NCBI RefSeq assembly: GCF_037042905.1
Contig: NC_087256.1
Span: 26,350,001-26,414,000 of the forward strand
DNA: 64,000 nt
Source of the DNA: Lytechinus pictus
Taxonomy: Eukaryota
Direction of reading: 5' to 3'
Both the position numbers and the translations under genes were made by a program. Position 1 is the stretch's first letter; each line of letters opens with the position of its first letter. The notes under the pieces are model-generated. The model did not search any database and was not told where the DNA came from. It worked only from the letters and a program-made list of their open reading frames with translations. This document shows positions 1-64,000 of the stretch, one piece after another.

Positions 1-774
1 TTGTTATTTTCAATATATTTGGTATAGGGTATTAAACAAAGAATAGGCCTGATTTCAGCGTATACAATATACAAAGGCTGGTGTATCGAGGGAACGAGAA
101 AATATCTGAAAAACCCCTCCACACTGTAAAGACGCTATTAAAAATGTTAAACAACGATGTTTAAGGCCGCCACGCTTACAGTAATTAAAAAAAAATAAGC
201 TAAAATTGTTAGAGTGACGGGCTTAATTAAACAGCGTTGCTTAACATTTTTTTTAACAGCGTTTTTACAGTAAATGTCAACTTATAGCGGCTCAGTGTAT
301 ATAGTAGGCACCTACAATGTAAATTTACCAGAACATGAATTATTCAGGCTTTCCTGGATAAGCATGCACGTTACCATGGTTACTATGACATGCATCACTC
401 ATCAATGAAACAACTAATTCACAGACAATATTTAGAGGTTTTCTCTTTCATATAGAGACTATGTTTTTGGAAATATAAACTGCGATATGATGTATGTCAT
501 TGATATAGTATTTGCTCTCTATCATTTTGGATCACCTTTTTTTATATACACATTGGACTATATTGCTCCGTTTTTTCTTTGTAACTATGTGATGTATAAT
601 ATATGTTTTAAAATATCAAACATACAGTTTTTATTGATTATGTTTTGTTGTGAGAACATATTTCTGTTTTTTTTTACAGTTGTTGCCGTCGTTGTTTTAC
701 ACAATTATAGGACCTACCTAAATGAAAATGAATTCCATATTTTATTGTTCGAAATAGACATGAAATGAAATACT

Positions 775-985
775 TTGAAAAAATGCTATGCCCAGTTGAT
801 CGTGGGCCCGGCAGCCGCTGTGCAGCGCCAGATCGACGGGGCTCTATCCCTTGAATCGTTGAACCCCAAACAGGGTAGCAGCAACTCCCATCTTTTAAAG
901 TCTTTTGGTCTGACGCGGCCGGGGTTTGAACCCCCCGACCTCCCGGTTGTGAGATGGAGATACTCTACCAACCGAGCCAATTGCG
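775..985 (-). mobile_element. tRNA-derived SINE fragment
   Basis: Minus strand GGCTCGGTTGGTAGAG...GGTTCAAACCCCGGCCG tRNA-like head followed by AAAGACTTTAAAAGATGGGAGTTGCTGCT. Confidence 0.65.
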
Positions 986-1146
986 GAGATAAACCACACT
1001 TTACTGAACAAAATAGGCCTATTCGTAACTTTGTTATGTTTTCAAAATACAAAGAAGGGTCTCTTTAAATTTAACTCGTAATTATAATTCACACGCTTCT
1101 CACAGGAAATAATCAACCGACGCTGAACCAATAATTTTCCGTAGCC

Positions 1147-3558
1147 ATGGCAACGAAACTCATCTCATCTACTCTCGTCCTTCTCTGCTTCGCTGCCACG
1201 TTACATCACGCTACAGGATGCTCGTGTGTCAAAAATCCAGAATTCTGCGAGTCAGACTTTGGTAATTATAATTGATTCTGGGGCATATCACGATAATTTT
1301 GATACCCATCCCCCCAAAAAAATTTTTATAATAAATAATAATAAATAGATAATAATAATAATAATGAGATCAGTTTTGCTTATAAATCATCTAAACTATC
1401 TACAGTCAATTTTAAAAGTAACACCAACATCACTGCATTTCACTAATTTTCATTTCTGAAAACATATTCAAAATCAATATCACCCTCTAACTAGCACGAT
1501 ACTTGCATAAAAAAACTATAATTTATACAGGACCTAAATACTGGAATGGTATCCACCATATAAAATCAACGTGCACGAGTTTTAAAAAACATCTAAATGC
1601 ATAGGTTTGTTATGTTTATTATCTGAAAATGAAAATAAAAATTTGAATTGAATCGAATTGAATTGAATTTTTCAGGGGGGGGGGGGTACTGGATTAGTGA
1701 GCGATATTGGTGATTTGCCCCCGTTTTTTCATCGAATTTTTTTCTTCAAAAATCCATCCGCGGTGTGCATCAGATAGTTCAAGTTTTATTTTTTTAAATT
1801 AAAAAAGGGCTATCGGTAGATTCGATTTGCCCCTTGATTTATAATTTTAAGATATACAAACGGCTATGATATATAGTGTTTTTTATTGTGGTGTTGTTCT
1901 TTAATATTAATCTTTTTCGTTCATATCTTTGATTTGACACGACTGAGCTGCAAAAATGAGGGAGCTCCGATTTGCTGCGAGGTATATACGTAGTACTCGT
2001 TAACCACAATTCAGTCGACGTCTCACGGCCATGATGATGACGTATGTTATATAGGGCATGCCTAATTTACCTCGCATATCCCTCCTGTTCTGTTTGATAT
2101 CAAATACATACAAAAATATGAAATTAATGTAGTTAATAGCCTGAAATCTAATTTTTCATCCTTGCCACAGCTATCAGAGGAACCATTTTGGATGTCCAGG
2201 GCAACTACACCGCCCAAGAGGATCTGATTTACAGCGTCATGGTCGACGAAGTCTACAGGAACTCTTCAGAGGGCATCTTGGTCACCGAGTCTCTGGAGAT
2301 CGAGACTGGCGGTCACACATGTGGGGTTGGTCTCCTGGATATAGGCACCATCTACCTGATTTCAGGATGTAAGTATCCGACATAGCACCAAGTAATATCC
2401 ATTGCTTACTGAGTGAGTGTGTAAAATAATAATAATGTGACTTATAAAGCACCAAATCCATTTTTCAATATACATAGCAAGGTTAAGGTGATAATTTTGA
2501 AAGTTTCGACAGAGGTACATTTATTATGTCTTCAGGGAGGCTATTCAACAAAGTGGGGCATGCAAAAGCAAATGATCTTTCCCCCAAAGTTTTTGAAAGT
2601 TTTGGAATAACAAGGAAGCCAGAAGTGGATGAGCGCAAAAAATCCCATATACTATACACCTCCAAAAAATCACCAAGTTATGGTCATGAATACAACAATC
2701 TTAAATTATTGCTTCAAGAGTATTTTATTTTCTTCCACATAATTTAATATAATTCTTATGTGGCTTTATATTGATTATGCTTTGATAATAATTCTTTGCA
2801 TTTTTTAGATTAAAATGAAAATGAGATGATTATAATTCCTTTATCAAATTTGAAACAGATTTCTGTTATGAATTAATTTATACACTCAATCCCTATAGAG
2901 ATATTTCGTGACAGAACTTGTCAGATGCTTTATCCGAAAAGTCCCGTTTATCCGACCGTTACCATAGTAACAGTGCTTCTCAGCCGATCAATTTTTTTTT
3001 TAATTGTCAGATCTGACAACTTGTCGGACGAAAATATCAGCGATGAAACGCTTCCCTGGTGCCCGTTTCATAAAGAGCTGCAACAGTTGTAACTTTGCCA
3101 TTATGGCAACTACCATGGTAACCTTGCTTTTGATTGGCTGCTGAGCCCTGTTGCCATGGTAGTTGCCATAATGGCAAAGTTACACGGGGCCCCCAGATCT
3201 ATCCTCCAGCCCTCCCACGCATCGATCACCTATGTGACGTCACTATTATTTTTGTTGCTGTGATTTCTTGCTTTCTCATCCTTGCACTTGGCCGTTCGTA
3301 AGTCGTTGACCATTTTTACCACTCGCTCAGTTCCATTAAATACTGCCGTTGTTACCTCCATATCCTTTTTTTATTTAAATAGTATATAACGACAATTCCG
3401 ATAAGTACTCGATGGACAGCTGTAATTCTGTCATCATTGTTTACAACGATGCGGACGACGTCAGTGACTTGGATCTCCCGTGTTCGGCATCATTGACCAC
3501 CAGCATGACATCGTACATCCTCGTCATCGGTGCCTTTCTCCACTTCATCCTTCAGTGA
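1147..3558 (+). CDS. TIMP/NTR-domain protein (single inhibitory-type domain), secreted, probably GPI-anchored; 3 coding exons, 162 aa
   Basis: Exons 1147-1261, 2171-2368, 3383-3558 with GT-AG introns and matching phase 1/1. Protein: MATKLISSTLVLLCFAATLHHATG|CSCVKNPEFCESDFAIRGTIL...HTCGVGLLDIGTIYLISG...DSCNS...LDLPCSASLTTSMTSYILVIGAFLHFILQ*. A signal peptide is followed by the TIMP hallmark C-x-C, then FCxSDF, CG and YLISG motifs; 6 Cys in the mature chain. Confidence 0.85.
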
Positions 3559-5777
3559 TTGGTGATCGGAAGGGATGGGGAAAACAGCGGTGTGTGACTT
3601 TTATCTTAAAAATTATAATGCAACTTGGTTGTTGGATATAGCCTACACAGAGGAGGTGTTGGACAGGGATTATGATAATGTCAGAAAAATGAAAAGAGTA
3701 AACAGGGGAAGTGGAAAGCAGAAAAGGACAAGGACAAAGGACAAAGAGTATCAAAGAGAGAGAGAGGGAAATGGAAGAGAGATAGAGAGGGAGTGATAAA
3801 GAGAGAGAAAGAGAGGGAGGGGGTGTTATGGGACTACATATCCCTATCATTTATTGAGAGAGATAATGTAAACTTGGTCATCATGCCCATCCCAAGAAAA
3901 AAGCGACGGCCCTTCCTCTGACTAAAAATCCGATTTTAGGGGGTAATGATAGGCTATTATCAATATTAGCTTGGCTTTCCAAACTCGTATGTTCTCCCTC
4001 CTCTCCCAACCCCCCCCCCCCCCCTCTCCCCCACCCTTTCCTCGATAATGTTAATTATTGTTGAGAGCTATTACTGTTAGTCCTTGGCGCTCAAAATATG
4101 TACGTATAAACTATTGTGGCCGTCGGTCTTTTGGGCCTTTCTTTGTCTAGCACAATATTGTATGTTTCTGTTTGTGTGTGTGTATGGGTGTGTGCATGTA
4201 CTGTTCTTATTTTTTTTTACAGTACACATGTACATGGATATCCGAAATGCCTGAGCAAGTAGCCACTTTTCTTGGACATGATGTTCAGACTGCGCAGATT
4301 GCATCTGCTCGCACAAACTCTGTACAGCTCAATTGTTATCATATATGGCAGCCCGCTTTTATTTTATATAGTTATTTTCATCAAACAGTACTATGATTTT
4401 ATACGTCATCTATGATTGTCAAAATATGATAATTATCGTATTGATTTACTAGCTGAAATAATATTTAAAGAAGCTATTTGTGTTTTTAATGATATGACAC
4501 GCTGCGCACCTTTTGTACCACTGCCTTTTTTTAAATACTAAGAAATCGTTTAATGTGTTTAGGATATTATCGGTACGATATTGTTGTCATGTTTAAAGTC
4601 GTCAGTGATATAGTTAGTATTTTATAATGATAAGTGATGAAGTAGGTCTATACGTAGGGTGTAAAATGAGATGTTGATTAGTGCCATCGTCGCACATCCC
4701 TTTCATTCATTTCCAGTCTCCTTGTGTATAAAAGAAGCTTAAGTCTTATTCTTCTTAAAAGTTCTTATTGAATCTTATTGATGTTTGCGAATTAAGCTGT
4801 TAATATTTTCTTTAAAACATTTGTATATATTTTTTTAGAAATATAACTGCAGTTGGTCTATCCTGTTCATATGCTGTATGAAGCCATTTCGGGGATGTTT
4901 GCAAATGGGATTGGATTCACCCTTGTAGAATATTACATGAAATGTATTTGATCGGCATATCGTCTTTTAGGTCAAGGATCCAGTAGTGATATCTGTCTTT
5001 CTGCTGTGTTGATTGTTAAACGCTACAATGATTTCTATTTTGTTTTGTAGTATCGTTCAGATTTGTTGTATTTTTATGCAAGCCTATAAGCCTATAATGT
5101 TTGTCTATTCAGTGTTTTTATTATTGGGACATGGAATAATGTTGCCATTTAAATTAGTTGTTTTCATTAAAAATGAACACTTTTCAAAAAAGAGAGAAAT
5201 TAGTCATTGTAGCAATTACTTTAGGGTGGAATTCGGTGACTGAAGACAAATAGTGTTATCGTGAGGGCAATGTTGTACTTTTGTGTGTGTGTGTGTGGGG
5301 GGGGGGGGCGTCACATTAAAATGTGCCATCTTTACTTTGCCTTAATATATTTATGACTGTGTAATTATCCATTGGCAAAAGTGACATTACGTTTTGACTG
5401 TTAACGTGGCAGACGTTTGGGTGTCAATTGGCTACTAGCGGCATGTTGAGGGTTAATGGGGAGAGTGGGTGCTGAGGCTCAGATGGGGAGAAGGGGGTTG
5501 GAAGAGAGGGGAGGGGGAGAAACGAGGGAGAGAGAGGGTCAGTGAGGGGAATACTTAAAAGGAGAGTCGAATATACACTTATTATTGTGAAAATCCAATT
5601 TTCAAACCTAAAAATGTATAGCTCATCAACCCCTTTCATCCCTGTTATCACCCCTGCTCACCCCCCAATCTCCTTAAGAATGTATAATAGGCCTCTGTCC
5701 TATTCAATGTCATGTTATTGTTGTATAGGGTGGAGTGTTCCAAATTATGTACGTTCCACCCATTTTATATGCATGTA

Positions 5778-6597
5778 CAGTGCGTCCCAGAAAAAACGAA
5801 ACCGAGATTAAGCGATGATTTATCATAACTTAATCACAAATACAATAGACAAATGACCTACCAATGTAAAGCTTAGAATCTCCTCTTTCATCTTATATTA
5901 CTTAGATTATTCCCCATTCACGCATGAGTGAGCAAAAACAATTTGAAGAAAGGATACCAAAAACTCATTTGGCGGGGGGTATCTGAATTTCAAAAAGAAA
6001 ATCACATGCCTAAAAGTTCAATATCTGCTCTTTTATTTGATACCTTAATCACACAAAAATGGTCAAGAAGTAAAAAAGTTATGTTCCCTTGAAACAATGC
6101 TTGTATTTCCATAATTTCATTGAATAAACGTGTTTTCACCGGTTTCCCACAGAAGCTATCGCACGGTTAACAAAAGACTTAATGCATGGCTGATCGTCAA
6201 CAAAACGGTGTGTCGAGTGAGTCTGGACGCTAGCCTGTAAAACCTCTTCATTTTATGAAATTTTTGAAATTCAAGCCTTATTTCAAATAACCAGAACTTT
6301 GTTATTTCTTGACCATTTTCTGTAATTGAGGTATCAAATTAAAGAGCAGATATTGAACTTTTTAAAAATGTGGTTTTCGTTTCGAAACCCAGATACAGCC
6401 CGCCAAGTGACTTTTTGGTATCCCCTTTTGAAATTGTTTTTGCTCATTCATGCGTGAATGAAAAATAATGTAAGTAATTTCAGATGAAAGAGTAGATTCT
6501 AAGCTTTACAATGGTAGGTCACTTATTTATTGTATTTGTGATTAAGTTATGATAAATCATCGATAAATCTCGGTTTCGTTTTTTCTGGGACGCACTG
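5778..6597. mobile_element. Tc1/mariner-like MITE with long TIRs
   Basis: TA|CAGTGCGTCCCAGAAAAAACGAAACCGAG ... CTCGGTTTCGTTTTTTCTGGGACGCACTG|TA; imperfect inverted arms over 300 bp; TA TSD. Confidence 0.9.
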
Positions 6598-7999
6598 TAT
6601 AGCTGCTCCGACAGGTGAGGCATTGGTGATTTGATACGATCCATTTCCTGACATAGCAGTTTAAATACACACGCGTCATACAGGCAGAACCCTTGGTTTA
6701 ATTGCGCGGGAGGAACAAATTGCTATAGTAAACAAGTCATATTCCAGGTATAATTTAATCCCAAACCATTGCATTTTAAGTCCATGGAAACGATGGAGTA
6801 TATCATATCACCAGGATCGATCAACAATGGGAATTAATATGGTGGCCTTGCTGAATGAGGATTTCCTGAATTTAAGCAGTCTGAGTCAAACTGTAAGTTG
6901 AGATTTATTTTGATATGATTGTAAGGCGATCTCCTTGGTATGATTTTGTAGAATGGATTGCGTGTACTCGCTATCAATCGAGTCATGCAAAGGCAAATGG
7001 CATGTAATCAATAGAATAGGGAGTTTTAGCACAGCGACGTAAGGAGTCGAGAACACAGAAAATAATCTGTCAAGTACCCTTTAATGACAAAGACCAAGAA
7101 ATCTGTCGAAAAGTGGTGAATCAAAAAGCAGTTTAGTCCATGACTGTGGACAAAATGACGTCATCTCCGAACTATTGTCAGATGAAACCGCATGCTGTTC
7201 CGGTTCACCATGCAATTTTCGACAAAGCCCTCCCAGCTTTTCTTTGTCATTTGATTGGAATTATGTTCTTAAATCCTCTGAAAGTAGTAGACCAAAAATT
7301 CCTATCCGAGATGAAGGATTGAATCAGTTGATATGCAGGCCAAGTTGACGTACGCGAAAAAAAAGATCAAATGGTTCGTTTCTTATTTGATCAAAGGATG
7401 CGAAAAATATATAATGCTTAATATTTCCTCAATGGTTCAAATGTGTGGGATTTTTTTAATTTAGCAACATTGATTAAATTACTTCAGAATCAAGTACTAC
7501 GCAAATAATCCATGTTTCTTAAGTCCTTACATAAACCGAAGGCACCAGGGTTTTTAAAGGGCAGGGGTTTGCATGTTATTAATATATTAACCTGGAAAGG
7601 GACATGTTGAGGACTGTCTGCAGTGACTCATGAAGAGGATACATATCTCACCAAATAAATATACGAGCGCGAAGCGCGAGCTTATTTATTTATTTATTGT
7701 CTTTCGAGTTGATAACTGGAAGTTCTGAACACTTTTTGTAACCATGAACAGGATGGATGTCTAACTATACAATTCATGGGAGCGCAAAGCTTAATTTACT
7801 TTTACGTATTTTTCCTCCTTTGACTCTCGTAATTCCCTACATTTTATGCAGTGGCGTATATAATGACTAATATGAAGGAAGAATTTTGAGGAAACGAGTT
7901 AATAGATATGGTAAAGAATGTTTGAAAATGGGTTGAAAATACAAGTAAAGAGCGAGGAGAATAACCCTCCAAATTAATAATCTTTATGCTGATTATTAA

Positions 8000-8790
8000 A
8001 GGGGTATTTTCCGCTGAATTTAATATGATTTAAACAGATAAAGTAAAATAAGACAAACAAAACACTGATATTTTTTTCAAAATCGGACAAGGAATAACAA
8101 AGTTATGGAATGGTAAAACTTTGCATGATTTTGATAAATCAGTTCTATGCACATCCTCATGAATAGAAAATGAACAAGCTGCTGATGTTTTAACCCCACT
8201 TATCATTCTTTACTTTATTATATTTATTCAAATTTTCAAGAAAAATGGTGATTTGAATACATAGAGATAAATCAAACTAGAATAACGCTGACAATTTCAT
8301 CAAAATCGGATGTAAAATAAGAAAGTTATGACATTTTAAAGTTTCGCTTATTTAAAAAAAAGAGTTATATGCACAACACAGTGACATGCAAAAGAGACAG
8401 TCGATGATGTCCCCCACCCACTATTTCTTTTGTTTTTTAATGTTTGAATCAAACTATATATATTTTTTTTTGAGATTTGACAATAAGGACCAACTTGACT
8501 GAACCATATAGTATTAAACAATTCAAATTCTACTGTTCAAGGAGGAATGACAATAAGGAGAAAATTATAATATTTCATATAATAAAATACAAAAGAAATA
8601 GTGAGTGGATGACGTCATCAGTCTCCTCATTTGCATACCAACCAAGATGTGCATATAACTGTTTAGTGAAACTTTAAAATGTCCTAACTTTCTTATTTTA
8701 CATCCGATTTTGAAGAAATTTTCAGTGTTACGCTTGTTGGATTTTTATCTTTTTATTCAAATCAACTTTTTGTTGGGGTGGACTTGTCCT
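8000..8790. mobile_element. Kolobok-like non-autonomous element(s), composite or degenerate
   Basis: TTAA|AGGGG at 7996 and ...GGACTTGTCCT|TTAA at 8790; internal inverted arms at about 8241-8345 and 8668-8775. Confidence 0.6.
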
Positions 8791-9805
8791 TTAACAAGTC
8801 CTTAATGAATTGTGTCTATTAAAATGACACTACTATTCAAAAAATTATATTCAGTGCTGAGAATGAAGTGTTTGGGGAATTCCTCCAGTACTCAAGTATT
8901 TTGTTATTATTTTGTATTAAGAAATAACTATTTATAATTATCACCATATATTTTTTCACCAAAATGTCTCTATGTCAATTACTCTGACATGGATTAAAAC
9001 AGAAGGCACTACTAAGAGCTGGAACATCCAAATCAAATCAAATCAAATGATACCATAATATCTCAAGTTATTTTTAAACCAAAATTTATATTCAACAAAA
9101 TACTCTGATATCAATTCAATGACAACAAAGTTTGGGAATGATGAATTTTATTGATATACCATATACTTTACACACCATTACCACTAAAAAGGAACAGACT
9201 CTGACATAAACTCCACAAGAATGATGAGTTTCTGGAATGATACATTTTATTGATATACCATATTCCTTCCAAACCATTACCACCAAAAGAAACAGACTTG
9301 CGTAGCCTTGCATAGAATAATACATTGACATAATCTCGACTAGTACAGAGCACAAAGTGCAAATAAACATTAAGTACAAATGAAAAGGATGCATAAACGA
9401 CGAGCACACTATTTATTCTGAGTCAATATTCTTTAGTATTTGCACCCTTTATAAAATAAAATTCTTTGTATGAATTACAATGAGTTAGGAAACAAAGATA
9501 TATGAGCTTTAGGGAGTGTTGAGACAAAATGTTACTACCAAAGTACTTTGGATAAGCTATCTTCTGAACTGAATCTGAGCATATTAATGTATGTCATGGG
9601 GGAAGTGATAGTATGTATTATTGCCTGGACCTTAATTGTGATTATTTGCTTTATATTCAGTATGTGTTGATTCGAATAAAGAAATGAAAGGGTAATATAA
9701 TATAAACCTTAAGTAGGAAGGGTGAGGAGATCAATCCTTGGGGGGAAAAGGGAATCAATTTAAGCCTCTTTAGAACAAAAGAAGAATAGAATATCAACTA
9801 TCATA

Positions 9806-10037
9806 CACTCTAAAAATCAAGGATTTAAAATAAATCCAGCTCAGCTGTGGATAGTGACTAGCTGAATGTTGGATTTATTTCAAATCTTTAGGATTAACTA
9901 TCAAATTTCAAAAGATTTAAATTCAAATCTTTTAGATTTATATTCAAATCTACAAGGTTTAAAACTAAATCTAATATTCGGCTGGTCACTATTCGCGGCC
10001 GACCTGGATTTATTTTAAATCCTTGATTTTTAGAGTG
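9806..10037. mobile_element. Palindromic MITE with TA TSD
   Basis: TA|CACTCTAAAAATCAAGGATTTAAAATAAATCCAG ... CTGGATTTATTTTAAATCCTTGATTTTTAGAGTG|TA. Confidence 0.85.
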
Positions 10038-11207
10038 TAGTCATTATTCAAAACAAAAATGGCACTGGTTATCACAAAATGCAGCTGAATTGGAATAAAC
10101 ATCCTTGTTAATAAGGGACAATAGAATTCCATTGGATAACACATAATCTAGAGATAGACTATGAGAACAAATTGCTTTCGAAGTCTGTCAATAGGGGTGG
10201 GTTCTATCTCCAAACCGAATAACTTGAAGCCTCTTTGAAAAACAAGAATGATATTTTCCTGTCATTTTCATGAATTATCAACATGTAAAATTCTCAAATG
10301 AAAACATAATGTTTTTCCTTACAAAATGAAATCAAGAAGTTAACAAATGCTTGGGCTGATAACCTGGACATATTAGCAAGTTGAATATAAGGTCACAATA
10401 ATTATGGAGTTTCACTTTAGTCAACGCAAAATTATTTTTTGAAAATGTTAAGACAGAAAATAAATATGCAAGTTGAGTTGAAAGGAAGTGTATACTCGAG
10501 ACATGAAGACAGATAGAAAGATAGTATACGGGACTGTCATGAAGAACAAGGTGTGCATATAAACTATATCTTTCATTCTAATAAACAAAAGTTGTACAAA
10601 CAAAAAGAAGCTCTCAACTTATTTGGTGGAAAGGTGTATCATACCTGAGAAACATACATTCATCTTCAAATTCGCAGCTATCCACATTGCACATGGTACA
10701 TGATTGCAAATAGAGTTGTGCTTTCTGAATTTATGAAATCTGCCAATATACCCATAACAACTAAAGCCTGCCACCCACTCCACAATCGGCAGCGTTTAGA
10801 GTTGTGATGGGATGTTTTACCAAATATTTACGAGGTAAATTGACTTGGACTTAATCTCAAATGGCTGCATGAAATATCAATACATCAAGATTACAGAGTT
10901 CATTCTTTATTTACTTGAGAGAAATGTTTAGGTATTATTTTTGTTTGAGTTCATTTATTGATTGTGTATATTTTGATATTATTTGACTCAATAAAAGGCC
11001 TTTGGAGGGCTAAAAGTTGGAGAAAACAAGATTAGCGAGTGCTATGGCCAATCTAGTTCTAGACAAGGGCTAACCGGCCAAGAATTAGAATGACATCACT
11101 CCAACTGCAGCTGACTTGCAACTGGGGTCCAATTCCTCCCTTTCTATGACATGAATACTAAAAATTGTTAACGTTTTTCTAATAATTTCATTTGAATCCT
11201 TGGCCAG

Positions 11208-11362
11208 GGACCCGTTTCATAAAGAGTTACAACTGTTGTAACTTTGCCATTATGGCAACTACCATGGTAACTTTGATTTTGACTGGCTGCTGAGCCCTGT
11301 TGCCATGGTAGTTGCCATAATGACAAAGATACAACAGTTTTAACTCTTTATGAAATGGGCCC
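11208..11362. mobile_element. Short palindromic MITE (second copy at about 3058-3192)
   Basis: CCCGTTTCATAAAGAGTTACAACTGTTGTAACTTTGCCATTATGGCAACTACCATGG arms around a GATTGGCTGCTGAGCCC core. Confidence 0.75.
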
Positions 11363-14300
11363 TTGATGCAATTTACAAATTTAAATCTGATCTTATTTCA
11401 ATTTCTCTGAAAATCTTTTTATAGTCAGTCACAGTGTGAGGCAGCCATAACACACATTCAGATGGTAATAAGGGCATAATCATCTCTTTTCCTCAACAAT
11501 GCTTACAAGGGTTAATAAATTGCCAATTCGTCTACTACCAACTCGTCCACTCACCACATGGTCTACTTTCATTAAGTCTAATGCAATTCTGTCCATCAAC
11601 AGTTCGTCTACAACCATTTGGTCCAATCATCACTTCGTCTAATCACCATTTTGTCGTATAACCTTTTGATCTAATATCCATTTCCTTCTAATTCATTTTG
11701 CACAATTAACACTTAGTCCAATTAGACCAAATGGTACATATATATGGACTAAATGGCAATTGGACCAACTGGCCATTAGACGAAATGGTGAGTGGATGAA
11801 TTGGCAATTAGACCATGCGTATAGTGGACAAACTGATGGTAGACCAAATGGTAGTAGACGAGTTGGCAACTGGACAAATTGGCAATAAACCATAACAAGT
11901 ATTTTATAAACTATTGCCCCATACACTTCCAAATCAGATTTTTGCTCATGTGACATAAAGATATCACTACCATAAAGTAGAATTTTCAAATTTATAAATA
12001 CTACAATTCAATTATAATACATTCAAATATAAAGGGAAATTGTGAATATTTAAATAAAAACATATTTAAGACAGGTGGAATAGATTATCAGATCAATCAG
12101 ATTCAGCAGAATTTACAATTGAAGCACAAACCTTCATTACATAAAAATATAATGCATATATTTTAACAGAACTATCACTAGACTTGAGAAATAGAAGAAT
12201 ACTTTTTCTGCCAATATCAAATTTACAGCAGATGCAGAAAAAACGAAAGTAGCACACAGACCTTATAAGGAATGATTTGAAAGATCGTGCGAGGCAGTAA
12301 AACCTGGTGACGAGAACAAGAGGATCACAATTTTGATAGAAAAAAGGTCAATCCCAGATATAAACAATCATATCTGATCAATCTCTTATGATCAAATCCT
12401 TTAACAAGTGGAATGCCTCTGGCAGTCTCGCCTGCATTATGCGATTCAAAATACATGTAGCATCAGTGCGGACTTTAAAAACAACTAATATATAAGATGC
12501 ATAATTATTTATTGAAAAAACACCATTCATATGATAATAATAAAATTGACCCCAAAAGACCTGTGACCTTGATCATGTGATCTGAAACTCATGCAAAATT
12601 ATCAGTAATACTTGATTACCCTTATGTCCAAGTCAGTGGCGTAATGAGCCAAAAATTTTGAGGGGGCTAGATGTGGCACATCACGTAAAATTAATAAAAA
12701 GTTGCGAGCGAGCAAAAAATTTGACATTTTTCTTACAAAAATGTGATATATTTTGACATAATATTCAGAAAATAATATCATATTTCACCCTTTTCTTTTC
12801 TTGGTCGTAGTTTTTCTTTTGGGGGGAGGCAAGAGCCCCCCCCCCATCTGTATGCCAGTTGTACCAAGTTTCATGAAATAGGTCCATTTATGTTTAAAGC
12901 TATGACAATTAAAAAACACGTTCTGTAACCTTGGTTATTAAAGATTTCAATGTTGATACCACCAAGATGGTAGAAGTTCATTCACCTAAATGACCTTTGA
13001 CCTTAATCATGTGACTTGAAACTTGTGTAAGTCGATCAGCGATACTTGATTACCTCTATGTTTAGGTTTGATGAACTAGGTTCATATACACTTTCAAGGT
13101 TATGATGACAATTCAAAAACTTGACCTTGTTTAAGGTTTCAATGCTGACAAAATGAAGAAATCAAATAAAGTACAACATTTGTTAGGCTGGCATCGATAC
13201 ACACATTTATCAGCCAAAAATATTTTTCAGTTTCAGTTTTGGGTGTATCGATGCCAGCCTAATAAATGTTGTACTTGTGAAGCATGAACTTTACAAAATA
13301 TACCTTCCATTTTTCTATATTAATAATTGATTGATTGATTGATTGCATTTATTCTTTTTCATTCCAAAATTTAACAAAAGTTACAATGTATAGCAAAACA
13401 CAAAAATATAATATACAGAAATGAAAAAAGGGAACCCACTGGAAAGCAAAGCTTGTTAGTATGGGTTCCCTGCAATAAATAGTTAATTAGAGTATATATT
13501 TGATCAATGAAATTCAAATCGTAAATTAAAAAGGTTTGTACAATGAAAAAGAATACTAGTGGGGTCAAGCTTTTTATGCCTACTATGTTACAATTAACAA
13601 AAAATATTATTTCATATATACCCCTGCTGTATAAAAAAAAACATGAGTTCAGGAGTGTGTGAACAGACAATCACTTGGACAAGACAGGACAAATACTAAA
13701 AACAAAACAAAGACAAAAACAAAAAAGGCACACAAACAAAAACAAAACAGGACAGAACAGGACAAGACAGAAAAAAAAGAAAAGGAAAAGAAAGATAAAG
13801 AAAAAAAAAGAAAAGGAAAATAAACATCCACCCTGATATAAGTAGTGTTTTAATACACAGCATTATGAAAATACTACTTTGTGCATTTTTTGTGCTTTTG
13901 TACAAAACATCTTCCAATATCAATTTTTAAAGAGTTAATGACAAAAGTGAAATTTATTACATGTATGTGGAATTAAATAGTATCAGGCTCAAAACCAGCA
14001 CAAGCCTTACACTACATGTATTTTGAGCACAATAGACCCAATGAAAGAAAAGAGTAAAATGGTTTGAGGTATTTGGAAAGCCGAAAGAGAAAAAAAATAT
14101 ATAACTTTCAAAATTAAGCACAGAAAATGTGAGGAAATCAGTCTCATGTATAAATAAGAAAGCACCTAAAGGAAAAAGACACACATAGATATTAGTACTG
14201 CTATGAACATATATATATTGTTTAAAATATCAATAGTACAGAAAATGAAAAGGGTTGTACATAAAAAAGTTTTGTAACCTACGCAATATGTAAACAACAA

Positions 14301-15479
14301 ATGGTAACTTATTTCCATTCAAGAATGTTACTTTATATTGTATTTGCTGATTTAATTGCTAATATAGATATCTATTTCATATTTTTATCAATAAATTTCT
14401 TAGAAAAGCTTTCATACATGTATGTCACCTGTGAAGAAGTTCATTGATATATCACTACATTGAAAAAATATATTCATATATGTGTTAGTTATTGAATACA
14501 ATTTCATTTGTATCAAATATGAGTTAAATTGCAGCACTTTATAAGATAAATTTTAGAGGTTTATTCTATCAAAATTGTTGACTTTGATTACAAATCTATA
14601 TTAAGGCATATATTTTAGGCAAGTCCATGCAAATAAGCTCTATTTGAAGAGTTTCTGTTTACTACAACACAGTTCATACAACTTGTTCTAATAACAAATT
14701 TACAAGAACAGTTATAAGCTACTGAAATCCTTCAATCTGATTGGCTGATAGTAAATTTGTTATAGAAATTGTGCATTTGTTATTATAACAAGTCTTTATG
14801 AAATGGAACTCAGATCATACAAATTATTTAACCCAGCAAATGTTTTAGTTTCAAACTTTCAAACATATATTTCATATCACGCTTGTGTAAAATAAATCTG
14901 ATGATTAGAATTATAACATTTTCCCTCTCTAATATTGATAGTTTTGAAAAATTGTCTTTTTTTGTTTAAAATCACAACTAAGGAGTTTCTAGATTGCACA
15001 GCGTAATAATATATGAATTCTTCTTGAGATGAGGAAAAAGGAGCTGCTCTGAGTGCAAATAGAAATGATTAAGATGAAAGTTTTTTTTTTCAATTTGTCA
15101 TTACCTTTGGTCACTTGCGATGAAAAGAGTTGAACAAGCTTCTTTCTACAAATCAACAACCAGTGCGAAATTATCTGGAGGTCTAGTTCATCCAGTTTAT
15201 TACACAAGGCCTTTGATTGGTCGACTCGAGTGAAAGTGTTAAAAAGCCATCAGGCATTTTACCAAAGTCAGAGTTGATTATTTTCCACCAAGATCCAGCG
15301 AGTTTCTTTTCATGGCAAATCCTCATGCTTCATCATAGACATCTAGACTAATGTTGACAGAAGACAACAAGACTGATGTTGATGGAAGGTCTTGTGAATG
15401 ACTATCAGCGTTACATATAAGGTTTGGCCTGGGGATTTGTGCTTTCATGGTTTACACATCAAAGCTAGCACATGCTTCA

Positions 15480-15705
15480 GCCTACCTGTGGACCAATCGC
15501 TTGCTGATTCAGACGAGGCCTCTGATTGGTCAATTCTGTACCTATAGGCTAATCCTTCCATGCTGATTCAGACAAGGCCTCTCAATTCAGTACCTGTAGG
15601 CTGATTATTCCCTGCTGATTCAGACAAGGCCTCTGATTGGTCAATTCTGTTTCAATAGATTAATCCTTCCCTGGTGATTCAGACAAGGCCTCTGATTGGT
15701 CAACT
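15480..15705. repeat. About 59-bp tandem repeat overlapping the P450 stop codon
   Basis: TGATTCAGACAAGGCCTCTGATTGGTCAA units at about 15505, 15564, 15616 and 15675. Confidence 0.85.
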
Positions 15706-18700
15706 TTAGTGAAGCTCGCTGAGAGTTCTTTTGGCCTAGCCATGGGTAGCCATTTGTAATCAAGATCTTCATCTTGGTCGCCTAAAGTCCAGTTGTAACG
15801 TCCAACTAGGTACTGACTCACTTTCTGTATTTGATCAAAGAAGAAAAAATATCAATTTTTTAAATCATACACTTTGTTGACTGTATATATATCAAGAAAA
15901 TGCATAAACAAGAAATATAAAAGGCTATGTTACTGTCTCAATACAAAAGACAGTACCAAGCTGAAAATAGTATCCTTTCTGACCCAAATTATTTACAGAA
16001 GCGACTAGGGAATAAATATTCAATGGAAAATAGTAAAAGAATGGGAAAATAAGTTTATAAGTATGAAAAAAAAATCATTATTACATTTAACAAAGGTGTA
16101 CATTATGAGAATCATATATCAGTAGAAATATATCTCAGTGTTAAGGACAAATTATAGTAATGTACAAGTACATAGTCACTTATGAACATTCGAATATGCA
16201 TAAATAAGGACTGGTTATACAACTGACACCATATATGTATTTTAATTCACTTTTAATCATTCCACCTGGAAAAAATCAAAAAATTCAATTTTCTACATGC
16301 AATATTTTATCTAGATACATGTAGTTCATTGACTATATTTACCTTAATCAAGTTTTTCATGAGTGATGTACCAACACAGCATCTAGGCCCATCACCATAG
16401 CAAAATAGCAGTTTCTCCTTTTCTTTGGAACTGTGAAAAATAATAGTAAAGAAACTTTATTTTTTACTTAACCTGATGACTTCTAAAGTCTCTAATTTCC
16501 AAAGGCTTTCTACAAGGACTAATAGGCTCTTGCCGTCAGAGGGTTAGCCCTTCTTGACTGATCCTGTATTTTCAATGATATACATGTAGGAGGAAATTTA
16601 AATCATTTGCTGAAATTCAAGGATACATATGACCAACTGTTACAAGACAATAAAAGGTATTGACCCTCCTCTTTAGTGGCAAAGACTTTTTCTTTTATTT
16701 ACTGATTCATTTATTTTGTTTAAAGGCATAAATAATAATAGCTGGATTTATTAAGCGCTATTTGCCTGAGGATACAAAGTGCTGCTATTGTTACCCCGGC
16801 ATTAGCCGAGCTGCCATATAGGTGCTAAAGCATTTAAGGAATTTCTTCCTACCAGGTACCCTTTCACATCACCTGGGTTGAGTGCAGCACAAAGTGGGTA
16901 AACTTCTTGCTGAAGGAAAACATGCCATGGCTGGGAATCGGACCCACGTCCCTCAGATTGAAAGACAAGCATCATAACCACTAGACCACGATGCCCCCAC
17001 ATAATAAATACATAATTCCAATGTCCAAGGGCCTGAAAGGCCCTTTTTTGGGGGGATTTTGGGGGATTTGTGACTGAATTCTATTTGATTGCATAAATCA
17101 TTTCTACAGCAGGCAAAGCAAAAGATTTACCGGGTCTCAGAGCACATTGCCCCAAAATGTAACAAACAGTTATAGTTTGCAAAGAACCCTAATACATAAT
17201 TCATTTTCTCTTGGTTTAGAAGCCAAAGCATTGTCCTTGTGTCTAAAAAATTTGTTTCCCCATAACGAAAAAAAAAATCAAGGCCAATGGCTTAGGATTT
17301 CTCTCTTTTTTTTAAGGTACAATGTATAATTTGAAAGAGCTCCCAAATCTACATTTAAATGAAGATCTGGCGTTGTTCAGGCAGGAGTGTACCCTGATTA
17401 CAATATGGACGATGTTTTACAGCCCTTTGCCAATTGAAATAAGAATTATATTTGTTAGGGTTTGAATTTGAATTAAAATAAGTCGGAAGGTTTTATTAGA
17501 GCTGGTCGTTTTGGAATGTTAAAGGCTTGCTGGAGAAGTTTCACTATATTGTAAATACAACTTAAGACTTTCCACCCAGTAACTAAGATTGCATCGATCA
17601 ATCTAACCGACAAGTCAGATGGTCTGGTGGTACAGTTGCTGACCGGCAATGGGTAGATGAGAGGTTCAAATCCTGCTGGTTCCTATATCTTTTTCTGACT
17701 TATCAGATATATCAATCAATGTGATCTCATTTACTGGTTTGAAAGCCATAAATTGGATTTCCAAAGTTTTGTTTCTTCCTTACTTGTCCGCCCATCTTGT
17801 TGGATCAAAGGTGTCTGGGTTCTTGAATACATCAGGATCTCTGTGGGCGATGGAGGAGACGTAGATGACTGCATAGCCCTTGGGCACTTTGTAACCATCA
17901 AGTATGAAATCCTAGAAATAAATAATTTTTTAATAATCATAAGAGTTCATCTTGAACAAGTTTAAAATCCTATACTTTCACTATGCTTTGTACTTGTAAG
18001 ATGCTAACTCATACATTTACACACCCACCCATTATGCTGGTTCCGTGGCATTTGCTCTGGCAACAATTGCTCCGATGGAAAAATTTGCACGTTAAGTGAA
18101 ACATAAAAATTGAAACCCTAACCCTTATCTTTACATTATTCTGAACCAAAAACTCCATTTTGATCCTATCGATAACCCGATGCCCTCGGAAAATTAAGAC
18201 CGGGGTCCCATGACACAAAGGTTAGCGATTGATGGCTAATTTCAAAGGACAATTCTGATTGGTCCATAGTCAGTCTACTTAGCAAAATGCGCATGCAACG
18301 ATGATCTTGCTTGGTCATTACATTTAGCGATTAATCGCTAACCTTTGTGTTAAGGCACCCAGAGCAAATGTTGCATGAGCATATGTTGTGTTACCTTATT
18401 TATATAGTTTCTCTCCCTTATTTCCTTCTACTCCCCCTCCTATCAACTCTCTGCCGAAGAATAGTAATGGTGCACTGAAAATGTACCTTTTATCAAATTT
18501 GTTTTTCTTTTAAAAGTTTAAAAGTTTTTAAGTTGTCTAACAATGATAAAATAAAGATGTTTAATCCCTGCATATTGACTGTTTCCAGACAAATTTCAGG
18601 GTTCCCAGCTTTTCAAGAAAACAAAATTCCCTGATTTTTCCCTGATGAAATTAATTATTCCCTGATAATTATTCAAACCCATTCCCAATTTCGCATGTTT

Positions 18701-21700
18701 TCTAAGTTGATGCAGTGAATTACACGTATTTTCAGTATAAACTTAAAAACAATAATGTAAGACTAATTAGTACCAACCTAACCAGTCATTCTATGGATAT
18801 TGTTTTGATATGCAACAAAATATAACATGGTCTGACTGACTACCGTACTTTCGACTTTTGGGCTGATCAAAATTCCCTGATTTGAGGTATTTTTTCATCA
18901 AATTCCCTGATTTTTCCCTGACTGGAAAAAAGTCAAATAATTTTCCCTGATTTCCCTGATGGGCTGGGAACCCTGAATTTACAACACCAAGGATAGTAAT
19001 TATTTGTCTCAGGCATTTGTGTATTTCAAAACCACATCATGCATCGCATCATCCTTATTCATCATCATCATCATCCCTGTAAATATTGTCATCATAATCA
19101 TCACCATCGTGATCATCATCACCATCAATATCATTGTCACCATCATCTTCATCATCATCACAATCATAAACACTGTACTGTCATCACCATCAATAGACAT
19201 TATGCATTGACGTCACTGTGCCACTATCTTAGCAACTGAAGCCACTGCTTTGCATGTGCTGGTAATCTGCACCTGGCGCATCTCTGACAACTCCCTTTAT
19301 GAGTATTCCTATATCCTCTGAGGGAGGGCGCTATGAGATTATGACATCATATGCATAAGATTGATGGTGATGACTGTTGAGTGGATTTTTTTAAATGAAT
19401 ATAGGCCAAAAGGAATACCTCTCTGACAAGTCTCCTCCCTCCCAGGACTGGGGGCCATAGTCTCTCTGTTTCCAGCAAACACCATTCAAGATAATCGCTG
19501 CTCTCTCTTGCCATCTCTTGCATGTTATCCTATACAGTAAGGACAAATAGTCAGAACTTATTCATGTTAGAACCTATAAATTCATAGTGAAAAAAAGCAA
19601 CAATAACGACAACAAAAAGGCAGTTTATCAGCAATTCTACTGCATAATTAACTTTTTGTACGCCCAATCCTAATTTTCCTCCATTCTTGCTAAATACCTC
19701 ACGGAACTGTGCAAGTTGTGATCATTTCAAATTAATTAGAGAAAAAATGATTTCAGGAACGGCCCACAAAGCTGGTCGGACATACATATACTATGGAATA
19801 ATTCTTATTGTATAGTGCTCCTATCTATGAGAAGTGACCGTCCGCATTCTCGAGCACTCCCCATCTTATTAATCCCAAATTCATTAACCCTACCGGAGCT
19901 ATACAACATGTAGAGCTCGAAATTAAGAATTCAAAGGTGAAGGGCCATTCTCTATTACGGGCACTTCCTCGAAAGGAAAGGTGGTGCCCAATTTAGGGTC
20001 ATCCAAGGCTATCAAAAAGGACATCAATAGTAAAATGTACTTTTGAAGGGGACACATGCACTGGGTTACCACAGGGCACCAAGACCTCAAGAAAAAGGGC
20101 AATTAAGTCTACAAATATCATGAATGCAAATCGGAGGGCATTGGAGGCCATATGGCCTTGGGTTACTTGGAGCCCTGAACAAAGTAACATTTTGAGGTCA
20201 AAGGAGCCAGTTCATGTCAAATACCAATTTACCTCACCTAGGTCAAGATATTGGTGTGATAAAACATGGAGTTTCATGAAATCTTAATATTCTGCAGAGT
20301 GATACAAATTAGACTACCATTACACATCATTTTGCTTAACGAGGCACATTGGACTTTTTTTTTCTCTTCTTTTTCTTAGACCCGATAGCTTAAATTAGAT
20401 AGAAAATAATGTCACTTGATAAATTAATTGGTCAATGAAACTATTTGTCCCCATAATTGTGATTCTAGCAGTTATTTCATTATTCACTTGCCTAGTTTAA
20501 AACATGGTTTTAAAATTAGGTTTTTCCCATTTAATATTTCACCTTGCTTTTGGAGCAGAGGGCCAGTGTGAACGACGTCAGGAGTGAAGCGATTGCTTTC
20601 GGCACCAGGGCGGAAACAAAGGGTAGAATGTGTTGCTCTAGCTCTGATTGGTCCTTAAATCCAGCTTGCCTGGCTCTTGTTAAGAAAGAACCCTTGTCTG
20701 CCTGGCTTGCGAGACGAGTTCGTATTAGCTCCAAAAGTTTGTCCTGGTTTATAGGGAAAATGCAAAATGATGCACATCTATGTAAGACATCACTGATATG
20801 AGATCAACAATGTAGAATTATCATGAAAATGCTTTTTTTTTTATAATTTAGGCTGGCCGGGGACCCTCTTGGTCCCACATATTCAGTAATTAGTACATTT
20901 ATCTGGCAATATAACTTATACTGTGTCAGCTTCAAAATACTGGAATGATTTGCCTCTCACAAGCAGCCAGTCCCCATCCCTAACAATTTTCAGAATGGCA
21001 TTATAAACACATCACTTTCATAGTTTGTAGTTTGAAGATTATATAATTATAATATTCCACAAATTATTTCTTTGTCAGCACTTTGGGCCTTAAGGGAAAA
21101 GTAGTAATGATGACGATGATTATGAGTAAAAAAGCCCTGATTTATAGCAGTTTTATATATCAAAGAGGAAAAATTGTGATATTTATAAATAATACTGATT
21201 CTGAAATTATTGTGCACCTTGATCATCCGATCCAATCAAAGCTCTAGCTTTCCCCAGGAATAAACAGAGTTCTTATTCCAATCCCATGTTTTCTGACACT
21301 GCACTTGGCTGCACACAGAGGAGTAGTAAATACATGTAATATGGCATGCTTTTTTTGTGTGTGTAAGGGACAGTGTGAAGCAACATACCTTAGATTCCAC
21401 AGCTTGTTTGCAGGATGAAGACCAATAAGAGACTTTTAAGTTCAGGGGAACAGATATCACCCCTGAATTAACCAAAAAAGGAAGAAAATACTCTTTAAAC
21501 ATATAATTATATCTCAACTTCTACTAAGTATCCCTGGTCACAGTGTTTCTTCTCAAAGATCCCTGCCACCATCATTGGGTCAGATGCATAAAAAGTAGAA
21601 ATTGCACGCAAGCAATTACTTTAAGTACAAGCATTAGCTAGCCAAGCAAAAGATCATGCTTCAGCAATTGCTTTATTTCATATGCATAACCCTTTGCTAG

Positions 21701-24700
21701 TGCTTCAACCCTTTTCTTGCCTTCAGAAAGTAATTGCTAGCGGTTTGAACAATAGCGACGTCATGATGCAGCGTGCCAGCGCACTGGTGTAAACACAAAA
21801 AGCAATTGCTACTTTTTATGCATCTGACCCATTGTCTTTGCTATGTTCTCATTGTCTCAGCACTAATACCATCTTCATCATAATCATTATCAAAATAGTT
21901 ACAATAGTCATCTGCATCTTCACAAGCACTATCTTCACCACAATNNNNNNNNNNNNNNNNNNNNNNNNNNNNNNNNNNNNNNNNNNNNNNNNNNNNNNNN
22001 NNNNNNNNNNNNNNNNNNNNNNNNNNNNNNNNNNNNNNNNNNNNNNNNNNNNNNNNNNNNNNNNNNNNNNNNNNNNNNNNNNNNNNNNNNNNNNNNNNNN
22101 NNNNNNCTTCATTACCATAATTTCTGTTGTCGTGATCTCTATCTTCACAATGATATCCCTACCTCTCGCATCATCATCAGCATCTCTTCAACATTGTTAC
22201 CATGGTCACCACCATCAACATCATCATCAAAACCATGAGATCTTCACTATGTTTGAACATCGCATCAACACCACCATCAGGTTTATAATCCCATATTAAA
22301 ATTTTGATAACGATCTCTCAAGGTAAAAAACCTACCATGCCAATGTGTGGTTGCCAGCGACGCTACATCGTGGGCCAGGTCGGGAGAATCGGTAGCATCA
22401 AGGTCAAGGAACAGCGCTAGCATGAGCTCCGTCGCAAACAATTTGAATGTCTCGTAGACCTGAACTGAATCACTGCAAGAATTCAATATATAATCATCAA
22501 GGAGAGTAGGGTAAACTGATTTTCACAGAGTCATTTGATCTCTTCCATAATTTCAGGAATTAATAGCATAATCGCACTATCGATTAAAACATGCTTTTTG
22601 GCATGCTTATACTGCCTTCATATTTCTTAGACAAACTGACACCAACATTATGACAAAATCAAAGAGATTCTCATTGGTAATGATCACTGGATTAGATCAG
22701 GAAATTGGTTAACCATAAAGTTACGGCATAATGGTTTGGATCGAGGTATATATGAAGGATATAGTTTAAAGCTTCAGTGCTAGGGTGCACCATGAGTTCA
22801 ATCTGCCTTGTCTATGTATATCAAATGAGGAAGAGTTATCCCCATGTGTGAGCTAACCAGGTTCTGGTACAGGTTAGCGGGACATTTCTTGAATGAACTT
22901 GTCAGATGATTTTATCAGAGAAAGACTGTTTTATCTAACAGTTACCACAGTAATGCACTAGTCAGACACTTGTGCTTCTCAGCCAATCAAAATTAAGGGA
23001 AAATATCAGATCTCACAAATGCGACTGGCCAAGCAAAAACCAACAATAAGCTGCAAAGTGAGGTTCTCTATCAATTGCCAAGATGGTAGGCCTAATTTGG
23101 TCTTCAAAAAGTAAAAATTATCTTATCTCGATACTGTCAAAATGTGAAGTTAAGTAAAAGACAAGATACAAGCATTTCTCCGACACCTTTTATTTTCCAG
23201 ACTGCTTTAATAGGAGTTTCATCGAGATAGCACAGTATGCACATCTCATGCTTGACTGAACCCTAAACTTCAAACCTTCTTTTCTCCTATATTTTTTGAA
23301 GCTCTCACACAAATTCTTCTACCTTCAATCAAATACTTGTGTGGGTTATTGGTGATCAATTACAACATGTTATATATAGTGTGGAGGAGCCGTGGTGTAG
23401 TGGTTCTGACTCTCGCCTTGTAAACAGAGGGTCGTGTGTTCGAATCCCACCGCGGTCTGGCGTCCTTTGGCAAGGCGTTAATCCACACTTTGCCACTCTC
23501 GACCCAGGTGCTAAATGGGTACCCTGTGTGCGCCTCACCGGCGACTGACTGGAATACTCCCCAGGGAGTGGAGGATGTGCACACATTGTGTGCGGGAATG
23601 ACTGATTGAATCTGATGACCGGGGTAATAATATATCTGTAAAGCGCTTAGACACGTCGTTCCGATGTATTAAGCGCTATATAAAAAACGGATCATTATTA
23701 TTATTATAATTTCTAATGTTTAGGATGTGATTTTTCAAGCTCAATACAAACCTTAATGACTATTTTGGGCAACGTTTGTTTGTTTGTTTTGGGGTTGCAG
23801 GTCACAATTCGTCAAAATTGGAGATGAAACACTCTCTTGGACCACCAGTTAAACACATTTCCCTTCTCATCAAAATGACAACGAACCTGGAATGCAAGTC
23901 ACTGAAATGCCTCTGGATGAACTTCTGGACGATCCTGTCAAACTTTGGCAAGGCGTTCTGGATGAAGACGTGGTGCATGAGGGCATGGAGTCTGTCTGCC
24001 TCGGTTGCCTCCTCAAACATGATGTTGTCGCCATAGAGATGGTGGAGCATGGCCTTATATCCCAGGCTCATCTTGGTATGGTGTTCTATGAGCATAGGAA
24101 ATGAAATTCATAACTGGATCTATGAACATTAATGATCGAATACAAGAATGTCATGAACATATGAATTTCATACAAAAGTGTTTTTACTGGCTTAATGCCT
24201 ATCAATGGAAGACTGTGATATTCTTCCTCATTAAAAAAAAGAAAGAACTATAATGCTTTCGCTCATGTGATTTTTGCAAATCATACAGAATTAAAAAAAA
24301 ATCTCTTGTATGACATTCCTACTTGGCAATGTGGAGTGCACTGGTGCAAATTCAAGCAGTGAACCTGTGGTAGAGTGCAATTCCTCTGAGGACATTTCTC
24401 CTACTCTCTGATCCTCAAACTATCTCAAAGTAATTATAGTTGTAATTCATTAGCATTATATGCTTTCAATTCTGAACGTATTGCATTACAGTAATTATCA
24501 AATTGGCTGACAGAGAGCACAATGATAGAGTTTTACAACCTCCATAAACTTAATCTGGGGCCCATAACACAAAGCTTAGCAATTTTTTTAACGACAAATT
24601 GCATTGCCTAAAATGTACATTCAAGCGTACAATTAATCCCTTTAGTGTTACGGGACCCTGGTCCACTTTTCATGAATATTTTTCAATATAACTTTCTAAA

Positions 24701-25008
24701 ATTCATCATAAATCTGCTCTCATCCGATTAAGCGCCATGATTTAAGAAGCTTATGATAATATCTTAAAACTTTTCATTGCTAGCAAGTTTCATGAATCAG
24801 GGCCCTGCACTGTCTTACCAGTCAACAGCTCCTTGACAGCACTGCATGAGCACACAAAGACAGTGGGTTTGTTGAGAATTCTCGACTGGAAGATCCTGGC
24901 ACCATACTCCTCGATTCGGCTGTTGATGTAAAGCGGGACGCTCCGGTAGAACTCGAGAGAGCTGTCTCCAAGGATGGGGTAGCCGATCTTCCCTTTAGGG
25001 ATCGCCAT
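15660..25008 (-). CDS. Cytochrome P450 (CYP26/CYP120-like, atypical I-helix); 9 coding exons, 430 aa from ATG 25008
   Basis: Exons 25008-24819, 24085-23887, 22472-22336, 21462-21389, 20743-20543, 19529-19419, 17911-17784, 16430-16343, 15824-15660; all GT-AG, phases consistent, 1293 nt total. Motifs: Pro-rich hinge PKGKIGYPILG, K-helix ETER (ExxR), DGYKVPKG, HRDPDVFKNPDTFDPTRW (PERF region), heme loop YGDGPRCCVG. The true start codon is uncertain (see findings). Confidence 0.9.
16733..16998 (-). mobile_element. tRNA-derived SINE (minus strand)
   Basis: Reverse complement shows CGTGGTCTAGTGG, a degenerate B box, the CACTCAACCCAGGTG core and an ATT tail. Confidence 0.75.
18597..18975. mobile_element. 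hAT-like MITE with 5-bp TSD
   Basis: TIR CAGGGTTCCCAGC / GCTGGGAACCCTG, TSD AATTT, repeated TTCCCTGA subterminal motifs. Confidence 0.8.
19030..19195. repeat. Degenerate (CAT)n microsatellite
   Basis: ATC/CAT-rich tract; similar tracts at 21860-22280 and 25020-25135. Confidence 0.85.
21945..22106. other. Assembly gap (N run) within a low-complexity P450 intron
   Basis: Run of N flanked by CAT-rich sequence. Confidence 0.99.
23384..23707 (+). mobile_element. tRNA-derived SINE
   Basis: Pol III A box (TGGTGTAGTGG) and B box (GTTCGAATC), CACTCGACCCAGGTG...AATGGGTACC core, TAAGCGCTATATAAA followed by an (ATT)n tail. Confidence 0.85.
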
Positions 25009-28000
25009 GGCGATGAGAAGAGGATGAGACTGATGGTGGCGAGGATGGTGGTTATGGCAATGGAGATGATGATGGTGATGATGGTAACTAATGATGATGA
25101 TGATGACGATGATGGCAGTGATGGTGAAGATGGCATTGACTTGTCTGCAGATTCAGCCCCTACTTGATACCTTAATCAAAAGTTTCGAGAATCCTAGCAT
25201 ACAGTGTATGTTCAAATTTAAAGTGTGAGATCAACAGAGTATTAATACAAATCCTGATCAGATTAACAAGTCTGTGAATCTAGACCCCTTTCATTAAACC
25301 AGGCATTTCTTCCAAGTGATGGTGAAGCCTATGGCCAAACAGCTGCTGTGCTTTGTGGTTAATGCTGCCTGTAATTGACATGATCTGGTGTTTCTGCTGA
25401 TGACAGTGGTTGAGGAACACATTCTTATATCTTGGGACATCATGAAACCACCCGACTAGTCACTCTTCCACTACTCACCTGGACAGAAAAGCAGAGGCAA
25501 AAGGGGATGGAGAGGTGGGAGGCAGGGAGAAAGTGAGAGAAAGATACATGTAGAATGGAACAGGGGGCCGGAGGGAGAAAAAAAAAAGGGAGAGAGGAGG
25601 GGAGAACAATAGGCCATCAGAAATCTCGACAAAATTCAAATGACATTTAGATCTTCCAATTTCCTGACACAGTTGAAGATTATAGAAGATAGTATGTAAT
25701 ATTTGACTTCTCAAAGAAAAGATTAACAAATATTTCCTGACATTCTGAGAGCAAATAGATAGGACTAACTATGTAAGTTACATTTCCACTGATAATGTTC
25801 AGTTGAGCCAAGCAATAGGTATTGTGACAGTCACTTCTGGATATCCACATAAACAGTGGTGGCGCCAAGTAGGGGTGAGGTCAGGATATTATAGGGGGGG
25901 GGGGCAAGACTTCCTAAATATGACACCATGGTTCCATCTTACAAAGAGTTATGATCGAACCGATCAACATCAGCTATGGAATCCATCGATGTCATAATTT
26001 TTTCATGCAGGAAATTTGCACAATGTCCCTTGTAAACAAAGAGGAACACACTGTATTGCCATAACAATGATGCAGGCATGAATCCACATCATATTTAGAA
26101 TACATTTTTAACAGAAATACGCATTTTGAATGTTGAGATTGCTGGCTTTCCATAGTTGTGGTTGAATGGATCAATCACAACTCTGTGTAAGATGGGGTCA
26201 ATATATCTAACAGAATTAGGCGATAGGGCTACATGTATATAATTGACTCCTCATATGGGTATTACAAACTTGTATGCTCTTCTTTCCCTTTCTCATTTCT
26301 CCCCTATTCTCTTTATTTTTTCTATTTGAAAAACCATATGGGGGGGGGGGGGTGGAGGTCGCCCCTGCTACTAGAAAAGGCTAGACATTTATCATAGTTT
26401 AGCCCTTGTTGAACTTACTTGTATTTGTGTTTTTATTGAAAGAAAACATAATCAGTGAATTAACTATGAAAAGTGTTTGGTATGATGATATACCATACAA
26501 CGCTATCGACACAGAGTATACGATTCATGAGTAAGATGAAAAAACAGAAACTAAATAAATTAATGAAATAAACGAATAATGATCAACATCCATAACACTA
26601 TTTTTAGAGGGAAACACAAGTTCATAACATCAGAAATGGCATGTAGCATACCCTGAATTATGAAACCGTCGCATCTTTTGGGTGAAATGACCTCGATCTA
26701 GATCCTACTCTTGGTTTTTAAGTTACATTTTTTAAGGTAATAAGCATCTAATATCCTTATCTTATTTACATTTTTGTTGTTGTTGTTGTTCGTTGTGGGT
26801 CGTTTCCACACCCAAATGATCTCCTCGGTATACCATTACGTCTTACCCCCGTTTGGGAACGGACCGCAGTTCGGATTGCAAACTGCGGTATTTCACCCCA
26901 TTTTGCGTTTGAAAATCTAAAACATCATTTCCAAGCCCTGGGGGTCGTTTCATAAAGCTGTTCGTAAGTTAAGAGCGACTTTAACAACGACTGGTGATCA
27001 TCGCCAGTTGTACCATTTACCGCAAGACATGATCACCAGTCGCTCTTAACTTACGAACAGCTTTATGAAACACCCGCCTGATCAACCCCGCTTGGCCAGG
27101 TAATCCCCACAGGCCAGATTATGAGCGTTGAGCCAAGGACGAAATGATAACAACAGCTGTGCTATTACGTAAGTCTTCTCTGCCTGTAGAAGGACCTTCG
27201 GAATTGAATTATTGTATTCGATATTTAATCACGTTTTCAAAGGCATATTGTATTCAGAAATTCAATGCTAGCCCATTTTCAATTTCGAACAAAGAAAATC
27301 AACCTCGAAATAAGGAAAGCCCGGAAGGAAAGTAAGTGAATAAAAAATGGCGACATATTTTCCCGGACCGCACTCGGGCTGTTGCGTTATCTTCGGACCG
27401 AGGTCAAGAAACAGGTGTTTTGATAATTACATTGCATGCCTGGGGCAGTAGGGTTTTCGTACTTGGAGAAGAGGGGTATAGTGTTATCAAACGGAGCTCT
27501 TTCGTCATGCTCTCAGTGTGTTTGTCACAAGGTTGATGAGCTGCTAGGTACTATTTGCTTAGATACTGGTGCTAGAAGTTGGCATTGGTGCTTTTGATGA
27601 AACGAGCCAAAGAAGATGTTATTATAGATTGCATTTGGGGTGACAATTTGGGGTTAGTCCCAAGGAGGGAAAAGAGGGATATATCTCGAAGATAGGAGGG
27701 GGTGCTTGTCAATACATTTTTGAACATTTAAAATGTGGACTGGAAGGTGTCAAAAGTTCCTAATCTAGATCTACCATATTTTTGCCAATAAGCACATTTA
27801 CTGCGGTACTACTAAAGTTAGTAGGATGGGGGAGGAAGAGCGAAGAGGTCACAATTAAAGCCAAGGGCAAAGTCCGGAGAGTTAACTTAAGCCTCAAGGC
27901 AGCATCAGCCATCATCAGAAGTTCTCAACCGTCAACATAGTCATAGATCCACACGCATCAATTAGATCTAGAGCAGAAACTGATTAAGTGCATTTGGTAT

Positions 28001-28871
28001 TTATTGCTGCAACTTATTTCATCATAACACACATAAGAGTTAAGACACACCATTTGATTTACATATGAAATAATGAAACATTTAATATTTATGATTTAAT
28101 GTACGGTAATAATAAAGTCATATTAAGAAAAAGGAAAGTGGGGATGTGACATCATCAGCCCATCAAATGAATATTCATGAAGATGTGCATATAACTGTTT
28201 TCACAAAATATTCCTAAACTTTAAAATTCAATAACAGATATTAATTTAAACGTGAGACCAGCCACGGCCACCAGGCTAAATATATTTAGAGTCCGCCCGC
28301 GCCCGTGGGCGTGGCCCGCTCCACCAGCATATGCGGCCGGGTGTACCCCGACCCCGCCGGCCGGCGCGCCAGCCGGGATCGGAGCACTCACGTCGATCCT
28401 GGTCGGTTGCTCTTCGAATCTGACCCCAACGCCTGTCTTGATCTTGCGAAATTTCCACATCCAATGTTTAGTTAGGCGCCCTAATTTGTGAGTATGGAAT
28501 TCGAATCGATCCAATTTAAGTTAAATGAATTTACTCGTCTTCTTAATAGCATTTACAAAATATTTTTTACCTTCGTTGTTGCAGAGTGAGAGGCTGTGCC
28601 TGCGACTGAGTGCGAGTGTGAATCATCTTCATTTCCTTAAATGTGGAAATGCATGAGATAGTCCCACTCATTTATTATTGTGTCATGTTAATGTTGACGT
28701 CGTGAAAATGCGTGGTTGGACCTTTTTATTATCTACTCCTCTCCAGGGCTAAAGTAGAGTAAGGTTCTAACTGTGTTAGTTCTGTAGGATGAGTGGTTTC
28801 AGTTTTGATTTGACTAGCTATCAGAATGAAGACAATGTACTACAAACTACAATACCCCCTGGCCCATTTAA

Positions 28872-30341
28872 AGTTGAATTAAGAAGGGGGTGAGTTTCCA
28901 TAAATATAGGTTCTACACACAATATATAGTATATATAAGTTGTTCAAACAGATAGCATGTCACAAAAATCCTCTGCCTGCTCGATATTTTGCTTTGAAAG
29001 TCTATGAAATTAGCCACCTGTCAGAGCCCGAGAGACGAGTGTACAGAAAAGCCACTCGGAGTGTGACGTCACCGGGGGGAATTTAGTATAAGAGGTGCCT
29101 GAATGTCATACAGAAATGCTATGCAGAGAGAGAAAGATATTTTACAATTTTTTTTCAAATCAACTCAAATCAAACAAATAGGACTGATATGTACAAATCT
29201 TTACTTTCCCTGTATAAAAAACAGTATGAATAACCATCATGAACTCTTCAATCATGATGTAAGATAGCAAACAGTGAGTTATTGAATGATATTTTCACTA
29301 TTTCTCATTTATTTTATCACGATGTTCAATCAAGTGAATAGCTGGAAAGTAATTCCGGCGGCTAGCTCAGCTCTCGCTCAGCGCGCGCTGAACGCATGAT
29401 ACTAGTAGACACAACACCCAGGCATTGAGTGTACTGTTATGGTCTGGTACGTCGACTTAGTTCATGGCCGTGCAGCGATCCCCTGGCGTTTTTTCTTCTT
29501 TTCTTTTGTCTTTGACTCCACTTTTATATCCTCTGGATCATTTCCACTCATAGCTCATTCCACAGAACAATCTTGAACCAAACGTATTATTCTTTCTCGG
29601 CCTTCTGAGTTGTTTTCTATATTTAATTACGCTAGGGGTCACCGTCACACATACAAACGCAATTCGCAAGTGAGTTGAAGACAGAGGGATATTATAGTAA
29701 TTAGTATACATATCTATGGTTGAAGACAACAAGAAAGGTATGCGGTACGGTAGCTCGACAGCTAGCTGCGCCGGAGCGGGCGGCCGGTCGGCACAAAGCA
29801 ATTCCGCAACCAACTGTGTTTTTTTGCAAGAGCCGCGTCACACGCGGATAAATATGTCATAATAACACGTCTGCTACGTTATCGACTGATGAGAAGATCT
29901 CGATCAAATTTCATATTATTCACCTTGAAATTATTCCTTTAGGGTCTATGGTATCATTCTGAGGGAATTTACATATTTGGAATAATAGTACGGCCACAAA
30001 TATTTTAATCATTTCCTCTTTGCAAGTTCTATGGCTCGCAGATACAACTTCAACTGCAGTTATTCCATATGAAGGCGTACGTGCATAGTACACAAAGCGG
30101 CACTGCCTTGTATACTACACCGAGACCGAATACCCCCTGGTGACGTCACACTCAAAGAACACCCGTCTCGGTAGGCATTGCAGGAGCGAACTCATGGAAA
30201 ACGGGTAGGGATAAATCGTTCAAATTCACTATTTTGAAAAAAGAAAATGGGGGGTCGAATCACCTCTTAGTGTTTGGGGGGTTTTAAGGTTGCTATTAAT
30301 GTAAATATCTCAATATTTGGAATCGTCTTCTTAATTCAACT
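28872..30341. mobile_element. Kolobok-like non-autonomous DNA transposon between the P450 and HPS1 5' ends
   Basis: TTAA|AGTTGAATTAAGAAG ... CTTCTTAATTCAACT|TTAA (15-bp TIR, TTAA TSD). Inverted subterminal GAGTGTGACGTCACC motifs near 29060 and 30140. Confidence 0.85.
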
Positions 30342-31252
30342 TTAACTAACTCATATGGAGCTCCGGCCCGCTTCCCGGAGCTTTCTGGCCTGGGTTAATT
30401 ACGAACATGACTGAACTGACGTTAACTAACCTCGTACGAGACGACTAGTGTGAGAGTGGGCCCTGGGGCTGGGCCTGGCTTGCATTTTTATTTTATAATC
30501 TTGAGACAAGATCTAGATGAATATTAATACTATAGTAATTAGAACATCATTTGGTAGGTTTTTTATCAATTTTAATAAAAAAAAGTTAAAAAACCTGTCT
30601 ATTATACTGACGAGTGACGTCAGTGTCCTTTTATGCTTTTTGTCTTTTCTTCTCTCTGTCTTTGCTCTGCCTTCATGGCCTTGCATTGGCTTAGGCTTAT
30701 AAGTCATATTAGTTCGTAAAAGTACTTTCTTGACTACAGCCAAACATGGTGAAGTGAGGATTCTAGACTAGACCCCCTATGCACCATTTGTTAAATTATC
30801 ATGTTTCTTATCCAGTGTTCATAGAATACTGAATAGTGCAGAAAGAAGAGGAAGATGACTCCACTTACCTTGTCAGACCAAAAAAATTATTTTATTCAAA
30901 TTGGTTGGACTCCAGATCCAGTGCAGTTAGAATCTGTCATTTTAATTTGAATCATTCTCTTCATTCTCTTTGTGTGGCACTCGGCTGACTCGCACTTATA
31001 CTAGCTCTATTGTTGGAAAAATGGATTTGCATATTACACAAATATGATGTTTATTATTTGTAAATATAATGATGCCTTGTCATTGCGCCAATAAGGCATA
31101 ATGATGACTGGTCAGTCTTCTTGGATTGTGATATTGATCAAATTTGATGGGGAGAATTGATGGAAAGGCAAGAGTATGCTGAACTCAATGTCCATACATG
31201 TATTCTTATCCTTGTAAACAGAAGATCTGTGTCTGCCTGAAAAGACTCGAAG

Positions 31253-34200
31253 ATGAAGTGCCTACTGGTAGTCCGGAATCCTAGCATGCCAGACATTGTC
31301 TTCATGTGGAATGATTGTGAGTTCAAGGCGCACCTTGCCAAGTCTGCATATGATCGGGGCCTGACAGAGGTAACAGACATAGGCAACAAATCCCCCCCCC
31401 CCCCATCTCCCCCTCCTCTTCCTTTTCTCTTACTCTTTTTCTTCTTTTCTTCTCGTTTTTCTTCCTCTTCTTTTTCTTGCTTCTCTCTTCCTCCACTTCA
31501 TTTTATTAATTTTTTTCTCCCTCTCATCTTTCTGTTCCTTCTCCCCCTGTTCCTTCTCCTTCTCTTGCTCCTTCTCTGCTATCTTCCACTTCGTCCTCCT
31601 CTGTTTCCTGCACATTTGATATGAAATTAGTTAAATCTTATTGGATATGATGCAACCCTAGATATGGGGTACATGTAGGTCCATACGTATTAGCCTACTC
31701 TTTGAAGGTTGTTATGAAGATCATTTGATGGTAAAGCCAAGACTATTAGTGGGAGAGAGTATAGGGTGTGAGAATGAGGAGTTTAAAAGCCTCCTTTTTA
31801 AAAAGTTTTTCCTGATCTTGCTTCTTCATGTGTCTGTATTAAAGAGCTTGGTTCAAAAAAATACTACATAGGCCTATACTTTAAATGAAAAATAGAATCA
31901 TTGTTGTCATGGTAGTGCTTCATAAGAGTGGTGTGTAATTATGCTCAACTTTTGGTTTTTAATATGGTATATAAGCTTAATAGCTTAATTTGAAAGGTAT
32001 ATAAGATAAGACTTGTGAGAGATAATAATTTTACAAACGAAGGTACGTATTAATTTACAATTGTTATACATTACACAGGTTTTCACTACACATGTATGTG
32101 CAGTGAACTGAAAACCTATTTGGTCAAATGCCAAATGGCAATACATTTATAATCAGTATGATGATCAGATCTTTGCAATCGCCTTTCCCATTTTTCTTTC
32201 ACAGCCAGAGGAGATCCTTGGGGACTTAGACATCAGTGTCGTGACGCAGTATTTCTCGCCGATCATCGCATCCCATGGACTTCTCTCATCGGAAATGAAC
32301 TGCCCTTACTCCAGTATTACCTGTAACAATGACTTCATCTTTGTCATGAAACAAGTGAGTAGTGTGCTACGACATAGTATTTCCACTACCTGCTATGCAC
32401 TTGGCAGGATTGCCTAGTAATCATTATGATACTTTTGGCTTAATTTGAAAGGTATCGTGAAATTTGAAAGGGCGCGTCGTGGTCAAGTGGTTCTGACTCT
32501 CGCTTTTCAAACAGAGGGTCGCAGGTTCGAATCCTAGCCATGGCGTGTGGCGTGTTTTCCTTCAGCAAGATAGTTATCCACACTGTGCTGCACTCGACCC
32601 AGGTGAGGTGAATGGGTACCCGGCAGAAAGAAATTCCTCGAATGCTCGAGCGCCTGATCAAGGTAGCTATGCTAAAGCCGGGGTAATAATAATAACATTA
32701 TCATGTTAAGCAGGGCCCGCTGGTAGAACAGTTTTCAGAACTGAAGTGGCTTCCCTTGGTAAAATATGACATTATTATAATTATTATTACTTGGCAACCC
32801 CCTGTCCTTGTATAGATTCTACATTTTATTGCATCGCAAAGCTTCGTTTCAATATAATTAATGCATTTTATAAAATGGTCGAATGATGCTCCTCAGGGAG
32901 TGGATATGGTGCACCTTATGTGTGAAATCGTGATGGATTTGATTACTGGGTTATATTATACAAATAATGAATGTTTATGAGTGCAATGGACAGAATACTT
33001 CATGAGGTTAAAGATGAAATGATCCATTCTACGAGGCGTATGCAAGTTGAATGGATCATTATTTCATCTTTCACCAAATGAAGTATTCTGTCCATTGCAC
33101 AAATGAAAAAGCATTCATTATTTGGTTTATATGACACCTAAAAATTGAGGGTTTTTTCCATATGAAATTTATGAATTTGGATGCAAAACATGCTCCGAAT
33201 GCAGTGCGAGTTCGGTCTGTTGATTTTTACGTCATTACAACATGCGCACTGGTAGTGCCTGCAACTGCAGTCTCGGTGCGCGCGTGCAATGGACAAAATC
33301 GTATGGATCCAAAATTGCACGATGAATGGATAAAAAAATGCATGGTTGATGACGTTGTTGGGACGGATCTGAGTATTTTGGTGAATTTGGTGGAGAAAAT
33401 ATTATGTTTCTTTTTAAAAACAAAGACAAATCAAACACACCAATCAATGGGACTAGGAAAAAACAGGGGGAAAACTAAACAAGCAACAACAAGCACGGCG
33501 ACTCAAACACCCCAACTTTTTAGCTAAACGTGATCATTCAAGAAAAATAAGCACTTGACAAAATAATTAGTTCGATGACTTCGATTTATAATTAAAATGA
33601 TTCGAATGTTTTCTTTGACAAATTTACAGAGTGTTTACAACTCAAAGAAATGCCTGTATGATATATCAAATATCTGAAGACAGTAAATAAAGTTATGTCG
33701 TATATTCAAAGGAATTATAACAGAGCAATTAATTATTTAATAAAATAGGATATAAACTCCAAAATAGGCCAAAGCGTTGAGAAGTTGACAGTTCGATCTA
33801 CTTGGCGAATTGAGTTCGACCTGAACTTGGAATGGTGGAATACGTAGCTAGGCCTGTCGTATACAACGGAGAGTGGAAAAGCAGTCTAGATGGATCCTCG
33901 ATCGATGTCATGTAGGACAAAAAATCGTCTATGGTGAGGGTCTCAGTGGAACCTGACAATTATCAAAATAAAACAAACAGTGTCCTAATACACTTATCGT
34001 CGTCGAACACAGATAAACGACCTCAAAACGTGTAAAGATATAATTTATCATCTCATAATAATGACAGTGAGAATTGTCTATTTAGCAGCAATTCTAAACA
34101 AAATATAAAAGTACATCATGTAAAACCAGGCTATATGCCTTTAAGAAATTCGACGAGAATGACTTTCATAATGTCAAGGTCAAATAACAATGTTCACTAT

Positions 34201-37200
34201 CAAGTATAGCATACATCGGAAAACTCTCCATAATACCGACAACTGAAGATCGATTAAATACTAAGCTGTCTGCAATGACATATAAATCAACGTAAATAAT
34301 TTCAAAGATCTATTTTTGCTTATAATATTCGACATTTCATGTGGATGACACTTTATACAAAAATAAAGTTGTCTACAAACGTACTCGGCATAATTTCTTC
34401 AGTACAAATACTTTGTCAAGAAATTAGTTATATCAAATATCTCTTTTCTCTTTTTACTATAAATGTTGTTATAAATATTAAACGTACATACCCGATAAAC
34501 ATCAGGAAAAAGAAGTAAAAAGTCAGCTAAACCAGGAGTCCATTAATTCTCCTTTACAAAATGACGAGCCCAAACAGCATCGGTGAAGTACGCTGTCGGG
34601 AGCTAAGCCGACGGTCTCGGGGGAGATATTGGTTCAAATCCCCATAGAAAAAGATGTAACCAAAATTGAACACAGACGACTCTGCTGAAGTATCAGCAAC
34701 CGGGCTTTTTTCAAGAGTCCCGTATCGTTAATTAAGAACGCACGAAACCGCCCTTACAGGGCGAGATCTAATTGGTCATTTTTCGTAACCAAGAAAAACA
34801 TTATTTACATATTATTACTAAGTCCGTGTCTCTTAGGGTTCAACACGTATTGGGAATGCTTTCTTTTGAAATTCACCTGCTGTTCCGGAAATACTGTCTT
34901 TAATAATAACAGGTGGAAATTTCTTTGCGTCCAACTAAAAATATCCAAATTGCTTTTGATTCTTTTTTTTTACACAGTATCACATAAAAGTGCTTTTGAT
35001 TTTTGTTTTACACAGTATCACATAAAAGTATTTCAGGCTTCTTTGATATCCTAAAAATAAACTCAGAAATTGTCACTACATAAAATCCCCTCCTAGTAAG
35101 GAAGTCATGAATATGTCTACTTACGACAAGCTATTTACTATCAACAGAACTACACAGTATAATAGTCATACATAATTATGATAATTAATTAACAAACTGC
35201 AATATAACGTTCTGGAAATCGAACATATCGTCCAGATCGAGTTTTTCGGATAGGTGCAGTGGGTGTACTCGTGCGCGAACTCTGCACTGCACTCTTTACC
35301 GCAGAGCTTGGAATTCTGCCTTTAACGATACTTTAACGATAACTTTAACGAATGTATGCTACTTTCAAACGATCTATGCAAATCTGATCGCGTTTGCCAT
35401 CAATGTCAAGCGTGAAAAAGCGGTCTTTGCGCTTTAGCACCTTATACGGTCCTTTGTATGGCTGTTGTAGCGGTTTGCGAACAGAATCTACCCTAACAAA
35501 TACATGCGAGCACGAGAAAAGATCTCTAGGGATATGCGTCGATCCTTGCTTCGCTCTAGTAGGGGTAAGTGTACATGACGCCATGTGTCTACGTAACCGG
35601 GATATGTAGTCACTCGGATCTACATCAGTTCGCTCAGCCGTAACGAACTGTCCGGGTAATCTCAGAGTTGTCCCGAAAACTAGCTCTGCTGATGAGCATG
35701 ACAAATCTGCTTTAATGGTAGAACGGATACCCAGGAGTGTCAAAGGTAATTGTTCACTCCATCGAGAAGGATCCTCGTAAGCCTTCAAAGCAGCCTTAAG
35801 TTGACGGTGAAATCTCTCTACCATCCCGTTTGCCGCAGGATGATAGGCGGTTGTTCGGATGCGGGTTGTACCTAACAACTTAGTTAGTTCCGCGAAAAGG
35901 CGTGATTCGAACTGCCTACCACGATCGGTGGTGACAGAGCTGGGTGCACCAAACATGGCAACCCACCTTTCTACGAAGGTTTTGGCAACTGTTTCTGCGC
36001 GGATATCGGTTATCGGGATGGCTTCCGGCCATCTGGTAAAACGGTCTATACACGTAAGTAGATATGTATAACCATTCGAATGGGGCAACGGACCAACGAG
36101 ATCCAGATGAACGTGTGCGAAACGCGCATCTGGGGTACTAAAAGTCCCTTGTGGGGCTTTTACATGTCTATTAGTCTTTGACCTCTGACACGGTAGACAT
36201 TCTCGGGCCCATTTGCACACATCCTTATTAATCCCGGGCCATACGTAACGAGCGGTAATCGCACGCTGTGTTGCTCGGACTCCTGGATGAGAGAGTCCAT
36301 GGATAGCATTGAAAACTGCCCTCCTATGAATCTTCGGGACGAAAGGACGGGTGAGTCCGTGAGAAGTATCGCATACGATCGAGCCACCAGTGGTGAGCCT
36401 TGGTACTTTTTTGAGCACCATACTAGAATTGACCTCTGAATTGAGATACGCTTGCAATTCTGAATCGGTTTCTTGTGCTTCCGCAATATCCGTGAAATCG
36501 ATCCGAGATTCGGTATGCAAGGCGCTGATATCGGGTCGAGATAGGGTGTCAGCCACCACATTGTCTTGACCTTTGACATATCTGATGTCTGTGGTGAATT
36601 GCGATATGAAATCCAACTGCCGAATTTCGCGGGGGCTATGACGATCTGGCTTGGCGTTTAATGCGTATGTTAAAAGTTTATGGTCGGTATAAACGCAGAA
36701 AGGACGACCTTCTAGCATGTACCTAAAATGTTTAATTGCCAAGTAAATGGCCAGCAACTCTCGCCCGAATGCGCTATACCTTGTTTCAGCAGGTAGCAAT
36801 TTCCGCGAGAAGAATGCAATTGGCTCCCATGCATTGTCGTGGAGTTGCTGAATAACTCCACCAATAGCGCGGTCTGATGCGTCGACCATCAAGCTCAGAG
36901 GATAATCTGAATTTGGATAGGCCAATAACGTAATCTGCACTAGTTTCTCTTTGACTTCAACGAAAGCGGTCGTACAAGCAGGCGACCAATCTAGCGGTTT
37001 CTTAGATCGCTTCTTACGATTGCGCAGGAGGTCCGTGAGAGGCATGAGGATATGCGCGCAGTTAGGTATAAATCTACGGTAAAAGTTCACTAACCCGAGA
37101 AATCCTCGCAACTGCTTCAATGTCGTGGGGACAGTGCAGTTCCGAATCGCATCCACTTTGTCCGGGAGTGGACTGACTCCATCGCGGTTGATACGGTGAC

Positions 37201-40200
37201 CTAGAAATTCTAGCTCCGATCGGCCAAAAACGCACTTGTTTGGGTTGACGACAACACCAAACTCCCTAAGTCTTTCAAAGAGCAGACGTAGGTGGCGTTC
37301 ATGCTCTAGCTCACTATCGCTAGCTACAAGTAAGTCATCTATATAAGCATATACGAACGGTAGTCCACGAATGACCTGATCTATGAACCTCTGAAAAGAT
37401 TGCGCAGCATTACGCAGACCGAACGGCATTCGTTCGAATTCATAAAGGCCAAAAGGTGTACATATAGCCGTCTTGCAAATATCGTCTGGCGCGACGGGTA
37501 TCTGGTGATATGCACGAACTAAATCTATCTTGGAAAATATGCGCTTTCCATTCAAATTCGCGGTGAAGTCCTGAATATGGGGTACAGGGTAGCGGTCGGG
37601 TACGGTAGCCTTGTTAAGTGCCCTGTAATCACCGCAAGGTCTCCAATCACCGGCAGTCTTTTTCGGCACCATGTGTAACGGCGATGCCCATTGGCTACTA
37701 GACGGCCTAATTATGCCTACATGTAAATCAAGCATATGCTGGAATTCATTACGAGCTATGTCTAACTTGTCTCCGGTGAGTCTACGCGGCCTAGCCGTAA
37801 CGGGTCGTCCTCGCGTTTCAATGTGGTGTACCACATTATGCTTAACGTCCTGCGAACGGTATACGGGTATCGTGATATCAGCGTATTCATCACGCAACAT
37901 CTTCGTGTACGCATCAATAGCTTCAGGCGTGTCAAATACGGGACTAAGTGACACAGTGTCCGTATGTCTACCTGACACTTGCATGTTCGTTAGGGGATCA
38001 ATAAGCCTCGGCTTTGCCATATCAATAAGAAATTGAAAATGGTGCAGAAAGTCCGCACCTAAAATAGGCATGGTTACGTCAGCTATGATAAATATCCAAC
38101 GGCAGCTGCGACGTACGCCTAAATCTAGCGTAAGCGACTGTTGTCCGTAAGTTGTGATGCGCGAACCATTAGCTGCGCGTAGTTTCAAGGTAGAAGGTTT
38201 AACCCTCTGTTGCTTTGTCGGGAGGATTACCGACACAGCCGCGCCTGTGTCAACCAGAAATTTCTTTCGCGAATTAATATCATTAATGTAAAATAGGCGA
38301 CTATCCGGTTGACCAGTTGGGTTTGTCGCCCCAACCCTCTGGTCTATGCGTTTCCCTGACTATTCCAATTGCAGGGTGCCTTGCAGCGATGCGCGTTCTC
38401 AGCATATTGAGAATGATACCAACAATATCCTCTATCTTCGGGCGATTCACTGACGGGCGTGGAATCACGTTTATCACGAGTCTTGCTTCTACTACGATTT
38501 CGACTACGACTACGGTCGTGTTTCAATTGCCCTACGGCTGTGGCTAACTCGCGAAGGAGCTTTGTCAAATCCGCAATTTGCCTTACAAGGTTTGAATTCG
38601 CACCCTGTATATCTCCGGATTGGGCTGGCTTAACCGTGATAGCATGTGACCCTGCATCAGTCACCGGCGCCACGGTGTTCACGACAGGCACGTGCGCTTC
38701 GAGAATTCTATCTGCCAATGCGGCCAGATCCGATAGCGCTAGCGACTCACTCGTGGAGGCTAAGATCAGTCTAACATTAGGCGGCAAGCGTTGTAAGAAT
38801 AACTGCCTAAGTATACCGCTTTCTAATTTCTGATCTCCGACGAGTTGTTCCATGCGCCGTAATAATTGAGAAGGTTTTCGGTCTCCGAGTTCTTCTTCTG
38901 TGAGTAACATTTGTACTCTTCTCTGTTCCGATTCCGTCGTTCGCGATATGATCTTTTTCTTTAGCGTCGTATATGGCTCACTAACAGGGGGGTTTATCAG
39001 GACGTCGCGAATGTCCTGTGCTACCTCGGGTGGTAGTGTCGCGATAACGTAAGAGTATTTTGTACTCTCAACTACGATATTGCGCGTGGCAAATTGGGCT
39101 TCCGCTTGCGCGAACCATACCTCCGGATCGTTTCGCCAGAATGGCGGCAGCTTTAAAGCAACTGCTCCAAGTATGCTCTCAGAGTCAGCAGTAGACTTCG
39201 CGTCGGCATCTTCTTGTGACATTGTGAAAGAGCGCGAGCGTACAACCACTGCACTTACCTATTACACTGTTCCTATATTAATAAGAATATGACAGTCTTA
39301 TTCTAATTCCTTCAACTCCAATGTGCGTTATCTATCCTGAAAGATCACGTCTTTATATGTATATTATATAAAATCTGTTTCGCCGCTATAAGGGTTAAGG
39401 GTTACTATTTTGTAGCTCCCTTTCAGATCACGTCGGGATCACCATTTTGTTGGGACGGATCTGAGTATTTTGGTGAATTTGGTGGAGAAAATATTATGTT
39501 TCTTTTTAAAAACAAAGACAAATCAAACACACCAATCAATGGGACTAGGAAAAAACAGGGGGAAAACTAAACAAGCAACAACAAGCACGGCGACTCAAAC
39601 ACCCCAACTTTTTAGCTAAACGTGATCATTCAAGAAAAATAAGCACTTGACAAAATACATTGTAATTAGTTCGATGACTTCGATTTATAATTAAAATGAT
39701 TCGAATGTTTTCTTTGACAAATTTACAGAGTGTTTACAACTCAAAGAAATGCCTGTATGATATATCAAATATCTGAAGACAGTAAATAAAGTTATGTCGT
39801 ATATTCAAAGGAATTATAACAGAGCAATTAATTATTTAATAAAATAGGATATAAACTCCAAAATAGGCCAAAGCGTTGAGAAGTTGACAGTTCGATCTAC
39901 TTGGCGAATTGAGTTCGACCTGAACTTGGAATGGTGGAATACGTAGCTAGGCCTGTCGTATACAACGGAGAGTGGAAAAGCAGTCTAGATGGATCCTCGA
40001 TCGATGTCATGTAGGACAAAAAAATCGTCTATGGTGAGGGTCTCAGTGGAACCTGACAATTATCAAAATAAAACAAACAGTGTCCTAATACACTTATCGT
40101 CGTCGAACACAGATAAACGACCTCAAAACGTGTAAAGATATAATTTATCATCTCATAATAATGACAGTGAGAATTGTCTATTTAGCAGCAATTCTAAACA

Positions 40201-43200
40201 AAATATAAAAGTACATCATGTAAAACCAGGCTATATGCCTTTAAGAAATTCGACGAGAATGACTTTCATAATGTCAAGGTCAAATAACAATGTTCACTAT
40301 CAAGTATAGCATACATCGGAAAACTCTCCATAATACCGACAACTGAAGATCGATTAAATACTAAGCTGTCTGCAATGACATATAAATCAACGTAAATAAT
40401 TTCAAAGATCTATTTTTGCTTATAATATTCGACATTTCATGTGGATGACACTTTATACAAAAATAAAGTTGTCTACAAACGTACTCGGCATAATTTCTTC
40501 AGTACAAATACTTTGTCAAGAAATTAGTTATATCAAATATCTCTTTTCTCTTTTTACTATAAATGTTGTTATAAATATTAAACGTACATACCCGATAAAC
40601 ATCAGGAAAAAGAAGTAAAAAGTCAGCTAAACCAGGAGTCCATTAATTCTCCTTTACAAAATGACGAGCCCAAACAGCATCGGTGAAGTACGCTGTCGGG
40701 AGCTAAGCCGACGGTCTCGGGGGAGATATTGGTTCAAATCCCCATAGAAAAAGATGTAACCAAAATTGAACACAGACGACTCTGCTGAAGTATCAGCAAC
40801 CGGGCTTTTTTTAAGAGTCCCGTATCGTTAATTAAGAACGCACGAAACCGCCCTTACAGGGCGAGATCTAATTGGTCATTTTTCGTAACCAAGAAAAACA
40901 TTATTTACATATTATTACTAAGTCCGTGTCTCTTAGGGTTCAACACGTATTGGGAATGCTTTCTTTTGAAATTCACCTGCTGTTCCGGAAATACTGTCTT
41001 TAATAATAACAGGTGGAAATTTCTTTGCGTCCAACTAAAAATATCCAAATTGCTTTTGATTCTTTTTTTTTACACAGTATCACATAAAAGTGCTTTTGAT
41101 TTTTGTTTTACACAGTATCACATAAAAGTATTTCAGGCTTCTTTGATATCCTAAAAATAAACTCAGAAATTGTCACTACAACGTCATTGCAAAATGGGCT
41201 GAATGAATGATATCAAACAACCAATCAAATCACAAGGATCTATCTAGGTGTCATATAATAATTATTAAAGGTAAAGCACAGAAACACAAAGCATAAAGCT
41301 ATATATGATTAATTATTATGAAATCTGATCGTACCTTAAAGAAGGTTAGGCTTATCAAGCTTGTTGCTGCCTGACAGAAAACAAAAACATAGTGAAAAAT
41401 TGGTTATATAAGTCCGTAAGTCAGTTCAAGACCCTACACAAAACCTACCTGTTTAGTAGATGATTTACAAATTGTGGGTCGGTCAATTGGAGGTGCACAC
41501 CAGTTTTGACTTTTAGTATTTGTATTAGTTGTGTCATTTTTCCCCCTAGAATGAACCATTTTAAGCAATACAGTGCGCTTAGAAATGTCTGTAGTACATG
41601 TAAGCGCCTAATAAATGTTATGAATTAATATATATAAAAATTGGAACACATAAGACACAGAGGCCCATATTCTGAAATCGGGTTTAACTTAAACTCAGGT
41701 TTAAAGTTGTAGTTTAAGTATGGATAGCCAATTGTACATAAATCACTAACAGTAGATAGATATATCATATTTCAGCTCATTTGGCTCTCAAATCATTCAT
41801 AATTGTCTAGGAAGTATAAATAGATGATTGTCTTCACCATTGAAGAATCGGGAAAGAGCACAGTAAACATAAGAAACATAAAACTTAATAAAACTTTTGA
41901 CACTTTTGGCTTCTCATAATTTTAGCACAGAGTTAGACCATGGTCTAAGTTAAACCTGACTTCAGAATACGGGCCATAGAATACTTGGAAGTAAAGCATA
42001 CAACGTGCAATCAAAAGAATACATACTTTGATATTGTGTTATCCAAGTAAAATTCATGTATAAAAAAGATTACAATTATGATGAGCTTAATTCAAGAAAG
42101 TTTAATCTAGATGATTCCTTATATTTGGACGGTTATTTCACCATCCATGGTTTCAGGGTCTATCTGAAAAAAAAAATTGTAATGGATCAAAATAAAACTC
42201 GGACTCTGATTGAGATTGGCATCAAAGTATCAGTCTCTTTATCTTTGTACCCTTTAAGATTAATCTCAATTTTTTTAGTTTGAATTTGAATCAATCGCAA
42301 CTCTTTGTATAACATGGGCCAGAAGTCCAAATATGCCACATAGATGTACCAGCCAAGATAGGGTTGTGAAATCTCATTCCTTGACAGTTATGCAACAGAT
42401 TTATGCCAAAGATTAATTTTGTACACCTTTGTAAACAAGGGCCTGTCTTTTCTTTTTTTTCGCAGTTTGGACAGCACCTGTACATAACTGTCAATGGAGA
42501 CGGAGAGGAGACTGAGCAATTCCTTCACAAGAAGCTCTTGGTCTTTCATCGCATTATTCAGTTCTTCTATGGTGCAGCAACAGAGCAGTAAGAACATTTC
42601 TCACCTTCTGTCACAGTTTAATCTTGAACATTGAATACAGATAGAATAATTGGAGACTAAATTTGGCCTCTCACTGGTCACCTATTAGTCTTTGATTATT
42701 ATGTCTCTTATTGAGGTTGGTTGTATTTGTTGCTCGTTTTTCATTTAATCGGGTTAACGGTGTATTCATGTAACAAGATGGGTATAATGCGGGTATACTC
42801 CTAGGCATACAGAATGCTGCTGCTCGCCTGCTAATTGGTACAAAGATATAGGACCACATCACCCCTGTTCTCACGGAGTTACATTGGCTTCCAATTAAGT
42901 ACAGGGTCAAATTCAAAGTACTCCTCACCGTCAAGGCTGTGCATGGTTTAGCTCCAGGGTATGTGACCTCCCTCATAGAAAAACGCTGTGTGCGTCTTGG
43001 CTTGCGCTCATCTGGTACTGGTGTCACTCTTCATGTACCCATCACACGCGATATTTCCGAAATGAAAAAAGATAACGCCGCAAAATTTTACGACTTTTCT
43101 TTGAGTCTCGCGCAACTTTTGAGACCAAATTCGCGACATATTGGTATGGCATCCTAACCCTAACGCCACTTGACTTTTAATGAGACGATGTCACGCTGAA

Positions 43201-46200
43201 AATGGCTCATTTTGATACTTTGTGTACAAAGTCTATGGGAAATGAAATTCATAAAAAGGGTGATTATTTATCATTCTAATTGGTCTGCTTGATTAATTTA
43301 GTTTTTAAATGGTCTGTAATAATTTCCATTAAAAAAAACAATGATAAACAAAGATAAAAAAACAGAGAAATACATGAGGAAAAAATTCACTTTCACAATT
43401 TTTCTTTGTGGAAACCTTTAAATTAGATTAAAAAGATGACATATGGAAAAAAAAGGAAGAAAATTTGCAGTGAAATTGGGTGTTAATATGCAAATAATGT
43501 TTTTCCCGAATAAATTTGAATATTTATTCATAATAAATAAAAAATTATCATTTTCAGATTTTTTTTTTGTACTTGCTTGTAGTTTATGTGGAAAAGAATG
43601 TACATGCCAAATTTCGGCGCGACCACGCAAACTGCGGCCAAGATCAGAAGGGGGGCCATAATGCCCCCCCCCCCGCCCTCAATACATCTCTTCTTCTATC
43701 ACTCCATGCCTGAGGAACTCCCTCCCTTCTTCGCTCCGTGAAATTGACAGCATTGAGCTCTTCAAATCGTCTCTCAAAACTCACTTATTTCAGCAGTTGT
43801 GTAGTTATTAGCCTAATTGGATGAGTCTGCGCCTATGAATGTTTTTTAAAGAAATATGGTGCAATATAAATGCTGTGGATCATCATAATCATAATGCTTA
43901 TTATGTACATGTTCATTCATGAGGGTGTGCTGTGTAATTAGGGACAGTTTATCTGTTTCATTTCTGCAAACCTGTACATGTAATTCCATTTCAAAGTTAA
44001 TTTGAAGTGAAAATTCCATTTTGTTATAGAAAATGTACATGTACACAGCAAAAATATGAATTCCTTTTTGCAAAGTTACATGTAAATTCAGTGAATGTTC
44101 AGATGAAAAGTAAAGAATGGATTTCCTGTTTTGATTTACTTGCAAATGGAAAATCTCTGTCCCTATGTAATGTAATGGGATTTTTACAGATACATGTATG
44201 TATGATTATTTACATCTGAGGATCATATGGCTTGAAAAGAGCAAAGACCAATGCCTTGAATGCCCTATGAATTGGCCTTACTGCCTCTTTCACTGGCTTT
44301 GGATATTTCTGGTGTCCTTTTTCATTTTCCAAATTTTACTGGAATTATAATTTTTTTTAATTAGAATTTTTAGAAATGTGCCCTATAGAAAAGTGCCCTT
44401 GTCCCTGAAAATATAAAAATTTTAAAAATTTCATCATGTGATTTTTTGTTGTTGCCCTTTTCAGGTTACGTAAGGATAGTCCAAGTCAGAGAGATGTATT
44501 ATGGGATACCTTAGGCTCTGTCTTGGACAGCTGGTGTGAGCTGTACCACAGGGAACAGTCCTTTCTTTTGGAGGTGAGTCACATACTTTGTCGCAGAGGG
44601 GCAGATCCAGGATTTTCCAAAGGTGGGGGGTCGCATTTCCCCGAGAAAAAAATTGACAAGCAAAAAAAAATGTAAGGTCTTCAATTTCAAAAAGGGGGGC
44701 ACAATTCTGTTTGAACAGCATTTTTACAGTATTACAAATTTTCATTATGCCTCTCCCTGGATCCGCCAGTGCTTTGTCAGTATCTTTAAAAGTATCGTTT
44801 TCGTACTTGAAAATAGAAAAAAAATAATACAGATATTGCGTACCTAGAGATTGCATATAGGCCTACATGTAATATTTTATTTCCCTGTCAGATGTATGTT
44901 CTTCCCAAGGGATTATGTTATGCATGGAGCACACAGCGCTGAGGGAAAATATTCTCCTGAGGGGAAAATATAGTTTTGGATCGGAGGGAAGCTGGAATGT
45001 TATTTATTGAACAGATAGACTAGACAATATCTGTCATATCGTATACTGTGTTGTATGTAGTTTCACCATCAGAGTTTGCTGCAGCTTTGATACGTCCTAA
45101 AAGAAAAAACACGGCTTGCGTGTGCTTCATCCAAACTTCGTGTACACACTAGTTTGTGCATCATAAAAGCAAACTTCCTGACTGTGCAGTTTCAAAGCAG
45201 TGAATGATGTCACCTTAATTCCACCCAGGCCTGAGATTTCCCCGATATTTATCGGGTTCCCGATATTTTTTCACCAACATAGGTGGTCTTCGAGATCGAT
45301 GTAAATCCCTATTTAAAATTAAGGGGGGTTAGGGTGTCTATTTTCAATGCCTTATTCGCAAAAATTGCTAGAAAATGAAGGGCACATTGGGCCCAAATTC
45401 ACACAAAGTTATAAGTTCTGGCAACTTGCTGTCGTTACTTTTTATGAAAATTGCAAATGCATTCGAAAACTTGATTCTTCGACGGCTATTTGAAGTTTAT
45501 TGCACACGGTCGGTATTGATCATGGGCGCTGCCATTTTGTATTACCCACCAGACCGTTCGCGCGTTGCAGTGGAGGAAACAGCGTGCACTCCGTGCGCGC
45601 GCGATGGCTGCATTCAATTCATGCATGCAGGCTAGGCGCTAGGATAACCCAGGGAACTCCGGCCCGGCCGCGCCCGCGAAGGGGGCAGGAGCTCCCTGGG
45701 TTAGCGCTAGCCGTGATTACGGTGATTTGTCGATACGGGAGTTCTTCCGTGCGAGCGAAAAAACAAGAAAAGTTAGTGAAAAATTATGGCTTTTCAACGG
45801 AAATTTCTTGATCGAGGTGAAGAGGCGAGGGTGAAAGGGATCGACGCTTCAGTTCGTGAGAAATGGACTTGGAAGTGGGTTGAAAAATCAGTGGATGGAA
45901 GGGTGGCAAGTGAGTGCATACGGAAAATTGAGGATCCCGATAAAGCTTTACTGTACATGGTGTAATAAGGAAGTCAAGTACGTGAATGGCGGCTGGGGCA
46001 TGATCAAGCAACACATGGCCAAATCTAAATAAAAATCATAATCTAGATCTAGATAATAAAAAAAAAGGAATCAATTATCAATTAGATTTAGTTTAGACTA
46101 GATCTATGTAGGTAGATCTAGCCTCACTTATCCAATGTACAACTACAAGGTTATGATATAACCTTGTCCTCAATTAGAAACCATTGTGTGGTGAAATTAC

Positions 46201-49200
46201 ATGAATAAGATTGTCAATGTTTGCCTGTTTTTTCTCGTGATAGAATGGATAAATGTTTGATTTTTTTTTTGGTTCAGTCAGATTTTACTACACAGATATT
46301 TCATTACAAAATATGCCTTGGCCCAAAACTAAACTGAATTCTTGAAATAAAATAATTTTTTTCTAATTAAAAAGGGAGTCTGTGGAGACCCCCTCCGGGG
46401 CGTTGCCCCTGGACCGTTAGGTGCGAGACTATGGTCACTTCGCTCCCTACGTTCACAAAAAACAGATATTTTTTAAAAGGGCCACTCTCAGGCCTGATTC
46501 CACCGTGTACTTTACAATACAACACAGTTATAGTTACTGAGTAGATGTCAAATCCCAAGATACATGTATTACACCTTGCAGCTACATGTAGTATCACATG
46601 ATGGCATATTGACTTATCACTGATTAAAATCTTTATAAGTAATAGTAATAGTAAATCTAAAGCTTTAACCCTATCTAGGCCGGGGTATTTTGGGAGTTCA
46701 TATGGCCGGGGAGGGGGGGGAGGGCCTCCCAGGCCTGTCATCCCTCCAAAGCACGCGCCTATTACCAACATATTTCATTCTCCCTCGCAAACCGATCCAC
46801 TGCTTCTTCCAAACCCAACATCTGCATCAAGTCCTCAAGTCTCCTTCCGATCCACAACCTACAGTTGAGGCCAGAAGTTTACATACATCCACGAAATTTA
46901 AAAAAAAGTTGACACTTGCCAAACATAAAATTTACTCTATCTTATAAAATATCTCTGCTATCATGACAGATTTGATATCAAACAAATGAGTATGTCATGC
47001 CCCTTCATCACATTGCTTTGTTTTCAGGGGCTGAAAAATGTTTAGGTGTCATTTTTCCCTGCAAAATTTTCATATTTTAGACAAATTAAAAATAAAAACT
47101 TGACAAAAACATTTCATATCTGTGCTAGTTACTTCTCAACACAAACATTTCAGATACACTTTTTTGTTCAGTGGTGACATATCATGATAGGAAATGCAAT
47201 ATACTGCGTAAATCATAGATTTGACTTTTATATATTTCTATGGAACGATGTTTGAAAATATAATAGCAAACGATAGAATACATTTGGCACAAATAATGCT
47301 TTTTTCTTCAAAGAAAATACCACCTGAAATATATTTTAATCCCAATGGCATCCCAATCATCTGAAAAAACTTAAAATGCTCATTCATTTGATACCAAATT
47401 TGTCATGGTAGTATTGATATTTCTGAAGATATAGTAAATTCAACGATGTTTGGCAAGCGAACAAATTTCACTGAATTCGATGGGTGTATGTATTATAAAA
47501 CTTTTGGCCTCAACTGTATGTAATATCAGGTATTATAGCATTCTACATGTTATATTTTATTTTGTCTGCATTCTAACCGCCTTCAGGCTGTCGAGACTCT
47601 AGAAGTCAACCAAACCCTGAATGAACTCTGCATCGGTCTCTTGGAATCTGTCCTTCTCAAGTTCAGGTCTGCTGGAGATAAGAATGCAGCCCATGCCATG
47701 TTGATTACAGGAGCTAAGCTCTTGCAGCTCTATTCAAGGTAATCAGAATTTGATGTTTTTTCTTCATTTTTTCGCAGTCAACCTCACCCACGATCCCACG
47801 GGTGCTAGAAAATTTGGTTCATAAACAGTTCATTGAATCGTATAGACGGTGTGGAGTTTGACCAAGTGGATATTTGACGAAATAGGTATACTATAACCTG
47901 ATTGAAAATTAGACGAAATGGTTAAAGGGCTAATTGGCAATTTGACCAAATAGTAAGCAAACAAAAGGGTTGTAAACTAACCCGGATTATATCATGTTGA
48001 ATGAGACCAAACAAGTACGTGTAGATGCTGACCAAGTTGCCGTTTACCCTTTTATGTATTCCTTTTTTTTCCAGTCGTAATGCACCCGAGCTCCACCAGT
48101 CTGACATCCTCCTGATTGTGACGCTGGCTCGGTCCCTCTTCCCTGCACCAAAGGGCCCTCTGCAGGAGATACAAGACGAAGCATCGTCTCAGAGAGGTGG
48201 AGGAGGAGGATCCGATAGGGAGAACAGACAGTCTGGTGTCTTCAGCGATGGGGAGTTCATGAGTGCTGGAGAAGGAGGGGGTTCAGATGGGGTAAGATGT
48301 TTAGAAAGAATGGTCAAGTTCACCTGAAGAGGTTGTAAACAGGGAAAGTGTCTTCAAAATGATCAATATTGTTGTCATTTTTATTTTTGTTATTAGTATT
48401 ACTGTTAGTGTGGTCATCGTTACTGTTTGTCTGATCATTGATATTATCATTAGTTGTATTTTAAGTGATAGTAATAGTAGTACAAGCAGTAGTCATAGTA
48501 TCACCAGCAGCATTCAGTAATAATATTAGAAGCCCCAGTAGCAGTTTTAACCATTGTAGTAGTATTATTAGTAATATAAGTTGTAGTAATAGTAGTAGTA
48601 AGAGTAGTAATAGTGGTAGTTGTAAAACTAGTCATAATGGTAGTAATAGTAGCAGCAGTAGTATTGTCAGGGATGTAGTCGATGCCGTTACTTCCGTGTC
48701 ACAAGGCCACTGAAAAAAAAACTTCTCCTGTAGACTTTGTGTACATGACACGGCTGAGGCCAAGGTCGGCAAAAATTGGCTTCAAGGCCGGCCATGACTT
48801 CATCCCTGAATGTCATGATTATCAGCATTATCGACATCACTCTCTGCTTTTCCTGTTCAGTCACAGTACTATAGTCCAGCCAACACGCATGAAGACCGGA
48901 GCCCCTTGCCATCAGATGACCCGGAAGAAGAGAAACCGGACGCCAGTTCCAATCCTCAAACCGAACAAGAACCAATACACGATGGAGAGCAGCAAGGGTC
49001 ATCAGCAGGTCGAAGGTCAAATGGTGAAGGTCAGAGGTCGGGGAGTACGTCGGAGGATTCTCATACGGATAGCTGGTGTGACCTGGCCGGGGGTCATGGA
49101 GCAGACACGGCTAGTATACCTTCCATTGACTGCACTCCAGGTGGGCGTGTCCCGGAACCCCCAAACTCGCAAACCATCTGGTATACGCCCATTGAGGTAA

Positions 49201-52200
49201 GTCCAATATAAAGGGGATCATTACAAGAAGCATATTTAGACAAAATTGTGAATTTCAAGTGGCAAATTTGTGATTGATAGGTAATTTGTAAGTAGAAAAA
49301 ATCATTATATTATTTTCTGTTATAAGGAACCAGAAAGCAAGTCATTGCAATACCTTGGATTGATTTTGGGATTTAAGAGTCTTACACTCAACTTGTAGTC
49401 ATTGTAGAATAATAAATCTTGAAGAGATTTAATAAATGCACCTTTCCTTCTTGGACTGTCAGCTAAATCACTCTAAAATTCTAACTTCAACAAATCTGTA
49501 TAATAATCATGGATTTTATAAAATCCCAACCTTGCTATGATCGTAAAGAAACGGAATGACCAGGATCAAAATAGGAGTACTTGACATATGTTTATAATGT
49601 AATATTAGTAATATAAAAACTATCTTACATGCATTATTAAAATGACTTGGCTTTATATATTCAAAACTCAATAAAAAGATGAAAATTTATGAAATTATGT
49701 GAAATATGATAAAATCCTTTCAATTTCTTATCAAGGGACCCAAACCCCGGGATGCGGACATCAGCAGCACATCCACCCTAAATTCCGATCAACCACCGAC
49801 TCCCTCCAAGTCGGCCATGTCCATCCACAACACGACCCCATTGCATCAGCCTCGTCCGGCCCCCTCCACCCCCACCCAGGCCCCCACAAGCTACCATTCT
49901 ACTTCTGCTTCACTATCGTCGGGGGCGGCAACCAGGAGGAGTAGGAGGGATAGGAGAGCAGGAGGGATCCTGGATGATGCAGCCCAGATGATGGTGTATC
50001 TCCAACAGTCTTGCCCCTGCAGCCCCCACGTTCTCCATGTCGTGCGGCTCCTCCCGAGCATCACGTTGGTGGTGGTGTCGGAGGTCAGTATCGCAAGTTG
50101 ATATCCTCATGAACTAAATATTTGCATCATGTGATTAAATGATCTTCCAAATCGTGTCATGCAAATGAGCAATTTTGCCATTGAAGGTTGCAACATCTGG
50201 CATCATGATCTCTAATAACGAGACCTCTGTCATAACAATAAGCTTCCTTTTTTTTTTACCACTGCCCACCAGTGATTTTGTGGCAGAGACCAGAGGGAGA
50301 GAGAGATAAAGAAATAAGTAAAAAATAAAAAATTCAGTGTCATCGAACACTATGAAAATTAACCAGTTTAAAACTAAATTTCCATATCTACGTGTATATT
50401 AAAACTTAGGGAAATGTAACTATCGAGTTGGGTTTCTAAATTTTCATACTTAAATTGATCAGAATTTAGAGTTATGATAATGTTGCATTATAATTGGGGA
50501 CTGCCATATTTGTTCTGTTTTTTTGCAACTCGTAATTGCTCCACTGCAGTTATAGTGCCATTTAGGGTCAAGGAGTGAAGAATCGTAGTAAATGGCAGTG
50601 TGCACTGACTTAGAATCTTACAGGACAATGAATTCAAGCAAGAGAATTGAGAATTCCTGCATTTTAATCCTATTTCCATAGTGCCATTTGACTGAATCAA
50701 ATCTGATATCATATCAAACTTTTAAGAAATTTAGTTTTTAGACTGGTCTTCAAAATCTTTGACAATGTAAATTTCTTTTGTATTTCTTTATCTACACGTA
50801 CTGGCCTTTGCTCATCTAATTCCATGGAATTAGGAAAACCCAGGGCCCCGTCTTACAAAGAGTTGCGATTGATCCAGTCAATCACAACTATGGACGGCTA
50901 GCAACGTCAACATCTAGAATGCAAATTTGTTCAAAATATTTTATAGATATGATGTATATTCATACATTCATTGTTCTCCTGAAGATTCATTGTGATTTCA
51001 CTTTGTTTACCAAGGGGATTGTGCAAATTTCCTGAAGGAAAAATTATGATATGGATGGATTTCCATAAAATTGAGATTGATTGGATCAATCGTAAATCTT
51101 TGTAAGACGGGGCCCAGAACTAAAAGGGCATGGGGTGTGGGTGATAGAGCAAGTATCTGGAACTCTCGTCCCCACACAAGCCAAAATCTCATCCTCTCTA
51201 CGGTTATTCCAAAGAAACTTGAAAACCTTTTTTATTTCTCATATTGTCTCTTAAAGGGGAATCCAACCCAAATAAAAACTCATTTTTGGAGGAAAAAGAA
51301 AAATCTGACAATTTGATAGGTGAAAGAACAATATCGGACAAACAATTAGAAAGTTTATAAATTTTTTAAATTTGTAATATTGGTAATCACTATACCCATG
51401 GAGACTTCAAGGTGGCCGCATATTTGACGTCATAGTGATGTAAGGCAAAGACTACTCTTACATGTACTCCAATACATAAAATGGCTAAACTGTCATTTTT
51501 TCAAAAGCTTTACTTCAAGTTGTATTTTTCTTTCATGAGAACATTAAACAATATACTACCTGGGTTATATTTACATTACTGCCCCAGGGGAATTGGTACT
51601 TAGGAGAAAACCACAAATCCCTGATAATTAAGTACATGGCCTATGGGAAAGTTGTCATTGCCCCTTGTCATAATTTACTTACCCAGTTGCCAATTTGAAA
51701 TCTACATAGTCTTCGGAATCTCAATTTTAAAGCAGCCACAACTTTCTTATTGCTTGTCCGATTTCTTTCAAACTTTCACCATTCTATTAAGTTTGATTTT
51801 TCTCCTTTCCAACACAGCATTTTATGACCAAGGCTGGAGTCCCCTTTAACCCTCTTTTGTTATCTTATATCAGATAAACAATCAGGTCGCGACGTGGGTC
51901 AGTAACTGCTTGAAGCGCCTGAGTGATCTCCTGAATGCCCTGTCAAGGAAGGAGACCAGTGAAGCACTCCAGAGACAAAGCAGCGTAGGGAAACTGGATG
52001 CAGATCTCAAGCAGCTTGGGAATGCTGTCAAGAAGTCAAGGGTAAGTAGTCTTCAGGCGCAAACCCTGATTGAAATTTTAAAGTGGGTCTTCACACAAAG
52101 ACTAGCACATATAAAACTTGCTGTTTCAATTTAGGAGGGCCTTCATTACACAAGACATTGTAGGATGCACATTCAGACCCCTTAACTCGAGTGAAGGGTT

Positions 52201-55200
52201 TGCACAAGGGTGTGTTGGAGATTTTGGCCCGTATTCTGAAGTCAGGTTTAACTTAGACCATGGTCTAACTCTGTGCTAAAATTATGGGAAGCCAAAAGTG
52301 TCAAAATTTTTATTAAGTTGTATGTTTCGTATGTTTACTGTGCTCTTTCCTGATTCATCGATGGTGCAGACAATAATCTATTTATACTTCCTACACAATT
52401 ATGAATGATTTGAGACCCAAATGAGGTGAAATATTATCTCTACTGTTAGTGATTTATGTAACAATTGGCTATCCATACTTAAACCACAACTTTAAACCTG
52501 AGTTTAAGTTAAACCCGACTTCAGAATACGGGCCTTTGAGTGTGTGTTCTGGGACTCATTAGTTCAAATCAATTGTTACTATGGAATGCCGGTGATGCCG
52601 TGATTGATTATCTATATTTTGATATAATTGATTTATTTTCCATTAAAAGTCAAATTATGAAATACGATACATCGAACATTTTAAAAGAAGCTGTACAAAG
52701 TGGAGGGGGATCTTGGCCAACTTCAGGAGGAAGAAGACGATGTTGAAGAATGAGCAGCAGAGGTGGAGGAGGAAGAAAAAGAAGAGAAGGAAGGGTAAAT
52801 GAAGATCTAACAATGAAGAGAAACTAGAGAATAGAAAAAGAAAATATACGTGGAGGAGGATGGGTAAGTGAAAAAAAAAGTAATAAAGAGAAACACAAAT
52901 TGTAATCCTTGAATCATTGTATTTTCTGTGATTGCCTATGCAGATCCAAGGTGTACAGCAAGTCCACACAGGTCTCATCAAGCAGTGGACGATCGCTAAG
53001 GGGTGTGGCTTGACAACAAACCAGGGATCGAGTGCTTCTATGGCACCAAGGTAAGTTAACATGGAACATGTTATGGATTGACTTAAGCAGTGAAGTTCAA
53101 TTCATTAAATGTTTGCTTGTTTATAAATTCAGGCTAGTATTGACAATCTGTGAGCGAGCAAGTTGGTGGATTTTTAAACATTGGAAGGAGAAACATATGG
53201 AATCACCATTCAGAGTATTTGTAGCTCGTTGGGAGGGTCATTCATTTCATTCAGATCGTTTATTTTCCTTTTTGAAAATTTCCAATTTGTTTTGTACATG
53301 TTCAAATTTATCCATTGATGGCCATTGCTTACAAACTCTGAACCTTGGAGTAAAGCATTCCTTAATTTTCGCACAATGTCTCTCAATTAATCCAGACTAG
53401 AATCCATTCTCTCGGAAATGGGCAAAACCCTCAAGACCATCTTCACCCGCTGCTACGTCCACCGCAACGCCCCCCTGATACGCCCCCCATCCCGCTACCT
53501 GCCGGTCATCGGGGACGTGCGTGCATCCCTGGAAGACTCCCTGACCCTCTACCACGAGTACCTTGCGGTGCGGGCGGAACGCAACATCACCATGACCAAC
53601 TACCTGGAAGACTTTCCGGGTCTGGTGCACTTCGTCCATGTGAACAGGACCACCGACCAGGTGCTGGCGCCCTCTATCAGCGTCAGCTGTGAATCGGAGC
53701 ATGTCGGTGGCAAGAAGAAACTTCTCCAAGAGAAGGTGAGTTCTCTAGATATACATGTAGGCCCGTATCCTGAAGTCAGGTTTAATTTAAACTCTGGTCT
53801 AAAGTTGTGCTCTAACTATGTATAGCCAATTGTGACATAAATCTCTAACAAGAAAGGTTCATAGTATCAGCTCATTTGACTCACAAATCATTCTTAACTG
53901 TCTGGGAACGATAAATAAGATAGTTGTCTTCATCAATAAAGAATTGGGAAAAGCACAGTTGACGTGAGCAACATACAATGTAAACAAATATTTTGACGTT
54001 GTTGGCTTTCTGTAATTTCAGCACAGATTTAGACCATGGTCTAAATTAAATCCGACTTCAGAATGCAGGCTATAAAGTCAGAAGTCAGAAATCATTCTTT
54101 TATTAAAAATTCTTGAGATACATCTGATCCAATGCTAGGGTCTCTCTGCTCCCTGATCAATTTGATCAAGCTGGTTGCTTGGTCTAGCTAATGATCACTT
54201 TGTGAACAAATGATTCTGTGTGCAACCAAAAGGATGTATTGTAGATTATTAAAGATAAATTCCAGTTGTGGGAACGATCTCAAAATGACTTTTTACAGAA
54301 TTTAATATAATGATGACCGAAGTGTCTGTTTGTATGAATAAAAAATATGTGCCAAAGGATTCTGCAAGAAATTGTGTAATTGCTGAGAAATAAGCAAAAT
54401 AAGCACGGATTCGGTCACTTCCGTCGGGTCTTTATTCCAGCAATAATAATACACTGTCCCACGTGTGCCTATCTGTGTTGGCGATCTTCAGTGTGATCGT
54501 TTTTTAGCTAGATATTATGATTTCACAAAGTTCAGTTTATGTAACTGTACCAGATCTAGATCCACGATGATATATCAATACTTTACCTTGGTTTTACAGA
54601 CTTTCTCACGAATTCAGTGTTTTACTGCAACTACGTTCATTTAGCTTTAAATGAATATCCAACCAACAAAATTTGTCAGAAATTGTGATCAGGAACCTCA
54701 GGATTTTGGATTACTGTCACTTAGTAATATAATTATTGTTATATCTTATATACCAGGAAGATAGTGGATCATTGAGCTCGGGCGGTGGAGTGGGTGGGGC
54801 TTTGGGTTGAGGGAAAAGAGGTGCTTCCTCTTGTCTGCTGTCTGCACCTCATGTTCCGCTGCCTATATACATGTATAATCTGTTTGCAAATATGGGTAAA
54901 AAGGGTAATGCGGTAGGTTTACCAATATTGTCCCCAGTTACTCTTTATCCACTGGCAGCTACCCGCTGCTGTTTGATCAACTTGATGAAGGCTTATACCT
55001 TACCGATCAATGTAGCCCAGTAAGAGGAATTCTGGTACTTTGATCGACCCCAATTACCCCTGATCTACTGCTAGTCCAATCAACTTGATTATTGTAGTCC
55101 TTATTGGTTGATGTAGCTTATTGACTTTGATAGACCCTTTGGCTTTGTGAATTCCACAAATTGTTATTTTTATTCCGTGTGTATAAGGATAACATCTTTG

Positions 55201-58200
55201 ATGTATCTTACTGTTATATGCAATCAAATGTGAAATGAAATGAATGAATTGCCCTTTCTTTCAGGTTTGGAGCATGGTTGAGCAGTGTCACGAGAAACTT
55301 CAGCAAGGCATCGTGATGGAGACGGTCCGAGAAGGAGACTTCACTCTCTCGTATCTTCTGTACTTTGAAGACCCAGGCGTAAGTTGCATGCCAATGTAAC
55401 ATTCAAGATCAGTGTGAGCGTTGGTGCTGAAAGTCGTGATAGTGATGATTGTGATTTTTGTTATTGTACGTGATGTTAAAGAGAGCATGAATGCTTGTAA
55501 GCAAGTAACCAGAGGACCGAAGGCTTATAGTCCTCTCCGAGGGACCTTTTGAAGAGGATAAATCCTGTAGCAGAGGGCACTAGTGCACCAAGTGGGAATT
55601 GAACCTGGGTCATCGGATTGCAAAACCGCCGCCCTGAGATATTACTACACTATCTACCCTACACAGGGGCCAATAAAACAGAGGGGGGGGGGGCTAAACC
55701 CCCCCCCCCCCTTTTTCTTCCAAAACTGTGTCCAAAAACATAAAAATTACCATCTGATTGTGATTTTTTGCATGTTCAGCCCCCCCCCCCACAACTTTTG
55801 GCTCAGCCCCCCACTTTCAAAATTGCTCTGGAGCCCCTGCTACATGTAGCTCCATCACTGAACATTGATTTTACAAAGTAAAACCAATTGCATGACTGGT
55901 GAGAACAGTCTGAGAAGACTCAATTCTCTGGTATCTCCTCTACTTTGAAGACCCATGCATAAGTGGCTCTTTGATAGAAGATTCAAGTTCAGTGGTAGTG
56001 CTGGTGCTATTGTTGAAAATGTTAATTACTACACTGCCTATTCTAGCTCCAACACTGAACATGGAATTAAAAATGTCACCGATTTCTTGACCAGAAGCTG
56101 AACACCAAGGCCCGCATTTTGAGCTTGAGTATAATTTAAACTCTGGTCTAAAGTTGCAGTTTAACTATGGATAGCCAATAGAAGCAGATATCTGACATTT
56201 GACACGCAAATCGGTCATAACTGACTGGGAATGATAAATGAACTAGTTTTTTACATCAATAAAACATTATGAAAGACCAACGTAAGGATTGGAAACTTAT
56301 GTGAATGCAATTTTGAATCAGTTTGGCTTCCCATAATTTTAGCACAGAGTTAGACCATGGCCGAAGTTAAATCGGACTTCGAAATACGCGCTCTAGTATC
56401 ATACTAGCAAGAATCACTTTTCAAGTTTGCACCTACAGTGTATGGCTGGGGTGAAATTGGTGCTACCATCAACACCAGTGGTCAATAATGAACTGGAAAT
56501 AGCCAATTTAATCCTTCACATATCATGTTTCATTAGAATATGGCTGAACTCATAACCAGTAGGTTATAAACATTACATAATAAACAAAGTTGAATCTAAC
56601 GAAGAGCCTGTTTCATAAATACTTTGCCATTATGGTAATCACCATGGAAACCATGTAGATGTTGCATGTATGCAGCCCACATGCATTGAATGACTTTATG
56701 AACTGGTTTATGCCACTGAAAAACTATGGGCATGATACGCATGATTTAAAAAGGTGACCTGAAACCTCCGTTTTTCGTAAAAACCTGTGCTTTATTTCAA
56801 ATATTCAAAAACTTAATGCAAATTGCAAACAAATTTTGCACATTATAAAAAGATAGAATGTATACTTTCATTTGATATAAATAATTGCTCTGGTTTCTTT
56901 CAAAGCTTGAAGTTATGAGCATCTGAAAAAAACATCCAAGCTTCGAACGTAATTATCTCAAAATCTTGTATTGGAGACCAGCCAAGATTTGTGCCTGTTC
57001 CTAAAATCACTGACATGATTTGATTGTTGCAACACCTTTTCTTCCGTCCCACAGGGTCTGCTTGTTTTTAACAGAGGGCTCCCCAAGACTACGAGGAGCC
57101 CAGTTCCTGGTATACTAGCTGGAAAATATTTCAAGTAAGCAATTTGATGGGGTGTTTATCATCTATGCTTGCATGAAAATTGTCATAATTATGATATGCC
57201 ATGAAAAGTTCCTTCTATCTTACCCCTAGTCAACATTATTTCTAACCAAAAAGTAGATGCTAAGATTCTATACCCCAAGATGGGCAATGCAGAAAGTAAC
57301 TCAGATGAATTGTTTGGATTGTAATATCTTTAAATTCTCTGCCCATCGATTAGTGTGTTAATGACTGTAAAATATAATTTATAAGCAAGATCCAGTTTTG
57401 TGTACAAAATTTTTGCAAAAAAATTATCAAACAAATTTGTGTTGTCACTGTTGTTCACTCTCAGATGCATGTCAGATTGTCATAAATTAATTTGATATTG
57501 CTTTGACATTACAATTCATATTGAATCTGTTCAGTTCTGCTTGAAATATCTGGATGAGATTTTTTTTTTTTTTTTTAATTCTCCCCTCATGACAATTTTA
57601 TTCTTAGATAAAATGCACTGCATCAATTCATTTACAAGATGAATGTCTCAGAAAGCAATGTTGTTTAAATTCACTGCCTAAACTGTGGCTATCGTTTTTG
57701 TAGGAAAGAGACGGATGGATTGCATTTTACGGTTGTTGTCATCATCTTACCATCATCTGGGTCGTAGATAGTGACAAGTTGGAAATAGATTCCCTAGACC
57801 AAATGGACAATATTCTCAAAAGAGGTTCCAATCGTACCATGTTACAAAATCATGGAAGATGCAGATTTTGTGCACATAAATTAGGCTTTCATTGCATACA
57901 CTGAGAAAATTCCAATTATAAATGCACACTTTTGGCAAAGGGCACCAAATTTGTGCATGATAATCTGAGAAATCTGCATAGTCCATGGTATAATTGAAAC
58001 CTCTTTTGAGAAAACGTGCAAATAGGTTTATTCCATGTGGTGTAAATTGTAGTCCAAGTAGACCAACTGCTTAATACCATATCAGTCAATTGCGTCTCTA
58101 ATACATTATCATCCATTATTACTTTTGTTCTCTGCAGAGAGGTAGTGGCCCATGCCTTTCCGGGATTGACTGGGGTGACCTGCTGTGAGCTGTTCTGCAT

Positions 58201-58303
58201 CCATCTTTCAGTGGTCCCCTCGCCGATGATTGCCAATCACATCCGGAGGTTAAGGATCATGCTACGCTCTGGCGATGCTATTGCTCCGGTAACCCTGCTT
58301 TGA
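31253..58303 (+). CDS. HPS1: Hermansky-Pudlak syndrome 1 protein homolog (BLOC-3 subunit); 14 coding exons, about 841 aa
   Basis: Exons 31253-31369, 32205-32354, 42466-42587, 44465-44573, 47587-47738, 48075-48291, 48861-49196, 49736-50083, 51874-52041, 52944-53050, 53396-53735, 55265-55378, 57055-57134, 58138-58303; GT-AG, phases consistent, 2526 nt. Blocks recognisable from HPS1: [79 protein letters not shown]. Confidence 0.92.
32471..32790 (+). mobile_element. tRNA-derived SINE
   Basis: Same head (GTGGTCAAGTGG...GGTTCGAATCC) and core as the 23384 copy; (ATT)n tail. Confidence 0.85.
33356..35080 (-). repeat. 3' LTR (1725 bp)
   Basis: Begins TGTTGGGACGG, ends TGTCACTACA. Direct repeat of 39448-41180. 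PPT (AGGAGGGGA on the minus strand, about 35086-35094) is adjacent. Confidence 0.95.
35345..38353 (-). CDS. pol: Retrotransposon Pol (PR-RT-RNaseH-IN), expressed by -1 frameshift from gag
   Basis: The 963-aa track ORF extends upstream without stops through [13 protein letters not shown] (protease) to the gag end. RT motifs [23 protein letters not shown]; RNase H VDAS; integrase HHCC, DDE core and KGPY. Confidence 0.95.
38296..38356 (-). promoter_or_regulatory. -1 programmed ribosomal frameshift signal (G GGA AAC plus predicted pseudoknot)
   Basis: Slippery heptamer 38356-38350 in gag frame; 5-nt spacer; stem GACCAG..GGGTT / AACCC..CTGGTC; loop GGCGAC complementary to downstream GTCGCC. Confidence 0.8.
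38344..39249 (-). CDS. gag: Retrotransposon Gag with CHCC zinc knuckle
   Basis: 301-aa ORF (first ATG at MSQEDAD). [22 protein letters not shown] and [13 protein letters not shown] are typical of CsRn1-clade Gag. C-terminal [18 protein letters not shown]. Confidence 0.93.
39427..39444 (-). promoter_or_regulatory. Primer binding site complementary to the tRNA-Trp 3' end
   Basis: Minus strand TGGTGATCCCGACGTGAT, 3 nt inside the 5' LTR. Matches the eukaryotic tRNA-Trp 3' end (...AUCACGUCGGGGUCACCA) with one G-T wobble. Confidence 0.85.
39448..41180 (-). repeat. 5' LTR (1733 bp)
   Basis: By eye it differs from the other LTR by a 7-bp insertion (39658-39664), one extra A in a homopolymer and one substitution. 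Confidence 0.95.
41661..41976. mobile_element. About 310-bp MITE family, copy 1 (others at 52226-52535, 53761-54072, 56110-56392)
   Basis: TIR GGCCCGTATTCTGAAGTCRGGTTTAA with a shared internal sequence; four copies in HPS1 introns in both orientations. Confidence 0.85.
42800..43830 (+). mobile_element. Degenerate L2/CR1-group LINE 3' fragment interrupted by another repeat (about 43045-43680)
   Basis: Translation IQNAAARLL...[22 protein letters not shown]...HGLAPGYV, resuming as NSLP...[10 protein letters not shown]. Similar 3' remnants at about 2440-2620 (-) and 20870-21020 (+). Confidence 0.75.
45226..46496 (+). mobile_element. Internally deleted hAT transposon with an N-terminal zinc-finger remnant of the transposase
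   Basis: TIR CAGGCCTGAGA / TCTCAGGCCTG, 8-bp TSD ATTCCACC. Frameshifted remnant at 45786-46032: [31 protein letters not shown]...[fs][23 protein letters not shown]. Confidence 0.85.
50842..51115. mobile_element. MITE (related copy at about 25927-26198)
   Basis: TIR GGGCCCCGTCTTACAAAGA ... TCTTTGTAAGACGGGGCCC. Confidence 0.75.
51255..51845. mobile_element. Kolobok-like MITE
   Basis: TTAA|AGGGGAATCCAACC ... GGCTGGAGTCCCCT|TTAA. Confidence 0.8.
52226..52535. mobile_element. About 310-bp MITE family, copy 2 (inverted)
   Basis: Near reverse complement of 41661-41976. Confidence 0.85.
54253..54646. mobile_element. Kolobok-like MITE
   Basis: TTAA|AGATAAATTCCAGTTG ... CAACT..ATTTAGCT|TTAA. Confidence 0.7.
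55664..55839. mobile_element. Small hAT-like MITE with 5-bp TSD
   Basis: CAGGGGC ... GCCCCTG termini, TSD CTACA. Confidence 0.65.
55880..56010 (+). pseudogene. Decayed duplicate of HPS1 exon 55265-55378 and its flanking intron
   Basis: GTATCTCCTCTACTTTGAAGACCCATGC-ATAAGT versus GTATCTTCTGTACTTTGAAGACCCAGGC-GTAAGT; donor GT changed to AT. Confidence 0.75.
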
Positions 58304-60220
58304 GTCCTGATGACAGTGTGAGGATCATGCGTCGGTCAAGAGATGCAGCCATTCCAGTAATCTTGCTTTGTTTAGTGGCAACATTTCAAGGATCTTGCTA
58401 CGCTCTGGCGATGCTATCGCTCTGGTAAATCTGCTTTGAGTCGTTATGACAGTGTGAGGATCGTACTTCACTCAATAGATGCAGTAATTCCAGTAATCTT
58501 GCTTTGTTCAGTGGCAACATTTTGAGGATCGTGCTATGCTCTGGCGATGTTATCGCTCCGGTAACCCTGCTTTGAGGAGTCATGAAAGTTTGAGGATCAT
58601 GCTTCACTCAAAAAATGCAGTCATTCCAGTAACCTTGCTTTGTTTAGTGGCAACATTTCAAGGATCTTGCTAAGCTTCGGTGATGATATCGCTCCGGTAA
58701 CCCTGCTTTGAGTCCTGATGAAAGTTTGAGGATTGTACTTCACTCAATAGATGCAGTCATTCCAGTAATCTTGCTTTGTTCAGTGGCAACATTTTGAGGA
58801 TCGTGCTATGCTCTGGCGATGTTATCGCTCCGGTAACCCTGCTTTGAGTCCTGATGAAAGTTTGAGGATCACGCTTCGGTCAAGAGATGCAATTTCAAGG
58901 ATCATGCTACGCTCTGGCGATGCTATCGCTCCGGTAACCCTGCTTTGAATCCTGATGACAGTTTGAGGATCGTACTTCACTCAAGAGATGCAGCCATTCC
59001 AGTAACCTTGCTTTGTTTAGTGACAACATTTCAAGGATCTTGCTACGCTCTGGCGATGCTATCGCTCTGGTAAATCTGCTTTGAGTCGTAATGACAGTGT
59101 GAGGATCGTACTTCACTCAATAGATGCAGTCATTCCAGTAATCTTGCTTTGTTCAGTGGCAACATTTTGAGGATCGTGCTATGCTCTGGCGATGCTTTCG
59201 CTCCGGTAACCCTGCTTTGAGTCCTGATGAAAGTTTGAGGATCACGCTTCAGTCAAGAGATGCAATTTCAAGGATCATGCTACGCTCTGGCGATGCTATC
59301 GCTCCGGTAACCCTGCTTTGAGTCGTGATGACAGTTTGAGGATCGTACTTCACTCAATAGATGCAGTCATTCCAGTAATCTTGCTTTGTTCAGTGGCAAC
59401 ATTTTGAGGATCGTGCTATGCTCTGGCGATGCTTTCGCTCCGGTAACCCTGCTTTGAGTCCTGATGAAAGTTTGAGGATCACGCTTCACTCAATAGATGC
59501 AGTCATTCCAGTAATCTTGCTTTGTTCAGTGGCAACATTTTGAGGATCGTGCTATGCTCTGGCGATGCTTTCGCTCCAGTAACCCTGCTTTGAGTCCTGA
59601 TGAAAGTTTGAGGATCACGCTTCACTCAATAGATGCAGTCATTCCAGTAATCTTGCTTTGTTCAGTGGCAACATTTTGAGGATCGTGCTATGCTCTGGCG
59701 ATGCTTTCGCTCCGGTAACCCTGCTTTGAGTCCTGATGAAAGTTTGAGGATCACGCTTCAGTCAAGAGATGCAATTTCAAGGATCATGCTACGCTCTGGC
59801 GATGCTATCGCTCTGGTAAATCTGCTTTGAGTCGTGATGACAGTTTGAGGATCGTAGTTCACTCAAGAGATGCAGCCATTCCAGTAACCTTGCTTTGTTT
59901 AGTGACAACATTTTTAGGGATCACGCTTTGCTCTGGTAAATCTGCTTTGAGTCATCATGGAAGTTTGAGGATCATGCTTCGGTTAAGAGATGCAAGTCAT
60001 TCCAGTAACCTTACTTTGTTTAGTGACAACATTTCAAGGATCACGCTCTGCTCTGCAAATGCTTGAGTTACCATGCCGTGAGTTGTGTGAAAAGCTAGAG
60101 GATCATGCTTTCTTCTGGAGATGTTAATGCTCCAGATATCCCTGCTCATAGTCATGAAACTGATTGGAAGATCAAAACTACGCTCTGTGCTGCTATCGCT
60201 CCTGATGCTCTGCATTTAGG
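58253..60220 (+). repeat. 68-bp minisatellite with a 136-bp A/B higher-order period, starting inside the last HPS1 exon
   Basis: AGGATC-anchored units at 58253, 58321, 58389, 58457 and onward, roughly 29 units; degenerate at the distal end. Confidence 0.95.
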
Positions 60221-60262
60221 ATCACCCTTTTCTCTTTAGGATGATATCGACCCAATCGCCCC

Positions 60263-61057
60263 TAGGGACAGTGATTTTCCGTTTCAAAAAATTGCCTTTT
60301 CCGTTTCAGAAAATCTCAAATTCCGTTTCAGCATGTCAGAAAACGGAAATTCCGTTTCCCCATAGACTTTGTACACACGGAAAAGTGACAATTCCGTTTG
60401 TAAAATCACAACACGCACACTCGCACTGGTCAAAATTTGTATCTGCTACTGTACCAACAACACAATAAAATCCGTTCTAATCGGATCTATGCGGGTGCAT
60501 AAAATATTTTTACACACCCATTTTGCATGCATACATCCTCACCTTTCATATTATTAGCATTATTTCACGGTGAAATGATATTTCATCGATAATTTTGGGG
60601 GTTTTTGGACATCGTTATCATCAGTCAACGGCTTTTCCCCAATCCGCCATCTTGGATTTTAAGACCACGATATCGTGCTGTTACATCTTCAAACGTAGAG
60701 GGCAGCAACACACGACCGTGTACATGTAGTTGAACGACGTGCATATGTGAAGCCCAACCCGGCCGGCCGGGTACGGGTACGGTGCGGGGTACAAACGAGT
60801 GTGCTGATGTCGAGTGCAGTCACAATGTGTGAATTGTCATGATAGTAGCGAAGTGAGATCGTGTTTTCTGGGGTTTTTTGGCCATTTAATATTCTCATTT
60901 TGCTGTGATTTTGGAGTAATTTCTGTTGCTATTCTGTGTATTTTGAGGGAAAATACGTTTTCCGTGATTTTCCGTTTGAAATGCCACTTTCCGTTTCAAA
61001 AGGCCCTTTCCGTGAATTCCGTCCGTTTTCCGCGATCGCGGAAAATCACTGTCCCTA
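60263..61057. mobile_element. hAT-like non-autonomous element with 6-bp TSD
   Basis: TIR TAGGGACAGTGATTTTCCG, TSD CGCCCC, repeated TTCCGT subterminal motifs. Confidence 0.85.
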
Positions 61058-63104
61058 CGCCCCTCTCTAAGCTATGACCAAGTAAGAATATTCTTGATTT
61101 TCCTATTGACCAGTTGCTTGAAAAACCAGGAAATAAGGTTAGCTCCACGGAGGAAAAACGATTATATCCATTGATTTAGAATTTGTCTTCATGGCTCTAA
61201 GGCCCTCGATAATGTAGATTGTTGTATAGTATTCTATTCATGCATATATTTATTAATCGGTTGCTAATAGACCAAGACCGCTCTTGCCAGGTGTACCCCT
61301 TCATTGATAGCTAGGCACATTGGTAGGATGAGGAACACTTCCAGCTAGCTGGGATGTTGTCATTCCAGATACCCTGCTGTGCTGTGGTTCATAAGAAAAT
61401 AAGAATATATTTTATTGCTGTTGTTATTTGAAAGTCAAAAGTACATATACACTCCTTCAAATATGATTTTAAAACAGAACTAAACTTAAACAAGCATATA
61501 ATTTAAAATCCCATCACGGTTGGATGTAAATAGGTAAGTTATGTAATTTTCATGTTTTATGTGTATACAAATGGCAAGTATTAAGTGCCAGTAATATACA
61601 GTGATACTCAATAGTTTGTGGACCCCACCAGAAAATGAATATATTTAAAGTTCTGCCATGTTTTAGATGATTGGGAAGTCTGATGATAACATATTACATT
61701 CAACAAAGTTTGTTTCTCTGGGCTTGTTGAACATCGTAGTGTTGTTGTCTGTATTCAATACTTCGCATGAAGGGGTGCATTTTGTGGTGGGGCTCACTAC
61801 TTTTGAGCAAACTGTATGCTAAAAACAGACAAGTATACTTCCTGCAATTAAATGGTAAAAAAACAAGCTTTTAGAACTGTTTCTTACCAATGACACGAGA
61901 TGAAATGAAGTTAGAGTTGAGTAAAGTTGTTATTCAGGTGTGTGTCATCCAAAACTATATTGCTTCATTGTTTTGTACTTGTTAAAGGTACATGTATGTG
62001 CAAGTGTTCTTCTCATGACGAGTGCAATTTTGATTAACTTTATTTGTACCATTGAAGTATAATCATTTGGAATAAGTTATAAATCATAATTTTACTGTAA
62101 TTGTAAATGTCATATTTACTGGGGTATTGCATATATTTTATGGTCTCACTAACCAGAGGAGGCAACCTGAGGCATCATATATTATACAAATAATGCATGC
62201 AGCCGAGTGCGTTAGTGGAAATGCAGAGCACGCGAGGTTTCTTTAGATAGGTGCCGCACTGTGCACGAGCCGCTGGCGGCGAGTGCCCAGTGTGCACCAT
62301 CTGAAGAAACTGAGCTTTCTTTGCATTTACTTTTACGCACGACAGAGCAAGTGCATTATTTGTTTTATAAAATAGCAACACAGAAAAAGTTGGATGTCAT
62401 GTGACGAGTATTGGCCAATCGCGATGCTTGAAATAATACACCTATTTTATAATATTAATTCTTGGTTGTCCATATGTTCTGTTTTTATTCTTGCTTGATT
62501 ACAAGGAACATGCCGCTCCCCACCATTGGTGGGTTCCAAAGAAATTACATTATCAACTTTTTTGTTTTTTTTATGTTTTTTACTTAGTTACCCGTAATGA
62601 AAGATATACAATATTGTATATTTGTTTGGCAATGCATATGTAACTGAAATGCAACTGTAACCAGAACAATGCTACTGTACATGTCTGTAATTTGAATATG
62701 TTTTGAATATTTTCTGTTACTTTCCAAAAGATTATATTTTTTAAAGCTGAATAATGAAGGTTTTCTTTATATACATCTCAGACTGTATAATTAAGAGTGG
62801 TCTAATTTTTGTGACTACAGTTATATATTCTTTCCTATGTTTTTATACTAACCAAAGATTTTAGATATTCTATGTATACCGCATTGCTTGCATATTGTCG
62901 GATTGTTCATTGTTGGAGGAAATTTGACACAACTCTCAAATTACAACTCGGCAAACTTGCCTGCGATTCTTTATTATTATTTGTTTTTAAAGCCAAGTTC
63001 GATTTCTGATGTAGAGATCTAATTTCGATGGGAAAAAGTTAGAAGCAATCCTGAAGTGTTTATCATAGGCCAGATTGCTTATTTTCAATAAAGTTTAATT
63101 GAAA

Positions 63105-63610
63105 TAATCAAAGGTCATCTAGGGGTCAAAATGTCAAATGGTATGAGGTCATGTCCATTCTTTATTCAAGTTTTTGTTCCACCTGCTCTCATTTCTTTAT
63201 TTCTGCATCAATTTTGATCACACTTGGTTCAAATGATTCCTGGGTAATATGACATGTGTTTTCATGGGAATGATTGGGTCAAAGGTCATCTAGGGGTCAA
63301 AAGGTCAAGTTTTTTTCAACTTCTCTCATTTCTTTATTTTTGGATAAATTTTGTGCACACTTGTACATATGATCCTTGGGTAATACCACATGTGTGTTCA
63401 TGAGGATGATGGGGTCAAAGGTCATCTAGGGATCAAAAGGTCAAATGATGAGGTTGTGTCCATCCCTTTTTCAAGTTTTGGTTCAACTTGCTTTCATTTC
63501 TTCATTCCTGTATCAATTGTGTTTTCACAACTTGGTTCAAATATTCCTTGGGTAATACCACACTTGTGTTCTTAGGATGATAAGGTCAAAGGTCATATAT
63601 GGTTCAAAAG
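63105..63610. repeat. Degenerate tandem repeat (about 140-170 bp units)
   Basis: TCAAAGGTCATCTAGGGGTCAAA and CCTTGGGTAATACCACA recur 3-4 times. Confidence 0.75.
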
Positions 63611-64000
63611 ATCGTATTGCATATTTATTGATCACGAAATCAGGCGAGACCTGTGGTTCGTAAGCCACCTTGTTTTATAGTGTGTTTGTAATTGTAGGTC
63701 TTGTTCAAGTTTGTGAACATTTTATTTTCTCCTGTTACTTGTACCAGAGTTTATCTTTAATGAAAAAAAAAAGAAATGATGTATCTTTGGGAAAAAATGT
63801 GAATGAGAGTAAACTTCCTTTGTGTTCAAACAAATTAGCGGTAGTTGTCACAAATAAGCCATGTAGTAATTAGCTTGAGAGCAACTTTTTGAAAATGACC
63901 CTTTTTTCAATTTGATAGGTGAAAGGAGATGTCATCATGAAAGCTTACTTGATATATCAATCTGTGGTATTTAACACTACTAAAGAAACCATTGCATAGA

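Follow-up and report, generated by a model that had tools for sequence, protein, structure and literature searches.

An abundant TA-site palindrome in a Lytechinus pictus region as a probable Tc1/mariner-type excision footprint

Why should one strict 8-base palindrome, TACATGTA, occur at about a 15-fold excess in a single Lytechinus region? The DNA analysed here ("the window") is a 64,000-nucleotide stretch of the L. pictus genome that carries a P450-like gene on the - strand and HPS1 on the + strand (31253-58300). An earlier note on it had proposed that gene bodies are being seeded with 6-7-bp insertions at plain TA sites. We find that repeated insertion of 6-7 bases at such sites accounts for the excess, and that TACATGTA is probably a Tc1/mariner-type excision footprint, that is, a mutational scar and not an element with a function of its own.

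Excess and placement of TACATGTA

The window holds 26 exact copies, against 1.4-3.8 expected from dinucleotide shuffles and Markov models of orders 0-3; 100 dinucleotide-preserving shuffles gave 1.42 +/- 1.14 copies and never more than 5. The earlier note had listed 25 copies and expected roughly 2; its coordinates were all correct, and only the copy at 31195 had been overlooked. When both strands are tallied (k-mers were counted after cutting the window into pieces at N), 52 occurrences stand against 2.8-4.1 for orders 0-3 and at most 7 for any order up to 4, and the excess thus survives the higher-order backgrounds under which the note had thought it might disappear. The expectation climbs only at orders 5-6, because the word's own sub-words then define the model. 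No other non-homopolymer 8-mer of the window is as over-represented. T..A flanks are present on 26 of 41 ACATGT, which makes the word a strict 8-mer, and its 24 one-mismatch neighbours are barely enriched (96 in total versus 79 expected). Decayed copies are scarce, with approximately 0.3 one-mismatch words per exact copy both in the window and in L009, another L. pictus locus, a ratio that fits a recent origin. No copy lies inside an intra-window repeat, and the flanks of separate copies resemble each other only at the level of chance, with no shared flank or extended motif. A at -3 or T at +3 is found in 48 of 106 flanks versus a 33% background (P=0.005), a bias that resembles the ANNTANNT target preference of Tc1 and Sleeping Beauty.

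The copies are placed as follows (features have no strand unless one is given); the first 12.4 kb contains none, in agreement with what had been noted for the first 12 kb.

12452-12459, 3' of the last recognised P450-like exon in the exon map
13958-13965, downstream of the P450-like coding exons
14013-14020, downstream of the P450-like coding exons
14415-14422, downstream of the P450-like coding exons
16316-16323, adjoining the P450-like haem-binding exon; overlaps ATCTAGAT at 16309
16581-16588, on the opposite side of the haem-binding exon from 16316
21331-21338, P450-like intron, 606 bp from an assembly gap
25545-25552, upstream of the first recognised P450-like exon
26230-26237, between the divergent P450-like and HPS1 genes
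31195-31202, 51 bp upstream of the HPS1 start codon
31670-31677, HPS1 intron 1
37718-37725, pol ORF of an LTR retrotransposon
41595-41602, HPS1 intron 2, 415 bp past the LTR
43975-43982, HPS1 intron 3, one of four within 224 bp
44036-44043, same intron 3 cluster
44077-44084, same intron 3 cluster
44191-44198, same intron 3 cluster
44858-44871, compound TAGGCCTACATGTA, in which GGCC and CATG units have the middle TA in common; contains the copy at 44864
46561-46568, HPS1 intron 4
46583-46590, HPS1 intron 4, 22 bp from the 46561 copy
51459-51466, HPS1 intron
53752-53759, 17 nt into the intron after HPS1 exon 53397-53735; abuts an approximately 320-bp repeat copy
54868-54875, HPS1 intron
55841-55848, HPS1 intron
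60721-60728, downstream of the HPS1 coding exons, within a TA-flanked GG..CC element
61989-61996, downstream of the HPS1 coding exons
21945-22106, assembly gap (N) in CAT/ATC-rich low-complexity DNA, not part of the phenomenon

The gap is placed in an intron because the exon map shows it flanked by the P450-like exons 20534-20803 and 22286-22522 (- strand); no reading frame is recognisable across it, and the nearest copies are those at 21331 and 25545.

Elsewhere the word is patchy. L009 has 20 copies in 6.4 kb and none in its retrotransposon part, and the L. variegatus locus L008 has none across 21 kb. A Diadema locus has 7 versus 1.6 expected, a crinoid 0 versus 1.7 and a nemertean 1 versus 0.5. 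The seeding of gene bodies claimed earlier fits the window, whereas the Diadema locus shows no gene-body bias.

Insertions at plain TA in a BEL/Pao retrotransposon

A dated test bed is provided by a retrotransposon in HPS1 intron 2.

33355-41180, - strand, BEL/Pao LTR retrotransposon
33355-35080 and 39447-41180, its LTRs
35345-38236, its pol ORF
38344-39249, its DUF7041 gag-like ORF

A single substitution, a 1-bp indel and a 7-bp TACATTG are all that separates the two LTRs, and the element is very young. Empty-site comparison covered two of approximately 33 sites, 37718 and 39656, both within this element, because the closest sequence available for the unique DNA has approximately 86% exon identity. 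At 37718 the window reads ..GATTTACATGTAGGCAT.., versus ..TA-GGCAT.. in the paralogous copies L001, L004, L008 and L009 (93%, 81%, 92% and 97.5% identity, respectively), and the window's two extra residues, His-Val, are absent from nine homologous pol proteins (MLDL--GIIR; down to 65% identity). Judged from these alignments, the copy is a derived in-frame +6 insertion at a plain TA. At 39656 the 9-bp TACATTGTA of one LTR corresponds to a plain TA in the sister LTR and in two paralogues, which identifies it, on the same kind of comparison, as a +7 insertion acquired after the element integrated. The element carries four insertions of more than 1 bp that are specific to the window, and two of them are of this TA-site type. 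The core of the earlier proposal, and the comparison with plain TA that it had suggested, are therefore borne out at both comparable sites. The predicted protein signature was also found in the pol protein of another sea urchin: P0021 (assembly ERZ26222911) has a private YM ahead of an invariant Tyr (LDPGD-YM-YVHRLR), the residues that TAC ATG TAy, with the same insertion, encodes. Two observations count against excision footprints here: a scan of 120 gag-like proteins for an HV, YM or TC two-residue insertion found none, and the presence of two scars in an element of 7.8 kb with a single substitution between its LTRs implies a very high rate. TA-site insertion locally rivals point mutation.

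The earlier note had named CpG decay of TACGTGTA or TACACGTA as a substitutional route to the same word. These precursors occur at 5 sites versus 1.06-1.16 expected, depending on background order, and one copy outside the window, L001:2912 in a related element, is a single substitution away from TACGTGTA in the window. This lone case is compatible with the approximately two copies per window expected by chance, and the third copy, L004, suggests that ACATGTA was the ancestral coding sequence at the L001 site. The precursors are far too scarce, both testable window sites are insertions, and background composition up to order 4 falls well short of the observed count; a compositional or substitutional origin is already largely refuted and has almost no probability left. 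We consider it equally improbable that sequencing or assembly adds CATGTA at TA as an artefact. If the window and L009 share one L. pictus assembly, then the two densest samples are a single assembly; against this, the independent Diadema assembly is also enriched, the protein signature is from a third assembly, retrotransposon parts of the same assembly are free of the motif, and the sites lie in unique contexts. We know of no platform artefact of such a form.

Variant words, chained units and TA-flanked elements

Two kinds of related words accompany TACATGTA, 9-bp variants and a second TA-NN.NN-TA palindrome, TAGGCCTA.

313-321, 13382-13390 and 17318-17326, TACAATGTA variants
53974-53982, TACAATGTA variant within a repeat copy
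39656-39664, TACATTGTA variant in one LTR
25200-25208 and 56434-56442, TACAGTGTA variants
1014-1021, 23087-23094 and 31869-31876, TAGGCCTA

TACAATGTA and TACATTGTA together occupy 5 sites versus 1.07 expected (P=0.005), and TACAGTGTA occupies 2 versus 0.63; the variants at 17318 and 53974 are additions to the five that had been recognised before, which we confirm. TAGGCCTA is present at 4 sites versus 0.4 expected, and TAGATCTA at 5 versus 0.79 in the window and 3 versus 0.15 in L009; when 136 TA-NNNN-TA words were tested, the GC-containing words that were significant besides TACATGTA were palindromes, namely these two. The +4 words TACATA and TATGTA are not enriched in the window, and the +5 word TAC(A/T)GTA is at background there (10 versus 9.45) and enriched in L009 and Diadema. 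Units are chained through common TAs, as TAGGCCTACATGTA in the window and as TACAGTACATGTA (three times), TACATGTACAGTA, TAGATCTAGATCTA and CATGTAGGCCTA in L009.

These findings bear on the idea that TACATGTA is a palindromic protein-binding site under selection, with the retrotransposon insertions incidental. Its exactness as an 8/8 palindrome, the scarcity of degenerate neighbours, its clustering in and around genes and its enrichment in two distant urchin lineages would suit such a site. On the other hand, +6/+7 insertion created new copies within the ORF and LTR of a retrotransposon, where one would not expect a host site; a 9-bp variant with broken palindrome spacing had the same origin; further TA-NN.NN-TA palindromes are enriched alongside TACATGTA and form chains with it; an extended motif is lacking; and in Diadema the copies show no concentration in the gene. 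We therefore think selection for binding quite unlikely.

An excision origin calls attention instead to the TA-flanked elements of the window.

5776-6599, non-autonomous element, ends CAGTGCG...CGCACTG, long inverted arms
9804-10039, miniature element, ends CACTC...GAGTG
46860-47518, 655-bp element in HPS1 intron 4, ends CAGTTGAGGCCAGAAGTTTACATAC
60263-61057, 791-bp element, ends GGGACAGTG...CACTGTCCC

The first three have CA..TG ends, and the GG..CC termini of the fourth match the TAGGCCTA word. The first was reported earlier as an intact TA|CAG...CTG|TA element at 5778-6597 and is real, with a 40-nt perfect terminal inverted repeat and a TA at either flank; it lacks a transposase ORF and is a candidate for the type of footprint donor. 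The ends of 46860-47518 are Sleeping-Beauty-like. An intact Sleeping-Beauty-like Tc1 element has been reported from L. variegatus (PMC9777934). Two findings weigh against excision footprints: the window contains no transposase gene, and no TA-flanked GA..TC element that could explain TAGATCTA was found.

A possible excision cycle and its closest counterparts

Under the favoured reading, a plain TA would become TA-CA|TG-TA (+6), occasionally with one more base (+7). A cut-and-paste element of the Tc1/mariner superfamily with 5'-CA...TG-3' ends would enter a TA and duplicate it; on excision, transposase may cut two bases inside each 5' end, so that the TA of each flank is followed by a 2-nt 3' overhang (CA on both strands), and end-joining that keeps both overhangs would close the donor site as TACATGTA. 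Elements that end in other dinucleotides could account for the less common TAGGCCTA and TAGATCTA, units could become chained when an element lands again in a TA of an earlier scar, and local hopping could leave dense, patchy trails of scars. Because a hop would add a scar without raising the number of elements, scars may far outnumber elements. Other haplotypes, species and paralogues showed no allele occupied by an element at one of these TAs, and it is for this reason that we infer the step of insertion and then excision.

The same observation would suit insertion with no resident transposon, in which, for instance, a domesticated transposase or other nuclease cuts TA and an invariant CATG(+TA) is added during repair. 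So would the unusual uniformity of the scar, unlike the +4/+5 scars of studied Tc1-family elements, the extreme regional density in L009, and the placement of all 26 window copies in or beside two genes. Against this, CA/TG are the exact end dinucleotides of TA-flanked elements in the window, TAGGCCTA has its matching GG..CC element, and the L009 chains include TACAGTA, a classic Tc1-family scar; no repair pathway is known that inserts one invariant tetranucleotide without a template. We regard this alternative as unlikely.

Among known systems, Sleeping Beauty and other fish-type Tc1 (IR/DR) elements leave a canonical TAC(A/T)GTA footprint (+5) from 3-nt overhangs. The likeness lies in TA plus CAG/CTG-derived bases plus TA, in the similar-ended element at 46860-47518, in TACAGTA, which L009 has in excess and in chains with TACATGTA, and in the ANNTANNT-like flank bias; the +5 word at background in the window is the difference. 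Minos, a Tc1-family element of Drosophila hydei, leaves a 6-bp footprint in which four bases come from one end, through a heteroduplex of 4-nt overhangs. The scars here are likewise +6, frame-preserving and made of TA plus four probably element-derived bases, but with two bases per end and a perfect palindrome. Minos is described as transposing in L. pictus (PMC11361634). In rice, 94 excisions were found genome-wide between two species, most with deletions or filler DNA and 8 clean (PMC4423477); there, as is proposed here, small indels close to genes are traced to excision, whereas our scars are uniform and as dense as one per 0.3-2 kb. Such uniformity is remarkable beside the messy repair in rice and counts against excision. 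As in C. elegans Tc1/Tc3, the TA target would be duplicated, the ends begin with CA, the scar would be the duplicated TA plus terminal bases of the element, and a 2-nt staggered cut is likely. Approximately three quarters of C. elegans Tc1 scars are +4 (TACATA or TATGTA), with 2 nt of one end kept (PMC12632400), whereas here the dinucleotides of both ends would be retained. That the best-known members of the family leave other scars weighs against the excision reading. The scale also differs from that of Tc1/Tc3, TACATGTA being the region's top over-represented 8-mer.

Excess and distribution of the palindrome

A search of the full window found 26 exact copies of TACATGTA, the 8-base palindrome that can be read as TA-CA|TG-TA; the 25 sites counted in an earlier note on this DNA are all present, but that total was one too low, as another copy lies at 31195. 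All counts were taken on the pieces either side of the run of Ns at 21945-22106, an assembly gap that falls between two P450-like exons, in low-complexity DNA rich in CAT/ATC; it is spanned by no reading frame of interest and lies 606 bp and 3.4 kb from the nearest motifs. Dinucleotide-preserving shuffles (n=100) contained 1.42 +/- 1.14 copies, with a maximum of 5. On both strands the count is 52, against Markov expectations of 4.1, 2.8, 3.5 and 3.8 at orders 0, 1, 2 and 3 and 7.2 at order 4; only orders 5 and 6 come near the observed number, because their parameters are fixed by the 6- and 7-mers of TACATGTA itself. Homopolymers aside, it is the top-ranked 8-mer of the window. The unit is truly eight bases long: T..A flanks are present at 26 of the 41 occurrences of ACATGT, and every other flank pair is seen three times or fewer. 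Its 24 one-mismatch neighbours are barely enriched (96 seen, 79 expected), and there are about 0.3 decayed copies for each exact one, both in the window and in L009, an independent L. pictus locus. If the copies are neutral scars, most are young, with a divergence that we roughly estimate at a few percent.

All 26 copies fall within 12452-61996, an interval of two genes, their common upstream region and their downstream flanks; the first 12.4 kb has none, as the note had stated.

Genes and local repeats of the window
~25.15 kb to ~16.4 kb, minus strand: P450-like exons, down to the haem-binding exon at ~16.4 kb
31253-58300, plus strand: 14 HPS1 exons, found by tblastn with the HPS1-like protein of Diadema setosum
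53397-53735: HPS1 exon, 69% identical to HPS1-like of D. setosum
41655-41982, 52225-52541, 53759-54074 and 56102-56399: a ~320-bp element with GGCCCGTATTCTGAAGTC.. inverted ends, in four copies, each within an HPS1 intron
58252-60123: tandem array of ~14 copies, period 136 bp (two 68-bp half-units), without TACATGTA

The haem motif was found by reading ORFs, as standard P450 signature patterns have no match in the window; its sequence, CYGDGPRCCVG (~16345-16443, minus strand), is atypical in having Tyr in place of the usual Phe. The tandem array begins inside the last HPS1 coding exon (58115-58300) or directly where that exon ends.

The copies of TACATGTA occupy mutually unrelated contexts. 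None lies in the 13 kb of self-matching DNA in the window, and pairwise comparison finds flank likeness between copies at chance level, so that the motif is not a piece of a repeated element. A tandem or microsatellite origin was also rejected: the dense cluster at 43975-44191 has no tandem arrangement, and the window does not contain TACATGTACATGTA. One copy of the ~320-bp element adjoins the motif at 53752; the motif is not the end of that family, whose alignment extends further left, and the adjacency is probably coincidence. Likewise, the motifs at 16316 and 16581, which share a 15-nt inverted match, are not the ends of a miniature element, as the P450-like haem-binding exon lies between them.

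Exact copies of TACATGTA at other loci
Diadema setosum HPS1 locus (37 kb): 7 observed, 1.6 expected (P=0.001)
Crinoid Antedon HPS1 locus: 0 observed, 1.7 expected
Nemertean Tubulanus HPS1 locus: 1 observed, 0.5 expected
L. pictus L009, first 8.6 kb: 20 observed, all in 6.4 kb; 0.2-0.5 expected
L009 retrotransposon copies (8571-18220) and rest of that locus: 0 observed
L. variegatus L008 (21 kb): 0 observed

Among the samples taken, the excess is confined to sea urchins, strongest in Lytechinus and very patchy. The patch in the window coincides with two genes, whereas in Diadema only one of the seven copies is in the gene body. L009 also carries three copies of TACATGTT about 200 bp apart (2266, 2460 and 2668) with similar flanks (..TACATGTTT(c/g)AATG(a/g)AAGTGATT(t/a)AAATCAAT..); this is a short local repeat that includes a one-mismatch version of TACATGTA, so some near-variants have spread by duplication.

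Polarised comparisons in a BEL/Pao retrotransposon

The HPS1 exon matches obtained by ORF searches come from relatives at 72-88% protein identity. Even the closest of these sequences, ~86-88% identical in the exon, align only as far as the splice site, and the introns of the relatives that could be reached do not align. Paralogous copies of a retrotransposon were therefore used in place of orthologous introns, and two sites in the window, 37718 and 39656, are open to an empty-site comparison of this kind.

The BEL/Pao element
33355-41180, antisense in HPS1 intron 2: BEL/Pao LTR retrotransposon
33355-35080 and 39447-41180: its LTRs, 1.7 kb each
35345-38236: pol ORF, 963 aa, with RT, RNase H and integrase domains
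38344-39249: DUF7041 gag-like ORF

A single substitution, one 1-bp indel and a 7-bp scar separate the two LTRs. With near-identical LTRs and open pol and gag-like ORFs, the insertion looks very recent and is possibly still active. Its gag-like protein shares 97% identity with one from L. variegatus and 98% with one from L. pictus, and its DNA is 97.5-99.7% identical to copies in L009 (L. pictus chromosome) and ~92% to those in L008 (L. variegatus). These identities place the window in Lytechinus, probably in L. pictus. The copies at L009:8571-18220 and L008:5275-14979 belong to the same family and are tandem or nested, with common LTRs; two gag-like genes of this family are annotated in L. pictus, one of them truncated to 180 aa.

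At 37718, in the pol ORF, the copy in Logan contig L001 (93% identical) has TA followed by GGCAT where the window has TACATGTA followed by GGCAT. The six bases are also missing from L004 (81%), from an L. variegatus copy and from a 97.5%-identical L. pictus copy, and MLDL--GIIR stands in nine pol proteins, the most distant at 65% identity, in place of the window's version with two extra residues (HV). Absent from four paralogous DNAs and nine proteins, the six bases are a derived, in-frame insertion at TA; they copy neither flank. At 39656, TACATTGTA, which the earlier note had listed as a 9-bp variant, proves to be a +7 at TA: it is present in one LTR, and the sister LTR and both paralogues have plain TA. 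LTRs are identical at integration, so this event postdates integration of an element whose LTRs have since gained one substitution in 1.7 kb. The extra bases are thus exactly at TA, giving TA...TA, at both sites compared. The window element and its L. pictus paralogue differ by 79 substitutions and 7 indels. Four insertions of more than 1 bp are specific to the window element, and two of them are these TA-site events.

Substitution or base composition as the origin of the motif fails against the background test and both polarised comparisons, and the signs of CpG decay (alignment to CpG-containing 8-mers, loss of the excess under a higher-order background) were not seen. The single motif at L001:2912 differs from the window's TACGTGTA by one substitution, and a third copy has CACATGTA; this is a chance copy of the kind that the background predicts.

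A change of TA to TACATGTA in coding sequence has three translations (HV after L/I/V, YM before Y, and TC). Besides HV in the window, a scan of 120 pol homologues for these gave one match, a private YM before an invariant Tyr (LDPGD-YM-YVHRLR) in P0021, a pol protein from ENA assembly ERZ26222911. The same assembly holds an HPS1 exon 72% identical to that of the window, and we therefore read it as another sea urchin. The HV, YM or TC signature was absent from the 22 two-residue insertions seen across 120 gag-like proteins. An artefact is unlikely, as an independent assembly also shows the enrichment, the protein signature appears in a third, and young repeats of the L009 assembly are without the motif.

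Resident elements and a candidate excision scar

TA-flanked elements of the window
5776-6599: TIR element, CAGTGCG.. end, CA..TG type
9804-10039: TIR element, CACTC.. end, CA..TG type
46860-47518: TIR element, TA|CAGTTG.., CA..TG type
60263-61057: element with GG..CC ends, TA|GGGACAG..

The ends of the element at 46860-47518 closely resemble those of Sleeping Beauty (SB). For echinoderms, the one intact SB-like Tc1 element reported is from L. variegatus (PMC9777934); the window holds no transposase ORF. Among the 136 TA-NNNN-TA words, two further palindromes are the most significant after TACATGTA, two AT-rich simple words aside: TAGGCCTA (4 against 0.4 expected in the window) and TAGATCTA (5 against 0.79, and 3 against 0.15 in L009). 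The CAGTG.., CACTC.. and CAGTTG.. elements account for the bases CA and TG of the main motif and the TA|GGGACAG.. element for TAGGCCTA; no GA..TC element to account for TAGATCTA was found. Units are also chained through common TAs, as TAGGCCTACATGTA at 44858 in the window and as TACAGTACATGTA (three times), TACATGTACAGTA, TACATGTACATGTT, TAGATCTAGATCTA, CATGTAGGCCTA and TACAGTACATGTAATAGATCTA in L009, as expected if elements had entered and left more than once at the TAs of an earlier scar. Tc1/mariner elements prefer targets flanked by A at -3 and T at +3. Pooled over the window, L009 and L005, 48 of 106 such flanking positions conform, against a background of 32.7% (P=0.005), a modest effect.

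A selected binding site, with TACATGTA as a cis-regulatory palindrome, would explain the exactness and the clustering of the copies. It would leave unexplained an origin by +6 and +7 insertion inside a retrotransposon ORF and LTR, as well as the co-enriched sister palindromes, and degenerate versions are barely in excess, with no common flank or extended motif.

Most likely, then, the motif is a Tc1/mariner-type excision scar, left at TAs where we infer that an element once sat. A TA-targeting cut-and-paste element with CA..TG ends would insert with duplication of TA, and its excision, by cuts two bases inside each 5' end, would leave each flank with TA and a 2-nt 3' overhang; if both overhangs were retained in end-joining, the product would be TA-CA-TG-TA, one added base would yield the 9-bp forms, and families with GG..CC ends would yield TAGGCCTA. 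With one scar per hop and a roughly constant number of elements, scars would accumulate, and an element re-inserting nearby would leave a local trail, which would explain why the copies are patchy, cluster within less than a kilobase and form chains. Two scars in a 7.8-kb element whose LTRs differ by one substitution imply a very high rate.

The form of the scar differs from that of studied relatives. The +4 words TACATA/TATGTA, which C. elegans Tc1 leaves in about three quarters of events (PMC12632400), are not enriched in the window (62 against 56 expected). The +5 words TACAGTA/TACTGTA number 10 in the window against 9.45 expected; an excess of TAC(A/T)GTA is limited to L009 and Diadema. 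The dominant form here is +6, and neither the documented +4 form of Tc1 nor the +5 form of SB matches it. Repair after excision in rice is mostly untidy (PMC4423477), in contrast to the uniform +6 of the urchin scar.

A TA-specific insertion activity independent of any transposon is disfavoured by the match between the scar dinucleotides and the ends of resident elements and by chaining with the classical TACAGTA scar. We consider it quite improbable that such an activity, perhaps a domesticated Tc1-type transposase without a mobile element, writes the +6 and marks chromosomal regions in the urchin germ line with no ordinary hopping; if it did, CATG between TAs would be a micro-insertion of a new class, either templated or dictated by an enzyme.

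Implications and other over-represented words

That Tc1/mariner elements leave excision scars is textbook knowledge. Our literature search found no paper that links TACATGTA with scars of transposons or with the genomes of urchins; the TACATGTA promoter motif of Phytophthora (PMC11134190) belongs to an unrelated organism and context. The search did not find described the combination of a uniform +6 palindromic scar that is the top over-represented 8-mer of gene regions, occurs locally once per 0.3-2 kb and arises in a dated young element at about the rate of substitution. The finding is of real interest to the study of mutation and of transposons in an urchin that can be worked with in the laboratory. 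If the copies are excision scars, Lytechinus holds a readable record of cut-and-paste traffic far denser than the elements themselves, with a scar every 0.3-2 kb in its hot regions and with scars about as frequent as substitutions in the dated young retrotransposon. Excision would then be a major indel-forming class of mutation in a model deuterostome, adding two codons in frame to coding sequence as in pol, and a single genome would suffice to measure directly how fast elements moved in the past, how locally they hopped and which targets they chose. It would also warn motif-finders that the top palindrome in urchin introns and promoters is mutational, not regulatory. As L. pictus is laboratory-bred and accepts Tc1-family transgenes, the rate and the repair route are directly testable.

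Several other words are in excess. Runs of G (or C) of at least 8 give 56 both-strand 8-mer counts in the window against 3.9 expected, with a similar excess in Diadema, and long G runs adjoin several motif sites in L009. ATCTAGAT is seen 8 times in the window against 1.0 expected, and ATTCGAAT 6 times against 0.6, two of them within the LTRs. The CRE-like palindrome TGACGTCA occurs 8 times, in unrelated contexts, against ~1 expected, and a family of miniature inverted-repeat elements has a related copy in L. pictus L009 at 7741-7829.

Other repeated words and elements of the window
3235, 7156, 8610, 19208, 29064, 30141, 30615 and 51425: TGACGTCA
3061-3184, 11205-11365, 26942-27075, 25934-26197 and 50843-51115: miniature inverted-repeat family, ends like (CA)GGGCCCGTTTCATAAAGAG

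Follow-up and report, generated by a model that had tools for sequence, protein, structure and literature searches.

A transposon footprint as such is textbook material, and TA-CA-TG-TA is a common somatic footprint of Tc1. At Tc1 excision sites in Caenorhabditis elegans the target is TA and the break carries two-letter, non-complementary 3' overhangs; in the worm germ line these breaks are repaired in varied ways, mostly by deletions or templated inserts, with 26 distinct products in 103 animals (PMC4490562, in the portion available). The footprints of Tc1/mariner elements are described as 2-4 terminal letters from either end of the element, lying between TAs, and the canonical Sleeping Beauty footprint (TACAGTA or TACTGTA) holds terminal element letters between duplicated TAs, placed there via end joining (PMC6943129, in the sections available). 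LTR retrotransposons bring a second kind of record: when they are dated by LTR divergence, the LTR pair serves as an internal before-and-after control, one that gene conversion can disturb by homogenising the pair and making it look young (plant data; PMC7251063, as far as the available part of the article goes).

The locus compared with these systems lies in a window of 64,000 nucleotides from Lytechinus pictus (NC_087256.1, positions 26,350,001 to 26,414,000 of the forward strand), the whole stretch of DNA that was analysed. It is a retrotransposon that carries two short additions at TA, here called scars, and it is built of the following parts.

33352-33355: target duplication ACGT, left copy, 4 letters
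33356-35080, minus strand: 3' LTR, 1725 bases
35086-35094, minus strand: short purine tract, preceding the 3' LTR
35345-38359, minus strand: pol frame, uninterrupted over 1004 codons; RT, RNase H and integrase follow in that order
38356-38350, minus strand: GGGAAAC heptamer, where pol overlaps the end of gag
38344-39258, minus strand: open gag frame, with an ATG at 39222 and a match to Pfam DUF7041
39427-39444, minus strand: putative primer-binding site, beginning TGG, three letters past the 5' LTR
39448-41180, minus strand: 5' LTR, 1733 bases, with TG...CA ends
41181-41184: target duplication ACGT, right copy, 4 letters

By its LTRs, its target duplication and the order of its pol domains (Pfam matches at residues 231-390, 458-588 and 674-841 for RT, RNase H and integrase), the element is assigned to the Ty3/gypsy LTR retrotransposons. 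Members of that group likewise have TG...CA LTRs, a target duplication, a likely primer site, a purine tract, and gag followed by RT, RNase H and integrase; compared with them the element is an ordinary member, and the two scars alone are noteworthy. The heptamer is likely a -1 frameshift site. As the element lies on the minus strand, the right-hand LTR copy is the 5' LTR, and the assignment of the two LTRs in the sequence-only reading that preceded this work was correct, with gag and pol both on that strand.

Contigs from four of the 21 listed runs (three studies, two organism labels) were aligned to 37500-41650. Loose contig ends at 41181 look like left flank in at least three of the four runs. 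A tandem duplication of ~40 letters near the LTR start (41055-41130) is partly skipped by contigs of three runs. The flanks (33200-33355 and 41181-41260) put the retrotransposon in or beside a short high-copy repeat; contig depth in the 41114-41252 bin exceeded that of the LTR bins by factors of tens to thousands in all four runs. At 32112-32414, a weak Pfam longin match (E 0.002, under the curated cut-off) may mark a host-gene exon close to the retrotransposon.

The two LTRs of such an element are identical upon integration. Pairwise alignment of the present pair gave exactly three events: a 7-letter gap, an extra A in a run (33918/40017) and a C/T difference at 34712/40812, so that the one substitution and one homopolymer slip previously put forward as the sole other differences were confirmed. 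The claimed contrast between CAAAA-TA-ATTAG in the 3' LTR and CAAAA-TACATTGTA-ATTAG in the 5' LTR is exact, and the flanks are identical. The site of this difference and a further site in pol are as follows.

33564-33565: unscarred TA in the 3' LTR, at the same site as the LTR scar (LTR pair alignment)
39656-39664: scar in the 5' LTR, a TA-duplicating 7-letter insertion (TACA-T-TGTA), TACATTGTA (LTR pair and contigs)
37718-37725: second scar, TACATGTA, in pol, in frame, read as His-Val at residues 213-214

Because there is a TA on both sides, the 7-letter gap can sit in three alignment registers, and the LTR pair alone is therefore silent on insertion versus deletion. The contigs bear directly on this point. 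One contig per run covers the scar site, and the insert is absent from it in all four runs (three studies). All of the contig depth at the site shows one form, with four letters omitted and one substitution. This form differs from the 3' LTR by one 3-letter gap and no mismatch and from the 5' LTR by two gaps and one mismatch, giving a count of two events if the 7 letters are an insertion and four if they are a deletion. Contigs lose rare variants, and the four-run result describes the common form only; the fixed differences from the window seen in all four runs show that the source individual is not among them. The comparison supports the view that the 7 letters are an insertion gained by the 5' LTR.

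The claim of a TA-duplicating insertion in the 5' LTR was thus upheld by the absence of the insert in all four runs. It had been proposed that a family carrying the insert would speak for the opposite polarity, and the contig form was found to be closer to the 3' LTR. That the insertion came after integration, as was also claimed, is likely, with an origin from a sibling copy or homogenisation of the LTRs as less probable alternatives. No joint or loose end at 39656, of the kind expected from an element still in place, is among those listed for the four runs. Just past the scarred TA, both LTRs (33566-33571 and 39665-39670) fall 3 letters short of the contig form, and by this comparison the 3-letter indel predates integration. 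A TATAAA at 39684-39689 (minus strand) stands ~25 letters before the LTR scar in the direction of the element, and from its position the scar may fall near the transcription start of the 5' LTR.

The scar in pol stands just ahead of the Pfam RT match. All of the best 120 of 7,053 pol matches are two residues shorter at 213-214, and against a 95% identical relative the His-Val pair is the only gap across 962 columns. On these protein alignments the pol TACATGTA is an insertion, found independently of the LTR scar. It is undated by the LTRs and may derive from a parent copy. The 12 of 104 contig indel rows listed do not include the pol scar; one X16 contig across the site has 16 gap letters, which fits the scar without showing it. 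The 121-protein pol alignment contains 13 rare two-residue insertions, and two of these are scar-like, in this copy and in P0051. The latter, in a relative, is a Tyr-Met insertion opposite pol residue 917 and may be the scar read in a different frame. At both the LTR and the pol scar the added letters are not copies of the flanks: the longest local match is 5 letters, and no longer template lies within 60 bases of either.

The same words are frequent across the window. TACATGTA occurs at 26 sites in 59,716 unmasked bases, against 1.4-1.5 expected (~17-fold); tandem arrays at 58250-60125 and 63100-63620, with a period near 136 bases, were masked in the scar counts. TACA[A/T]TGTA occurs at five sites against 0.93 expected (P 0.003, or 0.015 without the site at 53974). 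The TACAATGTA at 53974 was rejected as an insertion by its gap-free alignment with three sister repeats. One-mismatch neighbours of the scar number 48 against 34.6 expected (37.1 when scaled by 69 control words), an excess matched by three of the 69 control words (4.3%). The flank composition of the 26 scars differs only mildly from that of 4,771 TAs. Their distribution is patchy (variance/mean 1.7, P 0.04), with seven exact scars in 2.6 kb at 43975-46590 and none in the first 12 kb (1-12450). Another scar in the flank of the retrotransposon, at 41595, has almost no contig cover. A TIR element of 320 bases with GGCCC ends is present in four copies that are 68-93% alike (41655-41982, 52225-52541, 53759-54074 and 56102-56399), and a TACATGTA adjoins the copy at 53759. 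A JGI metagenome scan yielded 76 loci of 40-72% protein identity, with 19 TACATGTA in 498,568 bases; the 76 loci had no LTR match and no such scar among the direct-repeat-pair gaps listed, and they therefore provide no test.

Relative to the described systems, the scars differ in several respects. Whereas the Tc1 products of the worm germ line were diverse (PMC4490562, in part), the scars here are very uniform, are present in an assembled genome at a density of about 0.4 per kb and, in the LTR, include an extra middle letter. The Sleeping Beauty-type 7-mer, in contrast, is unenriched in the window (10 against 9.7, both strands), and the scars here would retain letters of both ends of an element.

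Candidate donors were sought through a TIR search of 365 TACA against 355 TGTA sites, which returned 13 pairs with at least 15 of 22 terminal matches. Four pairs had 18-22 of 22 terminal matches and unpaired flanks, where three resampled controls reached no more than 17.

5776-6599: non-coding TIR element, TA|CAG...CTG|TA (TIR search)
9804-10039: non-coding TIR element, TA|CAC...GTG|TA (TIR search)
13172-13273: non-coding TIR element, TA|CAA...TTG|TA (TIR search)
46860-47518: TIR element, TA|CAG...CTG|TA (TIR search)

Two further high-scoring pairs were set aside, their matching running on past the TA. All four TA-flanked elements start with CA and end with TG, and one of the four starts with CAA, which would fit the 9-mer. 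The end type of that element (13172-13273) could yield TACATTGTA by retention of 2+3 letters, as a candidate class rather than a shown donor; a match of scar to TIR end needs letters of both ends, and there is little information in only two or three letters. The ends of 46860-47518 may resemble Sleeping Beauty-type termini. The arms of the four resident elements are only 70-88% alike, so that these elements look old, and no transposase match was obtained in the 103 open frames of at least 75 codons outside the retrotransposon within the window. A TACAATGTA at 13382 stands ~110 bases away from the element that starts with CAA and may reflect a local hop or a coincidence.

The reading that we favour, with a probability of roughly 0.6, is that the LTR scar is the footprint of a Tc1/mariner-type element that inserted after integration of the retrotransposon and was then excised. 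The retrotransposon integrated with identical LTRs. A second element, one that targets TA and has CA...TG ends, would then have entered the 5' LTR, duplicating the TA there. Its excision would have left short 3' overhangs of element sequence on each flank, and end joining that retained both overhangs would give TA-CA-TG-TA from any CA...TG family. Joining both overhangs of any such element would yield TACATGTA, and one word would therefore dominate. For the extra T of the LTR scar there are two candidate sources, a CAA- or CAT-ended element of which 2+3 letters were retained, or a single untemplated base; the scar in pol, with its six added letters, would represent the plain outcome of the same kind of event.

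Several observations stand against a footprint. No element is seen at either scar and no filled allele was found. The resident elements look old, and none of the 103 frames scanned matched a transposase. The 9-letter form is non-canonical: the published forms, as given in the available parts of the sources, retain one end only, and the two-sided join is one that we infer. The varied repair reported from the worm germ line would appear unlike the one dominant scar here. Two insert-and-excise cycles in 7.8 kb at LTR-clock age are improbable under the long-run rate (P 4e-5 to 0.005). Finally, one of the five TACA[A/T]TGTA sites seems, from its alignment, to have arisen without insertion.

Among the alternatives, the most plausible, and still an unlikely one, is a real but older footprint: a sibling-copy scar acquired through gene conversion or recombination, or one in an element with homogenised LTRs, in either case undated by integration. 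Conversion is predicted in 25% of plant LTR pairs, longer LTRs being more alike (PMC7251063, in part), and the LTRs here are long. The open gag and pol frames bound the age loosely, at under 1.9% substitution from stops alone and 0.7% with an assumed frameshift rate, and at an age of 0.5-1% the chance of two scars climbs to 0.01-0.16. However, there is no co-converted difference within 350 bases of the insert, the listed family contigs of organism B diverge about 0.5-3% from this copy, and the insert is in none of the aligned contigs of the four runs. Next in plausibility, and improbable, are scars written at TA with no cycle of insertion, residence and excision, by an abortive transposase reaction or a CA/TG-adding repair route. 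Such a process would make a high rate possible without many donors, and would suit the about 25 excess exact scars beside four old-looking elements and no transposase in the window, the two scars within a very young copy, and the dominance of one word while the Sleeping Beauty-type 7-mer stays at its expected count. Yet such chemistry was not found in the literature searched, the added letters are the terminal dinucleotides of all four TA-flanked resident elements, and a few elements hopping repeatedly make many scars each.

Ordinary break repair ranks below both and is quite improbable; here the 7 letters, copied in as a short templated or fold-back insert or gained by imperfect tandem duplication, would look like a scar by chance. 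Polymerase theta repair is known to yield templated inserts (PMC4490562, in part), a 4-letter inverted match lies 6 bases upstream of the LTR insert and a 5-letter one 41 bases away, and the 9-letter word can arise otherwise, as at 53974. A random 5-letter insert, though, would read CA-N-TG with a chance of 1/256 (uniform composition), and this in a window with TACATGTA ~17-fold enriched; moreover, no template covers the whole insert, and the pol scar is left unexplained. It is very improbable that the LTR difference is an assembly or consensus artefact. All four runs have fixed differences from the window and the aligned contigs come from other individuals, which leaves room for one, but the motif family is enriched across the window with decayed neighbours (48 against 34.6) and is also found in pol. 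A structured, TA-duplicating 7-letter gain is, in addition, untypical of read error. The least probable alternative of all is an ancestral 5' LTR, the 3' LTR having lost 7 letters between two TA microhomologies; this is allowed by the LTR pair alone, but the insert is missing from all four runs, whose form is a single gap away from the 3' LTR.

The claim that such insertions arise at a rate comparable to point mutation fared differently: it is not established, being wrong in the long term, with the recent rate open. One scar against one substitution gives a ratio with a 95% interval of 0.013-78, and an RT or consensus error could account for the LTR substitution or slip. Had the two rates long been equal, one scar per 8 bases would be expected, against the one per about 2,400 observed. 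The fitted long-run ratio of scars to substitutions is about 0.005, and long-term scar formation is likely less than 1% of the substitution rate. By the count of one-mismatch neighbours, a model in which all scars are fresh and a steady-state model are both mildly rejected (P 0.02-0.05 and 0.016-0.03, respectively).

The age of the copy was considered alongside these rates. If the ratio is taken as 0.0033-0.007, the P for two scars within 7,825 bases is 4e-5 to 0.005 at LTR-clock age and 0.01-0.16 in a copy 0.5-1% old, values that ignore the window having been picked for one scar; the pol scar alone has a P of 0.005-0.06 and 0.08-0.32 at these two ages. By the LTR clock the retrotransposon is ~0.03% old, and its scar density of 0.26 per kb is half the 0.52 of its surroundings. 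Two scars in so young a copy exceed the long-run prediction, which leaves room for a recent burst. A burst in which TA-to-TACA(N)TGTA scars enter the germ line at about the frequency of base substitutions is nevertheless doubtful, and if true it would require either that elements hop extremely fast or that scars can be made with no resident transposon involved. Compared with conventional LTR-pair dating, the pair is here applied to the scar of a DNA transposon; a clock cannot usefully be built on three events, and conversion may bias the result (PMC7251063, in part).

Taken together, the LTR insertion is real, polarised and young, it belongs to a known kind, and the same element holds another example. 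No report of a TACATGTA scar field in an invertebrate genome was found in the literature searched, which was mostly open-access. What the locus offers is methodological: two polarised, young examples of a scar common in this genome, one read from an LTR pair and the other from a conserved RT column. These show that the process is recent, and through them its rate could be measured directly. The claim of parity with point mutation, which draws on one or two events, is not established. If the youngest LTR pairs genome-wide proved to be near parity with substitutions, transposon excision would be a main source of small insertions in this animal, bringing in-frame gains of two codons to proteins; otherwise the locus is a fortunate pick from a slow process.
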